This document shows, piece by piece, positions 1-49,223 of a DNA stretch of 49,223 bases. Position 1 is the first letter of the stretch. Every line of letters starts with the position of its first letter. The translations under genes were made by a program, and so were the position numbers. The DNA lies in assembly GCA_012271015.1 (NCBI GenBank), contig JAAXHD010000189.1:45962-95184 (forward strand), written 5' to 3'. The notes beneath the pieces are model-generated. The model was given only the letters and a program-made list of their open reading frames with translations. It made no database searches and was not told the DNA's origin. The DNA is from Candidatus Poribacteria bacterium. GTDB lineage: Bacteria > Poribacteria > WGA-4E > WGA-3G.

Positions 1-1181
1 CGCTCGGCGGTGATGGTGTCGGCATAGTCTTCGCATTCTACTAAGATAAACTTCCGATTCCCATCATCTTCTCTGTTAAGGGACAGAACGGCATGGGCGG
101 TAGTGCCGCTACCAGCGAAGGAGTCAAGAACGACGGCGTTTTCATCGCCCATGGTTGCGTAATTGACAATACGTTTTATTAAATCCCTACGTTTTGGATT
201 TGGAAAGTCAATCCCTAAGGCGTTCATTAAAGAGGAGGATTCATTAACAACCAGATCTGTCCAGAGTGAACTCAATATCCGTCTATCTGATGGAGGAACA
301 TAATGTTCAGGTCGATTTGTCGTTGACATTCGCAATAAATCAGGTTTCTGAGGTGATTGCGCAAACCACCACTCATCAATTTCGGTTTGACTTGGATAGG
401 GTCCACATTCATCAAGCAGATGTTCATAATTTTCTATAGCATTCAGGCTTCTTTGTCTCTCCCATCTCCACTGACCTGTTTCCGGAGTTATTCCCATTAA
501 CTTATATCTCATTGTCGGTCTATCGGTGCCGCGCCAATGATTATTCCAACTTCCAGTTTTATCTTCATCAATATCAACGGTCAAATGGGGAAACCTCATA
601 TCAGCGGATTTACTGAAGAAAAGCATATATTCTGAGCCCATATTCAGGCGATCTACGTACTCAAACTGGGCTTGAATATTTTTGATACCGCGGCGGATAC
701 TGACTACATTTCTAAAATTTCCCTCCTTAAAAACCTCCTCCATTAGCATCCTTAGATGGTGTACTTCATTATCATCAATAGAGATAAAGATTACACCATC
801 GTCAGCAAGCAATTCTTTAAGCAGGTGCAATCTCGGCCACATCATGCAGAGCCATTTGTCGTGTCGTTCCAAGTCTTCGTTATCAACGGGTGCGCTCTCG
901 GTGAGCCATTGCTGCATCAGGGGACTGTTTACGTTGTCGTTGTAGACCCAGCCTTCGTTGCCGGTGTTATAAGGCGGGTCGATATAGATGCATTTGATGC
1001 GGTTTGCATAGCGTGGCAGTAACGCCTTGAGGGCATGCAGGTTGTCGCCGTGAATGATGAGGTTGTCGTCTATGCCGGTCGGGTTGCAGGAGCGGGTTTC
1101 GTCGGGTTCGAGGGGTCGGTAGGGAACGGTGAGATGGTGTGCGTAGATGTGTTGTTTTCCTTTGAATTCGAGCGTGGGCAT
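1..1181 (-). CDS. Type III R-M Mod subunit-like adenine DNA methyltransferase (beta class); 3' end runs off the window
   Basis: Not in the ORF track. Manual translation from ATG at 1181 (AAAGGA upstream): MPTLEFKGKQHIYAHHL...NLIIHGDNLHALKALLPRY...IYIDPPYNTG...RHDKWLCMMWPRL...IFISIDDNE...VLDSFAGSGTTAHAVL. DPPY precedes FxGxG; the frame is consistent down to position 3. Confidence 0.9.
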   Translation of the reverse strand, partial: MPTLEFKGKQHIYAHHLTVPYRPLEPDETRSCNPTGIDDNLIIHGDNLHALKALLPRYANRIKCIYIDPPYNTGNEGWVYNDNVNSPLMQQWLTESAPVDNEDLERHDKWLCMMWPRLHLLKELLADDGVIFISIDDNEVHHLRMLMEEVFKEGNFRNVVSIRRGIKNIQAQFEYVDRLNMGSEYMLFFSKSADMRFPHLTVDIDEDKTGSWNNHWRGTDRPTMRYKLMGITPETGQWRWERQRSLNAIENYEHLLDECGPYPSQTEIDEWWFAQSPQKPDLLRMSTTNRPEHYVPPSDRRILSSLWTDLVVNESSSLMNALGIDFPNPKRRDLIKRIVNYATMGDENAVVLDSFAGSGTTAHAVLSLNREDDGNRKFILVECEDYADTITAE

Positions 1182-1204
1182 GGGCGGATCCTTTCGGTTT
1201 ATAC

Positions 1205-1322
1205 AGGACTTACGTAAATTGAGCAAATATCGGACAGTCAGACGCAAAAAACCGTAATTTCGTCCTTTAAACCCCCTAAATCCCCCTTATCAGGGGACTT
1301 TAAGAGGGAATGCGTAAGTCCT
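1205..1322. mobile_element. MITE-like element with 12-bp terminal inverted repeats
   Basis: AGGACTTACGTA (1205-1216) and TGCGTAAGTCCT (1311-1322) match 11/12 as inverted repeats; internal CCCCTTATCAGGGG hairpin. A related end (TATGTAAGTCCT) lies at ~38274-38285. Confidence 0.55.
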
Positions 1323-1348
1323 ATTATAGATATTTTCCCTTCCTCGAC

Positions 1349-1534
1349 TTACAGACGAGTGATTTCTAATTCCTTGCAGATTTTATTGGCGGTAATATTA
1401 TTGATCTCGGTGTGTCTTGGTCCTGAGGTGCGGGTGCCCCGTTCCGAATTCCACCATCGTGGGTGTCTACTACCTTCTCTAAGAAGTTCGCATCTGTGGT
1501 CTCTAAGATGTTTAATCAACTGCCTACGTTTCAT
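1349..1534 (-). CDS. hicA: HicA family toxin
   Basis: 61 aa MKRRQLIKHL...LREGSRH...PRHTEI...KICKEL matches the HicA pattern; overlaps the stop of the upstream hicB. Confidence 0.85.
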   Translation of the reverse strand: MKRRQLIKHLRDHRCELLREGSRHPRWWNSERGTRTSGPRHTEINNITANKICKELEITRL

Positions 1535-1814
1535 ATCGCTATGCTGACTTCCTCAAACCCGCTTTCAATTTGATGCGATGCTCCCTGCATACCGAACTCT
1601 AATATGTCCGAAACTTTTACCCCCTCAACCTCACTCTCAGTCCGGAGAGACATTTCAGGTCCTTCATATTCTAAAATTTCACGAAGCGTGATTTGCAGCG
1701 TATCTAACAATTCACTTTTCGTTCGTTCTTGACAGATAACCCCCGGACTTTCAATATCCACCCGATCCACCACCCCTCGCTTTGCCGGATAAGTGCAGTA
1801 TAGGATTTTAACAT
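1531..1814 (-). pseudogene. hicB: HicB family antitoxin, frameshifted
   Basis: ATG at 1814 gives the HicB-like N-terminus MLKSYTALIRQSEGWWIGWI. The continuation PGVICQERTKSELLDTLQITLREILE is in another frame (ORF 1531-1773); shift near 1750-1757. Confidence 0.75.
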
Positions 1815-1922
1815 TGTTTTTCTCCGTTGAGATTTTAAAACAAGTATAGCACTAAGTTAGGAAGGTTTCAAGTTTAAATATGAAGAAAACGGACAGGAAC
1901 GGCAAGAGATGAGAGAAGAAAA

Positions 1923-1944
1923 GGCGAGGTTCGGAAACCTCGCC
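1923..1944. repeat. REP-like hairpin
   Basis: GGCGAGGTT-CGGA-AACCTCGCC, perfect 9-bp stem. Confidence 0.6.
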
Positions 1945-1963
1945 AGCGGAGAACGGTTCGTAC

Positions 1964-2055
1964 GAGTCGGGAATCGGAGTGTTTTTGCTGGGGGTGTTTT
2001 TGCTGGGGTATTTCTGCGTATTGCTGGGGTGTTTCCTCAATTTCCGCCCTCCTAC
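1964..2055 (-). repeat. GTAG-type REP interrupted by three copies of the GTTTTTGCTKGGGT motif
   Basis: Flanks match the uninterrupted REP at 4257-4284; insert at 1981-2046. Confidence 0.8.
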
Positions 2056-2114
2056 AAAAGGACTGAATGCCTCAGCGAAAACGTTTGAATTCACTCGCGC
2101 AATATGCTATGATG

Positions 2115-3305
2115 TTAGCGGCGTGGGAAGAAGGTATCAATCCCTGCTTCAATGTCCTCAATTGGATGTCCGTGTTGCTGCTGATAACTTTCGTGGGTGC
2201 CGCGTTCTGTTGCTGTCAGGTCGGTCAGAGGGAAGGTAATGGCTTCTTTGCTACGATTCCCGGATTCGTTCATGGCGATGTTCATCTCTTGATCTTGCCT
2301 GGCGAGTGCGGCACCGTATTCAGGTTCGGTATCGTTAAGCACAGCCGTGGCGATGCTGAGCAGTTCATCTGCGACTGCCATTTGTCTCTCGGAAATGGCA
2401 TAGTTCTTGAGTGGATTTTCCCATGTCACGGTCTGTTCAGGTAATTGCAATTCGATTTTCTCAATAACTTCGACACCATCCACGTCAATTGTGGTTTGCT
2501 TGGGGCGGTAAGCGATCCCCAGCGCGCCAGATTGTAGATCGTCTGCGGGTGTTACGTAGATATCCTCACCGACAATGGTGCCTTTGCTACCATCAATCTG
2601 CGAAATGCCGGTTTGTCCTCGTCCCAAGGATCGGGCGTGAATCACGTTGGAATACACCATGAGGGCGGTCGCGTTGTTGTCGAATTCAATGAAGGCAAGG
2701 CTCCAGTTGTCGCTTGTATGATGCCGCTTCATCCGGTCGATAATCGGAATTACAGGACTTGTTTGCGTGATACCGAGCATAGACTTCGGTTCACCACCCG
2801 CACGGAGACGGAGCATGCTCATCCCATGATGACCCCCTTCGTGGAAAATTCGGTAGATTCGAGCGACTTCGCCGATAACGTCTGCTTCAATAACTTTTGA
2901 CAAAAACCGCTCACGTGGCACACGGTAATAGTTTTCAGCGATCTCAAGTTTGACGTTATTGGCTTTGGCTCGTTCAATCATCAGATCTGCTGTGGGGAGT
3001 GTAACAGTAATAGGCGTTTCACAAAGGATATGAACGCCGGCATCTGCCATAAAACATGCAATCGCGTGATGTGCGAGAGCCGGAACCGTAATATCAACGA
3101 CATCGAGTTGTTCATGTGCAACGAGATCCCGGACATTGGTGTACGGGGTCGCGCCATATTGCTTCGCGTAATTCGTTGCTACTTCCTCATCTATATCGCA
3201 AATTGCGACGAGATTGTAAATATCTTTGAGTTTCGGAATAACAGGCAGATGCGCACCTCCGCCTCGCCTTCCTGCACCAATTAAAGCGATATTGAGTTTG
3301 GACAT
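2115..3305 (-). CDS. Gfo/Idh/MocA family oxidoreductase
   Basis: N-terminal IALIGAG Rossmann motif, HILCETP (variant of EKP), AENY. Confidence 0.9.
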   Translation of the reverse strand: MSKLNIALIGAGRRGGGAHLPVIPKLKDIYNLVAICDIDEEVATNYAKQYGATPYTNVRDLVAHEQLDVVDITVPALAHHAIACFMADAGVHILCETPITVTLPTADLMIERAKANNVKLEIAENYYRVPRERFLSKVIEADVIGEVARIYRIFHEGGHHGMSMLRLRAGGEPKSMLGITQTSPVIPIIDRMKRHHTSDNWSLAFIEFDNNATALMVYSNVIHARSLGRGQTGISQIDGSKGTIVGEDIYVTPADDLQSGALGIAYRPKQTTIDVDGVEVIEKIELQLPEQTVTWENPLKNYAISERQMAVADELLSIATAVLNDTEPEYGAALARQDQEMNIAMNESGNRSKEAITFPLTDLTATERGTHESYQQQHGHPIEDIEAGIDTFFPRR

Positions 3306-3415
3306 GGCAGTCTCCTTCTATTGGCTATCAGTCATCGGCTATCGGTATTTCGTTTGTAATGAAGATAACAGTTATGTAGAAATGTGTCAACGGAAAACAT
3401 TGGTCACCGAAATAT

Positions 3416-3440
3416 GGGCAGGCACAAGACCTGCCCCTAC
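3416..3440 (-). repeat. GTAG-type REP
   Basis: Minus strand GTAGGGGCAGGTCTTGTGCCTGCCC: GTAG followed by a GGGCAGG/CCTGCCC stem. Confidence 0.7.
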
Positions 3441-3485
3441 ATTGTCTGACAAAACAGAGAGATTTACGGTAGTCGGTAAAAAATT

Positions 3486-4244
3486 ATGTTAGCCATCATC
3501 CTCAAAGAACTCCATTGCTACTGTAATTCTACCAAATATCGACGTATCCAGTTCCTGATTATATGTGCGCTCACATTGCTGTTGTTCGCAGCAACAGTTG
3601 AATTCTACGCCGACAGTCGAACGGGAAAACCGATTGATGTCGGGAAACAGACGTATACGTTTTTTATCATCGCCCTTTTCATTGTGCAATTTTGGGTGCC
3701 AAGGCATGCAGTTGAAGCGTGGCACATGGAAGGGATTCAAAGGTTTTATCAAGCACATCCACAAGGATATGGACAGAATGGAGCACTTCTGGCGTTAACG
3801 CCATTGACAAATTGGAAAATCTTGGTAGGTAAACTTAGCGCAATTGTGGTGTGGGCTCTGTGGAGTATTTGGTTAATAATTCCACTATTGGCACTCTCAA
3901 ATTATATAGGTGGTTTGACAGGGACGCAATTGGTGAGGTGCGTGGCAGTTTTATTGGTCAGTTGTATCTTTTATGCATTTATCGGTGTCAGTTTCGCGTT
4001 ATGGTATTCCCCGATTCGGGCAAAGAGTATCAGTTATGGGCTTATTCTGCTTACTACTTTTCTCCCACTGGTTCCAGTTTCGCCATTTAAGGCAATTCCG
4101 TTGTTCGCGGTAACAAGTCCACTGTGTTCCATTTTATCAATTCTTAACGCGGATACCATGCACTTGTGGATGTGGAATATCGGATTGTTTTGTGTGTTAT
4201 CCGTGTTGCTTTTTCTTATTCTGCTTAGATGGATGCGTTTTTAA
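3486..4244 (+). CDS. ABC-2-type transporter permease-like membrane protein
   Basis: About 6 TM segments; IILKEL start and LALTPLTNWKILVGKL motif typical of ABC-2 permeases. Confidence 0.65.
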   Translation: MLAIILKELHCYCNSTKYRRIQFLIICALTLLLFAATVEFYADSRTGKPIDVGKQTYTFFIIALFIVQFWVPRHAVEAWHMEGIQRFYQAHPQGYGQNGALLALTPLTNWKILVGKLSAIVVWALWSIWLIIPLLALSNYIGGLTGTQLVRCVAVLLVSCIFYAFIGVSFALWYSPIRAKSISYGLILLTTFLPLVPVSPFKAIPLFAVTSPLCSILSILNADTMHLWMWNIGLFCVLSVLLFLILLRWMRF

Positions 4245-4256
4245 GCTGAGGAATAA

Positions 4257-4284
4257 GAGTCGGGAATCGGAGTTCCCTCCTACA
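4257..4284 (-). repeat. GTAG-type REP, uninterrupted form
   Basis: Minus strand TGTAGGAGGGAACTCCGATTCCCGACTC with a GGGAA/TTCCC stem; same family as 1964-2055 and 14644-14688. Confidence 0.75.
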
Positions 4285-4320
4285 AGAGAACTGAATACCC
4301 TAACATTACCGACAGAAAGG

Positions 4321-4349
4321 TTGATTTTTACCTGGAAACGTGGTAATAT
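4321..4349 (+). promoter_or_regulatory. Putative sigma70 promoter
   Basis: TTGATT-N17-TAATAT with extended TG, upstream of the CDS at 4440. Confidence 0.45.
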
Positions 4350-4439
4350 GTAATCGGTTCTGGCAGGCATGTACCACCGTAAATCCTCTGGTAGTTCCTC
4401 CCTTCTTTTCAATGTTATTTTAATCCTATAAATATTCTT

Positions 4440-6386
4440 ATGGCACCTACAGCAAATTATTCATCCAATATTCAAGAAACATCGCGGTCTGGGCATCCGG
4501 GTGTAACCTTCCGCGCGATTCTGATCGGCATCGTCCTCATACCACCAAACACCTATTTTATCATGGCGAACCATCTCCGTTACTGGAGTACCCTCCCGAC
4601 AACGATGTCGCTGATTTACAACGTCGTGGTAACATTGGTGGTGTTGACGGGTCTCAATTTTTTGCTCAAATTGTTGCTACCCCGTTTTGCGCTCCGACAG
4701 GGAGAACTGCTCACTATCTACGTTATCCTTTCTATCTCATCAGCAATCGCGGGGCATGATATGATGCAGACAGTTGTGCCCGTTATTCCGAACGGTTTTT
4801 GGTTTGCGACACCCGAAAATGAATGGCAACAACTTTTCTGGCGGCATCTACCGAATTGGATGACCCTCAGTGAGTTATCCGTCTTGCAAGACTTCTACGA
4901 CGGCGATACAACCTTTTATACACAAAGGTATCTGGCAGCGTGGTGGGAACCGATTTTATGGTGGACTATTTTTTTATCTGTCCTGATTTGGGTGATGATT
5001 TGTATCGACCTGCTTCTTCGGAAGCAGTGGATTGAACGAGAGCGGCTCAGCTACCCGATCGTCCGTCTGCCGATAGAAATGACCTACTCAGATGGACGCC
5101 TCTTCAAAAACGGAATGTTCTGGGCAGGATTCGCGATTGCGGGAGGTATCGATCTAATTAACGGTATCCATGCGTTCTTTCCGGCATTTCCTGAGATACC
5201 GGTTCGTCAGGCAAACCTCGGCATCTATTTCACCGAAAAGCCGTGGGATGCAATCGGCTGGACTCCCGTTTATATTCTCTCATTCGGTGTAGGACTTGCT
5301 TTTTTAATGCCGTTGGAGATGTCGTTTTCGCTCTGGTTTTTCTACCTATTTTGGAAAGGGGAACGTGTTTTGGGACGAGCGATGGGACTTCAAGTTTTGC
5401 CCGGGTTCCCCTATGACGGACCGCAAGGTGTAGGCGCGTATCTGGCTATCGCCTGCTTTGCGCTCTACGGTGGACGCAAGCATTTTTATGCGATATTCAG
5501 AAATCTGATCCGAAAAGCAGATACAAACCTTCCACCTGAAATGCGAGACACAACGGATTATCGGTGGCCCGTAGCAGGATTAATCGGAGGCGTTCTCTTT
5601 CTCTTCATCTTCTCAAATCGAGGAGGGATGGCGCTCTGGATGATAACGTTGTATTTCGCCATCTATTATCTTCTTGCGCTGGGAATTACACGCGTTCGTG
5701 CTGAAGTGGGTCCACCGACCCATGAGATGTTCGTAGCAAACCCCCGACAATTTATCATAGATTCGCTCGGCTCGCGTATGATCCCGCCACCGAGCCTCAC
5801 GATGATGTCGCTCTATTTTGCTTTCAATCGCGGGTACCGTGCCCATCCAATGCCCCACACATTGGAAGGTTTTAAACTCGTGGAAGTGGCAAATATGCGT
5901 GCAGGCCGGATGGTAGTAGCACTGATGTGCGGCGTTTTTTTCGGCATCCTCGCCTCATTCTGGGCGTATCTGGTGGTTTCTTACAAGATAGGCGCGAATC
6001 CTGGGTTAGGGACTGGTGGTTACAATATGCTCCGCTCGTGGCTCTACTATCCGACAGAAACAAACATCCCCGCAGTGGGGTTTATGGGGGTCGGATTCCT
6101 GTTCACGGGATTACTGTGGTGGATGCGAACCCGTTTTCCGATGTTCCCGTTTCACCCTACTGGTTACGCCGTGGCGAGTAGCATGTGGACCTTCGGGTGG
6201 CTTTGGTTCTCTGTGTTAATTAGTTGGGGGATCAAAAACCTCATTTTGCGGTTCGGCGGTATTCGGCTTTATCACCGCGTGTTACCGCTCTTCTTGGGAC
6301 TCATTCTCGGTCAATTTATTGTAGGTGGCACGTGGGTGCTAATCCGACTGATCTGGGGTGTGTCTGTGTATTCGTTCTATCGGTAA
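4440..6386 (+). CDS. Large polytopic membrane protein (DUF6785/DUF6784-like, OPT-transporter-like)
   Basis: 648 aa with many TM helices; motifs RKQWIERERLSYPIVRLP, FPFHPTGY and LILRFGG recalled for this family. Confidence 0.75.
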   Translation: MAPTANYSSNIQETSRSGHPGVTFRAILIGIVLIPPNTYFIMANHLRYWSTLPTTMSLIYNVVVTLVVLTGLNFLLKLLLPRFALRQGELLTIYVILSISSAIAGHDMMQTVVPVIPNGFWFATPENEWQQLFWRHLPNWMTLSELSVLQDFYDGDTTFYTQRYLAAWWEPILWWTIFLSVLIWVMICIDLLLRKQWIERERLSYPIVRLPIEMTYSDGRLFKNGMFWAGFAIAGGIDLINGIHAFFPAFPEIPVRQANLGIYFTEKPWDAIGWTPVYILSFGVGLAFLMPLEMSFSLWFFYLFWKGERVLGRAMGLQVLPGFPYDGPQGVGAYLAIACFALYGGRKHFYAIFRNLIRKADTNLPPEMRDTTDYRWPVAGLIGGVLFLFIFSNRGGMALWMITLYFAIYYLLALGITRVRAEVGPPTHEMFVANPRQFIIDSLGSRMIPPPSLTMMSLYFAFNRGYRAHPMPHTLEGFKLVEVANMRAGRMVVALMCGVFFGILASFWAYLVVSYKIGANPGLGTGGYNMLRSWLYYPTETNIPAVGFMGVGFLFTGLLWWMRTRFPMFPFHPTGYAVASSMWTFGWLWFSVLISWGIKNLILRFGGIRLYHRVLPLFLGLILGQFIVGGTWVLIRLIWGVSVYSFYR

Positions 6387-6475
6387 ATTGTCTGAATCAG
6401 GTTTTTTCGATCTTCAAGGATTCCCGGGGTAAGAGAATTATTGAACTGAAGGCCCGTGCTTATACTGAAAAAGGC

Positions 6476-6505
6476 TTGATAGTTTTTGCAAAACTCGGGT
6501 ATAAT
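6476..6505 (+). promoter_or_regulatory. Putative sigma70 promoter
   Basis: TTGATA-N18-TATAAT upstream of the Uma2 gene. Confidence 0.5.
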
Positions 6506-6570
6506 ATAAATAAGAAAATAAAAGAGCAGAACACTTATCCCCAACAAGGTATTCAACAAGGAGAACAGGC

Positions 6571-7296
6571 ATGGCGATGTCCGAAAAGGGTGGGCACCTC
6601 GGTTATGCCCTGCCCGAAGAAAGAAGTCTTTATCCAGACACGGATGGTCAACCTATGGCAGCGAGTGATGATCATAGACGCGTTCTGATGCGGATCCTTC
6701 GGGTGCTTGAATCGTTTTTTAAAGATAACCCAGAGGTGTATGTCTCTGGAGATCTGCTGATGTACTATGTGGAGGGGGATCCCCGGAAAGTCGTGGCTCC
6801 GGATGTGCTTGTCTCTTTCGGGATAGGTCAGAAGGCGCGTCGGACGTATCTCGTCTGGCAGGAGGAAAAGCCGCCTGATTTCGTGATGGAGTTGGCGAGC
6901 GAAAGTACCTACCAAAAGGACTTGGGGGAAAAGATGCAGATTTACGCGGGTTTAGGGATTACCGATTATTTCTTGTGTGATATAGAGGATTTATATTTAC
7001 CCGCTCCGCTGATGGGGTTTACATTAGTAGATGGCAAATATCAACCGGTTCCGCAAGCGACAGACGGGGGTGTTCATTCCGCAGTAATCGGTTTAACGTT
7101 GCACCTGCAGCCCGACGTTTTACAGTTTTATGATCCTGCTACAGAGCAGTGGCTTCAGACCCCGGAGGAAGCAGCAGAAGCTCGCACAGAGCAGGAAACT
7201 CTGGCACGCCAGCAAGCGTCGGCACGCGCAGAGACAGCGGAGGCGGAAGTTGCACGCCTGCGCGCCGAACTGGAACCTTTGCGGGGTAATCCCTAA
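6571..7296 (+). CDS. Uma2 family (DUF820) endonuclease
   Basis: YPDTDGQPMA...VAPDV...PDFVMELASEST...KD motifs; C-terminal coiled coil; AAGGAG RBS. Confidence 0.9.
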   Translation: MAMSEKGGHLGYALPEERSLYPDTDGQPMAASDDHRRVLMRILRVLESFFKDNPEVYVSGDLLMYYVEGDPRKVVAPDVLVSFGIGQKARRTYLVWQEEKPPDFVMELASESTYQKDLGEKMQIYAGLGITDYFLCDIEDLYLPAPLMGFTLVDGKYQPVPQATDGGVHSAVIGLTLHLQPDVLQFYDPATEQWLQTPEEAAEARTEQETLARQQASARAETAEAEVARLRAELEPLRGNP

Positions 7297-7323
7297 GGCA
7301 TCGGCAGGATAGGGACATTGCTC

Positions 7324-8133
7324 TTACAAGTACCCAGCAAATTGATCTCGGACGCGCACTTTATCCGCGTCGTCCCCAAAACCGAGACTAAACCATCCGT
7401 CATAGCCGCGTCCATTCAACTGTGCAAATAGATCCGCAAAATCGATCGTCCCTTCGCCGGGAATGAGATGGATTTCATACTCACCGGTATTGTCGTTGAG
7501 ACGGACCTGACCGATGTTCTCTACGCCGAATGCATCCAAAAATCCTTGCCATCCCTCAGGAACGAGATGCCCATGCGCGACATTAAACGCCCACTTGAGA
7601 TACGGAGAGCGAAGCGCATCAAAAAACCAATGCGTCTCTTCAACATTATGAGGGATATAATGGATTTCAGCGTGTTCAGGTTCCCGGTTGTGGTTCTCAA
7701 AGAAGATGACGATCTCTGCCTGTTCTGCCCGATCGACCAGTCGCTGGATCCGTTCAATCGCCGCGTCCCGACGTTGTGCGACATCCCCAAAATGATAACC
7801 GCCATGCCCAATGAGCCACCCGCACCCAAGCCGTTTTGCGAGTTCTAAATTAGCAAAGAGATAGTCGTCAACGGCTTCAGACATAATAGGCGTGTATTCA
7901 GCGTTGTTGATTGCCGACGAAGGGTGAATACCCATGGCGACTTCGTGTGTTTCACAGAGGTCTCGGACTGTGCGAACGCGCGCCGAGTCAAATGAGGCTA
8001 CGTCATTTGGCGGAACATCGGCTTGGAAGTCGATATATCCAAATCCATTTTCTGCTGCCCATTGGATCGATTCTTCAAGCGGTCTATTTTTGGGTGCATC
8101 AAAACCGAAGCGATCTTTTGTATTATTCTGCAA
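7324..8133 (-). CDS. Sugar phosphate isomerase/epimerase (xylose isomerase-like TIM barrel)
   Basis: FFENH, FNVAHGH, RLNDN, HLIPGEGTIDF. TTG start at 8133 chosen from the GGAGGG RBS; overlaps the upstream stop. Confidence 0.85.
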   Translation of the reverse strand: MQNNTKDRFGFDAPKNRPLEESIQWAAENGFGYIDFQADVPPNDVASFDSARVRTVRDLCETHEVAMGIHPSSAINNAEYTPIMSEAVDDYLFANLELAKRLGCGWLIGHGGYHFGDVAQRRDAAIERIQRLVDRAEQAEIVIFFENHNREPEHAEIHYIPHNVEETHWFFDALRSPYLKWAFNVAHGHLVPEGWQGFLDAFGVENIGQVRLNDNTGEYEIHLIPGEGTIDFADLFAQLNGRGYDGWFSLGFGDDADKVRVRDQFAGYL

Positions 8134-9358
8134 AGTCTCTGCCCTCCCGTTGTGTAGCTTCCCATTTCCGATGCGTTGCAAAAAGTTTGACTTCAAAGGG
8201 ACGCATTCGTGTCACGAACGACCCATCAGACACAGCGGTTTTCTCGTCTCCGTAGAGTTCCACAAACTTGGTGCTGTTGAGGGCATCCAATCCGCTGACT
8301 TCCACGCCCATGTGGGCATGTTCATCTTCGTTAACGAGGACAATGAGCCAGTCCCGTCCGGTTCTCCGAGCCGTGATGCTCACGCCGCGCAGCGAGGCAG
8401 GGATGGATATATCGGTGCGTCCATCATCAATCGCTTGGACTGTAACATACTGCTCAACGGGTGCTGTGAGAAAAGGTTGGAGCGCGGCGAGTTCACTCGT
8501 CAAGGCGTAAAGCGACTTCCGAAATGCCTCTTTTCCGTCGGATTTGAGATAACTGGAACCCCAATACAGTATGCCTCTCGCGCCGTGCGTGATGCAAGCA
8601 TACGCCATCAGGCGCGACTCAGCAAAGGTGGGAAAGGCGATAATGTCGGTGTCTCCGTCGTCCAAATCGTTCCATGAAAATCCCTGAAGCACCATCCATA
8701 CAGGTCTGCCTTTGCCGACCTGTCTCCAACGGTCTGTTGAATCGGCAAGCCGGATAGCGGGACGACCCTCCGCCCGAATGGGATAATCATCGCAACCGGT
8801 GATGTCTACGGAGTCAATGTACTGTCGGACAAATTTCAGATCGCTGTCGCGCGCTTCATTTATCCAAATCTGTCGATTCTGTGGATCAATACTGCGGATG
8901 AATGCAATAGCCTCGCGCATATTCGGCATAATCTCTGCTGCCTGTTCCTCAGAATATTGGATAGCGAGCGGGGTCTGCATCCACCACTCGCCCTTATTCG
9001 GGAACACCGCCAATTGATCCTGTTTCCAGAGTCCACTATATGCGGTGAAACTCCACACCACCTCATCTGGACCTTCCCACACAGCAAGAGCAGGATGCTC
9101 TGCCAGCGTACGGACATGCTCCTGAAACTCTGATGTCGCACCGGATCGAAGTGCCAACGGTACCCACCCCATCATCCCGTGGGCATGTGCGCGATCCAGT
9201 GAATCCGTGTTCCCACATCGAATGAGATTGACCCCTGCTTCTGCCATATCTTTGAGTGCGTCATCGTCAGCGGGGTGTTCATAAAACCCGATCGGGAAGC
9301 GTCGGCGTCCATCCTGCGTGAGAAACCCATCGCCGTATCCATAGAGCATATCGTTCAT
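8123..9358 (-). CDS. Hypothetical glycoside hydrolase-like TIM-barrel protein
   Basis: PIGFY...AGVNLI...WEGPDE...DDYP...PVWMVLQ...HGARGILYW pattern. ATG at 9358 with GGAGG RBS. Confidence 0.6.
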   Translation of the reverse strand: MNDMLYGYGDGFLTQDGRRRFPIGFYEHPADDDALKDMAEAGVNLIRCGNTDSLDRAHAHGMMGWVPLALRSGATSEFQEHVRTLAEHPALAVWEGPDEVVWSFTAYSGLWKQDQLAVFPNKGEWWMQTPLAIQYSEEQAAEIMPNMREAIAFIRSIDPQNRQIWINEARDSDLKFVRQYIDSVDITGCDDYPIRAEGRPAIRLADSTDRWRQVGKGRPVWMVLQGFSWNDLDDGDTDIIAFPTFAESRLMAYACITHGARGILYWGSSYLKSDGKEAFRKSLYALTSELAALQPFLTAPVEQYVTVQAIDDGRTDISIPASLRGVSITARRTGRDWLIVLVNEDEHAHMGVEVSGLDALNSTKFVELYGDEKTAVSDGSFVTRMRPFEVKLFATHRKWEATQREGRDFAE

Positions 9359-9382
9359 TAGGAGCCTCCATCTCATATATCC

Positions 9383-10762
9383 TTACGCCAATAGGTGATT
9401 TTCCCACCATGCGACGTAATCGGCATCGCTTATATCGTGTGAGAGTCCTCGCTTTTCCATGTCCTGCCAGAATCTTTCCGCCATATTTTCGTCCCAATAC
9501 GTGGTGACCTCTGAGGATTCAGGTATGTCTCCCATGTCCCCTGTTTTCGCTATCCACGAATCGAGTTGCGCGGCGAGTTCGCTTTGCACGGTGTCATAGC
9601 CTGGATCAGCGGCGAGGTTATTAATTTCATAGGGATCTGTTTCCAGATCATACAACTCTTCAGCTGGACGTGTCTGTTTCATGAAATGCTGTTGCGCGGC
9701 GGATAACTTACCCTTCGCGTCTAACAGTGGCATCAAGGTCCAGAGTGGATACTGCAGTTTCTTATAGCCGTTGAATTGCCTATAGGGACGCTCAGGGTGA
9801 TAATTGCGAATGAATTTATAGCGGTGTGTCCGTATGCATCGGATTCTGTCATCCGTTCCGTCACACCGATCTCTCGCCGCGAAGATAGCGTCGCGTGATG
9901 TAGCGTCTGTTCCGAGGAAAACTTGCCCTTGCATATACCCAGGAATATCAACACCAGCAAGGGATAACGTTGTTGGTGCGAAATCAACGCCGCTGATGAG
10001 TTTATCATCGAGGGTGTTAGGCTCAACATGTCCGTGCCATCGGACGATGAGTGGAATATGGATGCCCCCGTCATAGAGGAACTGCTTGCAACGGATATGC
10101 GCCCGTCCGTGATCGCTCATGAAGAAGATGATGGTATTGTCTGAGAGTCCTTCATCATCGAGTCGCTTAAGAATCTGTCCGACCTTCCTATCCAAGATTT
10201 GAATGCTTTCGAGGTAGAGTGCCCAATCCTTTCGGACGAGTGGATGATCGGGATAGTAAGGTGGCAATTCGACATCCTCAGGGGAAATAGGACGTTCTGG
10301 ATCGGGTTTGAAGACGCGGTGTGTATCAGGGATGTTAATCTGCGCGTAAAAAGGTTGCCCTTCGGGGCGTTCGCTCCAGTCGATGCCATCAAAAGGGTGT
10401 TCCCGCTGAAAGTTGAAATCGGTTTTTCCGGGGCGATCATAGGGTGGTCCTGGACTGTTGCAAGTAAAATAGCCTGCTTCCCGGAAGCAATCGGTGATGA
10501 GTTTCATATCCGTCCGTAACGGCTTATCACGGTTGCTGCGATGGTTGTGCGCATCAAAGTGCGTCTGATAGGTACCAGTGATCAGTGCGGAGCGACTCGG
10601 TGAGCAGACCGGGCATGTGACGAAAGTATTGGTATAACGAACACCTTCAGACGCGAGCCGATCAATATTTGGTGTCGCAACGGCAGGTGTGCCGTAACAG
10701 CCGAGATCAGGTGAGAGATCTTCACCGTAAATCCAGAGGACATTCGGTTGTGTTGTGGGCAT
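9383..10762 (-). CDS. Sulfatase (formylglycine-dependent)
   Basis: PNVLWI, CSPSRSALITG signature, SDHG, ELYDL. Confidence 0.95.
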   Translation of the reverse strand: MPTTQPNVLWIYGEDLSPDLGCYGTPAVATPNIDRLASEGVRYTNTFVTCPVCSPSRSALITGTYQTHFDAHNHRSNRDKPLRTDMKLITDCFREAGYFTCNSPGPPYDRPGKTDFNFQREHPFDGIDWSERPEGQPFYAQINIPDTHRVFKPDPERPISPEDVELPPYYPDHPLVRKDWALYLESIQILDRKVGQILKRLDDEGLSDNTIIFFMSDHGRAHIRCKQFLYDGGIHIPLIVRWHGHVEPNTLDDKLISGVDFAPTTLSLAGVDIPGYMQGQVFLGTDATSRDAIFAARDRCDGTDDRIRCIRTHRYKFIRNYHPERPYRQFNGYKKLQYPLWTLMPLLDAKGKLSAAQQHFMKQTRPAEELYDLETDPYEINNLAADPGYDTVQSELAAQLDSWIAKTGDMGDIPESSEVTTYWDENMAERFWQDMEKRGLSHDISDADYVAWWENHLLA

Positions 10763-10825
10763 ATTTTAATTATTCCTTGCGGATAAGTATCAGTTGCTTG
10801 TATCTTGGCGTTCTTCGCTTTCGAG

Positions 10826-10880
10826 TTGAAGAAACACCCCAGCAAGGGGAAATTGAGGAAATACCCAAGCAAAAACACCC
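10826..10880 (-). repeat. Two copies of the GTTTTTGCTKGGGT motif (one partial)
   Basis: Plus strand TTGAAGAAACACCCCAGCAA-GGGGAAATTGAGGAAATACCCAAGCAAAAAC-ACCC. Confidence 0.8.
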
Positions 10881-10946
10881 TGCGCCGTTTTTGCAGGCTT
10901 AGGTTTCGTTAGGTCTGCACAAACTAACAGTTTATGCTACAAGTAA

Positions 10947-11816
10947 CTACTCCGTTCCGTTGACATTGTCCACCACATAACGATTACGGAAGAGCGTTCG
11001 CCGGAGCGGCGGCATTTCAGCGAGGAGCTTCGGGGGCGGTTGGTACACCTTGGCGAAACCGCTATCAACAGGGCTATACAGGTTAAAAACGGCAATCCTA
11101 TCATTTTCAGTATTCGTCCATTCCGTGGCACTATGGGTGAGTGCTTCCGTGAAGAAGAGTAGCGAACCCCCTGGACAGCCGTAAGTCGACCAAATATCAG
11201 AATCAGGATTTTGGATATCAGGCGGTGCTGTGTAAACCGATTTGTGGCTACCGGTTACTAAAAGGGTCCCGCCCTGTCCTTTCTTCACCTCGTTCAATTC
11301 CCATACGATGCGGGTGTGTGGACTATAGCCTTTGCCGGGGAAAGCGTTGTAGTAGTGAACATCACCGGGAAAACGGAGTAAACCGTTGCCGTTGTGCGGT
11401 CCAAACCGTCCCATACCGGGAGCACGGTAAAAGAGACTTGCACTTTCAACGGCAAAACCGTAGCACTCTGGACTCGTTACGGCTGGATGCGCCGTAAATT
11501 CGTTGAGGAGTGAAACAACAAGGGGATGATCGATGAGTTTCTGCAGTGGACCTCCGACGGGACTGCGTTCATGCTCTGGAATAGATTCTGGGTCATCGTG
11601 CAGGCGGTAGCCGAAATCGCGCATCTCTTTGAGTTCTGATCCGGTAAATACCTCGGGGACCAGAAACCAACCATGCGTATCGAACTCATAGCGCTGCTCG
11701 GGTGTTAATTCGGGGATAGCTAAACCGTCGGCGTTTTGGGTCGGGAATTCGCATGTATCCGGTGGCAACAATGCTCCAAGCCATGGTTGCTGATTTTTGT
11801 CCGTCTGTTTTTCCAT
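10947..11816 (-). CDS. Phytanoyl-CoA dioxygenase (PhyH) family protein
   Basis: LTPEQRYEFDTHGW, GPHNG, VTGSHK, GSLLFFTEALTHS, R near the C-terminus. Confidence 0.85.
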   Translation of the reverse strand: MEKQTDKNQQPWLGALLPPDTCEFPTQNADGLAIPELTPEQRYEFDTHGWFLVPEVFTGSELKEMRDFGYRLHDDPESIPEHERSPVGGPLQKLIDHPLVVSLLNEFTAHPAVTSPECYGFAVESASLFYRAPGMGRFGPHNGNGLLRFPGDVHYYNAFPGKGYSPHTRIVWELNEVKKGQGGTLLVTGSHKSVYTAPPDIQNPDSDIWSTYGCPGGSLLFFTEALTHSATEWTNTENDRIAVFNLYSPVDSGFAKVYQPPPKLLAEMPPLRRTLFRNRYVVDNVNGTE

Positions 11817-11925
11817 TTTTTAATTTTTCCTCGCGGCTTTTTAATTTTTCCTTGCGGTTCGGTCAGGTCGGTTGCGATAATAAAGTGCCTTTCCGTATAT
11901 CCGCCCTCCGCTACGCTTACGGGCT
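11817..11925 (-). repeat. Start-codon-abutting repeat (element L), copy with a duplicated 3' end
   Basis: AGCCCGTAAGCGTAGCGGAGGGCGGATATACGGAAAGG...ACCTGACCGAACCGCAAGGAAAAATTAAAAAGCCGCGAGGAAAAATTAAAAA then ATG; similar to 25636-25724. Confidence 0.8.
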
Positions 11926-12003
11926 ATAATTTTGGTTTAATGTTTGATACTTCACTGAAAGGACCAGAAGCACATACATTAAAAGTCTCACGGCTTTAGG
12001 CAT

Positions 12004-12924
12004 TTAAACTTCGGCGGGATAGGCGGATGTCCGCTGGTTAAAATCTCCATTCACGACGTTCCCGCCTGCGTAAGCCTCCCGAAAAAGCGTTTGCCGTTTA
12101 GGCGGCATTGCTTCGAGGAGCTGCGGATGAGGGAGCCAATTTGACCATCGACTTGCGACGGTATTGTACAAATTCGAGATGGAGACCCGGTCGGCCGTAT
12201 CGACTTGAACCTGCGTCTGTGTCATAGACTCTGTCAGAAGAAAGAGAGAACCCGGTGGACATTCATACGTCTCCCACAATGGCGAGTCCGGATTCTGCGA
12301 GGCTTCTGGTATCGGGTACGCGGCTTTATGGCTCCCTGTAATAAACCGAATGTTATTTGTTCCAGCAGTAACCTCAGTTAGCTCCCATACGGCACGCGTC
12401 AGCCCGCTCCAACCACGTCCGGGGACGCACCGATAGAGATGAGAATCTCCCGGTAAGCGAAACAACCCATTTCCCTTGTGAAGGACCGACTGGGCTTCAG
12501 TATGTCTTGAGGCATTACCGAAGAACGCGGCTGTCTCTTCGAGTCGAAATCCATAGCAATCCTCACTTGCCGCGGGTGGATACGCCAAAAATTCATTCAA
12601 GAATCCAACAATGACGGGATGATCAGCGAGTTTTTGAAGTGGACCGCCGAGTGCGCAACGTTCCGGTGCCGAGACATGTTCCGGTGCCTCGTTCAGACGC
12701 TGGCAGAATTCGCGCATCTCTGTGATGTCAGTGTCCGATAAAACACTTGGAATCAGGAGCCAGCCATTCCGGTCAAAATCGTATTTTTGTTTCTGGGTTG
12801 GAACAGTGACGGGAGTACCGTCAGCGTTGGTTTTTGTGAGATCTTCAGGCTCGACTTCAACAGCACTGCCCAAATTTTTATTAACAATAAAAGGTTTCCT
12901 CGTTGCGAGTTTTTTGTAAGCCAT
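12004..12924 (-). CDS. PhyH-like protein, paralog of the adjacent gene, distal His apparently lost
   Basis: QKYDFDRNGW, ITGSHK, GSLFLLTESMTQT. ATG at 12924 with AAAGGA RBS. Confidence 0.8.
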   Translation of the reverse strand: MAYKKLATRKPFIVNKNLGSAVEVEPEDLTKTNADGTPVTVPTQKQKYDFDRNGWLLIPSVLSDTDITEMREFCQRLNEAPEHVSAPERCALGGPLQKLADHPVIVGFLNEFLAYPPAASEDCYGFRLEETAAFFGNASRHTEAQSVLHKGNGLFRLPGDSHLYRCVPGRGWSGLTRAVWELTEVTAGTNNIRFITGSHKAAYPIPEASQNPDSPLWETYECPPGSLFLLTESMTQTQVQVDTADRVSISNLYNTVASRWSNWLPHPQLLEAMPPKRQTLFREAYAGGNVVNGDFNQRTSAYPAEV

Positions 12925-13012
12925 CAGAGTATTCCTTTTAGCATGCGTCTGAAACTGCCTTCCATAACCTTCGGACTGCAGTGTTAAGTTTTCCAGTCTC
13001 GGTCGGGATTGA

Positions 13013-13621
13013 TTAACGGTTCTGTGTTTCCAACACGCGGAACATGTGGCGTGCATAACTCACGGTTGAGATAAATACAAATACCAGCGCAAGACAAAGA
13101 CCGTAAAATTCAATATTCCTCGGTAAGCGAGACATTATCGGACGGAGCAGATAAAGCAGTATAACAATTGACAAAAAGAAACTGGTACATTTTCCCCATA
13201 AGTTAGAACGGGTGATCATCTTCGCCTTATATGCCAAGACAGCATTGCCAAGCACAATCAAGGTATCACGGATAACAATCACCAGAAATGCCCACATTGG
13301 GAACCTGGAGTGGAATATAGCGAGAGCAAAGATGCCAGCAGAAAGTGCGAGCTTATCCGCGACTGGGTCTAATATATAACCGAGTTCAGTATGTTGCTTC
13401 AAACGTCGAGCAAAGAACCCATCTAACAGGTCCGTGATAACGGCGACTGTACCACAAGCGATTGCGACGATCCACTGGGCACGGTAAATGAAGTAAAAGA
13501 TAAAAGGGACCGTGAGGAGTCGGAAAATCGATAATATATTGCTGACATAGAAGAAATCCCGGCGTGTAATTTGGATCGACCGGGTTTCGGTAAATTGATG
13601 GATGGGAGCCTTTAGTGCCAT
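13013..13621 (-). CDS. CDP-alcohol phosphatidyltransferase (PgsA-like)
   Basis: DLLDGFFARRLKQHTELGYILDPVADK signature. Confidence 0.92.
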   Translation of the reverse strand: MALKAPIHQFTETRSIQITRRDFFYVSNILSIFRLLTVPFIFYFIYRAQWIVAIACGTVAVITDLLDGFFARRLKQHTELGYILDPVADKLALSAGIFALAIFHSRFPMWAFLVIVIRDTLIVLGNAVLAYKAKMITRSNLWGKCTSFFLSIVILLYLLRPIMSRLPRNIEFYGLCLALVFVFISTVSYARHMFRVLETQNR

Positions 13622-13714
13622 TATGTTATTTATTACAGATAAGATCTTGTGTGTAGGAGCAAACGTCTCAATACGGAAAGCATACCAATTTCGTCCAGCA
13701 CGATTGGGATCTTC

Positions 13715-14383
13715 TCAATTGTTTTGCGCCGCCAATTGAAAAGCTATCCGTCGATTCTGGTCGGTTAGAATCTCGATTTCGCGTGTGAGGAGTTGCTCTA
13801 AGGGAATTGTCTCCAATAAAGTTTGTTTTTCTTCAAGTGAAATCCGCAACCTGATGCCGACTTGGTAAGCAAGTTCCCTCGGATCATTCGGCTGTTCTTC
13901 AGGGGAACTCCAAGCGAAAATTAATCGACTGGATAATTTCTCGTACGCTTTATACAATTCTTCGGCTTGTGTCATGAGCAATTCGGATACCGATTCAATT
14001 TCTGTATCCAAGTCATCTAACATCCGAACGCGACCTGTAAGATAAGAGAGATGCTCCTGAACCTCCAGAATTTGAAAGCGGTACTCACCCGCTGTGATAA
14101 TATTCATGCGGCCGTCGTCTAAATTTTCGACTTGAAGGATACGGGCGGCTGTGCCAATTTCATAGGGTGTAGCAGCGTCTCCCACCTCTTTTCCTTCTTT
14201 GATAAGCACAACTCCAAACTCAGACTGATGTTCCAAGCAGAATTTAATCATCGTTCGGTAACGTGGTTCAAAGATGTGTAGCGGTAAAAAACCGCCGGGG
14301 AACAAGACTGTCTGTAACGGAAAAAGCGGAATTTGTCGTTCATAAGGCGTTTGACTTTTTGATGAGACCGGGGCACTCCGCAT
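13715..14383 (-). CDS. LON peptidase substrate-binding (Lon N-terminal) domain protein
   Basis: IPLFPLQTVLFPGGFLPLHIFEPRYRTMI; ATG at 14383 with GAGGAG RBS. Confidence 0.9.
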   Translation of the reverse strand: MRSAPVSSKSQTPYERQIPLFPLQTVLFPGGFLPLHIFEPRYRTMIKFCLEHQSEFGVVLIKEGKEVGDAATPYEIGTAARILQVENLDDGRMNIITAGEYRFQILEVQEHLSYLTGRVRMLDDLDTEIESVSELLMTQAEELYKAYEKLSSRLIFAWSSPEEQPNDPRELAYQVGIRLRISLEEKQTLLETIPLEQLLTREIEILTDQNRRIAFQLAAQNN

Positions 14384-14643
14384 GTGAATACTCCTCTTTG
14401 CACGATGTTCAATGTACAAGATGGATTTTACTTTCGGTGCCGTAGAACATTGTAGTAGAACATTGTAAAGGTAGCCTGCAAAGAACCAACCCTTCTTTAG
14501 AGCCTATGAAATAAACATTTGTCTTCAGGCACATCGTTTCTTATATTTTTGCACAAAATTCTTGATTCGTCAACAGTTTTTTACACAGCATAGGAACATC
14601 TATAGTAGATTCCCCAATTATCAATAGGCAATGAACGAGAGAA

Positions 14644-14688
14644 ATCGGGAATTGGAGTGTTTTTGCTGGGGTGTTTCCACCCTCCTAT
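14644..14688 (-). repeat. GTAG-type REP variant interrupted by one copy of the GT-rich motif
   Basis: Plus strand ATCGGGAATTGGAGT[GTTTTTGCTGGGGTGTTTCCA]CCCTCCTAT; compare the empty copy at 4257-4284. Confidence 0.8.
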
Positions 14689-14723
14689 GGAAGAGCAAAA
14701 TGCCCTGCACTTACCGAAAGGTC

Positions 14724-14752
14724 TTGACATTTAGGAGATTTTCGGCTATAAT
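14724..14752 (+). promoter_or_regulatory. Consensus sigma70 promoter
   Basis: Perfect TTGACA-N17-TATAAT. Confidence 0.8.
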
Positions 14753-14854
14753 GCCCTAAGCAATCTTATCATCGTTTCAGTGATAAATTAGCGAATTTAA
14801 TTCAAATAGATGTTTGTTGTGCATGCCGTGCGTAGGCAACGGATATCAAAATGA

Positions 14855-15346
14855 TTGGAGAAAGTCGTGAATTCAGAAAAGTTAGGAAATGCTTTAGCAA
14901 AATCTAAAGATATCGCTATCACTCTCTTAGGGAGTCTGCTGTATCGGACGCGTGTTGAAGGGATTCGTGATGCAGACGGACTCAAGGGTATGAAAGCTCG
15001 TTGGGTAGGCGACCCAGGGGAGAGTGTTATCGAGATTAACACCCCCGCAGGAAGCACGGATATTACAATAGACGGCAACACAGCACCGACGATTGAGTAT
15101 GCACAAGAGGGCGAGAAACGGACAATCACCGTCAGAAATATTAAGAACCTCTCATGCAAATTTGACCGAGAGACGATGGACCAGATCGCCACACCAAAAG
15201 GTGCAAGCATTGCGATCTGTATTGGCGCAGGCATCGGATTACTCGGCTGGGTTCTGATTTCAGCGATGCGGTCTCTACCTACGCCACGAACAGAACAAGA
15301 CGATTCTGCGGCTATTCCTCCGACTGCTACTACCGAAGATGATTAA
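14855..15346 (+). CDS. Hypothetical protein with one C-terminal TM helix
   Basis: 163-aa ORF downstream of the consensus promoter and 8 nt before the next gene; start codon uncertain. Confidence 0.55.
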   Translation: MEKVVNSEKLGNALAKSKDIAITLLGSLLYRTRVEGIRDADGLKGMKARWVGDPGESVIEINTPAGSTDITIDGNTAPTIEYAQEGEKRTITVRNIKNLSCKFDRETMDQIATPKGASIAICIGAGIGLLGWVLISAMRSLPTPRTEQDDSAAIPPTATTEDD

Positions 15347-15354
15347 GAAGTAAA

Positions 15355-16548
15355 ATGAAAATTATCGCTGTCGATCCCTTTTATTTGCGGATGCCAGACA
15401 TCACAACCGCGGCAGACGGCACACAAGACACTCTTTTGGTACGCATTCAAACGGATACAGGACTTGAAGGATGGGGTGAATGTGATGCCTCGCCGTTAGT
15501 CAGTCTCGCCGTTTATTGCTGTCCGATGTCACACGGCAATATCATCAACATTCGCACTTCACTCGTTGGTGCAACAATTGAGGGTCCCCAGGATGTACTC
15601 CGACTGAGCGAAAAGGCACTCCGGAACGGACTGGATATTCAACAAATACAACACGCTTATAGCGGTGCCGAAATCGCGCTGTGGGACGTTATTGGGCAGA
15701 AGTTGAATAAGCCTGTCTACCGTCTCCTCGCTGAGATGTCAGGAACGTCCAGCACAGCACATCCTAAATTGCCGTATGCATCTGTCCTTTTCGGCGATAC
15801 CCCCGAGGCGACCTATCGCATTGCAACAAGACTCCGCGAACAGGGATACCGTGCGGCGAAATTCGGTTGGGGACCGATGGGAAAATTCGGCGAGGAAAAC
15901 GACATCGCGCTCGTGCGTGCGGCGCGTGAAGGCATGGGAATAGAAGCACAAATTATGATTGATGCCGGTGTCGTCTGGGGCAGTGATCACGAAACGGCTT
16001 ACCAGCGTGCTGAGGCATTCTCGCAATTTTCTCCGACATGGTTGGAGGAACCGCTCACTCCTGATGCGATCGATGCCTACGGTGCACTCACCCGTAGGAA
16101 TCCGTCCGTTCGCATCGCAGCAGGTGAGGGATCCAATACCTACCGGATGGCAGAAGATATTATTGTACACGGCGGGGTTCAATTCGTGCAGATTGACGCG
16201 GGACGTATCGGTGGGATTATGCCTTCTTTTCAGGTACGTCAACTCGCGGAACAGCACGGTATCCAGTACGTCAACCACACGTTTAAGAGCCATTTGAGTC
16301 TTGCGGCAGCACTTCACGTCTTTGCAACAAACCCTGATTTCAATCTATTAGAATACCCGGCGGCGGGATCGGCATTGTCACAGCAGTTAGTAGCAGACCC
16401 ATTCCATGTTGAATCCGATGGAATGGTTCGGGTAAAGGAATTACCTGGACTCGGTGTCCGTGTAGATACGGACGCGATTCACCCGTATTTAGTACCCGTG
16501 AGAATTGAAGTAGGAACGGATGCTGTCTTTGAACAGGGAAGTCTGTAG
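15355..16548 (+). CDS. Mandelate racemase/muconate lactonizing enzyme (enolase superfamily)
   Basis: TDTGLEGWGE, ALWDVIGQ, KFG, MIDAG, WLEEP, AAGE, QIDAGRIGG. Confidence 0.92.
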   Translation: MKIIAVDPFYLRMPDITTAADGTQDTLLVRIQTDTGLEGWGECDASPLVSLAVYCCPMSHGNIINIRTSLVGATIEGPQDVLRLSEKALRNGLDIQQIQHAYSGAEIALWDVIGQKLNKPVYRLLAEMSGTSSTAHPKLPYASVLFGDTPEATYRIATRLREQGYRAAKFGWGPMGKFGEENDIALVRAAREGMGIEAQIMIDAGVVWGSDHETAYQRAEAFSQFSPTWLEEPLTPDAIDAYGALTRRNPSVRIAAGEGSNTYRMAEDIIVHGGVQFVQIDAGRIGGIMPSFQVRQLAEQHGIQYVNHTFKSHLSLAAALHVFATNPDFNLLEYPAAGSALSQQLVADPFHVESDGMVRVKELPGLGVRVDTDAIHPYLVPVRIEVGTDAVFEQGSL

Positions 16549-16568
16549 ACAGGTCAAGACATCAGTAG

Positions 16569-16592
16569 TTTTCTACTACGAGTAGAAAAAAA
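16569..16592. terminator. Putative intrinsic terminator hairpin
   Basis: TTTTCTACT-ACG-AGTAGAAAA just after the stop at 16548; the stem is AT-rich. Confidence 0.45.
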
Positions 16593-16763
16593 GAAAAATT
16601 ATTTCAGAATCAGCATCTTCCGTGTCGCAGTGAAATCCCCTGCTGTTAACGTTCGGTGAGTTGCATCTACGGAGATGATCTGCATAGCTCCGACTCCTTT
16701 TTACTTCATAAATCTAAGGAATTCTGTTTTTTAGCGTGAGTTTGATAAAAGAGCAGGCCTCTT

Positions 16764-16996
16764 GTAGGTTGCGTTGAACGCGGCCTTGCCCAAAACCCTA
16801 CAAAACAGAGCCCCCCAACGGATAACTCAAAACCTGAAAATCCTAAATCCTGAATGAAACCCAACGCATTCTCACCCGTAGAGCCTTGGTGTGTTGGGTT
16901 TCACTCTCGGTCTTTCGAGAAAGGGCTGCTTAAAGATCGGGGTTCTGGTTAGAAAGGATAGGACTTTTCGTCTTTTACCGCTCCACCCAACGGACG
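16764..16996. repeat. REPIN-like element (paired GTAGGTTGGG-type REPs), degenerate
   Basis: GTAGGTTGCGTTGA...GAAACCCAAC...GTTGGGTTTC...CCACCCAACGGAC; same layout as 25228-25458. Confidence 0.6.
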
Positions 16997-17035
16997 TTAT
17001 ACTTCAATATTTTATTTTCAAACTCACGTTATATA

Positions 17036-17242
17036 GTGAGTGCAGTCATCGTCAATGTTATGAGTTACGGAGCGTTTGCTCAAATTGAAGAAGGAATCGT
17101 CGGACTCATCCATATTTCAAAAATGTCAGCGGATCCTATGGATGCGTCACCTGCAAACATCGTCAATAAGGGCAATAAAATCAAAGTGAGAGTGATTGAA
17201 ATTTCTAAAAAATCCAAGCGAATATCGCTAAGCATGACGTAA
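17036..17242 (+). pseudogene. Isolated S1 RNA-binding domain, probably a fragment
   Basis: YGAFAQIEEGIVGLIHISKMS...IKVRVIEI...RISLSM is a clear S1 signature; first strand appears missing and there is no obvious RBS. Confidence 0.65.
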
Positions 17243-17376
17243 AATCTACCTTAGCATCCAGAGGTTGTCGCAAAAGGAATAGAATAAGCCGAAACGCGAG
17301 GCAAAGAGTTATTAGCACTCGCGCGTAATGCCAGACAGCTCAAGGATCAGGCATTACCTTGACAACTGACAACGAA

Positions 17377-18789
17377 TCACTGACGAAACGGTGCATCCAG
17401 TTGCGTCTGCACAAGCCGCTCCAAAACTTGCAGGCGCAACCCCGTTTCAATATCCGCAACTTCAGATCTACCGGCGAGGTTCTGTATCTCATTTGGATCG
17501 TTTTGCACATTAAATAAAAGATAAACCTCACCGTTTGCATTGAGTGCTATCTTCCATTCCCGATTTAAAAGCATAATCTCGCCTTCTATCTCGGAAATTG
17601 CAAAGTCTCGGTGTGTCGCTTCAGGTTGCGTCAACACGGGACACAACGATTTTCCGAATTGGCGATGCTCTAACTCGCCACCCGCCATCTCAACAAGCGT
17701 CGGACCGATGTCGATCCATTCCACTGGACTTTCACAAATTGTTCCGGTGGGAGGGGTGTTTTTGCTTGGGTGTTCCCTCGATTCCTTAGGGGTTCGCACG
17801 AGGAGCGGAATCCGAACTGCCCCGTTCAGAAAATTGCTTTTATAGATGAGTCCATAATCCCCATTCATTTCACCATGGTCGGAGGTATGGACAATGATTG
17901 TATTTCCGAGTTCACCGCGCGCCTCAATTGCGTCAAGAATCTCGCCGATCTGATCATCGATAAGTGTCACGCTACCTGCGTAATTCGCCCGGAGTCTTCC
18001 GATTTCGCCGGGTTCAAACGTCGGGTTCACACGCTCCATGAGCCTGTCCAAATGTCCTGTGGGACGCCTTTCCATAAATGGACGCGGGATCGCTGGCAGC
18101 ATGTCCTTTGGATCGTACATGCTGGCATAAGGTTCCGGTGTATCCCACGGCTCATGGGGTCCTCCGAAACTCACCCAGCAGCACCAAGGTTCAGCCCGCT
18201 TATAGTTCTGGAGGTATCGCTTCGCCTGTTGTCCGACGTAGACATCGGCGTAATCTTCGAGTCCCAACGTCGAAGGACGGACGAGATACGGTTTCGTGCC
18301 GAACCGCTCGCGATAATCGGCGCGGTAAGCATCCCATAAGCCTTTTTCCTCCCACATAGCAGTCATGTGGGATAGGACATTCGCGCTTGCCCTCGGTCCA
18401 CCGATCTCGTTCACATCGTCCAATCCATAAGCGTTCATTAACCCTTCGCGTTCGCGCAGATCACCACTGTGCGGATGGAGATGCGTTTTCCCGAAAAGAC
18501 TCGTCCGATATCCAGCATCACGCACGGCTTGCATCCATGTCGGCGTTTCGGCAGGCATTTGGTGATTCATGTTGTTCCAGACGTGGGTGTTATGGGGATA
18601 CAACCCGGTCGCCAAGCTGAGTCGCGTCGGGATACAGACCGGCGATGTAGTGACGCAGTTTGTGAATCGGATACCTTCACCGGCAATCCGATCCAAATTT
18701 GGGGTCTGGACCCAATCGCCACTGCAACCCATCGCGTCCCAACGCTGTTGGTCTGTCATAAGGAGAAGGATATTCGGGGTGGTTGCCAT
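17377..18789 (-). CDS. Sulfatase (choline-sulfatase-like)
   Basis: PNILLLMTDQQR, CIPTRLSLATG, GKTH, PHEP, SDHG. Carries an in-frame repeat insert (ESREHPSKNTPPT). Confidence 0.93.
   Translation of the reverse strand: MATTPNILLLMTDQQRWDAMGCSGDWVQTPNLDRIAGEGIRFTNCVTTSPVCIPTRLSLATGLYPHNTHVWNNMNHQMPAETPTWMQAVRDAGYRTSLFGKTHLHPHSGDLREREGLMNAYGLDDVNEIGGPRASANVLSHMTAMWEEKGLWDAYRADYRERFGTKPYLVRPSTLGLEDYADVYVGQQAKRYLQNYKRAEPWCCWVSFGGPHEPWDTPEPYASMYDPKDMLPAIPRPFMERRPTGHLDRLMERVNPTFEPGEIGRLRANYAGSVTLIDDQIGEILDAIEARGELGNTIIVHTSDHGEMNGDYGLIYKSNFLNGAVRIPLLVRTPKESREHPSKNTPPTGTICESPVEWIDIGPTLVEMAGGELEHRQFGKSLCPVLTQPEATHRDFAISEIEGEIMLLNREWKIALNANGEVYLLFNVQNDPNEIQNLAGRSEVADIETGLRLQVLERLVQTQLDAPFRQ
17747..17783 (+). 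repeat. REP variant plus GT-rich motif inside the sulfatase CDS
   Basis: GTGGGAGGGGT[GTTTTTGCTTGGGTGTT]CCCTCGATT. Confidence 0.8.
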
Positions 18790-18791
18790 CG

Positions 18792-19634
18792 TTATCCTCG
18801 TTCAATTCCGGCTTCTTTAAAAGCGTTCGCCAGTGTTTCATAAGAGAGCGTCGCGGCAGCGAGTGGATCGTAGTCTTCCCGTGCTTGCACCATGAAACTC
18901 ACCTCAGCAGTAATGAACCCATCATAGCCGTGTGCTTGCATCCGCTTGAGATAGTCAACGTAATCGAAAGGACCTTCACCGGGGATGAGGAATTCGTGGT
19001 CGGGTGCGGTGCCGCGCTGGTCTTTGACGTGTGTATGTGCCGATACGGGTGCTAACGCTGATACTGTCTCTTCGGTTGTCATACCGACAATATCAAAATG
19101 ACTGATGTCGAAGTTAACTTTAAGGTATGGCGAATTAACGATTTCAAGAAGTTCCAGCACCTTCACGGGTGTATCAATGATCGCACCAACATGGGGTTCC
19201 ATCGCAATGGTGACACCGCGCGATGCCCCGTAATCAACAAGTTCTCCGACCCGTTCTGCGAGGAAATCTTTTTTTATCTCCCATTCCTCCGGTTTTCCGC
19301 CTGGGGTCGTATTGACAGCAGGCGGTTCGTCCCCTTGTGCGAGTTCAACAGCCAAATCAACCCCGCCTTTCAACCGCCACATGCTTTTTTCATGGGCTTC
19401 TGGATCTATCTCTAGTAGACTGGAATGCGCCGCGATGGCTGGTAGTGCCAAGTTATGCTGTTGAAACAGGGAGGCAATCCGTTTCCGTTCTGCGGCATCA
19501 AGCGTGCTGAGTTCAGTCGTAAAGCGCGGGATGATGGTGAGTTCAACGCCATCATATCCGAGGCTGGCGAGATGGGAGAGAGCAGTGTCTATGGGGACGG
19601 TGGGCATCCCCCATGTACTATATCCGAGTTTCAT
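18792..19634 (-). CDS. Sugar phosphate isomerase/epimerase
   Basis: GYDGVEL, AMEPH, NFDISH, HVKD, PGEG, AE. Confidence 0.9.
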   Translation of the reverse strand: MKLGYSTWGMPTVPIDTALSHLASLGYDGVELTIIPRFTTELSTLDAAERKRIASLFQQHNLALPAIAAHSSLLEIDPEAHEKSMWRLKGGVDLAVELAQGDEPPAVNTTPGGKPEEWEIKKDFLAERVGELVDYGASRGVTIAMEPHVGAIIDTPVKVLELLEIVNSPYLKVNFDISHFDIVGMTTEETVSALAPVSAHTHVKDQRGTAPDHEFLIPGEGPFDYVDYLKRMQAHGYDGFITAEVSFMVQAREDYDPLAAATLSYETLANAFKEAGIERG

Positions 19635-19814
19635 TTTTTAATGTTTCCTTATAGTTACTAAAGTTTGGACGATTCGAGTTGCGTGTGAGGTGAGTTCTCA
19701 AGGATGGCCCAGTTTTTCTGGGAGGTTGCGACAGGCACCTCACAGTAAAAAAAAGACAGGCAGGTGTCCAAAAACGCAGCCCCCGGGGAATGCCATAAGG
19801 CATTCATACCGTTG

Positions 19815-19898
19815 GTTCCGGGGCGAAATGTGTGTAGAACCGCCCTATCCTGCAAGGTCTAAGCCCCAGCGGGGGTTTTTGCTTGGGTGTTTCTTCAA
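19815..19898 (+). repeat. GCCCC-N-GGGGC hairpin repeat family copy ending in the GT-rich motif
   Basis: GGGGCGAAATGTGTGTAG...AGCCCCAGCGGGG[GTTTTTGCTTGGGTGTTTCTTCAA]; relative at 41549-41627. Confidence 0.65.
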
Positions 19899-19948
19899 AA
19901 TGTGGATCCCTCTAAAAATTGTCCAAAGCTTAGTATAGTTAAAAAACG

Positions 19949-20641
19949 TCAAAAAATTGTGCCGAGCCAATCGTTTATTAGAAAACCGGTGCGGTGAATC
20001 AAGAGGGCGACACGCCCCATGACTGTGTTCCCGAACGCTGCACCAAATCCTACCATAAGAAAGGCAATCCCAATTTTTGACAGCCATCCAACAGGTCCCT
20101 GATGCTCCACAGAGAAAAAGAAATAGATGAGCGTACAAATCAGACCTATGCCTATAAAGACCGCTCCGATAATATCATCAAGGGACATCGAACCGGCATG
20201 CATTTGCGCAAAGGGCGTAAGTGTGCCGTGTGTCTGCTCGAAAATAGCTGCCCGCAGCACATTCGGAATGGCAATTCCAGAGTTAAAACCGATGAGGATA
20301 GCAATAGGGTACCGAATTAGCCATGCCTGCCGGGGGGACAACCTAGCAAAAAAGAGTAAACCAATTCCAATCGGAAATATTTTGAATAAACCACTGAGGG
20401 CTTCGCTTGTTTCTGGTGTAGCTTCACCTCTTATTTGAGTCCCAAGTGCGACCATTGCCTCAGATAAGGGATTCCAAGCTAAGGGTATGAATCCTTGATG
20501 AATAGTAATGACAATGCTATACCCGACTGATATCCCCACAAAGAGATGTTCTGCAAACCGATAGAACGGGTTATCTCGGTAAAGGAAGCTGTAGATACAA
20601 AGTGTCAATAGTGATGCAATCCAGATACCAAAAATTTCCAT
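19949..20641 (-). CDS. Hypothetical polytopic membrane protein (gene 4 of membrane operon)
   Basis: About 6 TM; YSFLYRDNPFYRFAEHLFVG and GFGAAFGNTVMGR; ATG at 20641 with GGAGGAG RBS. Confidence 0.8.
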   Translation of the reverse strand: MEIFGIWIASLLTLCIYSFLYRDNPFYRFAEHLFVGISVGYSIVITIHQGFIPLAWNPLSEAMVALGTQIRGEATPETSEALSGLFKIFPIGIGLLFFARLSPRQAWLIRYPIAILIGFNSGIAIPNVLRAAIFEQTHGTLTPFAQMHAGSMSLDDIIGAVFIGIGLICTLIYFFFSVEHQGPVGWLSKIGIAFLMVGFGAAFGNTVMGRVALLIHRTGFLINDWLGTIF

Positions 20642-20645
20642 TAAT

Positions 20646-21461
20646 CTACTCCTCCCGCCGTCTATGAATGAAAAAAGCAATATTGCCCAGAAGGACCAAC
20701 CCAATAAGTAAAACATGCACGAAGGACGCTGTATTTAAGCCTACAGTTCCATCCCCGGGAGCGTTTAACAGTTTCTCGTACTCAGTGGCTCCCAAATAAC
20801 CAGGCATCAAACCGACCAATTGTCCGGTTTGCAGGAAGGGATACATCTGTGCGATAATGACTCCCGTAACGCCTGCAGCAATCTTCAAACCGTATCTTGT
20901 GTTTGCATAAACGATCCAAGCTTCTGTTGAACTTCCAGCAGCAAGATCAAGTAGCAAGGCGATCTGGTCGTAGTTCTTAATATTCTTCATCATCGGAATT
21001 TCATGGATTGCCGTTCCACTGTAATCGGTTTCAAAAACGCTGGCGATATTATTCCCCATCCCAAGGATGACCTGCAAAGCTCCAGGGCGGTAACCCAAAA
21101 AAATGTAATCTTCCCCGTAAATCGCATCGTTTTCCGCAGCAATCTTTTGCATGAGTCCGTGAGCCAAGGTGGGCATATTAGCATAAAGGGTCACTCCAAT
21201 GACGTTTACGCCTTTATTAAAGCAGTGCCGCAGGACCGCTTTTGCCATGGGTTCTGGTTCAGCTAAAGAAGAAGGTCCGTAATCGAAAGCGAGCATAATA
21301 GTCTCCCCTGGAGGAAGTTCCTCAATATAGTCATAAAGTTTCTGCGCTGGTTCGGACACTCTCGTCGGTAGCCTGATCGGGATAAGGGTTGGGATGATAA
21401 CGACTACGGCAACTAATATAAAAATTAGTCGCCGGTCCATATTCATTAGTTTTTCAAGCAT
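20646..21461 (-). CDS. Hypothetical membrane-anchored protein (gene 3)
   Basis: N- and C-terminal TM helices flanking a soluble alpha/beta domain; GGAGGAG RBS. Confidence 0.8.
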   Translation of the reverse strand: MLEKLMNMDRRLIFILVAVVVIIPTLIPIRLPTRVSEPAQKLYDYIEELPPGETIMLAFDYGPSSLAEPEPMAKAVLRHCFNKGVNVIGVTLYANMPTLAHGLMQKIAAENDAIYGEDYIFLGYRPGALQVILGMGNNIASVFETDYSGTAIHEIPMMKNIKNYDQIALLLDLAAGSSTEAWIVYANTRYGLKIAAGVTGVIIAQMYPFLQTGQLVGLMPGYLGATEYEKLLNAPGDGTVGLNTASFVHVLLIGLVLLGNIAFFIHRRREE

Positions 21462-21464
21462 TGG

Positions 21465-22115
21465 CTAATCTCCTCCGCCTAAATAAGAGCGTTCAATTCC
21501 CAAGATAATCCGAATGGATTGTGAGATAACGCCCAGGCTTACCCCAAGGATAATACCGCGCCGTGAGGCGAGGTTGGGGATGTCTAAAATCCATTGACGT
21601 GCTTTTGAAGCACCATCTTCCAAAGGAATCCACGACAGGACGGTGTTCCAGGCGAGATCCCCTACGGGGACATTTCCTATCATTACAATCATGGCAGTAA
21701 CGAGGAGCAAAGTTGCCTCAAACGTTCGGGCGCGGAAGGCACGGTAAGCTGCCGAAGCAATAAAGAAGGCAAGCAACGAAAACATCGTTGCGTCCATTGG
21801 AACTTGCACGTTGTTGTATAACCACTCGACTATAGAGTTTTGCGGTCCAAAGGGAATACCTATTAAAACCATAACTGCCATGCCCACAAAAACAACAAGG
21901 CTGTATTGCCAATGCTCCGTGCGGCGACGAACCCGTGTTATATGGGTTTCGATGAGTGTCACCACTGCCAAAACCAATGCGAAGGGCGTTATTATGAGTC
22001 CCCAGTCGATAACCTCTTCATAAAGTTTTTGAGAGACTGAATGTGGACTAAACTGCGTGAAGATTAGTGCTATACCAAAAAGAAAACAGAGGGCTAAGGG
22101 TCCTTGTCGTTTCAT
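21465..22115 (-). CDS. Hypothetical polytopic membrane protein (gene 2)
   Basis: TMFSLLAFFIASAAYRAFRAR and RIILGIERSYLG; ATG at 22115 with GGAGG RBS. Confidence 0.8.
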   Translation of the reverse strand: MKRQGPLALCFLFGIALIFTQFSPHSVSQKLYEEVIDWGLIITPFALVLAVVTLIETHITRVRRRTEHWQYSLVVFVGMAVMVLIGIPFGPQNSIVEWLYNNVQVPMDATMFSLLAFFIASAAYRAFRARTFEATLLLVTAMIVMIGNVPVGDLAWNTVLSWIPLEDGASKARQWILDIPNLASRRGIILGVSLGVISQSIRIILGIERSYLGGGD

Positions 22116-22123
22116 AAAGCCTC

Positions 22124-23269
22124 CTAACGTACTCTCTGTAAGAACGATGTAATCCAACCGACACCGGATAATTCCAATATCACACCAAGCACAATTGCTG
22201 CAAAGATGACGACCTTACCCCAATCTTGCCCTCTGAGACTCCCTAAGAACATAGGATCTTTGGATAGATAAGCCGTCGCAGCGTAGAGTTCTTCACCAAT
22301 TAAGGTATAATCACACGCTGCAATAAAGAACGGGAGCTGATGTTCAGAATCTGTCCCTGCAATCTGTATTGCGCCGATAGAATTACCAGTTTCAGCCATG
22401 AGGAGCGATTCAGCATAAAACTGACCTTGCAAAAAAACTGCTGCTGGTTTCTCGCGAACCATCATACCATCTACACCAGCGGCATAAGCAAACTGACTAT
22501 CGGTAAGAAAGAAAATATTTTCTTCGTTGTAAGCATCCGGACGCCCTTCGTCGAGGTAAGACGTTCTCACCATCTCACGTATCACGTTCAGCACGATAGG
22601 GTCGTTACAAGGCACCCGCAGGGGTGTTTCGTAGTCGGCTGTCCGCCGTGCGATTTGCCCTAAGATTGTCATACTGGCAATGGTAGCGACATTATCTACA
22701 CCCCCTAATCCGAGTACATAGAGAATGGAGCGCCCCATTTCTGTGGCTCTACCGATGGCTTCATCCACGGCTTCAAGCCCCGGAATACGACGGACAAATA
22801 CCTCTTTACCGCTTCTCGCATCATAGATATTCCAAAGAATCGCGGCAGAGAAAAGAAGCATGGCGACAAACAGCGGAATTTTGCCGGTATGAAACCATTC
22901 ACCCGTTCCTTTAACGGGTGCCGTTTCCTCAGAATCCACCGTTGCTCCCGTGTCGCTAACCGCTCGCACGATGTAGGCGTAAGCGTTCCCTTTTTCGATA
23001 GTGGCATCAACGTAGGATGTTGTTCCAGCAGGTAACATTTCGCCAATTTCTTCGAGACCCCCGCCTGCAATCCGGCGTAGGATTTGATACCCGCTGATAC
23101 CGCTATCCTCCGGGGCGGCATCCCACTGAATCGTGACGCTCCTGCCGTCGTCGTTGGGTGTATCCACTGCCGTGACATTTGACGGTGGCGAAAGCCCTTG
23201 GCTGAATGCAATGCTAATACTCATGCATAAAACCAAGTAGACCATTAAGCATTTAATTATTTTTTTCAT
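22124..23269 (-). CDS. Fibronectin type III plus DUF6754-like domain protein (gene 1)
   Basis: Signal peptide; FN3 pattern (PPSNVTA...W...GYQI...SYVD...YAYIVRA); TM; then RRIPGLEAVDEAIGRATEMG...DYTLIGEELYAA. Family name is from recall. Confidence 0.75.
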   Translation of the reverse strand: MKKIIKCLMVYLVLCMSISIAFSQGLSPPSNVTAVDTPNDDGRSVTIQWDAAPEDSGISGYQILRRIAGGGLEEIGEMLPAGTTSYVDATIEKGNAYAYIVRAVSDTGATVDSEETAPVKGTGEWFHTGKIPLFVAMLLFSAAILWNIYDARSGKEVFVRRIPGLEAVDEAIGRATEMGRSILYVLGLGGVDNVATIASMTILGQIARRTADYETPLRVPCNDPIVLNVIREMVRTSYLDEGRPDAYNEENIFFLTDSQFAYAAGVDGMMVREKPAAVFLQGQFYAESLLMAETGNSIGAIQIAGTDSEHQLPFFIAACDYTLIGEELYAATAYLSKDPMFLGSLRGQDWGKVVIFAAIVLGVILELSGVGWITSFLQRVR

Positions 23270-23289
23270 GAATATTATAGTTCCTCAAT

Positions 23290-23466
23290 AGTTGTCGGTT
23301 ATCGGAAGAATGGTTGTTGGTTGTCGGTTATCGGTCTTCAGTTAAGAGGTTTTTCAGTAACAATTAACCGCGTCTTGGAATATTCCAAGTTCGGGTAGAT
23401 TGTCACAGAAACCGCTTTAACCGAGAACTGACGACCGAAAGGGTTGCGTAGCAACCCGTACCAATA
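23290..23466. repeat. Heptamer-armed inverted-repeat element (H7 family)
   Basis: Left arm of GTTGTCG/GTTATCG heptamers then CAGTTAAGAGG; right arm TTAACCGAGAACTGACGACCGA; nested palindrome GGGTTGCGTAGCAACCC. Confidence 0.65.
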
Positions 23467-23471
23467 ATTAT

Positions 23472-24560
23472 TCAAAAACATTGCGCTATCGCTTGTAGAA
23501 CATGCCGATCCTCTACATCGTCGCGGATAACGACTTCTCCGATACGTGTCGGCAGGATGAGGCGGAGTTTACCACCTAACGTCTTTTTATCTAAATACAT
23601 TGCGTCACATAAGGCTTCAGGAGTAAGGTCAGAAGGGAGAGTGATGGGCAATTTCGCCCGCTTTAAGAGGGCGCGTTGCCGTTGAAAATCGGTTTCAGAG
23701 AACATCCCTAAATTGACAGCCAACTGCGCCGCACAATTCATACCGATAGAAACCGCTTCGCCGTGTCGATACCTGTTGTAGTGTGTTAGTGCTTCCAGCG
23801 CGTGTCCAAAGGTGTGTCCATAATTCAGCACCATCCGCAGTCGGCTTTCCTTTTCATCTTTAGCGACGATCTCTGCCTTGTTGACGCACGCCTGTGAGAT
23901 AATTTCAATAAGTGTCGTGTCGTCTAAGTTTAGGATAGCCTCCAGATTTTCTTCAACCCTTTCAAACAGCGGTTCATCACGGATAACACCCATTTTGATA
24001 ACTTCGATAAGTCCTGCGCGAATATCGCGTTGTGGCAAGGTCTTGAGCGTTCCTACATCAATGACGACCAACTTCGGTTGATGAAACGCACCGATGAGGT
24101 TTTTGCCTTTTGGATGATTAATCGCAGTCTTGCCGCCGACGCTCGCGTCAACCTGCGCTTGTAACGTCGTAGGAATCTGAACGTAAGGAATACCCCGCAT
24201 GTATACAGCGGCGGCGAACCCAGCCAAATCACCGATGACCCCACCACCGAGAGCAATGATTATTGAACCCCGATCGAGTTGGTGTTCCACCAAACTGTCC
24301 TGTATCCGGGAGAACTGCGCCAACGATTTGCTCTCTTCGCCACCGAGCACTTCAATCGTGCAGACATCAAGCCCGACATCTTTGAGGCTCTTCAGCACAA
24401 CAGGCATATAGCGCGTTTTGACAAACGCGTCCGAAACGATGAGCACCTTATTTGATTTTGTATGGGGTGTAAGCAATTCTCCAACGCCGTTGAGGAGTTC
24501 TGTCCCAACAACAAGTGGATAACTGTTATCTCCAAGTTCCACATGTAAGGTTTTCGTCAT
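23472..24560 (-). CDS. aroB: 3-dehydroquinate synthase
   Basis: GEESK, LGGGVIGDLAGF, PTTL, DASVGGKT, KNLIGAF, LNYGHT, HGEAV, DKK. Confidence 0.97.
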   Translation of the reverse strand: MTKTLHVELGDNSYPLVVGTELLNGVGELLTPHTKSNKVLIVSDAFVKTRYMPVVLKSLKDVGLDVCTIEVLGGEESKSLAQFSRIQDSLVEHQLDRGSIIIALGGGVIGDLAGFAAAVYMRGIPYVQIPTTLQAQVDASVGGKTAINHPKGKNLIGAFHQPKLVVIDVGTLKTLPQRDIRAGLIEVIKMGVIRDEPLFERVEENLEAILNLDDTTLIEIISQACVNKAEIVAKDEKESRLRMVLNYGHTFGHALEALTHYNRYRHGEAVSIGMNCAAQLAVNLGMFSETDFQRQRALLKRAKLPITLPSDLTPEALCDAMYLDKKTLGGKLRLILPTRIGEVVIRDDVEDRHVLQAIAQCF

Positions 24561-25102
24561 TTTGGATTCCTGGTGCTTTTCCGAAACATCCGTTTGATGT
24601 GCATAATAATTTCACCAAATGAGCGTCCCGTTGTGCTTATCATGTGATCGGAAACCTCTGCATAGTAGGGATGTCGTTCTGCCAACATCGACTGGATTTT
24701 CGCGAGTGGGTCAGGAGTTTGGAGTAGAGGTCGGTGTGCTTGGTGTCCAACACGCTTATAGATTTCCTCCGGCGTTGCTGTAAGGCAGAAGACAACGCCA
24801 TTTCGCTTCAGTTCTGTCATATTCGCTTCTCTCAGGACGACACCACCACCGGTGGAAATAACATGGTTTTGCAGTTTCGACACCTGACGAACGGCTTCAC
24901 TCTCAAGCTCCCGAAAAGCAGGTTCCCCGTCCTCCGCGAAGATGTCGCTGATACGTCGCCGACTGTTTCGTTCAACAATCTCGTCTGTATCTACGTAGCG
25001 CATCCGCAGTTGTGAAGAAATCCGTCTTCCGATAGAAGTTTTTCCGGTGCCCATAAAACCGACAAGCACAATATTGGGGCGTTTTTTGACGGGGCGTTGC
25101 AC
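24557..25102 (-). CDS. aroK: Shikimate kinase
   Basis: LVGFMGTGKT, DTD, GEPAFRELE, STGGG, RPLL; overlaps aroB by 4 nt. Confidence 0.96.
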   Translation of the reverse strand: MQRPVKKRPNIVLVGFMGTGKTSIGRRISSQLRMRYVDTDEIVERNSRRRISDIFAEDGEPAFRELESEAVRQVSKLQNHVISTGGGVVLREANMTELKRNGVVFCLTATPEEIYKRVGHQAHRPLLQTPDPLAKIQSMLAERHPYYAEVSDHMISTTGRSFGEIIMHIKRMFRKSTRNPK

Positions 25103-25124
25103 CTGATTTCTACCTTTTAATAGT

Positions 25125-25179
25125 TTTAACCATCAACTCGTGCTTTAACATTTATAACCGAGTCGAGTTGACGGTTAAA
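25125..25179 (-). promoter_or_regulatory. 16-bp hairpin upstream of aroK
   Basis: TTTAACCATCAACTCG / CGAGTTGACGGTTAAA; the single mismatch is a G-U pair on the minus strand. Confidence 0.5.
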
Positions 25180-25227
25180 GTTATTCGTTATCAGTCGCCA
25201 GTTAAAGAGGTCATTGGTAACAGTGGT

Positions 25228-25458
25228 ACCGTAGGTTGGGTTGAGCGATAAAAACTCAATCTTCTCTCGTTGCTTACGAAACTGCAGCCAAGACTCGATG
25301 CTTGTAAACAGATCCAGCGAAACCCAACAAATTCACCATTTTCAGAAAAACATCGTTGGGTTTCACTCAGGCTTTGGATGTTCAAGGACCCCCTGGACTT
25401 TGAAGTCGATTGTCTTTGTCCAATCTTTCGGAGGCACTCGTTCAACCCAACCTACGGT
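25228..25458. repeat. REPIN-like element nested within an H7 element (~25188-25521)
   Basis: Perfect 17-bp terminal IR ACCGTAGGTTGGGTTGA / TCAACCCAACCTACGGT; internal GAAACCCAAC / GTTGGGTTTC. Confidence 0.75.
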
Positions 25459-25553
25459 GTGTGCATAGTTTTCTCTGCGTTCTGCCGACATGTGCAACTG
25501 ACAACCGATACCTGGTAACCATTATACCACCTTCAAAAAATATTGCAAAGGTT

Positions 25554-25582
25554 TTGCACCAATTTTTGAGGTATGGTATAAT
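25554..25582 (+). promoter_or_regulatory. Putative sigma70 promoter for the GNAT-GNAT-GT operon
   Basis: TTGCAC-N17-TATAAT with extended TG. Confidence 0.6.
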
Positions 25583-25635
25583 TAGTTGTTGGTTTTCAGT
25601 TTTCAGTTAAGAGGTTTTGTTAAACCGAAGTGCGC

Positions 25636-25724
25636 AGCCCGTAAGCGTAGCGGAGGGCGAATATACGGAGAGGAACGTTAGTTATCCAAACCCACCTCAC
25701 CGAACCGCAAGGTATAATTAAAAG
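25636..25724 (+). repeat. Start-codon-abutting repeat (element L)
   Basis: AGCCCGTAAGCGTAGCGGAGGGCGAATATACGGAGAGG...ACCTCACCGAACCGCAAGGTATAATTAAAAG then ATG at 25725. Confidence 0.8.
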
Positions 25725-26321
25725 ATGGCACGACAGCTCAGAATGGTACGTCCCAATTTAGAAAATTTATCCGAACTCGAACTCCCGCCAGGCTACGGCA
25801 TACGAACCTATCGTCAGGGAGATGAGGTGCATTGGGCACATATCATTAGTGACTCGTTTGGCGGAAGAAAACGCACTGCTCAAGATACGAGGAACGAGAT
25901 TACCGGTAGAGACGTATTCATTCCTAATGGACTCTATTTTGCAACACATCAGGATATTCCCGTTGGAACTGCTTGTGCATGGCGGGAATCTGTAGATGAG
26001 AAGGATGTCGGCTATGTGCACATGGTAGGCGTTGTCGCTGAACACACCGGACATAAACTCGGAAAATGGGTCTCACTCGCCGTTCTGATCTATTTCCGCG
26101 ACAACGGATTCAAATGCTCAATGCTGGATACCGACGATTTCCGTGTGCCTGCTGTCAAGACTTATCTGAATTTAGGATTCATCCCCGTTTACGTTGAAGA
26201 CGGACAACCCAAACGGTGGCGAGACATTTTTGAGAAATTGGGACTGCCCTCTATGTCCTCGCAAATCGAGAACGTCAGAGAAACACTTCCTGAGGATCTG
26301 TGGGTGAAAGTATCGCGTTAG
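25725..26321 (+). CDS. GNAT family N-acetyltransferase
   Basis: Motif A VGVVAEHTGHKLGK; motif B PAVKTYLNLGF. Confidence 0.9.
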   Translation: MARQLRMVRPNLENLSELELPPGYGIRTYRQGDEVHWAHIISDSFGGRKRTAQDTRNEITGRDVFIPNGLYFATHQDIPVGTACAWRESVDEKDVGYVHMVGVVAEHTGHKLGKWVSLAVLIYFRDNGFKCSMLDTDDFRVPAVKTYLNLGFIPVYVEDGQPKRWRDIFEKLGLPSMSSQIENVRETLPEDLWVKVSR

Positions 26322-26328
26322 AAGTAGC

Positions 26329-26862
26329 ATGGAAGATCAACTCAAAATGGCTCGTCACAGTTTAGAAAATCTGCCGACGCTCCAGTGTCCTGAAGGGTAT
26401 CATATCCGCACCTACCGACAAGGAGACGAAACACATTGGGCGCGAATCATGGACATCGCCTTCGTAGACCAAGGCAGAACCACCCAAGATACCTACACTA
26501 ACGTTATTAACCAACCCAATTTCGATCCAGATGGCTTTTGTTTCGTTATTCACAAAGATATGCCTATCGGTACAGCGTGTGCTTGGCAGGAATCTCTTCG
26601 TGGCAAACCGATTGGCTACATTGACATGCTTGCTGTGCTGCCGGAGCACACAGGGCATAGACTCGGAAAATGGTTAACAGTGTTTCTCTTGCACTATTTT
26701 AAAGAGCGACGTGTGGCATCCGTAATGTTAGACACAGACGATTTTCGACTCCCCGCAATCAAAAATTATCTCAACTTAGGGTTCGTTCCTGTTTATGCGG
26801 GTGAAAACCACCTGCTACGTTGGCGGAGTATCTTTGAAAAGCTGGACCTTTTCCAAAAATGA
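26329..26862 (+). CDS. GNAT family N-acetyltransferase (tandem paralog)
   Basis: LAVLPEHTGHRLGK and PAIKNYLNLGF; collinear with the previous gene. Confidence 0.9.
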   Translation: MEDQLKMARHSLENLPTLQCPEGYHIRTYRQGDETHWARIMDIAFVDQGRTTQDTYTNVINQPNFDPDGFCFVIHKDMPIGTACAWQESLRGKPIGYIDMLAVLPEHTGHRLGKWLTVFLLHYFKERRVASVMLDTDDFRLPAIKNYLNLGFVPVYAGENHLLRWRSIFEKLDLFQK

Positions 26863-28652
26863 GAGTACTTCTCGCGGTGAGAAACTGTTTTCGTTTATCG
26901 AATAGCTTTGTTATACCCGCGATCCTCATCAGTGGCTTCAGTTTCCGACTCATCGGCATAAACATCGGCTTGCCTGATTCTCCCGACCCCCGTGAAGTGC
27001 TAATCGCACGAGATGTTCTGAATCTAATCCACTTCACAGCCCCTCCTCAAATCTACAACTGGCCCGGAACGGCATGGTTTTACATCATTGCGGTGGTAGG
27101 TAAATTGCTGTCGCTTACGGGTTGGCAATTAACAGAAGCCCGCGTAATCTTATTGGCACGCGGTATCAACGTTCTGTTGTCTACAGCAACACTTTGGTTC
27201 ACCTACCGCATCGGCGTTCACTGTTTCAGCAAACGTATAGGTCAGATTGCGACCGGATTACTCACTGTGGCGATGTTACATGCCACGAATGAATCGCGTT
27301 TTGCACTTGTTGACATCCCCGCGACTTTCTGTGTAACGTTGTTTCTCTATCTTGTGACGCGTGAGCGGTCTTCCTCAGACGCGCTCACATTTCAAACAGC
27401 GGTATGGCTCGGCGTTATCGCAGGAGTTGGTTTCGCAGTCAAATTTACAACTGTTTTCGCCAGTTTCTCTCTGCTGGTTTTCACTCTAAGTGAAGACTTT
27501 CCTCCACGCGGTAGGGGCAGTTTGAAACCACATCTACCAGGGAGCTCCGTAACTCCTAAAAAATTAGCAACAATCATCGGCGTTTCCGCACTAACCTTTA
27601 CGCTCCTCTGCCCCTATTGGCTCATTGATCTGGTTTCGCCAGAGTGGAATTTCTTCTTTGAGGATTTCTGGTACGAAGCTACCCATTACCATCGCGGGCA
27701 CTTCGGTCTCATCGCTGCAGCGGAATCTGGCTTACTACATCGGTTTATCTATCTGTGGACGCTCCTGAAATGGGGCATGGGGCTGCCACTTGCACTCCTC
27801 GCGAGTTTGGGAGTCGTGTGTGCGATGGTGGAGATAAAAAGAAATCGCGAGCATGGGAAAACACCCAAGCAAAAACACTCGCTTCTACAAAAAGAGAAGG
27901 CGGTTGGTAAGTTTGCTACAGCAGAAGTGCTCTTACTAACTTTCGTCATTCCCTATCTACTCTTTATCGGGATACATAAAGTTAAGTTCGCACGTCATCT
28001 ACTCATACTCTATCCGACGCTCACTGTGCTCGCCGCTGCCGCATTCGTCCGTTTTCCGAACATTGTAAAAACCCTATTTCAGCTGGTCCATCCACGCGAG
28101 ACTCTGAATTCCCCGCATTCCACTGAAAGATTCAATACATTTGGGAAATGGTTTGGCATCGTTTTGGGGGGTGTTGTCGTGCTTTACTCGTTAATTTATA
28201 CCCTTTCCTTCGCCTCTATCCAATTCTCGCAACCCACTAAAATTGCAGCATCCGACTGGATAGCCACACACATTCCTCAAGAGGACTCCATTGCTATTGC
28301 GCCAGAGACCTTATTCGACTGGCTTCTTCCTGAGTTAGATTTCGTCGTAACAGATGAAAAGGTGAAATGGGTTCTTATCCTCGTGCCAGATCTTGAAGTG
28401 TTCCGAAAATACCAAGAGACACCTCAACGCTATCAAGCTGAGGATTGGTACCCTCTCAGTGAAATTGGATTCGAGGAAACGCTTGCGTTTTACGAGCGAG
28501 TCTTAGGGGAAGGAAGTCGATATGAATTGCACAAGACCTTCCGGTGCGCGCCGAAGTTCTTCGGTCTCGAAATAATATCCGATAGTGGTGCCCCGTTTCC
28601 GATGCGAGCACTTGCACATCCAGAACTCCGCATCTATCGGTATGTCAACTGA
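26859..28652 (+). CDS. Glycosyltransferase family 39 (ArnT/PMT-like, GT-C fold)
   Basis: Polytopic; PDPRE after TM1, ESRFALVDIP, GFAVKF. Contains two in-frame repeat-derived inserts. Confidence 0.8.
   Translation: MRVLLAVRNCFRLSNSFVIPAILISGFSFRLIGINIGLPDSPDPREVLIARDVLNLIHFTAPPQIYNWPGTAWFYIIAVVGKLLSLTGWQLTEARVILLARGINVLLSTATLWFTYRIGVHCFSKRIGQIATGLLTVAMLHATNESRFALVDIPATFCVTLFLYLVTRERSSSDALTFQTAVWLGVIAGVGFAVKFTTVFASFSLLVFTLSEDFPPRGRGSLKPHLPGSSVTPKKLATIIGVSALTFTLLCPYWLIDLVSPEWNFFFEDFWYEATHYHRGHFGLIAAAESGLLHRFIYLWTLLKWGMGLPLALLASLGVVCAMVEIKRNREHGKTPKQKHSLLQKEKAVGKFATAEVLLLTFVIPYLLFIGIHKVKFARHLLILYPTLTVLAAAAFVRFPNIVKTLFQLVHPRETLNSPHSTERFNTFGKWFGIVLGGVVVLYSLIYTLSFASIQFSQPTKIAASDWIATHIPQEDSIAIAPETLFDWLLPELDFVVTDEKVKWVLILVPDLEVFRKYQETPQRYQAEDWYPLSEIGFEETLAFYERVLGEGSRYELHKTFRCAPKFFGLEIISDSGAPFPMRALAHPELRIYRYVN
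27510..27540 (+). repeat. Degenerate GTAG-type REP inside the CDS
   Basis: GGTAGGGGCAGTTTGAAACCACATCTACC, encoding RGRGSLKPHLP in a hydrophilic loop. Confidence 0.5.
27844..27888 (-). repeat. GTAG-type REP plus GT-rich motif inside the CDS
   Basis: Minus strand GTAGAAGCGAGT[GTTTTTGCTTGGGTGTTTTCCCAT]GCTCGCGAT; encodes REHGKTPKQKHSLL on plus. Confidence 0.8.
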
Positions 28653-28695
28653 ATGGTGCGGTGAAGTGTAAAGACTTAGGATCTCGCGTGGTCGT

Positions 28696-29346
28696 TCACA
28701 TCAGGGGGTTCTTGAAATGACCCTTTTGAATAGGGACAATCGTTGATAGGATTTGATAAAGCACATCCGATGCAATCGCGTCGGCATCAATGATTCGAAC
28801 CATGTCTTGGGGATAGTGATCAATCAAAGGTTCGGTTTCCCGTTTGTAAACGTCCCACCGATAGCGAACCACCATTTCTTCAGCATCATCGATTCGATTC
28901 TCTTTAAGTGCCCGCCCACGGATCCGTTTAAACATAACCTCGCGGTCTTCACAGACCATGTAGATCACCTTAAAGAGTTTTATATGGGGTGCTATCAAAC
29001 CTGCTTGTATAATGTTCCGTGGGATCCCATCAAGGATAAGCAGATCGGTTTCCGGCGAGTAAATCTGCTCACGGACCTTAGCCGCCATGTAGTCTTGCCA
29101 GATTCTGATTGTGATGTGATCTGGGACTAATTTACCGATTCCTGCGTATTCTTGGAAAATCTGTCCGCATTTGGAATTGACATCAAGTTCGCGGAACATA
29201 TCTCCGCTGGAGACATGGAAAATGCCAGGGATTTGTGATAGCATTTTCCCTTGTGTTCCCTTGCCAACACCAGGGGGACCCACAAGCATCACTGCTTGAT
29301 AACACAGTCCATCCGCCTCGTGTAGAGGGCTTATATCCATTGTCAT
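28696..29346 (-). CDS. Adenylate kinase family nucleoside monophosphate kinase (short LID)
   Basis: GPPGVGKGTQ, HVSSGDMFR, GKLVPD, LDGIPR, RIDD. Confidence 0.9.
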   Translation of the reverse strand: MTMDISPLHEADGLCYQAVMLVGPPGVGKGTQGKMLSQIPGIFHVSSGDMFRELDVNSKCGQIFQEYAGIGKLVPDHITIRIWQDYMAAKVREQIYSPETDLLILDGIPRNIIQAGLIAPHIKLFKVIYMVCEDREVMFKRIRGRALKENRIDDAEEMVVRYRWDVYKRETEPLIDHYPQDMVRIIDADAIASDVLYQILSTIVPIQKGHFKNPLM

Positions 29347-29422
29347 GTCTGTTTTTGTCCTCTGCCGCCTTTATTTCTCGTCGTTGAGTTAGCGCGATTC
29401 ACATGCCTGTCTATAATAAATC

Positions 29423-30478
29423 TTACGCTCCAAGAAGGTGTTCAAGAATATAGAAGTCCAAACCTTCATAATCTCTATCCGTGATAAATTCCTGTTCGAC
29501 CTTTTTGTCAAACGTTCGGACCTTCTCAAGTAGGTTAAGGAAGATTCTACGACTACTCAATAGGTGTTTTGTTGAGATGTCACGGGGTTGGGTTCGCATG
29601 ACTTTCACATCTAATCCGATAAATTCGCCGTTTCTACCGTATCCGTTTTCTTCCAGGACCCGTACCTGATTAAACGCACGCCGTAAATTGACTGAACCGA
29701 ACGCCTTATCTTGGTCGAATTTTAACCCGTTTTGGTCGTTGAGATGGACGCTCCAAAGTTTCTTATGATAGAGAGCATATCCCATCTCGTCCGATGGTTC
29801 TAAACCTGCGAGAATAGCATGCGCACTTTCGATTAACCCGCCAACGCGCTCCGGTGCGTCACTGGCATAGGCTAAACCGATAGCGTGTCCGATGGTAGGA
29901 ATGTAAGCGATGTCCATCGGTTCGTTCGGTTTGGGTTCTATAAGGATTCGGACTTCTGGATCGTATTCAAGCAAGGCGTTCATTGCGTCCAAAATTTGCC
30001 CAACCGCCCCTGCTGAATCTTTCGTTTCTCGGATATAGGTCCCTTCACGTGCAAGCCACAACACGAGATTTTGGCACCCAATCTCGTTCGCGATATCCAC
30101 ACACCGTTTTGAACGTTCCAGGGCATAGTGCCTTTCTTTTGGGGAATTAGAAGTGTAAGCTCCATCAATCGTCTGTGGAGATTCCCACAACCGAGGTGCC
30201 ACGACCTCTGCTGTCAACCCGTGGTCGTCGAGTTGTTTTTTGACAGATTTTGTCTGCGCTATCAGTTGCGCATGTGTTTTCTCGTCAATATCCGGCACAA
30301 TGTCATCGTCGTGAAACTGAATTCCAACAAAACCGAGATCGCGATAAAATCCAACCTTTTCATCGAAACTGAACGTCTCCCGAACAGGGGGTCCAAAAGG
30401 GTCTGTTCCTTCGTGTATATTCCACGGTCCGAAAGAGAAACAATATTCTGTTGTTCCTTTAGCGGGTTCGCGCATCAT
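29423..30478 (-). CDS. xylA: Xylose isomerase (short type)
   Basis: FSFGPW...DPFG, FHDDD, W...EG, IEPKPNEP, E..H, HLNDQ...KFDQD. Confidence 0.8.
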   Translation of the reverse strand: MMREPAKGTTEYCFSFGPWNIHEGTDPFGPPVRETFSFDEKVGFYRDLGFVGIQFHDDDIVPDIDEKTHAQLIAQTKSVKKQLDDHGLTAEVVAPRLWESPQTIDGAYTSNSPKERHYALERSKRCVDIANEIGCQNLVLWLAREGTYIRETKDSAGAVGQILDAMNALLEYDPEVRILIEPKPNEPMDIAYIPTIGHAIGLAYASDAPERVGGLIESAHAILAGLEPSDEMGYALYHKKLWSVHLNDQNGLKFDQDKAFGSVNLRRAFNQVRVLEENGYGRNGEFIGLDVKVMRTQPRDISTKHLLSSRRIFLNLLEKVRTFDKKVEQEFITDRDYEGLDFYILEHLLGA

Positions 30479-30582
30479 CTTCTCCTGTACGCAACGTTTA
30501 ATCTTCCATTTCGTTACAAAAATTGCCTTAATCGCTTTGTTTTGGAAACGTTACGTTAGCGATAAGGATACGAAAAAACTGC

Positions 30583-30626
30583 TTGACTTTTCTAATCAGT
30601 ATACAGTATTATTTAAAATGTGTCAA
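30583..30626. promoter_or_regulatory. Overlapping divergent sigma70 promoters
   Basis: Plus: TTGACT(30583)-N18-TATTAT. Minus: TTGACA(30626)-N17-TATACT. Confidence 0.6.
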
Positions 30627-30923
30627 GCAATTTTGTAGTTAGGGTGTGTAAATATTTTTCAAAGCTTGTAGATGTCACCCGTACGGGGTTCGCTGTTAGG
30701 GTCTATCAACGTTCTACAGAGATGTCACCCCTGAATTAACGGTATGAATGCGCGTGTGGCATTCCCCGGGGGTTGAAGAGGAATAGGTCAAAATCGGGAT
30801 TAGAAACACCGCCCACAAGAGGAGGCGGAGGTCTAATGCCAAAAACTTTACCACCGTGTAGTTAGCACTTGTAAACCGATATTGCGAATCAGACATGCTG
30901 GATAAGAAAGGAACCTTCCCGGA

Positions 30924-33900
30924 ATGTTGCCCATATCTCGAGCGATTTTCTCTTATTCATATCTATTTTGCTTCTTCATGCTCACGCTGAATCTACCTGT
31001 CCAGCATATAGATGCAGCGGATCATGAAGGCGAAGGAAGCACACCACCTCCAACTGTCAACGGGTCCATTAACAAAGCGCAGACACTGATATTAGGGACA
31101 ACATCAACAGAAACCTTCAGTTTTACAGATGTGTATCATATAGAATTCAGCCTAAATATACCCGGTAATATCGAACTGATCGCCACAGAAGGCAATGTCA
31201 TCACCGTTAGGCTCGAGAAACAAGCACGGGAAACCACAAACACAAAACAGAACGATCTGACCCGCGACTATCTTGATAACATCACCCTCACAGGAACACA
31301 AAGCGATGATACTCTCCAGTTGAGGATACGACTACCGGGTAATTCTCCTGAAGCACAGTTGGGTCCGCCACCTAACCCGGAAAATTTACAAGTTGGGCAC
31401 TATGATGGACTCCAACTGAAATGTACAATTAAAACCCCCGCGGATGTCTCTGTTAAACTCCATACCAAAACCGGAGATATATCCGTTCAACATATCCGTG
31501 GAAAGATAGAAGCCTCGACAGAGAATGGGAACGTCCATTTAGGTGAAACTTCAGGCAATTATAACATCAGTGTGACCAAGGGAAACATTGACGGACAAAT
31601 TTTGCTAACCCAAGGACAAAACAAGTTAGAAACCCAAAATGGCTCAATTGGATTGGTGGTACTTGACCCTGTTGCGGCACCGATGGACATAACCGCGCAA
31701 GGCGGTAGCATCCGTTTACAACTCCCTGAAAATTATGGTGCCGATGTCGAGTTTGAGAGTCAAAAACAGCAAATTGTTGTCAATCTGCCCGCACAATTTG
31801 ATGAGGAAACAGGATTCACCATTATTAACGACGGTGGACCGTTGTTTCGGTTGAAAGCCACAAACACAATTTCACTGCTACCCAGTTCACCGAGCGGCGA
31901 AAAAGCACCCACAGATGCTGGAACGAATTCATTCGTGGATGCTGCTCAACCTGTTCCCCAAATCGTAAAAGCACCCGTTATTGATGGCAATTTATCCGAA
32001 ATCGGATGGCAAGCCGCTGCGCTGCTCTCTCCGTTCCAAAATTCAGATGGCACCGATGTTCCAAGCAATCCAACTGAAACTTTTTTAATGTGGGATGCCG
32101 AGAATTTCTATGTCGGTATAAAGGCGTATGTGTCTGATTCGTTTCTTCCCTACGTTTCACAGACCCAGCAGGATTCACCAATTTGGGAGGACGAGTGCAT
32201 TGAAATTCTGATTGATCCTGACCCGAAAACCGATATCTATTATCACCTTGTTATCAACCCAATTAGTGCATACTTTGATCAGCGTGTTAATACACCGGGA
32301 GAACCCAGTTTCCAGCTTGCCCCTCGTGATATTCAAGCTACTTTGAATCGACAATCGATGCAAACAGCGTTCGATGCAGATAGCACATGGAACTCAGAAG
32401 CGAAAGTTGCCAGTCAAATTAACACGACCTTTTGGAGTCTTGAAGTCGCTCTCCCGCGTAAAACGTTGGAGCCTTCTTCTGAGGTGGATTCGCAGTCGAC
32501 ATCTTCTGTTGAAAGTAGGTGGCTTTTTAACGTCCATCGTAAGTTGTATAGCAGCAATATGAAGAGTCTTATTCCTGCTAAGTCCAGGGAATATAGTTAT
32601 TGGCAGCCGACTTATGATAACGAGTACCCATGGTGGCCCCACTCACCGCATGAGTACGTAGGAGTACTTTCGGGACGTTATGGTCCGGCGATGGGGGTTT
32701 TGGAATTCGTTACGACACCATCCGCTTCTGAAGACTTCGCATCTGAAACGAAAGTGCGGGTTGCAACTATTGAAATTAAAGGGAATACCAAAATTCCAAC
32801 AGAGGTCGTTCAACAGTCCCTTCCCATTCAGCCTGAAGATATTATCACAAGTCCACAACTTTCTTGGTTAATCACAGAGTTGGGAGAACACGGGTGGTTT
32901 CAAGACGTGCGTTTGGAAACGAAGCAGATGGACAGTGGTAGTGAAGAATCAGTCGGCAGTCAGAAACCAGAAGGTCTTGTTTCACCAGACCCTGCTTTAT
33001 CGAAAACCGAAAACCGAAAACCGATAGCCATTCCAAGTATCAGTTTGCATATCCGTGTTACGGAAGTCCCAGTGCTTTTTGCTCAGCAAATTAAAATCGA
33101 AGGGAACAGAAGTTTCCCCTCACGATTCATCAAGGAGTGGTTTCAGTTAGAATCTGGCTACCTCGCTGTCGCGGCTGTTAGACTGAAGCAACAATTAATT
33201 GCTGATTTTTATTTAAATCGTGGATATGAATTCGCCACGGTTGCCTATCAATCCGTCAATGATGTGCTCGAATTTAGCATTGATGAGGGGACACTGCACG
33301 AAATTCGTTTCACTGGAAACAGTCGAATCTCGCGGGTGGAACTGTTATCAGCCCTTGATCTAAAGACTCAGGGCAGTGATGGAGAACGAAGTTCACAAGT
33401 TTCAGATATTTACCATCATTCCCTTGGTCAGTCGCAGATAAACCGCATGCGTAAAGCACTCAGCGAGAACAGTGAGCATTTCAAATCGGTGCGGGATTGG
33501 CGTGTCCAACGCGAGGGCGGAAAAAATGTCATGATTGTCGATATTGAAGAGCAACCCTTCGCGAAACCCGGTGCTTCTCCAATCCTTCAATTCAATCGGG
33601 TTCACGGGTTGATGCTTGGCGCCCGTGGAATGCTCTCGACGCGTCTCACGGGTGAAGAACAGGTTTTCGGTTCAATCAGTCGTGGATTTTCGAGCAAAAT
33701 ATGGAACTATCACGCAGGGGGCGAAAAAGGGCTCTTTAAACGGCAGCTCCTCAAATTGGGAGGGAGTTTTTATAAGGTCACCGATATTAGTTCTAATATA
33801 CATCTACGTCCTGCTGAGATTAGTCTCAGTGCCGCCGGCTACGGTTTCGCCCTTCAAGATTATTACCAACGTCAGGGCGCGCAAGGGTGGATAACTTACG

Positions 33901-34694
33901 CGCCATCAGAATGGACGTATCTCAAACTCGAGTTCACAGCGGAAACGCACGATAATCTTTCTAAATCCACGGATTGGAGTTATTTGTACCGGAATAAACG
34001 CAAGCGGGGTAACCCGCGGATCAATCGTGGACAATTGAGGAGTCTGTCCCTCGTTTATGCGTTTGACACACGGGACCACAGAGCCACGATCACACGGCAT
34101 TTTCATACACTACCTTATGCAAATGAGCGGACCCGTCGCGGATGGCGTGGTCACTTCGCAGTCGAAATAGCAGGGAAATCGGGTTTTGGGGGGGACCACG
34201 CTTTTAATTTTTATCGGTTTGAGTTAGCACGTTACACGCCTTTATCGGGTTCACATCACCTAAACGTTCGGATCGCAGGCGATTTTTCCGATGCCCCCTT
34301 GCCAAGTCAGCGTCTCCTTCATCTCGGTGGCGCTACAACCCTGCGTGGCTATAATTTTAACGTGTTCGCTGGAGATAATCGGCTCCTCCTTAACCTTGAG
34401 TATCGACTCATCAAAGAAGCGATTCGCAGCGGACAAGAAGGAGTAGTCGGGTGGACCCTCAGCTGTTTCTTAGATACAGGGAGTGTGTGGTGGTATGATG
34501 ATGCTCCCTTTTCCGATTTTGAAGATTTCGCGACGCGACTCAAAACATCTGTGGGCATTGGTGGCTCCGTTTTTTGGGACCCGTTCGGCAACCGAGGACC
34601 GTGGAGCCTCGCAGTTGAAGTGGCAGAACCGCTCAGTTCATCTTTTTCCTTACGAGATCCGATCATCATTTTGCGCTTAGAACGTATGTTTTAA
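30924..34694 (+). CDS. Omp85/BamA-TamA family protein with N-terminal DUF4097-like and CBM9-like domains
   Basis: Signal peptide; T..GDI/T.NGNV repeats (DUF4097-like); PVIDGNLSE..W...WDAENFYV...DECIEILID...WSLEVALP (CBM9-like); POTRA starts IEIKGN, IKIEGN, IRFTGN; barrel motif LGGATTLRGY...GDN; terminal F. Confidence 0.8.
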   Translation: MLPISRAIFSYSYLFCFFMLTLNLPVQHIDAADHEGEGSTPPPTVNGSINKAQTLILGTTSTETFSFTDVYHIEFSLNIPGNIELIATEGNVITVRLEKQARETTNTKQNDLTRDYLDNITLTGTQSDDTLQLRIRLPGNSPEAQLGPPPNPENLQVGHYDGLQLKCTIKTPADVSVKLHTKTGDISVQHIRGKIEASTENGNVHLGETSGNYNISVTKGNIDGQILLTQGQNKLETQNGSIGLVVLDPVAAPMDITAQGGSIRLQLPENYGADVEFESQKQQIVVNLPAQFDEETGFTIINDGGPLFRLKATNTISLLPSSPSGEKAPTDAGTNSFVDAAQPVPQIVKAPVIDGNLSEIGWQAAALLSPFQNSDGTDVPSNPTETFLMWDAENFYVGIKAYVSDSFLPYVSQTQQDSPIWEDECIEILIDPDPKTDIYYHLVINPISAYFDQRVNTPGEPSFQLAPRDIQATLNRQSMQTAFDADSTWNSEAKVASQINTTFWSLEVALPRKTLEPSSEVDSQSTSSVESRWLFNVHRKLYSSNMKSLIPAKSREYSYWQPTYDNEYPWWPHSPHEYVGVLSGRYGPAMGVLEFVTTPSASEDFASETKVRVATIEIKGNTKIPTEVVQQSLPIQPEDIITSPQLSWLITELGEHGWFQDVRLETKQMDSGSEESVGSQKPEGLVSPDPALSKTENRKPIAIPSISLHIRVTEVPVLFAQQIKIEGNRSFPSRFIKEWFQLESGYLAVAAVRLKQQLIADFYLNRGYEFATVAYQSVNDVLEFSIDEGTLHEIRFTGNSRISRVELLSALDLKTQGSDGERSSQVSDIYHHSLGQSQINRMRKALSENSEHFKSVRDWRVQREGGKNVMIVDIEEQPFAKPGASPILQFNRVHGLMLGARGMLSTRLTGEEQVFGSISRGFSSKIWNYHAGGEKGLFKRQLLKLGGSFYKVTDISSNIHLRPAEISLSAAGYGFALQDYYQRQGAQGWITYAPSEWTYLKLEFTAETHDNLSKSTDWSYLYRNKRKRGNPRINRGQLRSLSLVYAFDTRDHRATITRHFHTLPYANERTRRGWRGHFAVEIAGKSGFGGDHAFNFYRFELARYTPLSGSHHLNVRIAGDFSDAPLPSQRLLHLGGATTLRGYNFNVFAGDNRLLLNLEYRLIKEAIRSGQEGVVGWTLSCFLDTGSVWWYDDAPFSDFEDFATRLKTSVGIGGSVFWDPFGNRGPWSLAVEVAEPLSSSFSLRDPIIILRLERMF
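32948..33030. repeat. H7-family element in frame inside the Omp85 gene
   Basis: ATCAGTCGGCAGTCAG...CGAAAAC-CGAAAAC-CGAAAAC-CGATAGC-CA, resembling intergenic H7 arms. Confidence 0.6.
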
Positions 34695-34696
34695 CG

Positions 34697-34783
34697 GCTA
34701 TCGGCAATCAGTAATCAGCGGTCAGTAACAAGAGGCTTCTCTTAAAAGATAACCTTTTAACTGAAAGTCGAGAACCAATAGCC
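34697..34783. repeat. H7-family element
   Basis: GGCTATCGGCAATCAGTAATCAG...AAGAGG...TTTTAACTGA...CCAATAGCC. Confidence 0.6.
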
Positions 34784-34891
34784 AGTAGGCATTTTCGCTG
34801 GAATTAGTCAAAAAACTATCGTGAAACATCGTCCCGCGAGCGTCTATCGGCTTACACAGGAGACGCTAATCAGAAACCAATAGTTGAAAAA

Positions 34892-36010
34892 ATGAAGACA
34901 ACACCACTTTATCCCATCCATGAACAACTCGGTGCAACCCTCCAGAAACAGCATTTGGATTGGAATATTGCTACCGAATTCACCGATGCTGTCTCCGAGC
35001 ACCATGCTGTCAGAAACAACGTCGGTATTGCTGACGTTTCCTATCGAGGTAGGCATCGATTAACGGGTGAAGACCGAGCGAAATTTCTACACCGTATCAT
35101 CTCCAACGATGTTGAAAGTCTCTCAACCGGACAGGGCACTTACGCGACGATTTTAACGCATCGTGGCAAAATTATAGCCGATATGAATATCTCTGTTCTC
35201 GAAGATGCCATCAGTATCGACACCGCGCCTGAGACGACAGAAAGCCTTTTCAACGAATTGGACAAGTACATCATTGCTGACGATGTTGAATTTTCTGATG
35301 TAACCCTTGAAACCGGTGCGATTGCTGTCCACGGTCCAAAGTCAACAGATCTTGTTCAATCTGTGCTCAGTATAAATGAACTCGCTGCGTTGCCAGAACG
35401 GTATAATTGCTGTCGTGAAGCAGATTCGCTTTTTAAGCACACAATTGTCTGTGTACGAACAGATGGCACTGGGGAGATGGGGTGGACGCTTTATACCGCT
35501 GCCGAGGAATTAGTCTTGCTTTGGGAGACATTAATGACTGAGGGAGCACGCTTTAAAGTTCAACCGATCGGTTGGAATGCCCTTGAGTCGCTCCGTATTG
35601 AAGCAGGCGTACCGAGATATAGCGCAGAATTGACAGATTCTGTTATCCCGCTTGAGGCTGAATTAGAACACGCTATCGACTTTGAAAAGGGGTGTTATAT
35701 CGGACAAGAAATTGTAGCCCGTATGAAGTATCGAGGGCACCCGAATCGCCTCTTACGCGGCATTGAAATTGATGCAAACTTAACATCACAAGACTGCCAT
35801 AGGCATCTTCTGGGCGCGCGAATTTTCAAAGAAGACAAAGAAGTCGGTTGGATTACGAGTGCTACCTTTGCCCCGACTCTCGAAAAGTCGATTGCTCTCG
35901 GTTACGTTCGGATGCAAGTTACGGCAGCAGGTAGTCGTGTCCGCATTGAAACATCAGAAGGAGCCGTTGATGGGACAGTCGTGCTTTTGCCTTTTCTTAA
36001 TAGCAATTAG
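34892..36010 (+). CDS. GcvT/YgfZ family folate-binding protein
   Basis: GcvT-like N-terminus (TTPLY.IH...EHHAVR..VGIADVS) with the YgfZ signature KGCYIGQE. Confidence 0.88.
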   Translation: MKTTPLYPIHEQLGATLQKQHLDWNIATEFTDAVSEHHAVRNNVGIADVSYRGRHRLTGEDRAKFLHRIISNDVESLSTGQGTYATILTHRGKIIADMNISVLEDAISIDTAPETTESLFNELDKYIIADDVEFSDVTLETGAIAVHGPKSTDLVQSVLSINELAALPERYNCCREADSLFKHTIVCVRTDGTGEMGWTLYTAAEELVLLWETLMTEGARFKVQPIGWNALESLRIEAGVPRYSAELTDSVIPLEAELEHAIDFEKGCYIGQEIVARMKYRGHPNRLLRGIEIDANLTSQDCHRHLLGARIFKEDKEVGWITSATFAPTLEKSIALGYVRMQVTAAGSRVRIETSEGAVDGTVVLLPFLNSN

Positions 36011-36085
36011 CAGTCAGCAATCAGGAAAGAAAATGTTAGCTATATGCAGGTCACATTATTGTTACAAAGCCTATGAAGGATATTC

Positions 36086-36190
36086 ATCAGTCGTCAGTTA
36101 AGACGTGTGGCGGTTGCGTATTGCGTGAAGGTCAAAGAACTCCTTTTTAATTGATAACCGATAACTGATAACCAATATAACCGACAACCA
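36086..36190. repeat. H7-family element
   Basis: ATCAGTCGTCAGTTAAGA...GATAACC-GATAACT-GATAACC...ACCGACAACCA. Confidence 0.65.
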
Positions 36191-36213
36191 TATTAGGAGG
36201 TAAATTTAAACCG

Positions 36214-37125
36214 ATGGCATACAGCAAATTTTATTTTTCCATCTCTCTTCTACTGTTCCTCCCGATACTCTTAGGTGGGTGTGGTCTTGCCAAGTTAGCG
36301 AGAATTCAAGGGGAAGGCGACCTTGCTGTAGTGGAAGCCACCCTTGAGGGGAACATCGGCACGCTTGAACGTATCTCCAAAATTGGGAGTAAGAATCTTA
36401 TCATTACGACGGCTCGCGCGTATTCATCTTACGCCGGCTTTATTGAGGATAAGATGGAAGAGGCTGAAATCGCAGGCGACTACGAGACTGCGAAGGACAT
36501 GCGCGCCCGTGCAATTGACCTCTATATCCGTTCTGAGGGATACGCGCTCAAGGCTTTAGCGAAATCCGATAAAACCTTCAGTGAGGTAAGAACTGTTGAC
36601 CTTACTGCGCTTGAAAAAGCACTTCAGAAGTTAAAAAAGAAGGAGGTTGAACCCCTGTTTTGGACGGCTTATTCGATAGCACGCGGCATTAGCCTCCAGA
36701 AAGACGATCCGATGCAAGTGATTGACTTGGCTCGGGTGGAACTGATGATGGGGCGCGTGCTTGAATTGGATGAAACCTTCTACTTCGGCAGCGCGCATCT
36801 ATTTTATGCTGTTTATTACGGCGATCGAGCGATATCAATCGGCGGAGATCCAGAGAAGGCAAAAGAACATATTGCACATGTAGATAGAATCAATGACAGC
36901 AAATTTTTGATGAGCAAATTCTATCTTGCACGTTACTATGCTTATCCGAAACAGGATGTGACACTTTTCAAACAGTCGTTACAAGAAGTCCTGGACGCAC
37001 CATCGGATATTTATCCTGGAGAGGAAGCCGCGACTTCGTTGGCGAAATCGCGCGCGAAACGCTTGCTCGACCAGGTTGATGACCTTTTTGATCCAGAAAT
37101 GGAGGAAGGAGACACTGAAGAATGA
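36214..37125 (+). CDS. TRAP transporter TatT component family lipoprotein
   Basis: Lipobox LLGGC; helical protein with LELDETF..G.AH...GGDPEKAKEH; overlaps dctP; AGGAGG RBS. Confidence 0.85.
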   Translation: MAYSKFYFSISLLLFLPILLGGCGLAKLARIQGEGDLAVVEATLEGNIGTLERISKIGSKNLIITTARAYSSYAGFIEDKMEEAEIAGDYETAKDMRARAIDLYIRSEGYALKALAKSDKTFSEVRTVDLTALEKALQKLKKKEVEPLFWTAYSIARGISLQKDDPMQVIDLARVELMMGRVLELDETFYFGSAHLFYAVYYGDRAISIGGDPEKAKEHIAHVDRINDSKFLMSKFYLARYYAYPKQDVTLFKQSLQEVLDAPSDIYPGEEAATSLAKSRAKRLLDQVDDLFDPEMEEGDTEE

Positions 37126-38204
37126 AGAACGAAAAAACAGACCGTGTAGGAGGGGTTTTTGGGGAAACACCCAAGCAAAAACACCCCGATTCCCTTTTTA
37201 AATTAGGGGGCGTGTTTCTACTGATTTTCGGAATGTTCTGTCTACCCTTAGCACATCTTGATGCCGATTCGATTAAGTTCGCAACACTCGCGCCAAAGGG
37301 TTCCACATGGATGAACAATTTTGAAGCGATGGGGAAAGAAATTCGCGCCAAAACAGACGGTGATCTCCGACTCCGTATCTATCCGAATGGGGTCCAGGGA
37401 GATGAACTTGATGTTATCCGCAAGATGCGCGCAGGATTGATCCACGCAGGTGCTATGACCGCTACAGGTCTCGGTGAGATACAGGAAGAGGTCCTGATTT
37501 TTCAACTGCCTCGAATGTTCAGAACCTACGAAGAACTTGATTATGTCCGAGACTACCTCCGCGCAGATCTCGACGAAGCCTTTATGGATGCGGGGTATGT
37601 CCTACTCGGTATGGGAGACATCGGCTTTTATTATATATTCAGTAACCAACCTATCCGCAATATTGCCGACCTTCAATCCACAAACGTCAAGATGTGGGCT
37701 CGTCCGGGCGACAAAATTGCGCTTGAGTTTTACAAAAACGCCGAGATTGCAACTGTGCCGAGAGAGGTTACACAGGTACTGTCTTCCCTCTACTCAGGGC
37801 ACCTCAACACCTTGGCTGCATCACCATATGTCACGGTCGCTCTGCAATGGCACGATAAATTCAAGTACATGACGAACCTTCCTGTTAATGTTGGTGTTGG
37901 CGCGACGGTCATAACAAAGGAAAAGTTCGATGAACTTTCTCCGGAGCTGCAGAAGGTTGTGCGTGAAACCGTGGACGCATATCAGGGCGATTTAATTCAG
38001 AATATCCGCAAGGATAATGAAAGGGCGCTTGAGGCACTGCAAAAAAAGGCAGGCATTGAAGTGGTTGAATTCGAGGATGACTCTCGGGAAGCGTGGGATG
38101 CCATCGCTATGGAAACCCACAAAGCCCTCGTCGGTGAGATATACTCGCAAAAGTTTCTTGACAAGATTAATGCCCTTTTGCAAGCGTACCGAGAGAAAAA
38201 TTAA
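37122..38204 (+). CDS. dctP: TRAP transporter substrate-binding protein DctP (TatP-like)
   Basis: IKFATLAPKGSTW, YPNGVQGDE.DVIRKMR; N-terminus carries a repeat-derived insert. Confidence 0.9.
   Translation: MKNEKTDRVGGVFGETPKQKHPDSLFKLGGVFLLIFGMFCLPLAHLDADSIKFATLAPKGSTWMNNFEAMGKEIRAKTDGDLRLRIYPNGVQGDELDVIRKMRAGLIHAGAMTATGLGEIQEEVLIFQLPRMFRTYEELDYVRDYLRADLDEAFMDAGYVLLGMGDIGFYYIFSNQPIRNIADLQSTNVKMWARPGDKIALEFYKNAEIATVPREVTQVLSSLYSGHLNTLAASPYVTVALQWHDKFKYMTNLPVNVGVGATVITKEKFDELSPELQKVVRETVDAYQGDLIQNIRKDNERALEALQKKAGIEVVEFEDDSREAWDAIAMETHKALVGEIYSQKFLDKINALLQAYREKN
37146..37190 (+). repeat. GTAG-type REP plus GT-rich motif (reverse orientation) inside the dctP 5' end
   Basis: GTAGGAGGGGTTTTT[GGGGAAACACCCAAGCAAAAAC]ACCCCGAT, encoding VGGVFGETPKQKHPD. 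Confidence 0.8.
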
Positions 38205-38240
38205 GTGACACTGACGCAATCCGTCAATAACCTTCCGTTG

Positions 38241-38268
38241 ATAGGCGTGCTTCCAAAGCGCGCCTATT
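38241..38268. terminator. Hairpin after dctP
   Basis: ATAGGCGTGCTT-CCA-AAGCGCGCCTAT, one G-U pair. Confidence 0.5.
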
Positions 38269-38387
38269 AAATTTATGTAAGTCCTATTTTGCTAAACCTT
38301 GGCAATTCCCCTTGTAATTGTCCTTCACATCCGTGTATAATTGGCATTATCCTCAATCCAATTGACGAAAATACGCGGAGAAAACTC

Positions 38388-41300
38388 GTGCCAACCCTCA
38401 ACATCAAACCGATACATAAACCCATCAAAAACTACTATACCGAACTTGCGGAATACGCGAAAGTCGGTGCAGAACACGAAGGCGCAGTCCGAACGGCATT
38501 CCAAAATCTACTCCAACATTACTGCCGACAAGCAGATCTCATCCTCGTCTGTGAAAAGACACACCACACGCCACAGAAAAGGCGGATCCGGATAGATGGC
38601 GAAGTCGTTGATGCGTTTGACTTGCCACATGGACACTGGGAAGCAAAAGATACACACGATGACCTTCCGACAGAAGCGCGGAAGAAATTGGAGGCGGGTT
38701 ACCCGTTTAAAAATATCATCGTTCAGTCGCCAACCCGGGCACTCCTCTATCAAAACGGACACCTCCGACTTGATATAGACCTCACAGATCCGAGCAACCT
38801 TATCAATCTGTTGAATACCTTCTTTGCGTACCGGGAAGAAAATATCCTCGATTGGTATGCCGCCGTTGAAGAATTCAAAGAAAAGGTTCCGGTGTTAGGG
38901 CGGGGTGTGGCAAAGCGCATTGAGACCGAAAGGCAGGATAATCCCAGTTCCGACAAGCCTTCGAGAACTTCCATCGGCAATGCCGAGCCTCTATTGATCC
39001 GAACCTCACCGAGGCACAGGTCGAAGAGATGCTCATCCAACACCTTCTCACCGAGCGAATTTTCCGCACAGTCTTTGACAATCCCGATTTTACCAATAGA
39101 AACATCATCGCCCAAGAAATTGAGAAGGTGATTCAGATCCTCACCCGTCGTTCTCCGAGCCGTTCCGAGTTCCTCCGTCCTCTGGATCCGTTCTACGTTG
39201 CGATTGAGAAAACCGCCGCCACCATCACTGATTTCTCACAGAAACAGGCTTTCCTAAATACCGTCTACGAGCAGTTCTTTCAAGGTTTCTCTGTCTATAT
39301 TGCCGATACACACGGTATCGTCTATACACCACAGCCGATCGTGGATTTCATGGTGAAAAGCGTGGAACATGTGCTTGAGACCGAATTCGGACGCTCACTG
39401 TCAAATATGGGTGTTCACATTATCGATCCATTTGTTGGCACTGGTAACTTCATTGTCCGACTCATGCAGGAGATTCGGGGGCGGCGATTGCCGCAGAAAT
39501 ACCGTGAGGAGCTCCACTGCAACGAAGTAATGCTTCTGCCTTACTACATCGCCAGTCTGAACATTGAACACGCCTATTATGAGAGGACCGGCAATTATGA
39601 ACCTTTTCCACATATCTGCTTCGTGGATACGTTTGATACGTTCGGTCTGATGGACGCACCCCACCAAACTGGAGAGTTCACCTATTTTACGCCGGATAAC
39701 ACCTTGCGGGTTGAAGAGCAGCGAGAGATTCCGATGTTCGTTGTTATCGGGAATCCACCCTACAATGCGGGGCAGAAGAATGAGAACGATAATAACAAAA
39801 ATCGGCCGCATGTGGGCATTGATGCGCGGGTACGAGATACTTTTGCTGCTGACTCCAAGGCACAACTGAAAAATTCGCTTTATGATCCGTATGTCAAAGC
39901 CTTTCGATGGGCAATAGATAAACTCGGTGATGTGGGAATCACCGCATTCGTAACGAACAACAGTTTTATTGACGGACAAGCATTTGATGGCATGCGGAAA
40001 CACCTTTCCAAAGAGTTTGACACACTCTATATTCTGGACTTGGGAGGGAATGTACGAAAGGGACAATCAGGAGAGGCTAACGTGTTCGGCATTCAGGTCG
40101 GTGTGAGCATCAACATCCTTGTGAAATCAAAACAGGAGGGTGGGAGTTTTCCTGCGCGAATCTGCTATAACGACGAGGCTGCGGATTTGAATAAGACACG
40201 GACCTTTGCGTTTCTGGACGAGAACCAGTACGTTGGGAACCTGGAGTGGCAAGAGTTGAGACCAGATAAACGGTCTACGTGGCTCACTGGCGGACTCCAC
40301 GGTGATTTTGACTCTTTTATTCCAATGGGAAGCAAATCCGCCAAGGCAACCCAGGGTGCTGCAGACGGAACACTTTTTAAAACCTATAGCGTTGGTGTGC
40401 TAACAGCCCGCGATGCATGGACTTACAACTTCAACCCAGATGCACTCACGAAAAATATGCAAGCGATGATGGAGTTCTACAACTTAGAAGCATCCAGGTG
40501 GGAACGGCGTGTTGAACGAACACATAACGTTGATGCATTTGTTTCAACCGATAGCACGAAAATAAAATGGACAGATCGACTGAAGGTGGAACTAACAAAG
40601 GGCAGATTAATCACCTTTGCGTCGGAACGAATAAGGAATTCTCTTTATCGTCCATTTACAAAGTCCAACCTCTACTTTGATAAATTGATGAACCAGCGGA
40701 CTTACCTGTTTCCATCCATCTTTCCAACACCTGATACCGAATTGGATAATCGCGCGATATGGATCAAGGTTGGACAAGAGTGGCCAATGTTCGCGCTGAT
40801 GGTAGATAAAATTCCTGAAGCCCTACCGCAAGGCGGTTCTCAATGTTTTCCTTTCTATACCTACAATGAAGATGGCACAAATCGCCGTGAAAATGTTACC
40901 GACTGGGCATTGGCACAATTCCGCACGCGTTACCGAGATGACACCATCACTAAGTGGGATATCTTCCACTATACCTACGGGCTCCTACATCATCCCGATT
41001 ATCGCGAGCGGTATCAGGAAAACCTCAAGCGTGATTTACCACATATTCCTTTTGCCGAAGACTTCTGGGGATTTGCCAACGCTGGTGCCCGGTTGGCAGA
41101 CCTTCACGTCAACTACGAATTACAACCCGAATACGATAAACTCAATCCAATAGAAACCCCGGGAATGCAAGTAGATTTGTCCGTGGAGCGGATGAAATTC
41201 TCCAAAGACAAGACGTGTCTGAAATACAACGATTACCTCACGTTAGAGGACATTCCTCTGGAGGCGTTTGATTACCGGCTAGGGAATCGTTCAGCGTTGG

Positions 41301-41464
41301 AATGGGTCGTGGATCAGTATCGTGTAAAGGTAGACAAACGAAGTGGCATTAAGAACGATCCAAATCGTGGGGAAGATCCAGAGTATATCCTCCGTCTCAT
41401 CGGTCAGGTGATCACCATCAGTTTAGAGACAGTAGATACTGTCAACAAATTGCCTGCATTGTAG
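38388..41464 (+). pseudogene. Type ISP/IIG-like fused restriction-modification enzyme without helicase, frameshifted
   Basis: GTG at 38388; nuclease motif RIDG...WEAKD; shift at ~38943-38948 into FRQAFENFH...MLIQHLL; MTase motifs GIVYTP, DPFVGTG, GNPPY; LlaBIII-like C-terminus (YRPF, QCFPFY, SALEWVVDQY, NDPN). About 1025 aa if repaired. Confidence 0.85.
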
Positions 41465-41548
41465 TAAACATATACTGTGTGCCGTGACTTTATTGCATAA
41501 TTTTTCAAATTAAGATTCCTCTTCTTTCCAAGATTTTCGCTTTCCTTC

Positions 41549-41627
41549 AGCCCTATAAGGGCGAAATATCTGTAGCATCAAAGATAACCCTATTTCTTTA
41601 GCCCCGTAGGGGCGGCATATTTGTAGC
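41549..41627. repeat. Tandem GCCC-N-GGGC hairpin repeat
   Basis: AGCCCTATAAGGGCGAAATATCTGTAGC and AGCCCCGTAGGGGCGGCATATTTGTAGC. Confidence 0.6.
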
Positions 41628-41800
41628 CAAATGACATCAATAGAATGTTGCAAAAACGCTAAACGATGTGATACAATATTGCCAGCAAAAGGAACAGGCA
41701 GGTGTATGGTACTCACCTGGTTCTGCACTTTAATTTCAAAATTATCCGTACAAGCACCAAGCTAGTCGCCAGAACGCCAACACAGGACCGGAGCGGAAAT

Positions 41801-42087
41801 TTGCTGATTGATGAGATTATATGGCAGCAACAATTTGTTGAGAAATTAGCGACAAAGCATAGTGTAGAAAAAACGGAAGTTGAAGAAGTCTTAACCAATC
41901 GTCCTCGTTTTCGTTTCGTTTCTAAAGGCAATCGGTCTGGTGAAGATGTTTACTCAGCTATGAGACAGACGGACGCGGGACGTTATCTCATCGTTTTTTC
42001 ATCCACAAATCAAATCGTCGGGCGTTGATTATCAGTGCAAGAGATATGACCCAAACGAAGCGAAGAAATTATGGCAGACAAAGATAA
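41801..42087 (+). pseudogene. BrnT family toxin, frameshifted at a T6 run
   Basis: TTG at 41801: LIDEIIW...KLATKHSV...EVEEV...QTDAGRYLIVF. Adding one T at 41994-41999 restores FIHKSNRRALIISARDMTQTKRRNYGRQR*. Confidence 0.8.
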
Positions 42088-42508
42088 AAAACGAGATCCA
42101 ATGCCTCCTCCCGATGCAACACCAGAGGAAATAGGCGAATTTTGGGATACACATAGCCTTGCTGACTATTGGGACGAAACCCATGAGGTAGAATTTCAGG
42201 TTAATCTCAAATCACGTCAGGATCTACCACCAGACGAGAGTGAGACAGTTGATCAGGACAACCCGCTTCCGGCAGAACAAGGTTGGCGAAAACTAAAAGA
42301 ACTCATTCAGTCATTGGACGAACAACACAAAGGACGCAAAAAAGGCGAACCTTTTGAAGAACTTGTTGCGAGACTACTGGAATTGTTCCTTGACATTCCC
42401 TTTGTGGTTGCAAAATCCGGCACTCAATCAAGTACGGATTCGGAGTCGAAAATGTTACACCGTCCACAATTTTTTTATACAAAAAAAATCGGAGAAAAAC
42501 AGGTCTAA
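42071..42508 (+). CDS. CopG/BrnA-like antitoxin N-terminus fused to an unrelated C-terminal segment
   Basis: EEIGEFWDTHSLADYWD motif; overlaps the brnT end; C-terminal KGEPFEELVARLLE resembles a restriction endonuclease N-terminal helix. Confidence 0.7.
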   Translation: MADKDKKRDPMPPPDATPEEIGEFWDTHSLADYWDETHEVEFQVNLKSRQDLPPDESETVDQDNPLPAEQGWRKLKELIQSLDEQHKGRKKGEPFEELVARLLELFLDIPFVVAKSGTQSSTDSESKMLHRPQFFYTKKIGEKQV

Positions 42509-42563
42509 ACCCACACATACATTGACTTCTCAGGCAATTTTGGAAAGTTACCCAAAATACGAG

Positions 42564-42587
42564 AAAAGTTACCAAATGGTAACTTTT
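42564..42587. promoter_or_regulatory. Perfect 11-bp inverted repeat, candidate operator
   Basis: AAAAGTTACCA-AA-TGGTAACTTTT, with an extra half site AAAGTTACC at 42544-42552. Confidence 0.45.
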
Positions 42588-42680
42588 TAGAAATTAAGTT
42601 ATAAATAAATTAACATATGTTATCTATAAAAACTGATAAAAAACAAACACCGAATAGCCCTACTATGCTCTGAAATTCAT

Positions 42681-42709
42681 TTGCGATTTTTCACCGTGTG
42701 TGGTATTAT
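42681..42709 (+). promoter_or_regulatory. Putative sigma70 promoter
   Basis: TTGCGA-N17-TATTAT with extended TG. Confidence 0.5.
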
Positions 42710-42736
42710 TATATCCTTGAGGAGGCATCAAGACTC

Positions 42737-43495
42737 GTGGCATCTATTAATGACATCGCAAATGAATTCATCCGGGAAGAGATCGAAGAATTCTTGGAAG
42801 AACCCGACGAGATAGCACGCACCATTGATATTTTTGCGCAAGCGACTCCTGCTATGCAAACCATCTCTGCTGCCCTCATTGACGGCGACCATCACACTGT
42901 CGATGAATTGACAGAAGCAGCCCTGGAAGAAGGCATAGAGGCATTGGAGATTATGGATGATGGACTCATTGCTGGGATGGGAATCGTTGGCATCAAGTTC
43001 CGAGAAAACTTCATCTTTGTGCCAGAAGTTTTGGCGTGTGCCCGGGCAATGAAGGCAGGGATGGCATATATCGAACCGATTCTTTCGGAGTCAGGTATTG
43101 ATCCTATCGGGACAGTGATTATGGGAACCGTCAAGGGTGATCTACACGATATTGGCAAGAATTTGTGCATCATGATGTTGCGTGGCGCGGGTTTTGTGGT
43201 CCACGATTTAGGGGTGGATACCTCTGAAGATGAGTTCATTGATGCCGTTGAGGAACATGAGGCACCGATCCTCGGGATGTCGGCACTCCTAACGACGACA
43301 ATGCCGAACATGGGGAAAACGATCGATGCCTTTATTGATGAAGACTTGCGGGAAGAAGTCAAGATTATGGTAGGGGGTGCTCCAGTTACACAAACATTCG
43401 CCGATGATATGGGTGCTGACGGGTATGGCAAAGATGCCCTGGCATGTGTCGCACTCGCCAAGCAATTTCTTGAGGAACCGGAGGAAGAGTGGTAG
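42737..43495 (+). CDS. Corrinoid (B12-binding) protein
   Basis: Cap domain (GLIAGM.IVG.KF...FVPEV) plus GTVKGDLHDIGKNL, GMSALL, VGGAP; GTG at 42737 after GAGGAGG. Confidence 0.93.
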   Translation: MASINDIANEFIREEIEEFLEEPDEIARTIDIFAQATPAMQTISAALIDGDHHTVDELTEAALEEGIEALEIMDDGLIAGMGIVGIKFRENFIFVPEVLACARAMKAGMAYIEPILSESGIDPIGTVIMGTVKGDLHDIGKNLCIMMLRGAGFVVHDLGVDTSEDEFIDAVEEHEAPILGMSALLTTTMPNMGKTIDAFIDEDLREEVKIMVGGAPVTQTFADDMGADGYGKDALACVALAKQFLEEPEEEW

Positions 43496-43500
43496 GAAAT

Positions 43501-43614
43501 GACTATCAGTTGTCAGGGCGGGTTGCTAACGCAACCCTATTAGTCGTCAGCATAAAGCGTTTGAGTTAACCAAAGCCCTTTTTACTGACTTCCAATAGCC
43601 GATAGCCGATGGCT
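43501..43614. repeat. H7-family element
   Basis: GACTATCAGTTGTCAG...nested GGGTTGCTAACGCAACCC...CCAATAG-CCGATAG-CCGATGG. Confidence 0.6.
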
Positions 43615-43627
43615 CAAAAATAAAAAT

Positions 43628-45523
43628 ATGAAGAAAATAGACAAAGCCGAATACGAGAAACGACTCAATAAAATCACACAAATTTTTGAAGATTTGGTTG
43701 TTCACGCCGATGAACAAGCCACTTACCGGTGTCCCTACAAAAATCGCTTTGACCACTGCACAGCGAAGTTCGGTTGCCGAAACCAGCGAAAGATTGATGA
43801 AGGGACAGGGCTTTTGTGTGTCGGAGACGACAAGTTAGATTATCGCAGCGCGTGGGAGACTGACGCGCCTGACCCGACATCAGAAACACACAGCACCGGC
43901 ACAATTACGTGTGACGGAAAAGCTTACCAACTCACCCCTGGGAAAACTATTTTTGACTACGCAGACGACTTAACCGTCCAAGTACCCACCTCCTGTTTCC
44001 GAACTGGACAGTGCCACGAATGTATCGTTGAGATTAAGCGTGGTATGGACAGTCTTCGCCGCCCAAATGAAGCAGAAGCCTTCCTTCGAGACAACTACCG
44101 TCTCGCCTGCCAAGCAATTGTTCTTGATATTGACAAAGACATCGAGTTCACACCACTGCGACGCTCACCAAGGATCCTGACACACGCTACCACGACGGAC
44201 AGTAGTGGGCCCGGATTGGATCCACGCGTTACGCATCGCGATGGCGTTGTCTACTACAACAATGAGTCTATTGACCGTTACCGCGGGCATCTTTATGGAC
44301 TCGCTTTGGATATCGGAACAACGACAGTGGTGGCAAATCTGGTGGATTTAGAGAGCGGAAAAACGGTTTCTGTCAGTTCCTTTGAAAACCCACAACGTTT
44401 TGGCGGTAGCGATATTATGAATCGCATCAGCTACGACGGTGAATTCAAAGGCGAACTGCGTCGCTCGTTGATTGCCGCACTCAACAGCGAAATCATGGAG
44501 ATGTGTGAACGCCACAACTTCGTCCGCCAAGAGATTTATGAAATCGTCGTTGCTGGGAACACAACAATGCGCGATATCTTCTTCAAACATGACGTTCAGA
44601 GTATTGGACAGAAGCCGTATAAATCACTGATTGAACATGAGTATCGGGAAGGGACCCGCTCAACCACTTCGCTCACTGAAAAAGTGCGTCGTTTAGGTCT
44701 CCGTGCGAATCCGAAGGCGATGGTCTATAGCCTGCCGTTGATCGCTAGTCATGTTGGGGCAGATGTTGCCGCGGATTTAGTCTCTATCGACATCCCCGCA
44801 CAAGATGAGATCATTATGTTGGTTGATGTCGGGACAAACACAGAAGTGGTCGTCGGAAACGCGAAACGGATGGTCGCGGCATCATGTCCGGCTGGTCCTG
44901 CTTTTGAAGGGGGCGGCATTGAATACGGAATGCCTGCTTACCCGGGTGCTATTGAGTCTGTGAAGTGGAACGACAGTCAATTCGATTATGAGACGATTAG
45001 TGGTGAGACACCAGAGGGGTTATGCGGTTCTGGGTTGATTTCGCTTCTCGCTGAGCTACGTCGGAATAATCAGATGAGTCCAAAGGGCGTTTTTGAGGAC
45101 AGAAAACAACGCGTTATGTCTCTCTTGCCGGAACACGGTATCACCTTCTCACGTGATGATGCAAGTAACTTGGCACAAGCAAAGGCGGCAAATTACTGTG
45201 GACAATATATCGTTCTGCGGCACTTCGGCTGCGTTCCAAAAGACATTACGAAACTCTTTCTGGCAGGTGGTTTTGCCAATTATGTTAATCTACAAGACGC
45301 TATTGAAATCGGATTTCTCGCACCGGTTCCAGAAGCAAATGTCGTCAAGATTGGTAATGCCGCGGTCGCAGGTGCGACAGCTGTCCTGCTTTCTGAGAAA
45401 AAACGCGCAGATATTGAAGCGTTTGTCAACAATATTGAGCATATTGAGTTGGAGACAACCCCCGATTTCTTTGAGGTATTCGTGGAAGGTTGTCAATTCA
45501 AGCCAATGCCAGCAACCTTGTAA
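43628..45523 (+). CDS. ASKHA-domain reductive activator of corrinoid proteins (RACo/RamA-like) with 2Fe-2S domain
   Basis: CFRTGQCHEC...RLACQ ferredoxin; DIGTTT, NPQ, DVGTNTE, CPAGPAFEG, GLCGSG, LAGGF, GNAA. Confidence 0.92.
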   Translation: MKKIDKAEYEKRLNKITQIFEDLVVHADEQATYRCPYKNRFDHCTAKFGCRNQRKIDEGTGLLCVGDDKLDYRSAWETDAPDPTSETHSTGTITCDGKAYQLTPGKTIFDYADDLTVQVPTSCFRTGQCHECIVEIKRGMDSLRRPNEAEAFLRDNYRLACQAIVLDIDKDIEFTPLRRSPRILTHATTTDSSGPGLDPRVTHRDGVVYYNNESIDRYRGHLYGLALDIGTTTVVANLVDLESGKTVSVSSFENPQRFGGSDIMNRISYDGEFKGELRRSLIAALNSEIMEMCERHNFVRQEIYEIVVAGNTTMRDIFFKHDVQSIGQKPYKSLIEHEYREGTRSTTSLTEKVRRLGLRANPKAMVYSLPLIASHVGADVAADLVSIDIPAQDEIIMLVDVGTNTEVVVGNAKRMVAASCPAGPAFEGGGIEYGMPAYPGAIESVKWNDSQFDYETISGETPEGLCGSGLISLLAELRRNNQMSPKGVFEDRKQRVMSLLPEHGITFSRDDASNLAQAKAANYCGQYIVLRHFGCVPKDITKLFLAGGFANYVNLQDAIEIGFLAPVPEANVVKIGNAAVAGATAVLLSEKKRADIEAFVNNIEHIELETTPDFFEVFVEGCQFKPMPATL

Positions 45524-45605
45524 TTGGCAGTCGGTTGTCAGTTCTCGGTTAAGAGACTTTCGGCTCACAATAAAGGGATCTTCTTGAGATAGCCTCAAAA
45601 CCCAT

Positions 45606-45836
45606 AGCCCGTAATGAAATTAGGTTTCCTTACCGCAAGGTAAAATTAAAATATTTCTTCGATCTTTACAGGATTATAGGTTTCCAGGATAATCCTAAGC
45701 ACATAGCCCGTAATGAAATTATGCCTTAAATGGCATAATTTGTCTTTGCTTTACATTTGGAGGGCGGACATACGGAGAGGAACGTGAAACCATCAGTACA
45801 CCTCACCGAACCGCAAGGTAAAATTAAAATATTTCG
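45606..45836 (+). repeat. Two element-L variants (one internally deleted, one with an insert)
   Basis: CATAGCCCGTAATGAAATTA occurs at 45603 and 45702; ACCGCAAGGTAAAATTAAAATATTTC occurs twice; the second copy overlaps the start of the next CDS. Confidence 0.75.
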
Positions 45837-46833
45837 AGAACGTTTGAGGTCCGAGGAACCGATTTTATACGACGGCGGATTCGGTTCGCAGTTATTCGCA
45901 CGGGATATAGAGCTCGCCAATAGTGCCCTCGCCAACGCTCTACATCCCACTGCTGTCATTGACATTCATTCGGATTATATCAACGCAGGTGCTGAGGCGA
46001 TCGGGACAAACACGTTTGTGGCATCTCCGCTTCACTTGGAGATGGCAGGTCAAGACCTATCCGATGCCAAACGACTCATACGACTCGCTGTCCAACACGC
46101 AAAAACAGCCGTTGCCCAGAGTGGACAAGATGTCTACATTGCTGGCTCTGTGGGACCCTCTCCCGGCGCGATTGAAGCCGATAGCGGCGATACCACTTTC
46201 GGCATTCCAAATGAAGATGCGAAAGAGGCGCATAAATTGGTTATCCACACCCTCGCAGAAGAAGGCGTGGATTTCCTCTGCCTCGAAACGATGTTCTCTG
46301 CGAAAGAAGCCGCGATGGCTGTAGACGTTGCCCGCGAGACAGGAATCCCTATTGCTGTGAACATGACTTACAAATGGACAAAGGAACGGCGCACCGGCAA
46401 GGTTATCTACCGAACAGACTGGGGAAATTCACCAACGGATCTGCTCGATATTCTCATGAACAACGAACTTTCGGATGGAGATTCGCTGTTGGAATCCGTG
46501 AGTATCCTCGGCGTGAACTGCGGTGCTGAATCCAGACGTGATGAACATACTGGGATGCCTTATGCGATTGCTGGAACCCAGCAGTTGCACACAGCACTCA
46601 CCGAAGTAGGCATTGATGGTAAACAGATGATGGCATATCCCAACGCTGGCATGCCGAAGCTTGATGAAAACCATCAAACTGTCTATACGCAGACCCCAAC
46701 AGAAATGGCAGGCTATGTTCCCACACTCCTTGAGGCGGGGGCTTACTTAATAGGCGGCTGTTGTGGAACAACGCCAGCACATATCAAAGCCTTCCGCGAA
46801 GCAATCGCGTCGTATCGTTCAACAGAAGCGTAA
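45784..46833 (+). CDS. Homocysteine S-methyltransferase family protein (stand-alone MetH Hcy domain-like)
   Basis: YDGGFGSQL, HSDYINAGA...TNTF, AGSVGP, ETM, GVNC, YPNAG, IGGCCGTTP; GTG at 45784 after GGAGAGG (start uncertain). Confidence 0.92.
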   Translation: MKPSVHLTEPQGKIKIFRERLRSEEPILYDGGFGSQLFARDIELANSALANALHPTAVIDIHSDYINAGAEAIGTNTFVASPLHLEMAGQDLSDAKRLIRLAVQHAKTAVAQSGQDVYIAGSVGPSPGAIEADSGDTTFGIPNEDAKEAHKLVIHTLAEEGVDFLCLETMFSAKEAAMAVDVARETGIPIAVNMTYKWTKERRTGKVIYRTDWGNSPTDLLDILMNNELSDGDSLLESVSILGVNCGAESRRDEHTGMPYAIAGTQQLHTALTEVGIDGKQMMAYPNAGMPKLDENHQTVYTQTPTEMAGYVPTLLEAGAYLIGGCCGTTPAHIKAFREAIASYRSTEA

Positions 46834-46878
46834 TTGTTGGAAGAAGTAGAACAATGTCTGGAAAAAAATTAAAGAGCG

Positions 46879-46991
46879 CGTAGCTTGGAATGAAATGGAA
46901 AACGGGTAGATGGAGAGGAACTTTCAGGAGCCCTGGGGAAACACCCAAGCAAAAACACCCACCTGAGCGAACCGCAAGGAAAATTAAAAAA
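46879..46991 (+). repeat. Degenerate element L carrying the GT-rich motif
   Basis: AGCTTGGAATGAAATGGAAAACGGG..ATGGAGAGGAAC...[GGGGAAACACCCAAGCAAAAAC]ACCCACCTGAGCGAACCGCAAGGAAAATTAAAAAA then ATG. Confidence 0.7.
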
Positions 46992-47546
46992 ATGGAAACT
47001 GTAACACTTACCTATAAAAGACTGCCGAATCGAGTCAACCACTTTCAACAAGAACTACTCTACCTCGATGACGAGGTCATTGTTACGTCTCAACGGGTTA
47101 AGCCGTCCTCACCTATAGTTCAGAACGGCGAGACGGTTTTAGCGGACAACTTCGCCGCGGTCTGGTTTGTGTTTACAGGTTTATGGTATGATGTCGGAAA
47201 GGTCTATAATCTGAATAACGAATGGACCGGTTACTACTGCGATGTCCTGAAACCGGTTAGCCGGAGCCTGGATGTAAACGGGAAACTGAATCGTTTTGAA
47301 ATAACGGACTTATTCCTGGATCTTTGGATAAATCCAGATGGCACCTACGAGATTCAGGATGAAGATGAGCTTGAAGATGCGGTTCAGAATGGAGCAATTG
47401 ACGCTGAACTGGAAAGAAAAGCACTGGAGGTCCTAAAGGCATTAATTATTGAAACTGAGTCTGGACACGTGGAACGTCGCTTGCAGACGGTAATCAGTAG
47501 AGCGGGGTTCCCAAATTTGCAGGATTACATAAAAACGTTACCTTAG
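46992..47546 (+). CDS. DUF402 domain protein
   Basis: WYDVGKVY...WTGYYCDV...TDLFLDLWI.PDG...DEDELEDA; start set by alignment with the paralog (METVTL vs METITL). Confidence 0.85.
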   Translation: METVTLTYKRLPNRVNHFQQELLYLDDEVIVTSQRVKPSSPIVQNGETVLADNFAAVWFVFTGLWYDVGKVYNLNNEWTGYYCDVLKPVSRSLDVNGKLNRFEITDLFLDLWINPDGTYEIQDEDELEDAVQNGAIDAELERKALEVLKALIIETESGHVERRLQTVISRAGFPNLQDYIKTLP

Positions 47547-47573
47547 GCAGCAAACGAAGATAAAGAGATTACA

Positions 47574-48134
47574 GTGGAAACGATAACACTCATTTATAAA
47601 TGGCCTCCCGACCGGGTACATCGCTCCCAACAACAATTGCTTTACGTGGATGAGAATGTCATTGTTACATTTCAACGGATTAAACCATCCTCGCCTATAG
47701 TTCAAAAAGGTGCGATAGTTTTAGGGGATAACTTCACTGTCATCTGGTTTGTATTTACAGATCTATGGTATGGTGTCGCTAAAGTGTATAATCTGAATAA
47801 CCAGTGGACCGGTTATTACTGCGACATTATGAAACCGGTCAAGCGCGATGTAGATGTAACAGGAAAGCTTAATTGCTTTGAAATAACGGATCTATTCTTG
47901 GATCTTTGGATAAATCCAGATGGCACCTACGAGATTCAGGATGAAGATGAGCTTGAAGATGCGGTTCAAGAAGGCATAATTAACACTGAATTGGAAACAG
48001 AGACTCGGAGTGTCCTGAAGTCATTAATCGCTGAGGTTGCATCCGGGCATTTGGAGTATCGCTTACAAGAAGTAATGAATAGAGCAAAACTTACAGATTT
48101 TCCGGACTGTGTAGAACACATTAACGGGGGATGA
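47574..48134 (+). CDS. DUF402 domain protein (tandem paralog)
   Basis: Same motifs; collinear with the previous gene. Confidence 0.85.
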   Translation: METITLIYKWPPDRVHRSQQQLLYVDENVIVTFQRIKPSSPIVQKGAIVLGDNFTVIWFVFTDLWYGVAKVYNLNNQWTGYYCDIMKPVKRDVDVTGKLNCFEITDLFLDLWINPDGTYEIQDEDELEDAVQEGIINTELETETRSVLKSLIAEVASGHLEYRLQEVMNRAKLTDFPDCVEHINGG

Positions 48135-48138
48135 AGAG

Positions 48139-49223
48139 ATGGCGACATTGGCAATAAACGGCGGTGAACCTGTTCGCACTAATTCTTATCCGGCATGGCC
48201 CACGCAGGATCCTGCTGATATCGAAGCATTTGAAACTATCTACAAAAGTGGACAATGGGGTGTTGGTGGACCGAAGGTTCCAGAATTCGCACAGCAGTTC
48301 GCTGAATTTCAAGGTGCGAACTATGGCGTTTGCGTCAACAGCGGCACCTCGGCCCTCTATATCGCTCTAAAGGCGGCGGGTGTTTGCCCCGGCGATGAGG
48401 TCATTACCACATCCTATACCTTCCAAGCGACGGTCGTCGCCATTTTGATGACGCACGCTGTGCCGGTTTTCGTGGATACCGCACCGGACAGTTTTCTGTT
48501 GGATGCCTCGAAAGTCGAAGCCGCGATAACGGAAAAAACGAAGGTGATTTTACCGGTTCATATCGCCGGGTATCCAGCGGATATGGACGCGCTTGTTGAC
48601 ATCGCGAATCGACATAACCTGAAGATTGTCGAAGATTGTGCACAGGCACACGGCGCGGAATGGCGGGGACGCGGGGTCGGCAGTTGGGGACATTTCGGAT
48701 GCTTCAGTTTCCAGTCGTCAAAAAATCTTTGTGCAGGTGAAGGTGGCATTGTCCTCATGAATGACCGAGAACTCTACGAACGTGCTTACGCACTTCATAA
48801 CTGTGGTCGCACGCTACCAGATGCTGAGTTTGGAGAGGCAGAGCCCTTTGGAGGAAACTTCCGAATGACGGAATGGCAAGCTGGATTACTCCTGTCCCGC
48901 TTGACCCGACTTGAAGCCGAAACCAACTACCGACATAAGAACATGCGATGGTTAGATGGTTGGCTTGGCGAGATTCCGGGTATTATCGTCACACCACTCG
49001 ACCCGCGCGCCACGCGTGGTGGATGCCACGGCTATAAGGCGATCTTTGACTCCGAGGAGTTTGAAGGCATATCACGTGAGACGTTTCTCCGTGCAATGCG
49101 CGCCGAAGGGATACCGATGGGATATTGGTATACCACCCCTATGTATCGGGCATCCTTTCTCGCCTCTAATCTTTTCGGTCAGGATCTCAATTACGATGAT
49201 ACACACTGCCCTGAAACTGAAAA
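48139..49223 (+). CDS. DegT/DnrJ/EryC1/StrS family PLP aminotransferase; 3' end runs off the window
   Basis: Not in the ORF track. Manual translation MATLAINGG...VNSGTSAL...GDEVI...PVHIAG...EDCAQAHGA...FSFQSSKNL.AGEGG. Confidence 0.93.
   Translation, partial: MATLAINGGEPVRTNSYPAWPTQDPADIEAFETIYKSGQWGVGGPKVPEFAQQFAEFQGANYGVCVNSGTSALYIALKAAGVCPGDEVITTSYTFQATVVAILMTHAVPVFVDTAPDSFLLDASKVEAAITEKTKVILPVHIAGYPADMDALVDIANRHNLKIVEDCAQAHGAEWRGRGVGSWGHFGCFSFQSSKNLCAGEGGIVLMNDRELYERAYALHNCGRTLPDAEFGEAEPFGGNFRMTEWQAGLLLSRLTRLEAETNYRHKNMRWLDGWLGEIPGIIVTPLDPRATRGGCHGYKAIFDSEEFEGISRETFLRAMRAEGIPMGYWYTTPMYRASFLASNLFGQDLNYDDTHCPETE

Follow-up and report, generated by a model that had tools for sequence, protein, structure and literature searches.

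Element E, a GT-rich unit of about 23 bases, enters the DNA of Candidatus Poribacteria directly behind a purine-rich ...RRG(G/T) motif, without target duplication or inverted ends and with the removal of 1–3 target bases. The usual place of this motif is either the 5′ arm of a REP hairpin, on the side of the loop, or the position immediately after the hairpin of a repeated 5′ leader of 95 bases; in leaders, a CG dinucleotide is replaced. The insertions are derived, as outgroup-polarised gains show, and some are recent. One site can receive E more than once, and both arrays and unit centres undergo turnover in situ.

In the window, that is, the whole stretch of 49,223 nucleotides analysed here, a search with GTTTTTGCTKGGGT allowing up to one mismatch returned 9 matches against 0.06 expected, and none of 100 shuffles reached 9. 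A first-pass annotation of this DNA had described eight loci with GRGT-type 5′ flanks, tandem copies and one empty site. All eight were recovered by the search with the flanks as given (Table 1), head-to-tail units are present (TRF reports a 15-base tandem at 1979–2008), and the empty REP was found to read GGGAATCGGAG-TTCC-CTCCTAC. Rfam gave no matches in the window, and contigs from RNA libraries, which may contain DNA, cover the region evenly.

Table 1. Loci of E and an empty REP A copy in the window
Position	Strand	5′ flank	Feature	Composition and context
1981..2046	+	GGAGT	E composite array in REP A (REP 1969–2055)	core of 15 bases, core of 14, 21-base ATTTCTGCGTATTGCTGGGGT module, then two tails GTTTCCTCA-ATTTCCG
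4262..4284	+		Empty REP A copy	GGGAA-TCGGAG-TTCCC stem-loop, then TCCTAC
10827..10876	-	AGGGT	E array behind hairpin of 95-base leader	core, tail+tail (ATTTCCTCAATTTC), partial core (CCCTTGCTGGGGT), tail GTTTCTTCA; upstream of sulfatase 9383–10762
14659..14679	+	GGAGT	Single E unit GTTTTTGCTGGGGTGTTTCCA in REP A (14647–14688)	orthologous REP of G006 empty
17758..17774	+	GGGGT	E unit replacing REP loop (GTGGGAGGGGT...)	inside sulfatase CDS 17377–18789(-)
19875..19898	+	GGGG	E unit GTTTTTGCTTGGGTGTTTCTTCA(A)	directly behind CCCC-AGC-GGGG hairpin repeat
27853..27876	-	CGAGT	E unit in REP loop (GTAGAAGCGAG...GCTCGCGAT)	inside ORF 26859–28652 (PMT_2 domain)
37161..37182	-	GGGGT	E unit in REP A-like repeat (GGGAATCGGGGT / unit / CCCCAAAAACCCCTCCTAC)	5′ end of DctP-type gene
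46935..46956	-	TGGGT	E unit, antisense, at second leader site	behind ...CAGGTGGGT; leader end 46972–46990

Several of these loci could be followed in other genomes. The orthologue in G006 of the array at 1981 consists of a core and GTTTCC only. Relative to this unit, the array in the genome of the window (G000) is expanded, which points to slippage. In G018, an empty REP lies upstream of the gene orthologous to that at this array. At 10827–10876, G006 carries a different array (three cores, two tails) between flanks that are about 93% identical. In run X5, one contig has a loose end at 10876 that could reflect an additional unit in a near-identical strain; as it may belong to another locus, it is left out of account. 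The unit at 17758 is translated in frame within the sulfatase (...EHPSKNT...), and the interval spanning this site measures 151, 166 or 178 bases in six genomes, the differences being multiples of 3. That at 27853 is likewise in frame (...REHGKTPKQKHSLL...). The upstream context of the 19875 type, AAGCCCCAGCGGGG, accounts for a cluster of 10 arrays, and the second leader site, as at 46935, is also used by E in other leaders. The hosts had been called unrelated, and they are; 57 distinct upstream contexts were counted genome-wide. The two in-frame copies lie in coding sequences, not in extragenic repeats.

The unit itself consists of a GTTTTTGCTKGGGY core followed by a 9-base tail, RTTTC(Y0-3)CA, and ranges from 17 to 25 bases. 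Its start had been described as fixed and its end as variable. The first part stands, whereas the 3′ end proved to be defined as well (RTTTC, 0–3 pyrimidine-rich bases, CA): its apparent variability is mostly a matter of tandem 9-base tails and slippage in several registers, and the longer 'GTTTCCTCAATTTCC' form represents at least two tandem tails. An array contains 1–3 cores and 1–7 tails. Tandem units occur in at least four registers (13–15, 9, 10 and about 18 bases), hybrid modules are also present, and the composite of core, ATTTCTGCGTATTGCTGGGGT and GTTTCCTCAATTTC is found in two unrelated hosts. Core variants with CTT, CTG or ATA coexist with many tail variants in free combination. Linkage that would define subfamilies is weak, with p = 0.24 for GGGC and the tail and p = 0.007, uncorrected for relatedness, for CTG and the tail. 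Variant positions combine almost freely, so that no clear copy-from-copy lineages could be made out.

E has no significant fold on either strand (z-scores of -0.8 to +1.1), and its ends, GTTTTTGC and GTTTCYYCA, are not mutual inverted copies, in line with the first-pass annotation. Three unrelated short sequences, X1, X2 and X3, follow ...GG in the loops of REPs and are also found within E. The resulting longer forms, GTTTTTGC-[X1/X2 hairpin]-GGGTGTTTC, have their ends in common with E; there are about 200 short forms and, by manual count, roughly 30 hairpin (X-bearing) ones. Long versions bounded by E ends were sought as an autonomous element, and all of them end within about 170 bases.

The target preference extends through the genome: of 191 arrays, 185 have G at position -2 of the 5′ junction and 186 have T or G at position -1, and 51 of the 57 upstream contexts end in GT or GG. 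Hosts include GTAG-headed hairpins of the REP kind, and several of the larger contexts are 5′ leaders directly before start codons, in which the orientation is fixed. E also occurs in both orientations, inside coding sequences and in unique contexts. Many potential hosts are vacant. REP A copies with a 4-base interval, which are empty, make up 86 of 165 rows (49 TTCC, 26 ATCC and 11 other, counted manually), and 73 of 127 leaders are of base length, so that most lack E. REP A exists independently of E (32 copies in G073, all empty; 54 in G081, 8 of them filled).

The systematic comparison covered G000 and 800 kb from a single relative, G006. Six sites carry E in both genomes, three others in G000 but not in G006, and a further three in G006 but not in G000. 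Six precise empty/filled pairs were obtained, in addition to the paralogous empty sites. One pair is a clean 20-base insertion without duplication, bearing out the first-pass annotation on the lack of target duplications; in the other five, 1–3 bases are replaced, and a seventh site is not scored as such. One leader is filled in the clade of G000, G006, G014 and G018 and empty in five more distant genomes (GGAGG-G-CG-GAT). Another leader is filled only in G006, the other four genomes that have it being empty, and a third is empty in G000 and G014 and holds different arrays in G006 and G018. Short and X1 forms alternate at one orthologous site, and orthologous arrays differ in unit number even between close relatives. 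Part of the presence/absence pattern in leaders and REPs could stem from gene conversion between paralogous hosts in place of new insertion, and a change from CGG to CAG beside filled sites is consistent with this.

The genome of the window contains 129 exact E cores and about 208 E arrays, and all 80 loci listed by a scan of public genomes belong to Candidatus Poribacteria. Copy numbers range from 0 to 179 within genus g1 and E is present in 19 of 20 relatives, one genome of the genus having none and another a single copy. The sister genus has 0–3 copies and the rest of the phylum 0–1, with 0–2 for a reversed-pattern control. Complete single contigs carry 179 (G081), 119 (G006) and 102 (G018) copies. 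The core is strongly conserved across species whose identity is 77–93%. An adapter or assembly artefact, an adapter match having been named beforehand as a refuting outcome, is ruled out because E is found in assemblies deposited as whole chromosomes and in single contigs of 5–6.7 Mb, and because contigs from an independent DNA study cover 14659–14679 and 17758–17774. A plasmid or phage origin was rejected, a 101-base query (window positions 1960–2060) giving no match. An IMG/VR scan returned 10 stretches; judged by flanking sequence, 4 of these resemble Poribacteria DNA and the other 6, in unrelated contigs, match by chance.

Among known systems, E appears to fit best the small dispersed repeats (SDR1–8) of Nostocaceae, a kind defined by description only. 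These repeats were reportedly described by Elhai et al. in 2008 from Nostocaceae, among them Nostoc punctiforme. SDRs are nested within other repeats and hairpins, and we know of neither a mechanism nor an enzyme for them. Published accounts describe SDRs as dispersed, about 20 bases long, tandem in variable copy number and such that they 'might be mobile' (PMC2884548), and as inserting at a short specific site, with HIP1 proposed for SDR5 (PMC5861425). Set against these accounts, E is of the same size class (17–25 bases versus about 20–27, in many copies) and shares the variable number of tandem copies, and it differs in its target rule, which is RRG(G/T) in the arms of hairpins and the replacement of CG in leaders. 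Both are restricted in lineage, and for E mobility is shown by the orthologous filled and empty sites.

Our literature search found no paper on mobile repeats of about 20 bases in Poribacteria, and mobile DNA of this size is otherwise described, as far as we found, for Nostocaceae only. Poribacteria represent a second, unrelated lineage. Its clean empty/filled orthologues, its simple target rule and the span of 0–179 copies within one genus, for which many genomes are complete, make the enzyme question approachable by comparative genomics. E also changes genes directly, being present in the 5′ leaders of many genes and encoding in-frame hydrophilic peptides in enzymes such as the sulfatase, so that it rapidly generates variation in both the regulation and the proteins of an uncultured sponge symbiont.

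The explanation that we favour, and to which we would give about an even chance of being right, is that E is a discrete, very small, SDR-like dispersed insertion element confined to one genus, whose copies are made by a polymerase and then spread on their hosts. New copies would arise by polymerase copying from existing ones, through template switching or microhomology-primed fill-in at stalled or nicked hairpins. Priming may use the 1–2-base G or GT overlap at the 5′ junction, and the actors may be housekeeping enzymes or another factor. E would spread further by riding on mobile hosts (REPs and leaders) and by gene conversion among them, and slippage would generate tandem cores, hybrid modules and tandem tails, which reach six or more copies. 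The copying step is one that we infer: the searches with RVT_1, Prim-Pol and Y1_Tnp led to no enzyme that moves E, and no donor molecule was found. Further points weigh against this explanation: microhomology of 3–4 bases alone cannot explain the frequent insertion of one particular sequence, the rather precise ends of E look more like the outcome of a cassette or recombinase reaction than of sloppy template switching, part of the pattern in leaders and REPs could be gene conversion, and clear copy-from-copy lineages could not be made out.

A dedicated machinery other than a canonical RT might instead exchange 1–3 bases at G-rich junctions of hairpins for a cassette of about 23 bases, preformed or templated, and also insert X1–X3; we consider such a machinery rather improbable. 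Were it real, mobile DNA would include a class of elements smaller than any transposon, to which the cyanobacterial SDRs would in principle belong as well and which could reshape 5′ leaders and even, in frame, the loops of proteins.

It is unlikely, in our judgement, that E is a non-autonomous single-stranded DNA transposon moved in trans by a HUH (Y1) enzyme of the RAYT or IS200/IS605 kind, with the X1/X2 hairpin forms as active units and the 23-base form as their internally deleted remnant. E inserts in an orientation-specific manner on the 3′ side of a short motif, and neither a duplication nor inverted ends accompany it; such behaviour is typical of IS200/IS605. The targets are hairpin repeats, and REP A changes orientation by chromosome region, as ssDNA elements do. 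The longer forms with both E ends, and their alternation with short forms at one site, point the same way, and Y1_Tnp genes occur in all five genomes tested and in G000. However, these five include the E-free G073, and G081, the richest in E, has only two weak Y1_Tnp matches, one interrupted by a stop; E lies near just 1 of 11 Y1 loci, and none of them is bracketed by E ends. Moreover, target bases are lost upon insertion, E has no hairpin of its own, the short forms far outnumber the hairpin forms, and their centre is nearly always CTT, CTG or ATA, with no ragged deletion scar. MITEs and IS200/IS605-derived palindrome-associated elements are, like E, non-autonomous and numerous, but they are several-fold larger, and E lacks terminal inverted repeats, subterminal hairpins (except in the rarer X-bearing forms) and an autonomous partner. 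REP/REPIN elements with RAYT (Y1 HUH) transposases (Bertels & Rainey 2011, PMC3116915) resemble E as short extragenic repeats in hundreds of copies, and the hosts of E are of the REP kind. Yet E is not palindromic, has no fold and is not itself a REP but an insertion in REPs, and its numbers do not appear to track Y1 genes.

The first-pass annotation had proposed a telomerase-like process: at a nick, a dedicated polymerase pairs the ...GGGT 3′ end with a template redundant at its termini and copies GTTTTTGCTKGGGT, realignment yields tandem copies, and run-on into the tail is followed by end joining, which predicts an RNA containing ...ACCCMAGCAAAAACACCC... (the complement of E). The G/T-rich product, the fixed start behind G(G/T), the resemblance of the core's own end (GGGT or GGGG) to the target with G or GT common at the 5′ junction, the head-to-tail cores, and the composite of core and two further modules in unrelated hosts, as if from one long template, all agree with it. 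Against it, the sites are internal to the chromosome, there are several repeat registers and not one, core and tail variants combine freely, and the unrelated X1–X3 occupy the same kind of site. Two fixed junctions had been named as a sign against it, and the 3′ end is indeed defined. Searches for an enzyme also failed it: RVT_1 has no match in the complete high-copy genomes G081, G006 and G018, and Prim-Pol none in five genomes (Y2_Tnp, also absent from five, is uninformative, since its control had no match anywhere). In G000, RVT_1 matches four short contigs (C53, C297, C45 and C161), and C53, encoding a 778-amino-acid protein with RT and GIY-YIG parts, at first resembled the predicted enzyme. 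This contig, however, starts with TTAGGG-like repeats and is absent from 30 relatives, and the RT of C45 is absent from 40, so that these contigs were rejected as probable animal-host DNA in the assembly. We therefore think the telomerase-like process very doubtful, although a templated, primer-extension-type step by another polymerase could still take part.

That E is a functional motif under selection (for example a site in 5′ leaders bound by a protein or an RNA, a C/A-rich tract for Rho loading on the opposite strand, or a signal for recombination), and that it has spread chiefly through gene conversion between the repeats that host it, is compatible with its fixed orientation in leaders directly upstream of start codons, with the conserved core and with a switch of orientation near 1.88 Mb in G081 (48 of 68 copies minus before it, 24 of 32 plus after), but is highly improbable given that most leaders and REP A copies do without E, that genomes of the genus have none or one, that it stands in either orientation, in coding sequences and in unique contexts with arrays that differ freely between close relatives, and that its first entry into new contexts is left unexplained.

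HIP1, with 136 copies versus about 64 expected, was judged not to be enriched, and a cyanobacterial identity of the DNA was rejected on this ground. Heterocystous cyanobacteria carry tandem heptamers (STRR), and tandem heptamers also occur in this Poribacteria genome.

The unit called E here, a GT-rich sequence of about 23 bases made up of a core and a tail of the form RTTTC(Y0-3)CA, is a discrete mobile insert with a simple target rule, no target duplication and a small loss of target sequence. All eight loci reported by the first-pass annotation were re-found in the window in the claimed orientations, each preceded by the 5′ flank attributed to it (GGAGT, AGGGT, GGAGT, GGGGT, GGGG, CGAGT, GGGGT and TGGGT). 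The sequence GTTTTTGCTKGGGT, allowing at most one mismatch, occurs nine times in the window versus 0.06 expected, and none of 100 shuffles yielded nine or more matches. The source assembly (4.95 Mb in 439 contigs, 47.7% GC), in which the window corresponds to C107:45962-95184, holds 129 exact cores, and its arrays, defined as one or more units at a locus, number 208 when seeded by exact cores and 240 when tails and hybrid modules serve as additional seeds.

Arrays nearly always start with the core GTTTTTG[C/A]T[G/T/A]GGG, which is followed by optional cores of 13–15 bases, optional modules and then at least one tail RTTTCYYCA, with up to six or seven tails in tandem. What had been described as a 3′ stretch of varying length, 'GTTTCCTCAATTTCC', is two such tandem tails. 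Elsewhere, CCTTGCTTGGGT is a partial core behind a tail and accounts for a register of roughly 18 bases, and RTTTCTGCGK repeats have a period of 10. The three core centres, GGGT/GGGC and the variants of the tail assort almost freely with one another, and folding of E gave no structure of its own (z-scores of −0.8 to +1.1). Both ends of the insert are defined in a repeated 5′ leader, where the CG between GGAGG(G) and GAT... becomes GTTTTTGCTKGGGY-RTTTC(Y0-3)CA. Simple insertions into REP A, a hairpin repeat of the GGGAA/TTCCC type, turn the 4-base interval TTCC into 21–25 bases, and the empty site claimed in the window does exist as a REP at 4262–4284 reading GGGAATCGGAG-TTCC-CTCCTAC. Counted by hand, a REP A listing of 165 rows includes 26 simple, about 13 composite and 86 empty copies.

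A scan for the core plus RTTTC in one genome per prokaryote species returned at least 113 stretches, and all 80 loci among the matches listed belong to Candidatus Poribacteria, many of them in whole-chromosome deposits. Exact cores were counted in 81 genomes of the phylum, the source assembly among them, and number 0–179 per genome in the window's genus, 0–3 in the sister genus and 0–1 in the rest of the phylum; a reversed-pattern control matched 0–2 times per genome in the same set. E is present in 19 of 20 relatives within the genus, where the extremes are G073 with no core, G089 with one and G081 with 179 (G numbers denote relatives' genomes). Contigs from an independent DNA study that are identical to the window over kilobases span the units at 14659 and 17758. 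Given these lineage counts and independent contigs, E is a real, genus-specific repeat, and an adapter origin is ruled out.

Junction statistics were compiled from 191 arrays that have no degenerate core on their upstream side. At position −2, 185 of these arrays have G; at position −1, 132 have T and 54 have G; and at position −3, 178 have a purine. E does occupy unrelated hosts, as claimed. The upstream 14-mers represent 57 contexts, 40 of them singletons; the largest contexts are REP A (35 arrays), two leader types (20, and 15 + 11), a GTAGGAGCGAG REP (12) and a CCCC-AGC-GGGG hairpin (10). Because empty sites already carry the G-run, this run is part of the target, and it overlaps the first G or GT of E by one or two bases. 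Hosts are mostly REP A-like hairpins, with E at the loop-proximal end of the G-rich arm; the stem of REP A itself is 5 bp long and shows A/T covariation (GGGAA..TTCCC or GGGAT..ATCCC). Such hosts exist without the insert, since all 32 REP A copies in G073 are empty and 8 of the 54 in G081 are filled.

The orientation of REP A in G073 and of E in G081 tracks chromosome arm or gene direction. The G073 REP A copies comprise 26 on the plus strand, at 0.07–2.3 Mb and 3.9–5.0 Mb, and six on the minus strand at 0.9–3.7 Mb, five of them at 2.6–3.7 Mb. Among the first 100 of the 179 E copies in G081, 48 of 68 are on the minus strand before about 1.88 Mb and 24 of 32 on the plus strand after it.

Gains of E are recent and recurrent, and array turnover is fast. 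The source assembly was compared by flank anchors with 800 kb of G006 (flanks about 93% identical), and an orthologous interval was found for 22 of its arrays and for 22 of 29 arrays in G006, of which six or seven in each set are read as chance one-mismatch matches in coding sequence. Orthologous loci do occur as empty and filled alleles, with three sites filled in the source assembly only and three in G006 only. One of the latter is a clean 20-base insertion that duplicates no target bases. Six sites are filled in both genomes, one identically, two nearly so and three with rearrangements.

Multi-genome alignments indicate the direction of these changes. A first leader is empty in five more distant genomes and present in G002 as one empty and one filled copy, and the clade of the source assembly, G006, G014 and G018 is filled, with a different unit centre in each genome (CTGA; ATAGGGC; a 34-base hairpin insert, X1; and X1 plus a further insert). 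A second leader is filled in G006 only and empty in the source assembly, G018, G007 and G015. At a third, the same CG marks an empty site in both the source assembly and G014, and G006 and G018 are filled with differing arrays. The first locus of the window holds an expanded array in the source assembly and a simple unit in G006, and the same gene in G018 has an empty REP upstream.

The leader, about 95 bases long with 127 genome copies, consists of a hairpin, GCCTGC-AACAACGGC-GCAGGC, followed by ...CACCTGACCGAACCGCAAGGAAAAATTAAAA; it contains a Shine–Dalgarno-like AAGGA, and in 53 copies the first ATG lies 9–11 bases past the CGCAAGGNA motif. An Rfam search of the window gave no match to it. 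Because entire leaders, like entire REPs, differ in presence between close relatives, it has the appearance of a mobile cassette for a leader or promoter. At 11817–11857 its 3′ end (CCGCGAGGAAAAATTAAAA) is duplicated in a 21-base tandem, upstream of a gene ending at 11816.

Long open frames contain 14 of 208 arrays versus 855 of 2,000 random positions, and in 13 of the 14 the sense strand is the C/A-rich strand. Orthologues of the sulfatase listed in the table have REP alone in G018, G004 and G012 and neither insert in G006 and G014, and all insert length differences among relatives are multiples of three. The insertions in this protein and in the PMT_2 protein add short hydrophilic peptides, and relatives show stepwise states of none, REP alone and REP plus E.

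Leader copies, coding sequences with inserts and examples of other small inserts
Feature	Position	Strand	Remark
Leader	10764-10900	-	
Leader	11818-11857	-	
Leader	25705-25723	+	
Leader	45633-45651	+	
Leader	45811-45829	+	
Leader	46972-46990	+	
Sulfatase	17377-18789	-	in-frame REP + E, read as ...KESREHPSKNTPPTG...
ORF with PMT_2 domain, membrane protein	26859-28652	+	in-frame REP + E, read as ...REHGKTPKQKHSLL...
X1-X3 examples	source assembly, outside window: C107:124154, C335:1779, C127, C149, C65 and others		

The insertion process appears to be more general than E, in that three other short inserts behave alike, and small inserts are nested within other inserts in this genome. X1 contains a hairpin, CGCTGAATGC...GCATTCAGCG; X2 is AATGTAATACAAGGAA plus the hairpin GGATTTAGTC...GACTAAATCC, and in REP loops it follows ...GCGG, ...GAGG or ...TGGG; and X3 has 26 bases. 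Each is also found within E, between GTTTTTGC and GGGTGTTTC. They are 26–100 bases long, two with a hairpin of their own, and their hosts are REP loops, leader hairpins and E. X1 occurs in a separate repeat as well, with at least five copies, ending at contig edges.

Each of five genomes tested has Y1_Tnp genes, even G073, which lacks E, and the weakest matches come from G081; E lies near 1 of 11 Y1 loci. The Y2_Tnp profile matched none of five genomes, but its control likewise matched nowhere, so that this search carries no information. Movement of E by an HUH enzyme would agree with the target behaviour but not with a hairpin-less unit, the copy numbers or the target loss, and we consider it unlikely. 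A search of the source assembly for long elements delimited by ends of E found none, and a 101-base query (window 1960–2060) had no match in plasmid and phage collections.

The telomerase-like templated addition proposed in the first-pass annotation fares worse. It agrees with the 5′ junction and with the tandem arrangement of cores, yet it requires several templates and leaves X1–X3 and the defined 3′ end unexplained. The enzyme it predicts did not appear either, as the RVT_1 profile had no match in G081, G006, G018 or G073 and a split fragment only in G075, and the Prim-Pol profile had none in five genomes; we regard this reading as very improbable. That E is a selected functional motif is similarly hard to credit, as this leaves its entry into new contexts unexplained.

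Reverse transcriptase (RT) matches in the source assembly itself lie on contigs of 1.2–4.3 kb. One of these, C53, encodes a 778-aa RT fused to a GIY-YIG nuclease domain, the architecture of Penelope-like retroelements; this protein was not found in 30 relatives, nor was the RT of C45 in 40. Because C53 starts with TTAGGG-like repeats, the RT contigs probably derive from the animal (sponge) host and were binned into the bacterial assembly. Contigs C53, C45, C161 and C297 were rejected as the source of an enzyme for E on the basis of these repeats and of the absence of the C53 and C45 proteins from relatives.

In the mechanism that we propose, a polymerase would copy existing E copies at stalled or nicked hairpins via microhomology; the copies would afterwards change by slippage and spread by hitch-hiking on their hosts and by gene conversion among these. 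The nearest described system appears to be the SDR class of Nostocaceae, which two papers present as repeats roughly 20 bases long that occur in tandem at variable copy number and may be mobile (PMC2884548), with a short specific target proposed (PMC5861425). Compared by description only, SDRs and E are alike in unit length, variable tandem number and, as proposed for SDRs, a short target. E may represent a variant of this already described kind that is new for Poribacteria; a literature search for Poribacteria and REP returned one unrelated review and nothing on such repeats. To our knowledge, the mechanism of SDR-type repeats is unsolved.

Exact heptamer tandems of at least three copies number 40 in the source assembly versus 2–4 for periods of 5, 6, 8 and 9, and 108 imperfect heptamer tracts are present. 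The tandem forms are CAGCAGT, CAGTTAT and CAGCCGT, with an example flank near position 7028 of contig C111, and they are reminiscent of the STRR tandem heptamers of heterocystous cyanobacteria. The genome k-mer table also contains overlapping 14-mers with 52 copies each, which outline a repeat roughly 30 bases long (GTTTCAATTCCAAACTGGTTCGATTAAAAG, or the complement of this sequence) that looks like a candidate CRISPR repeat.
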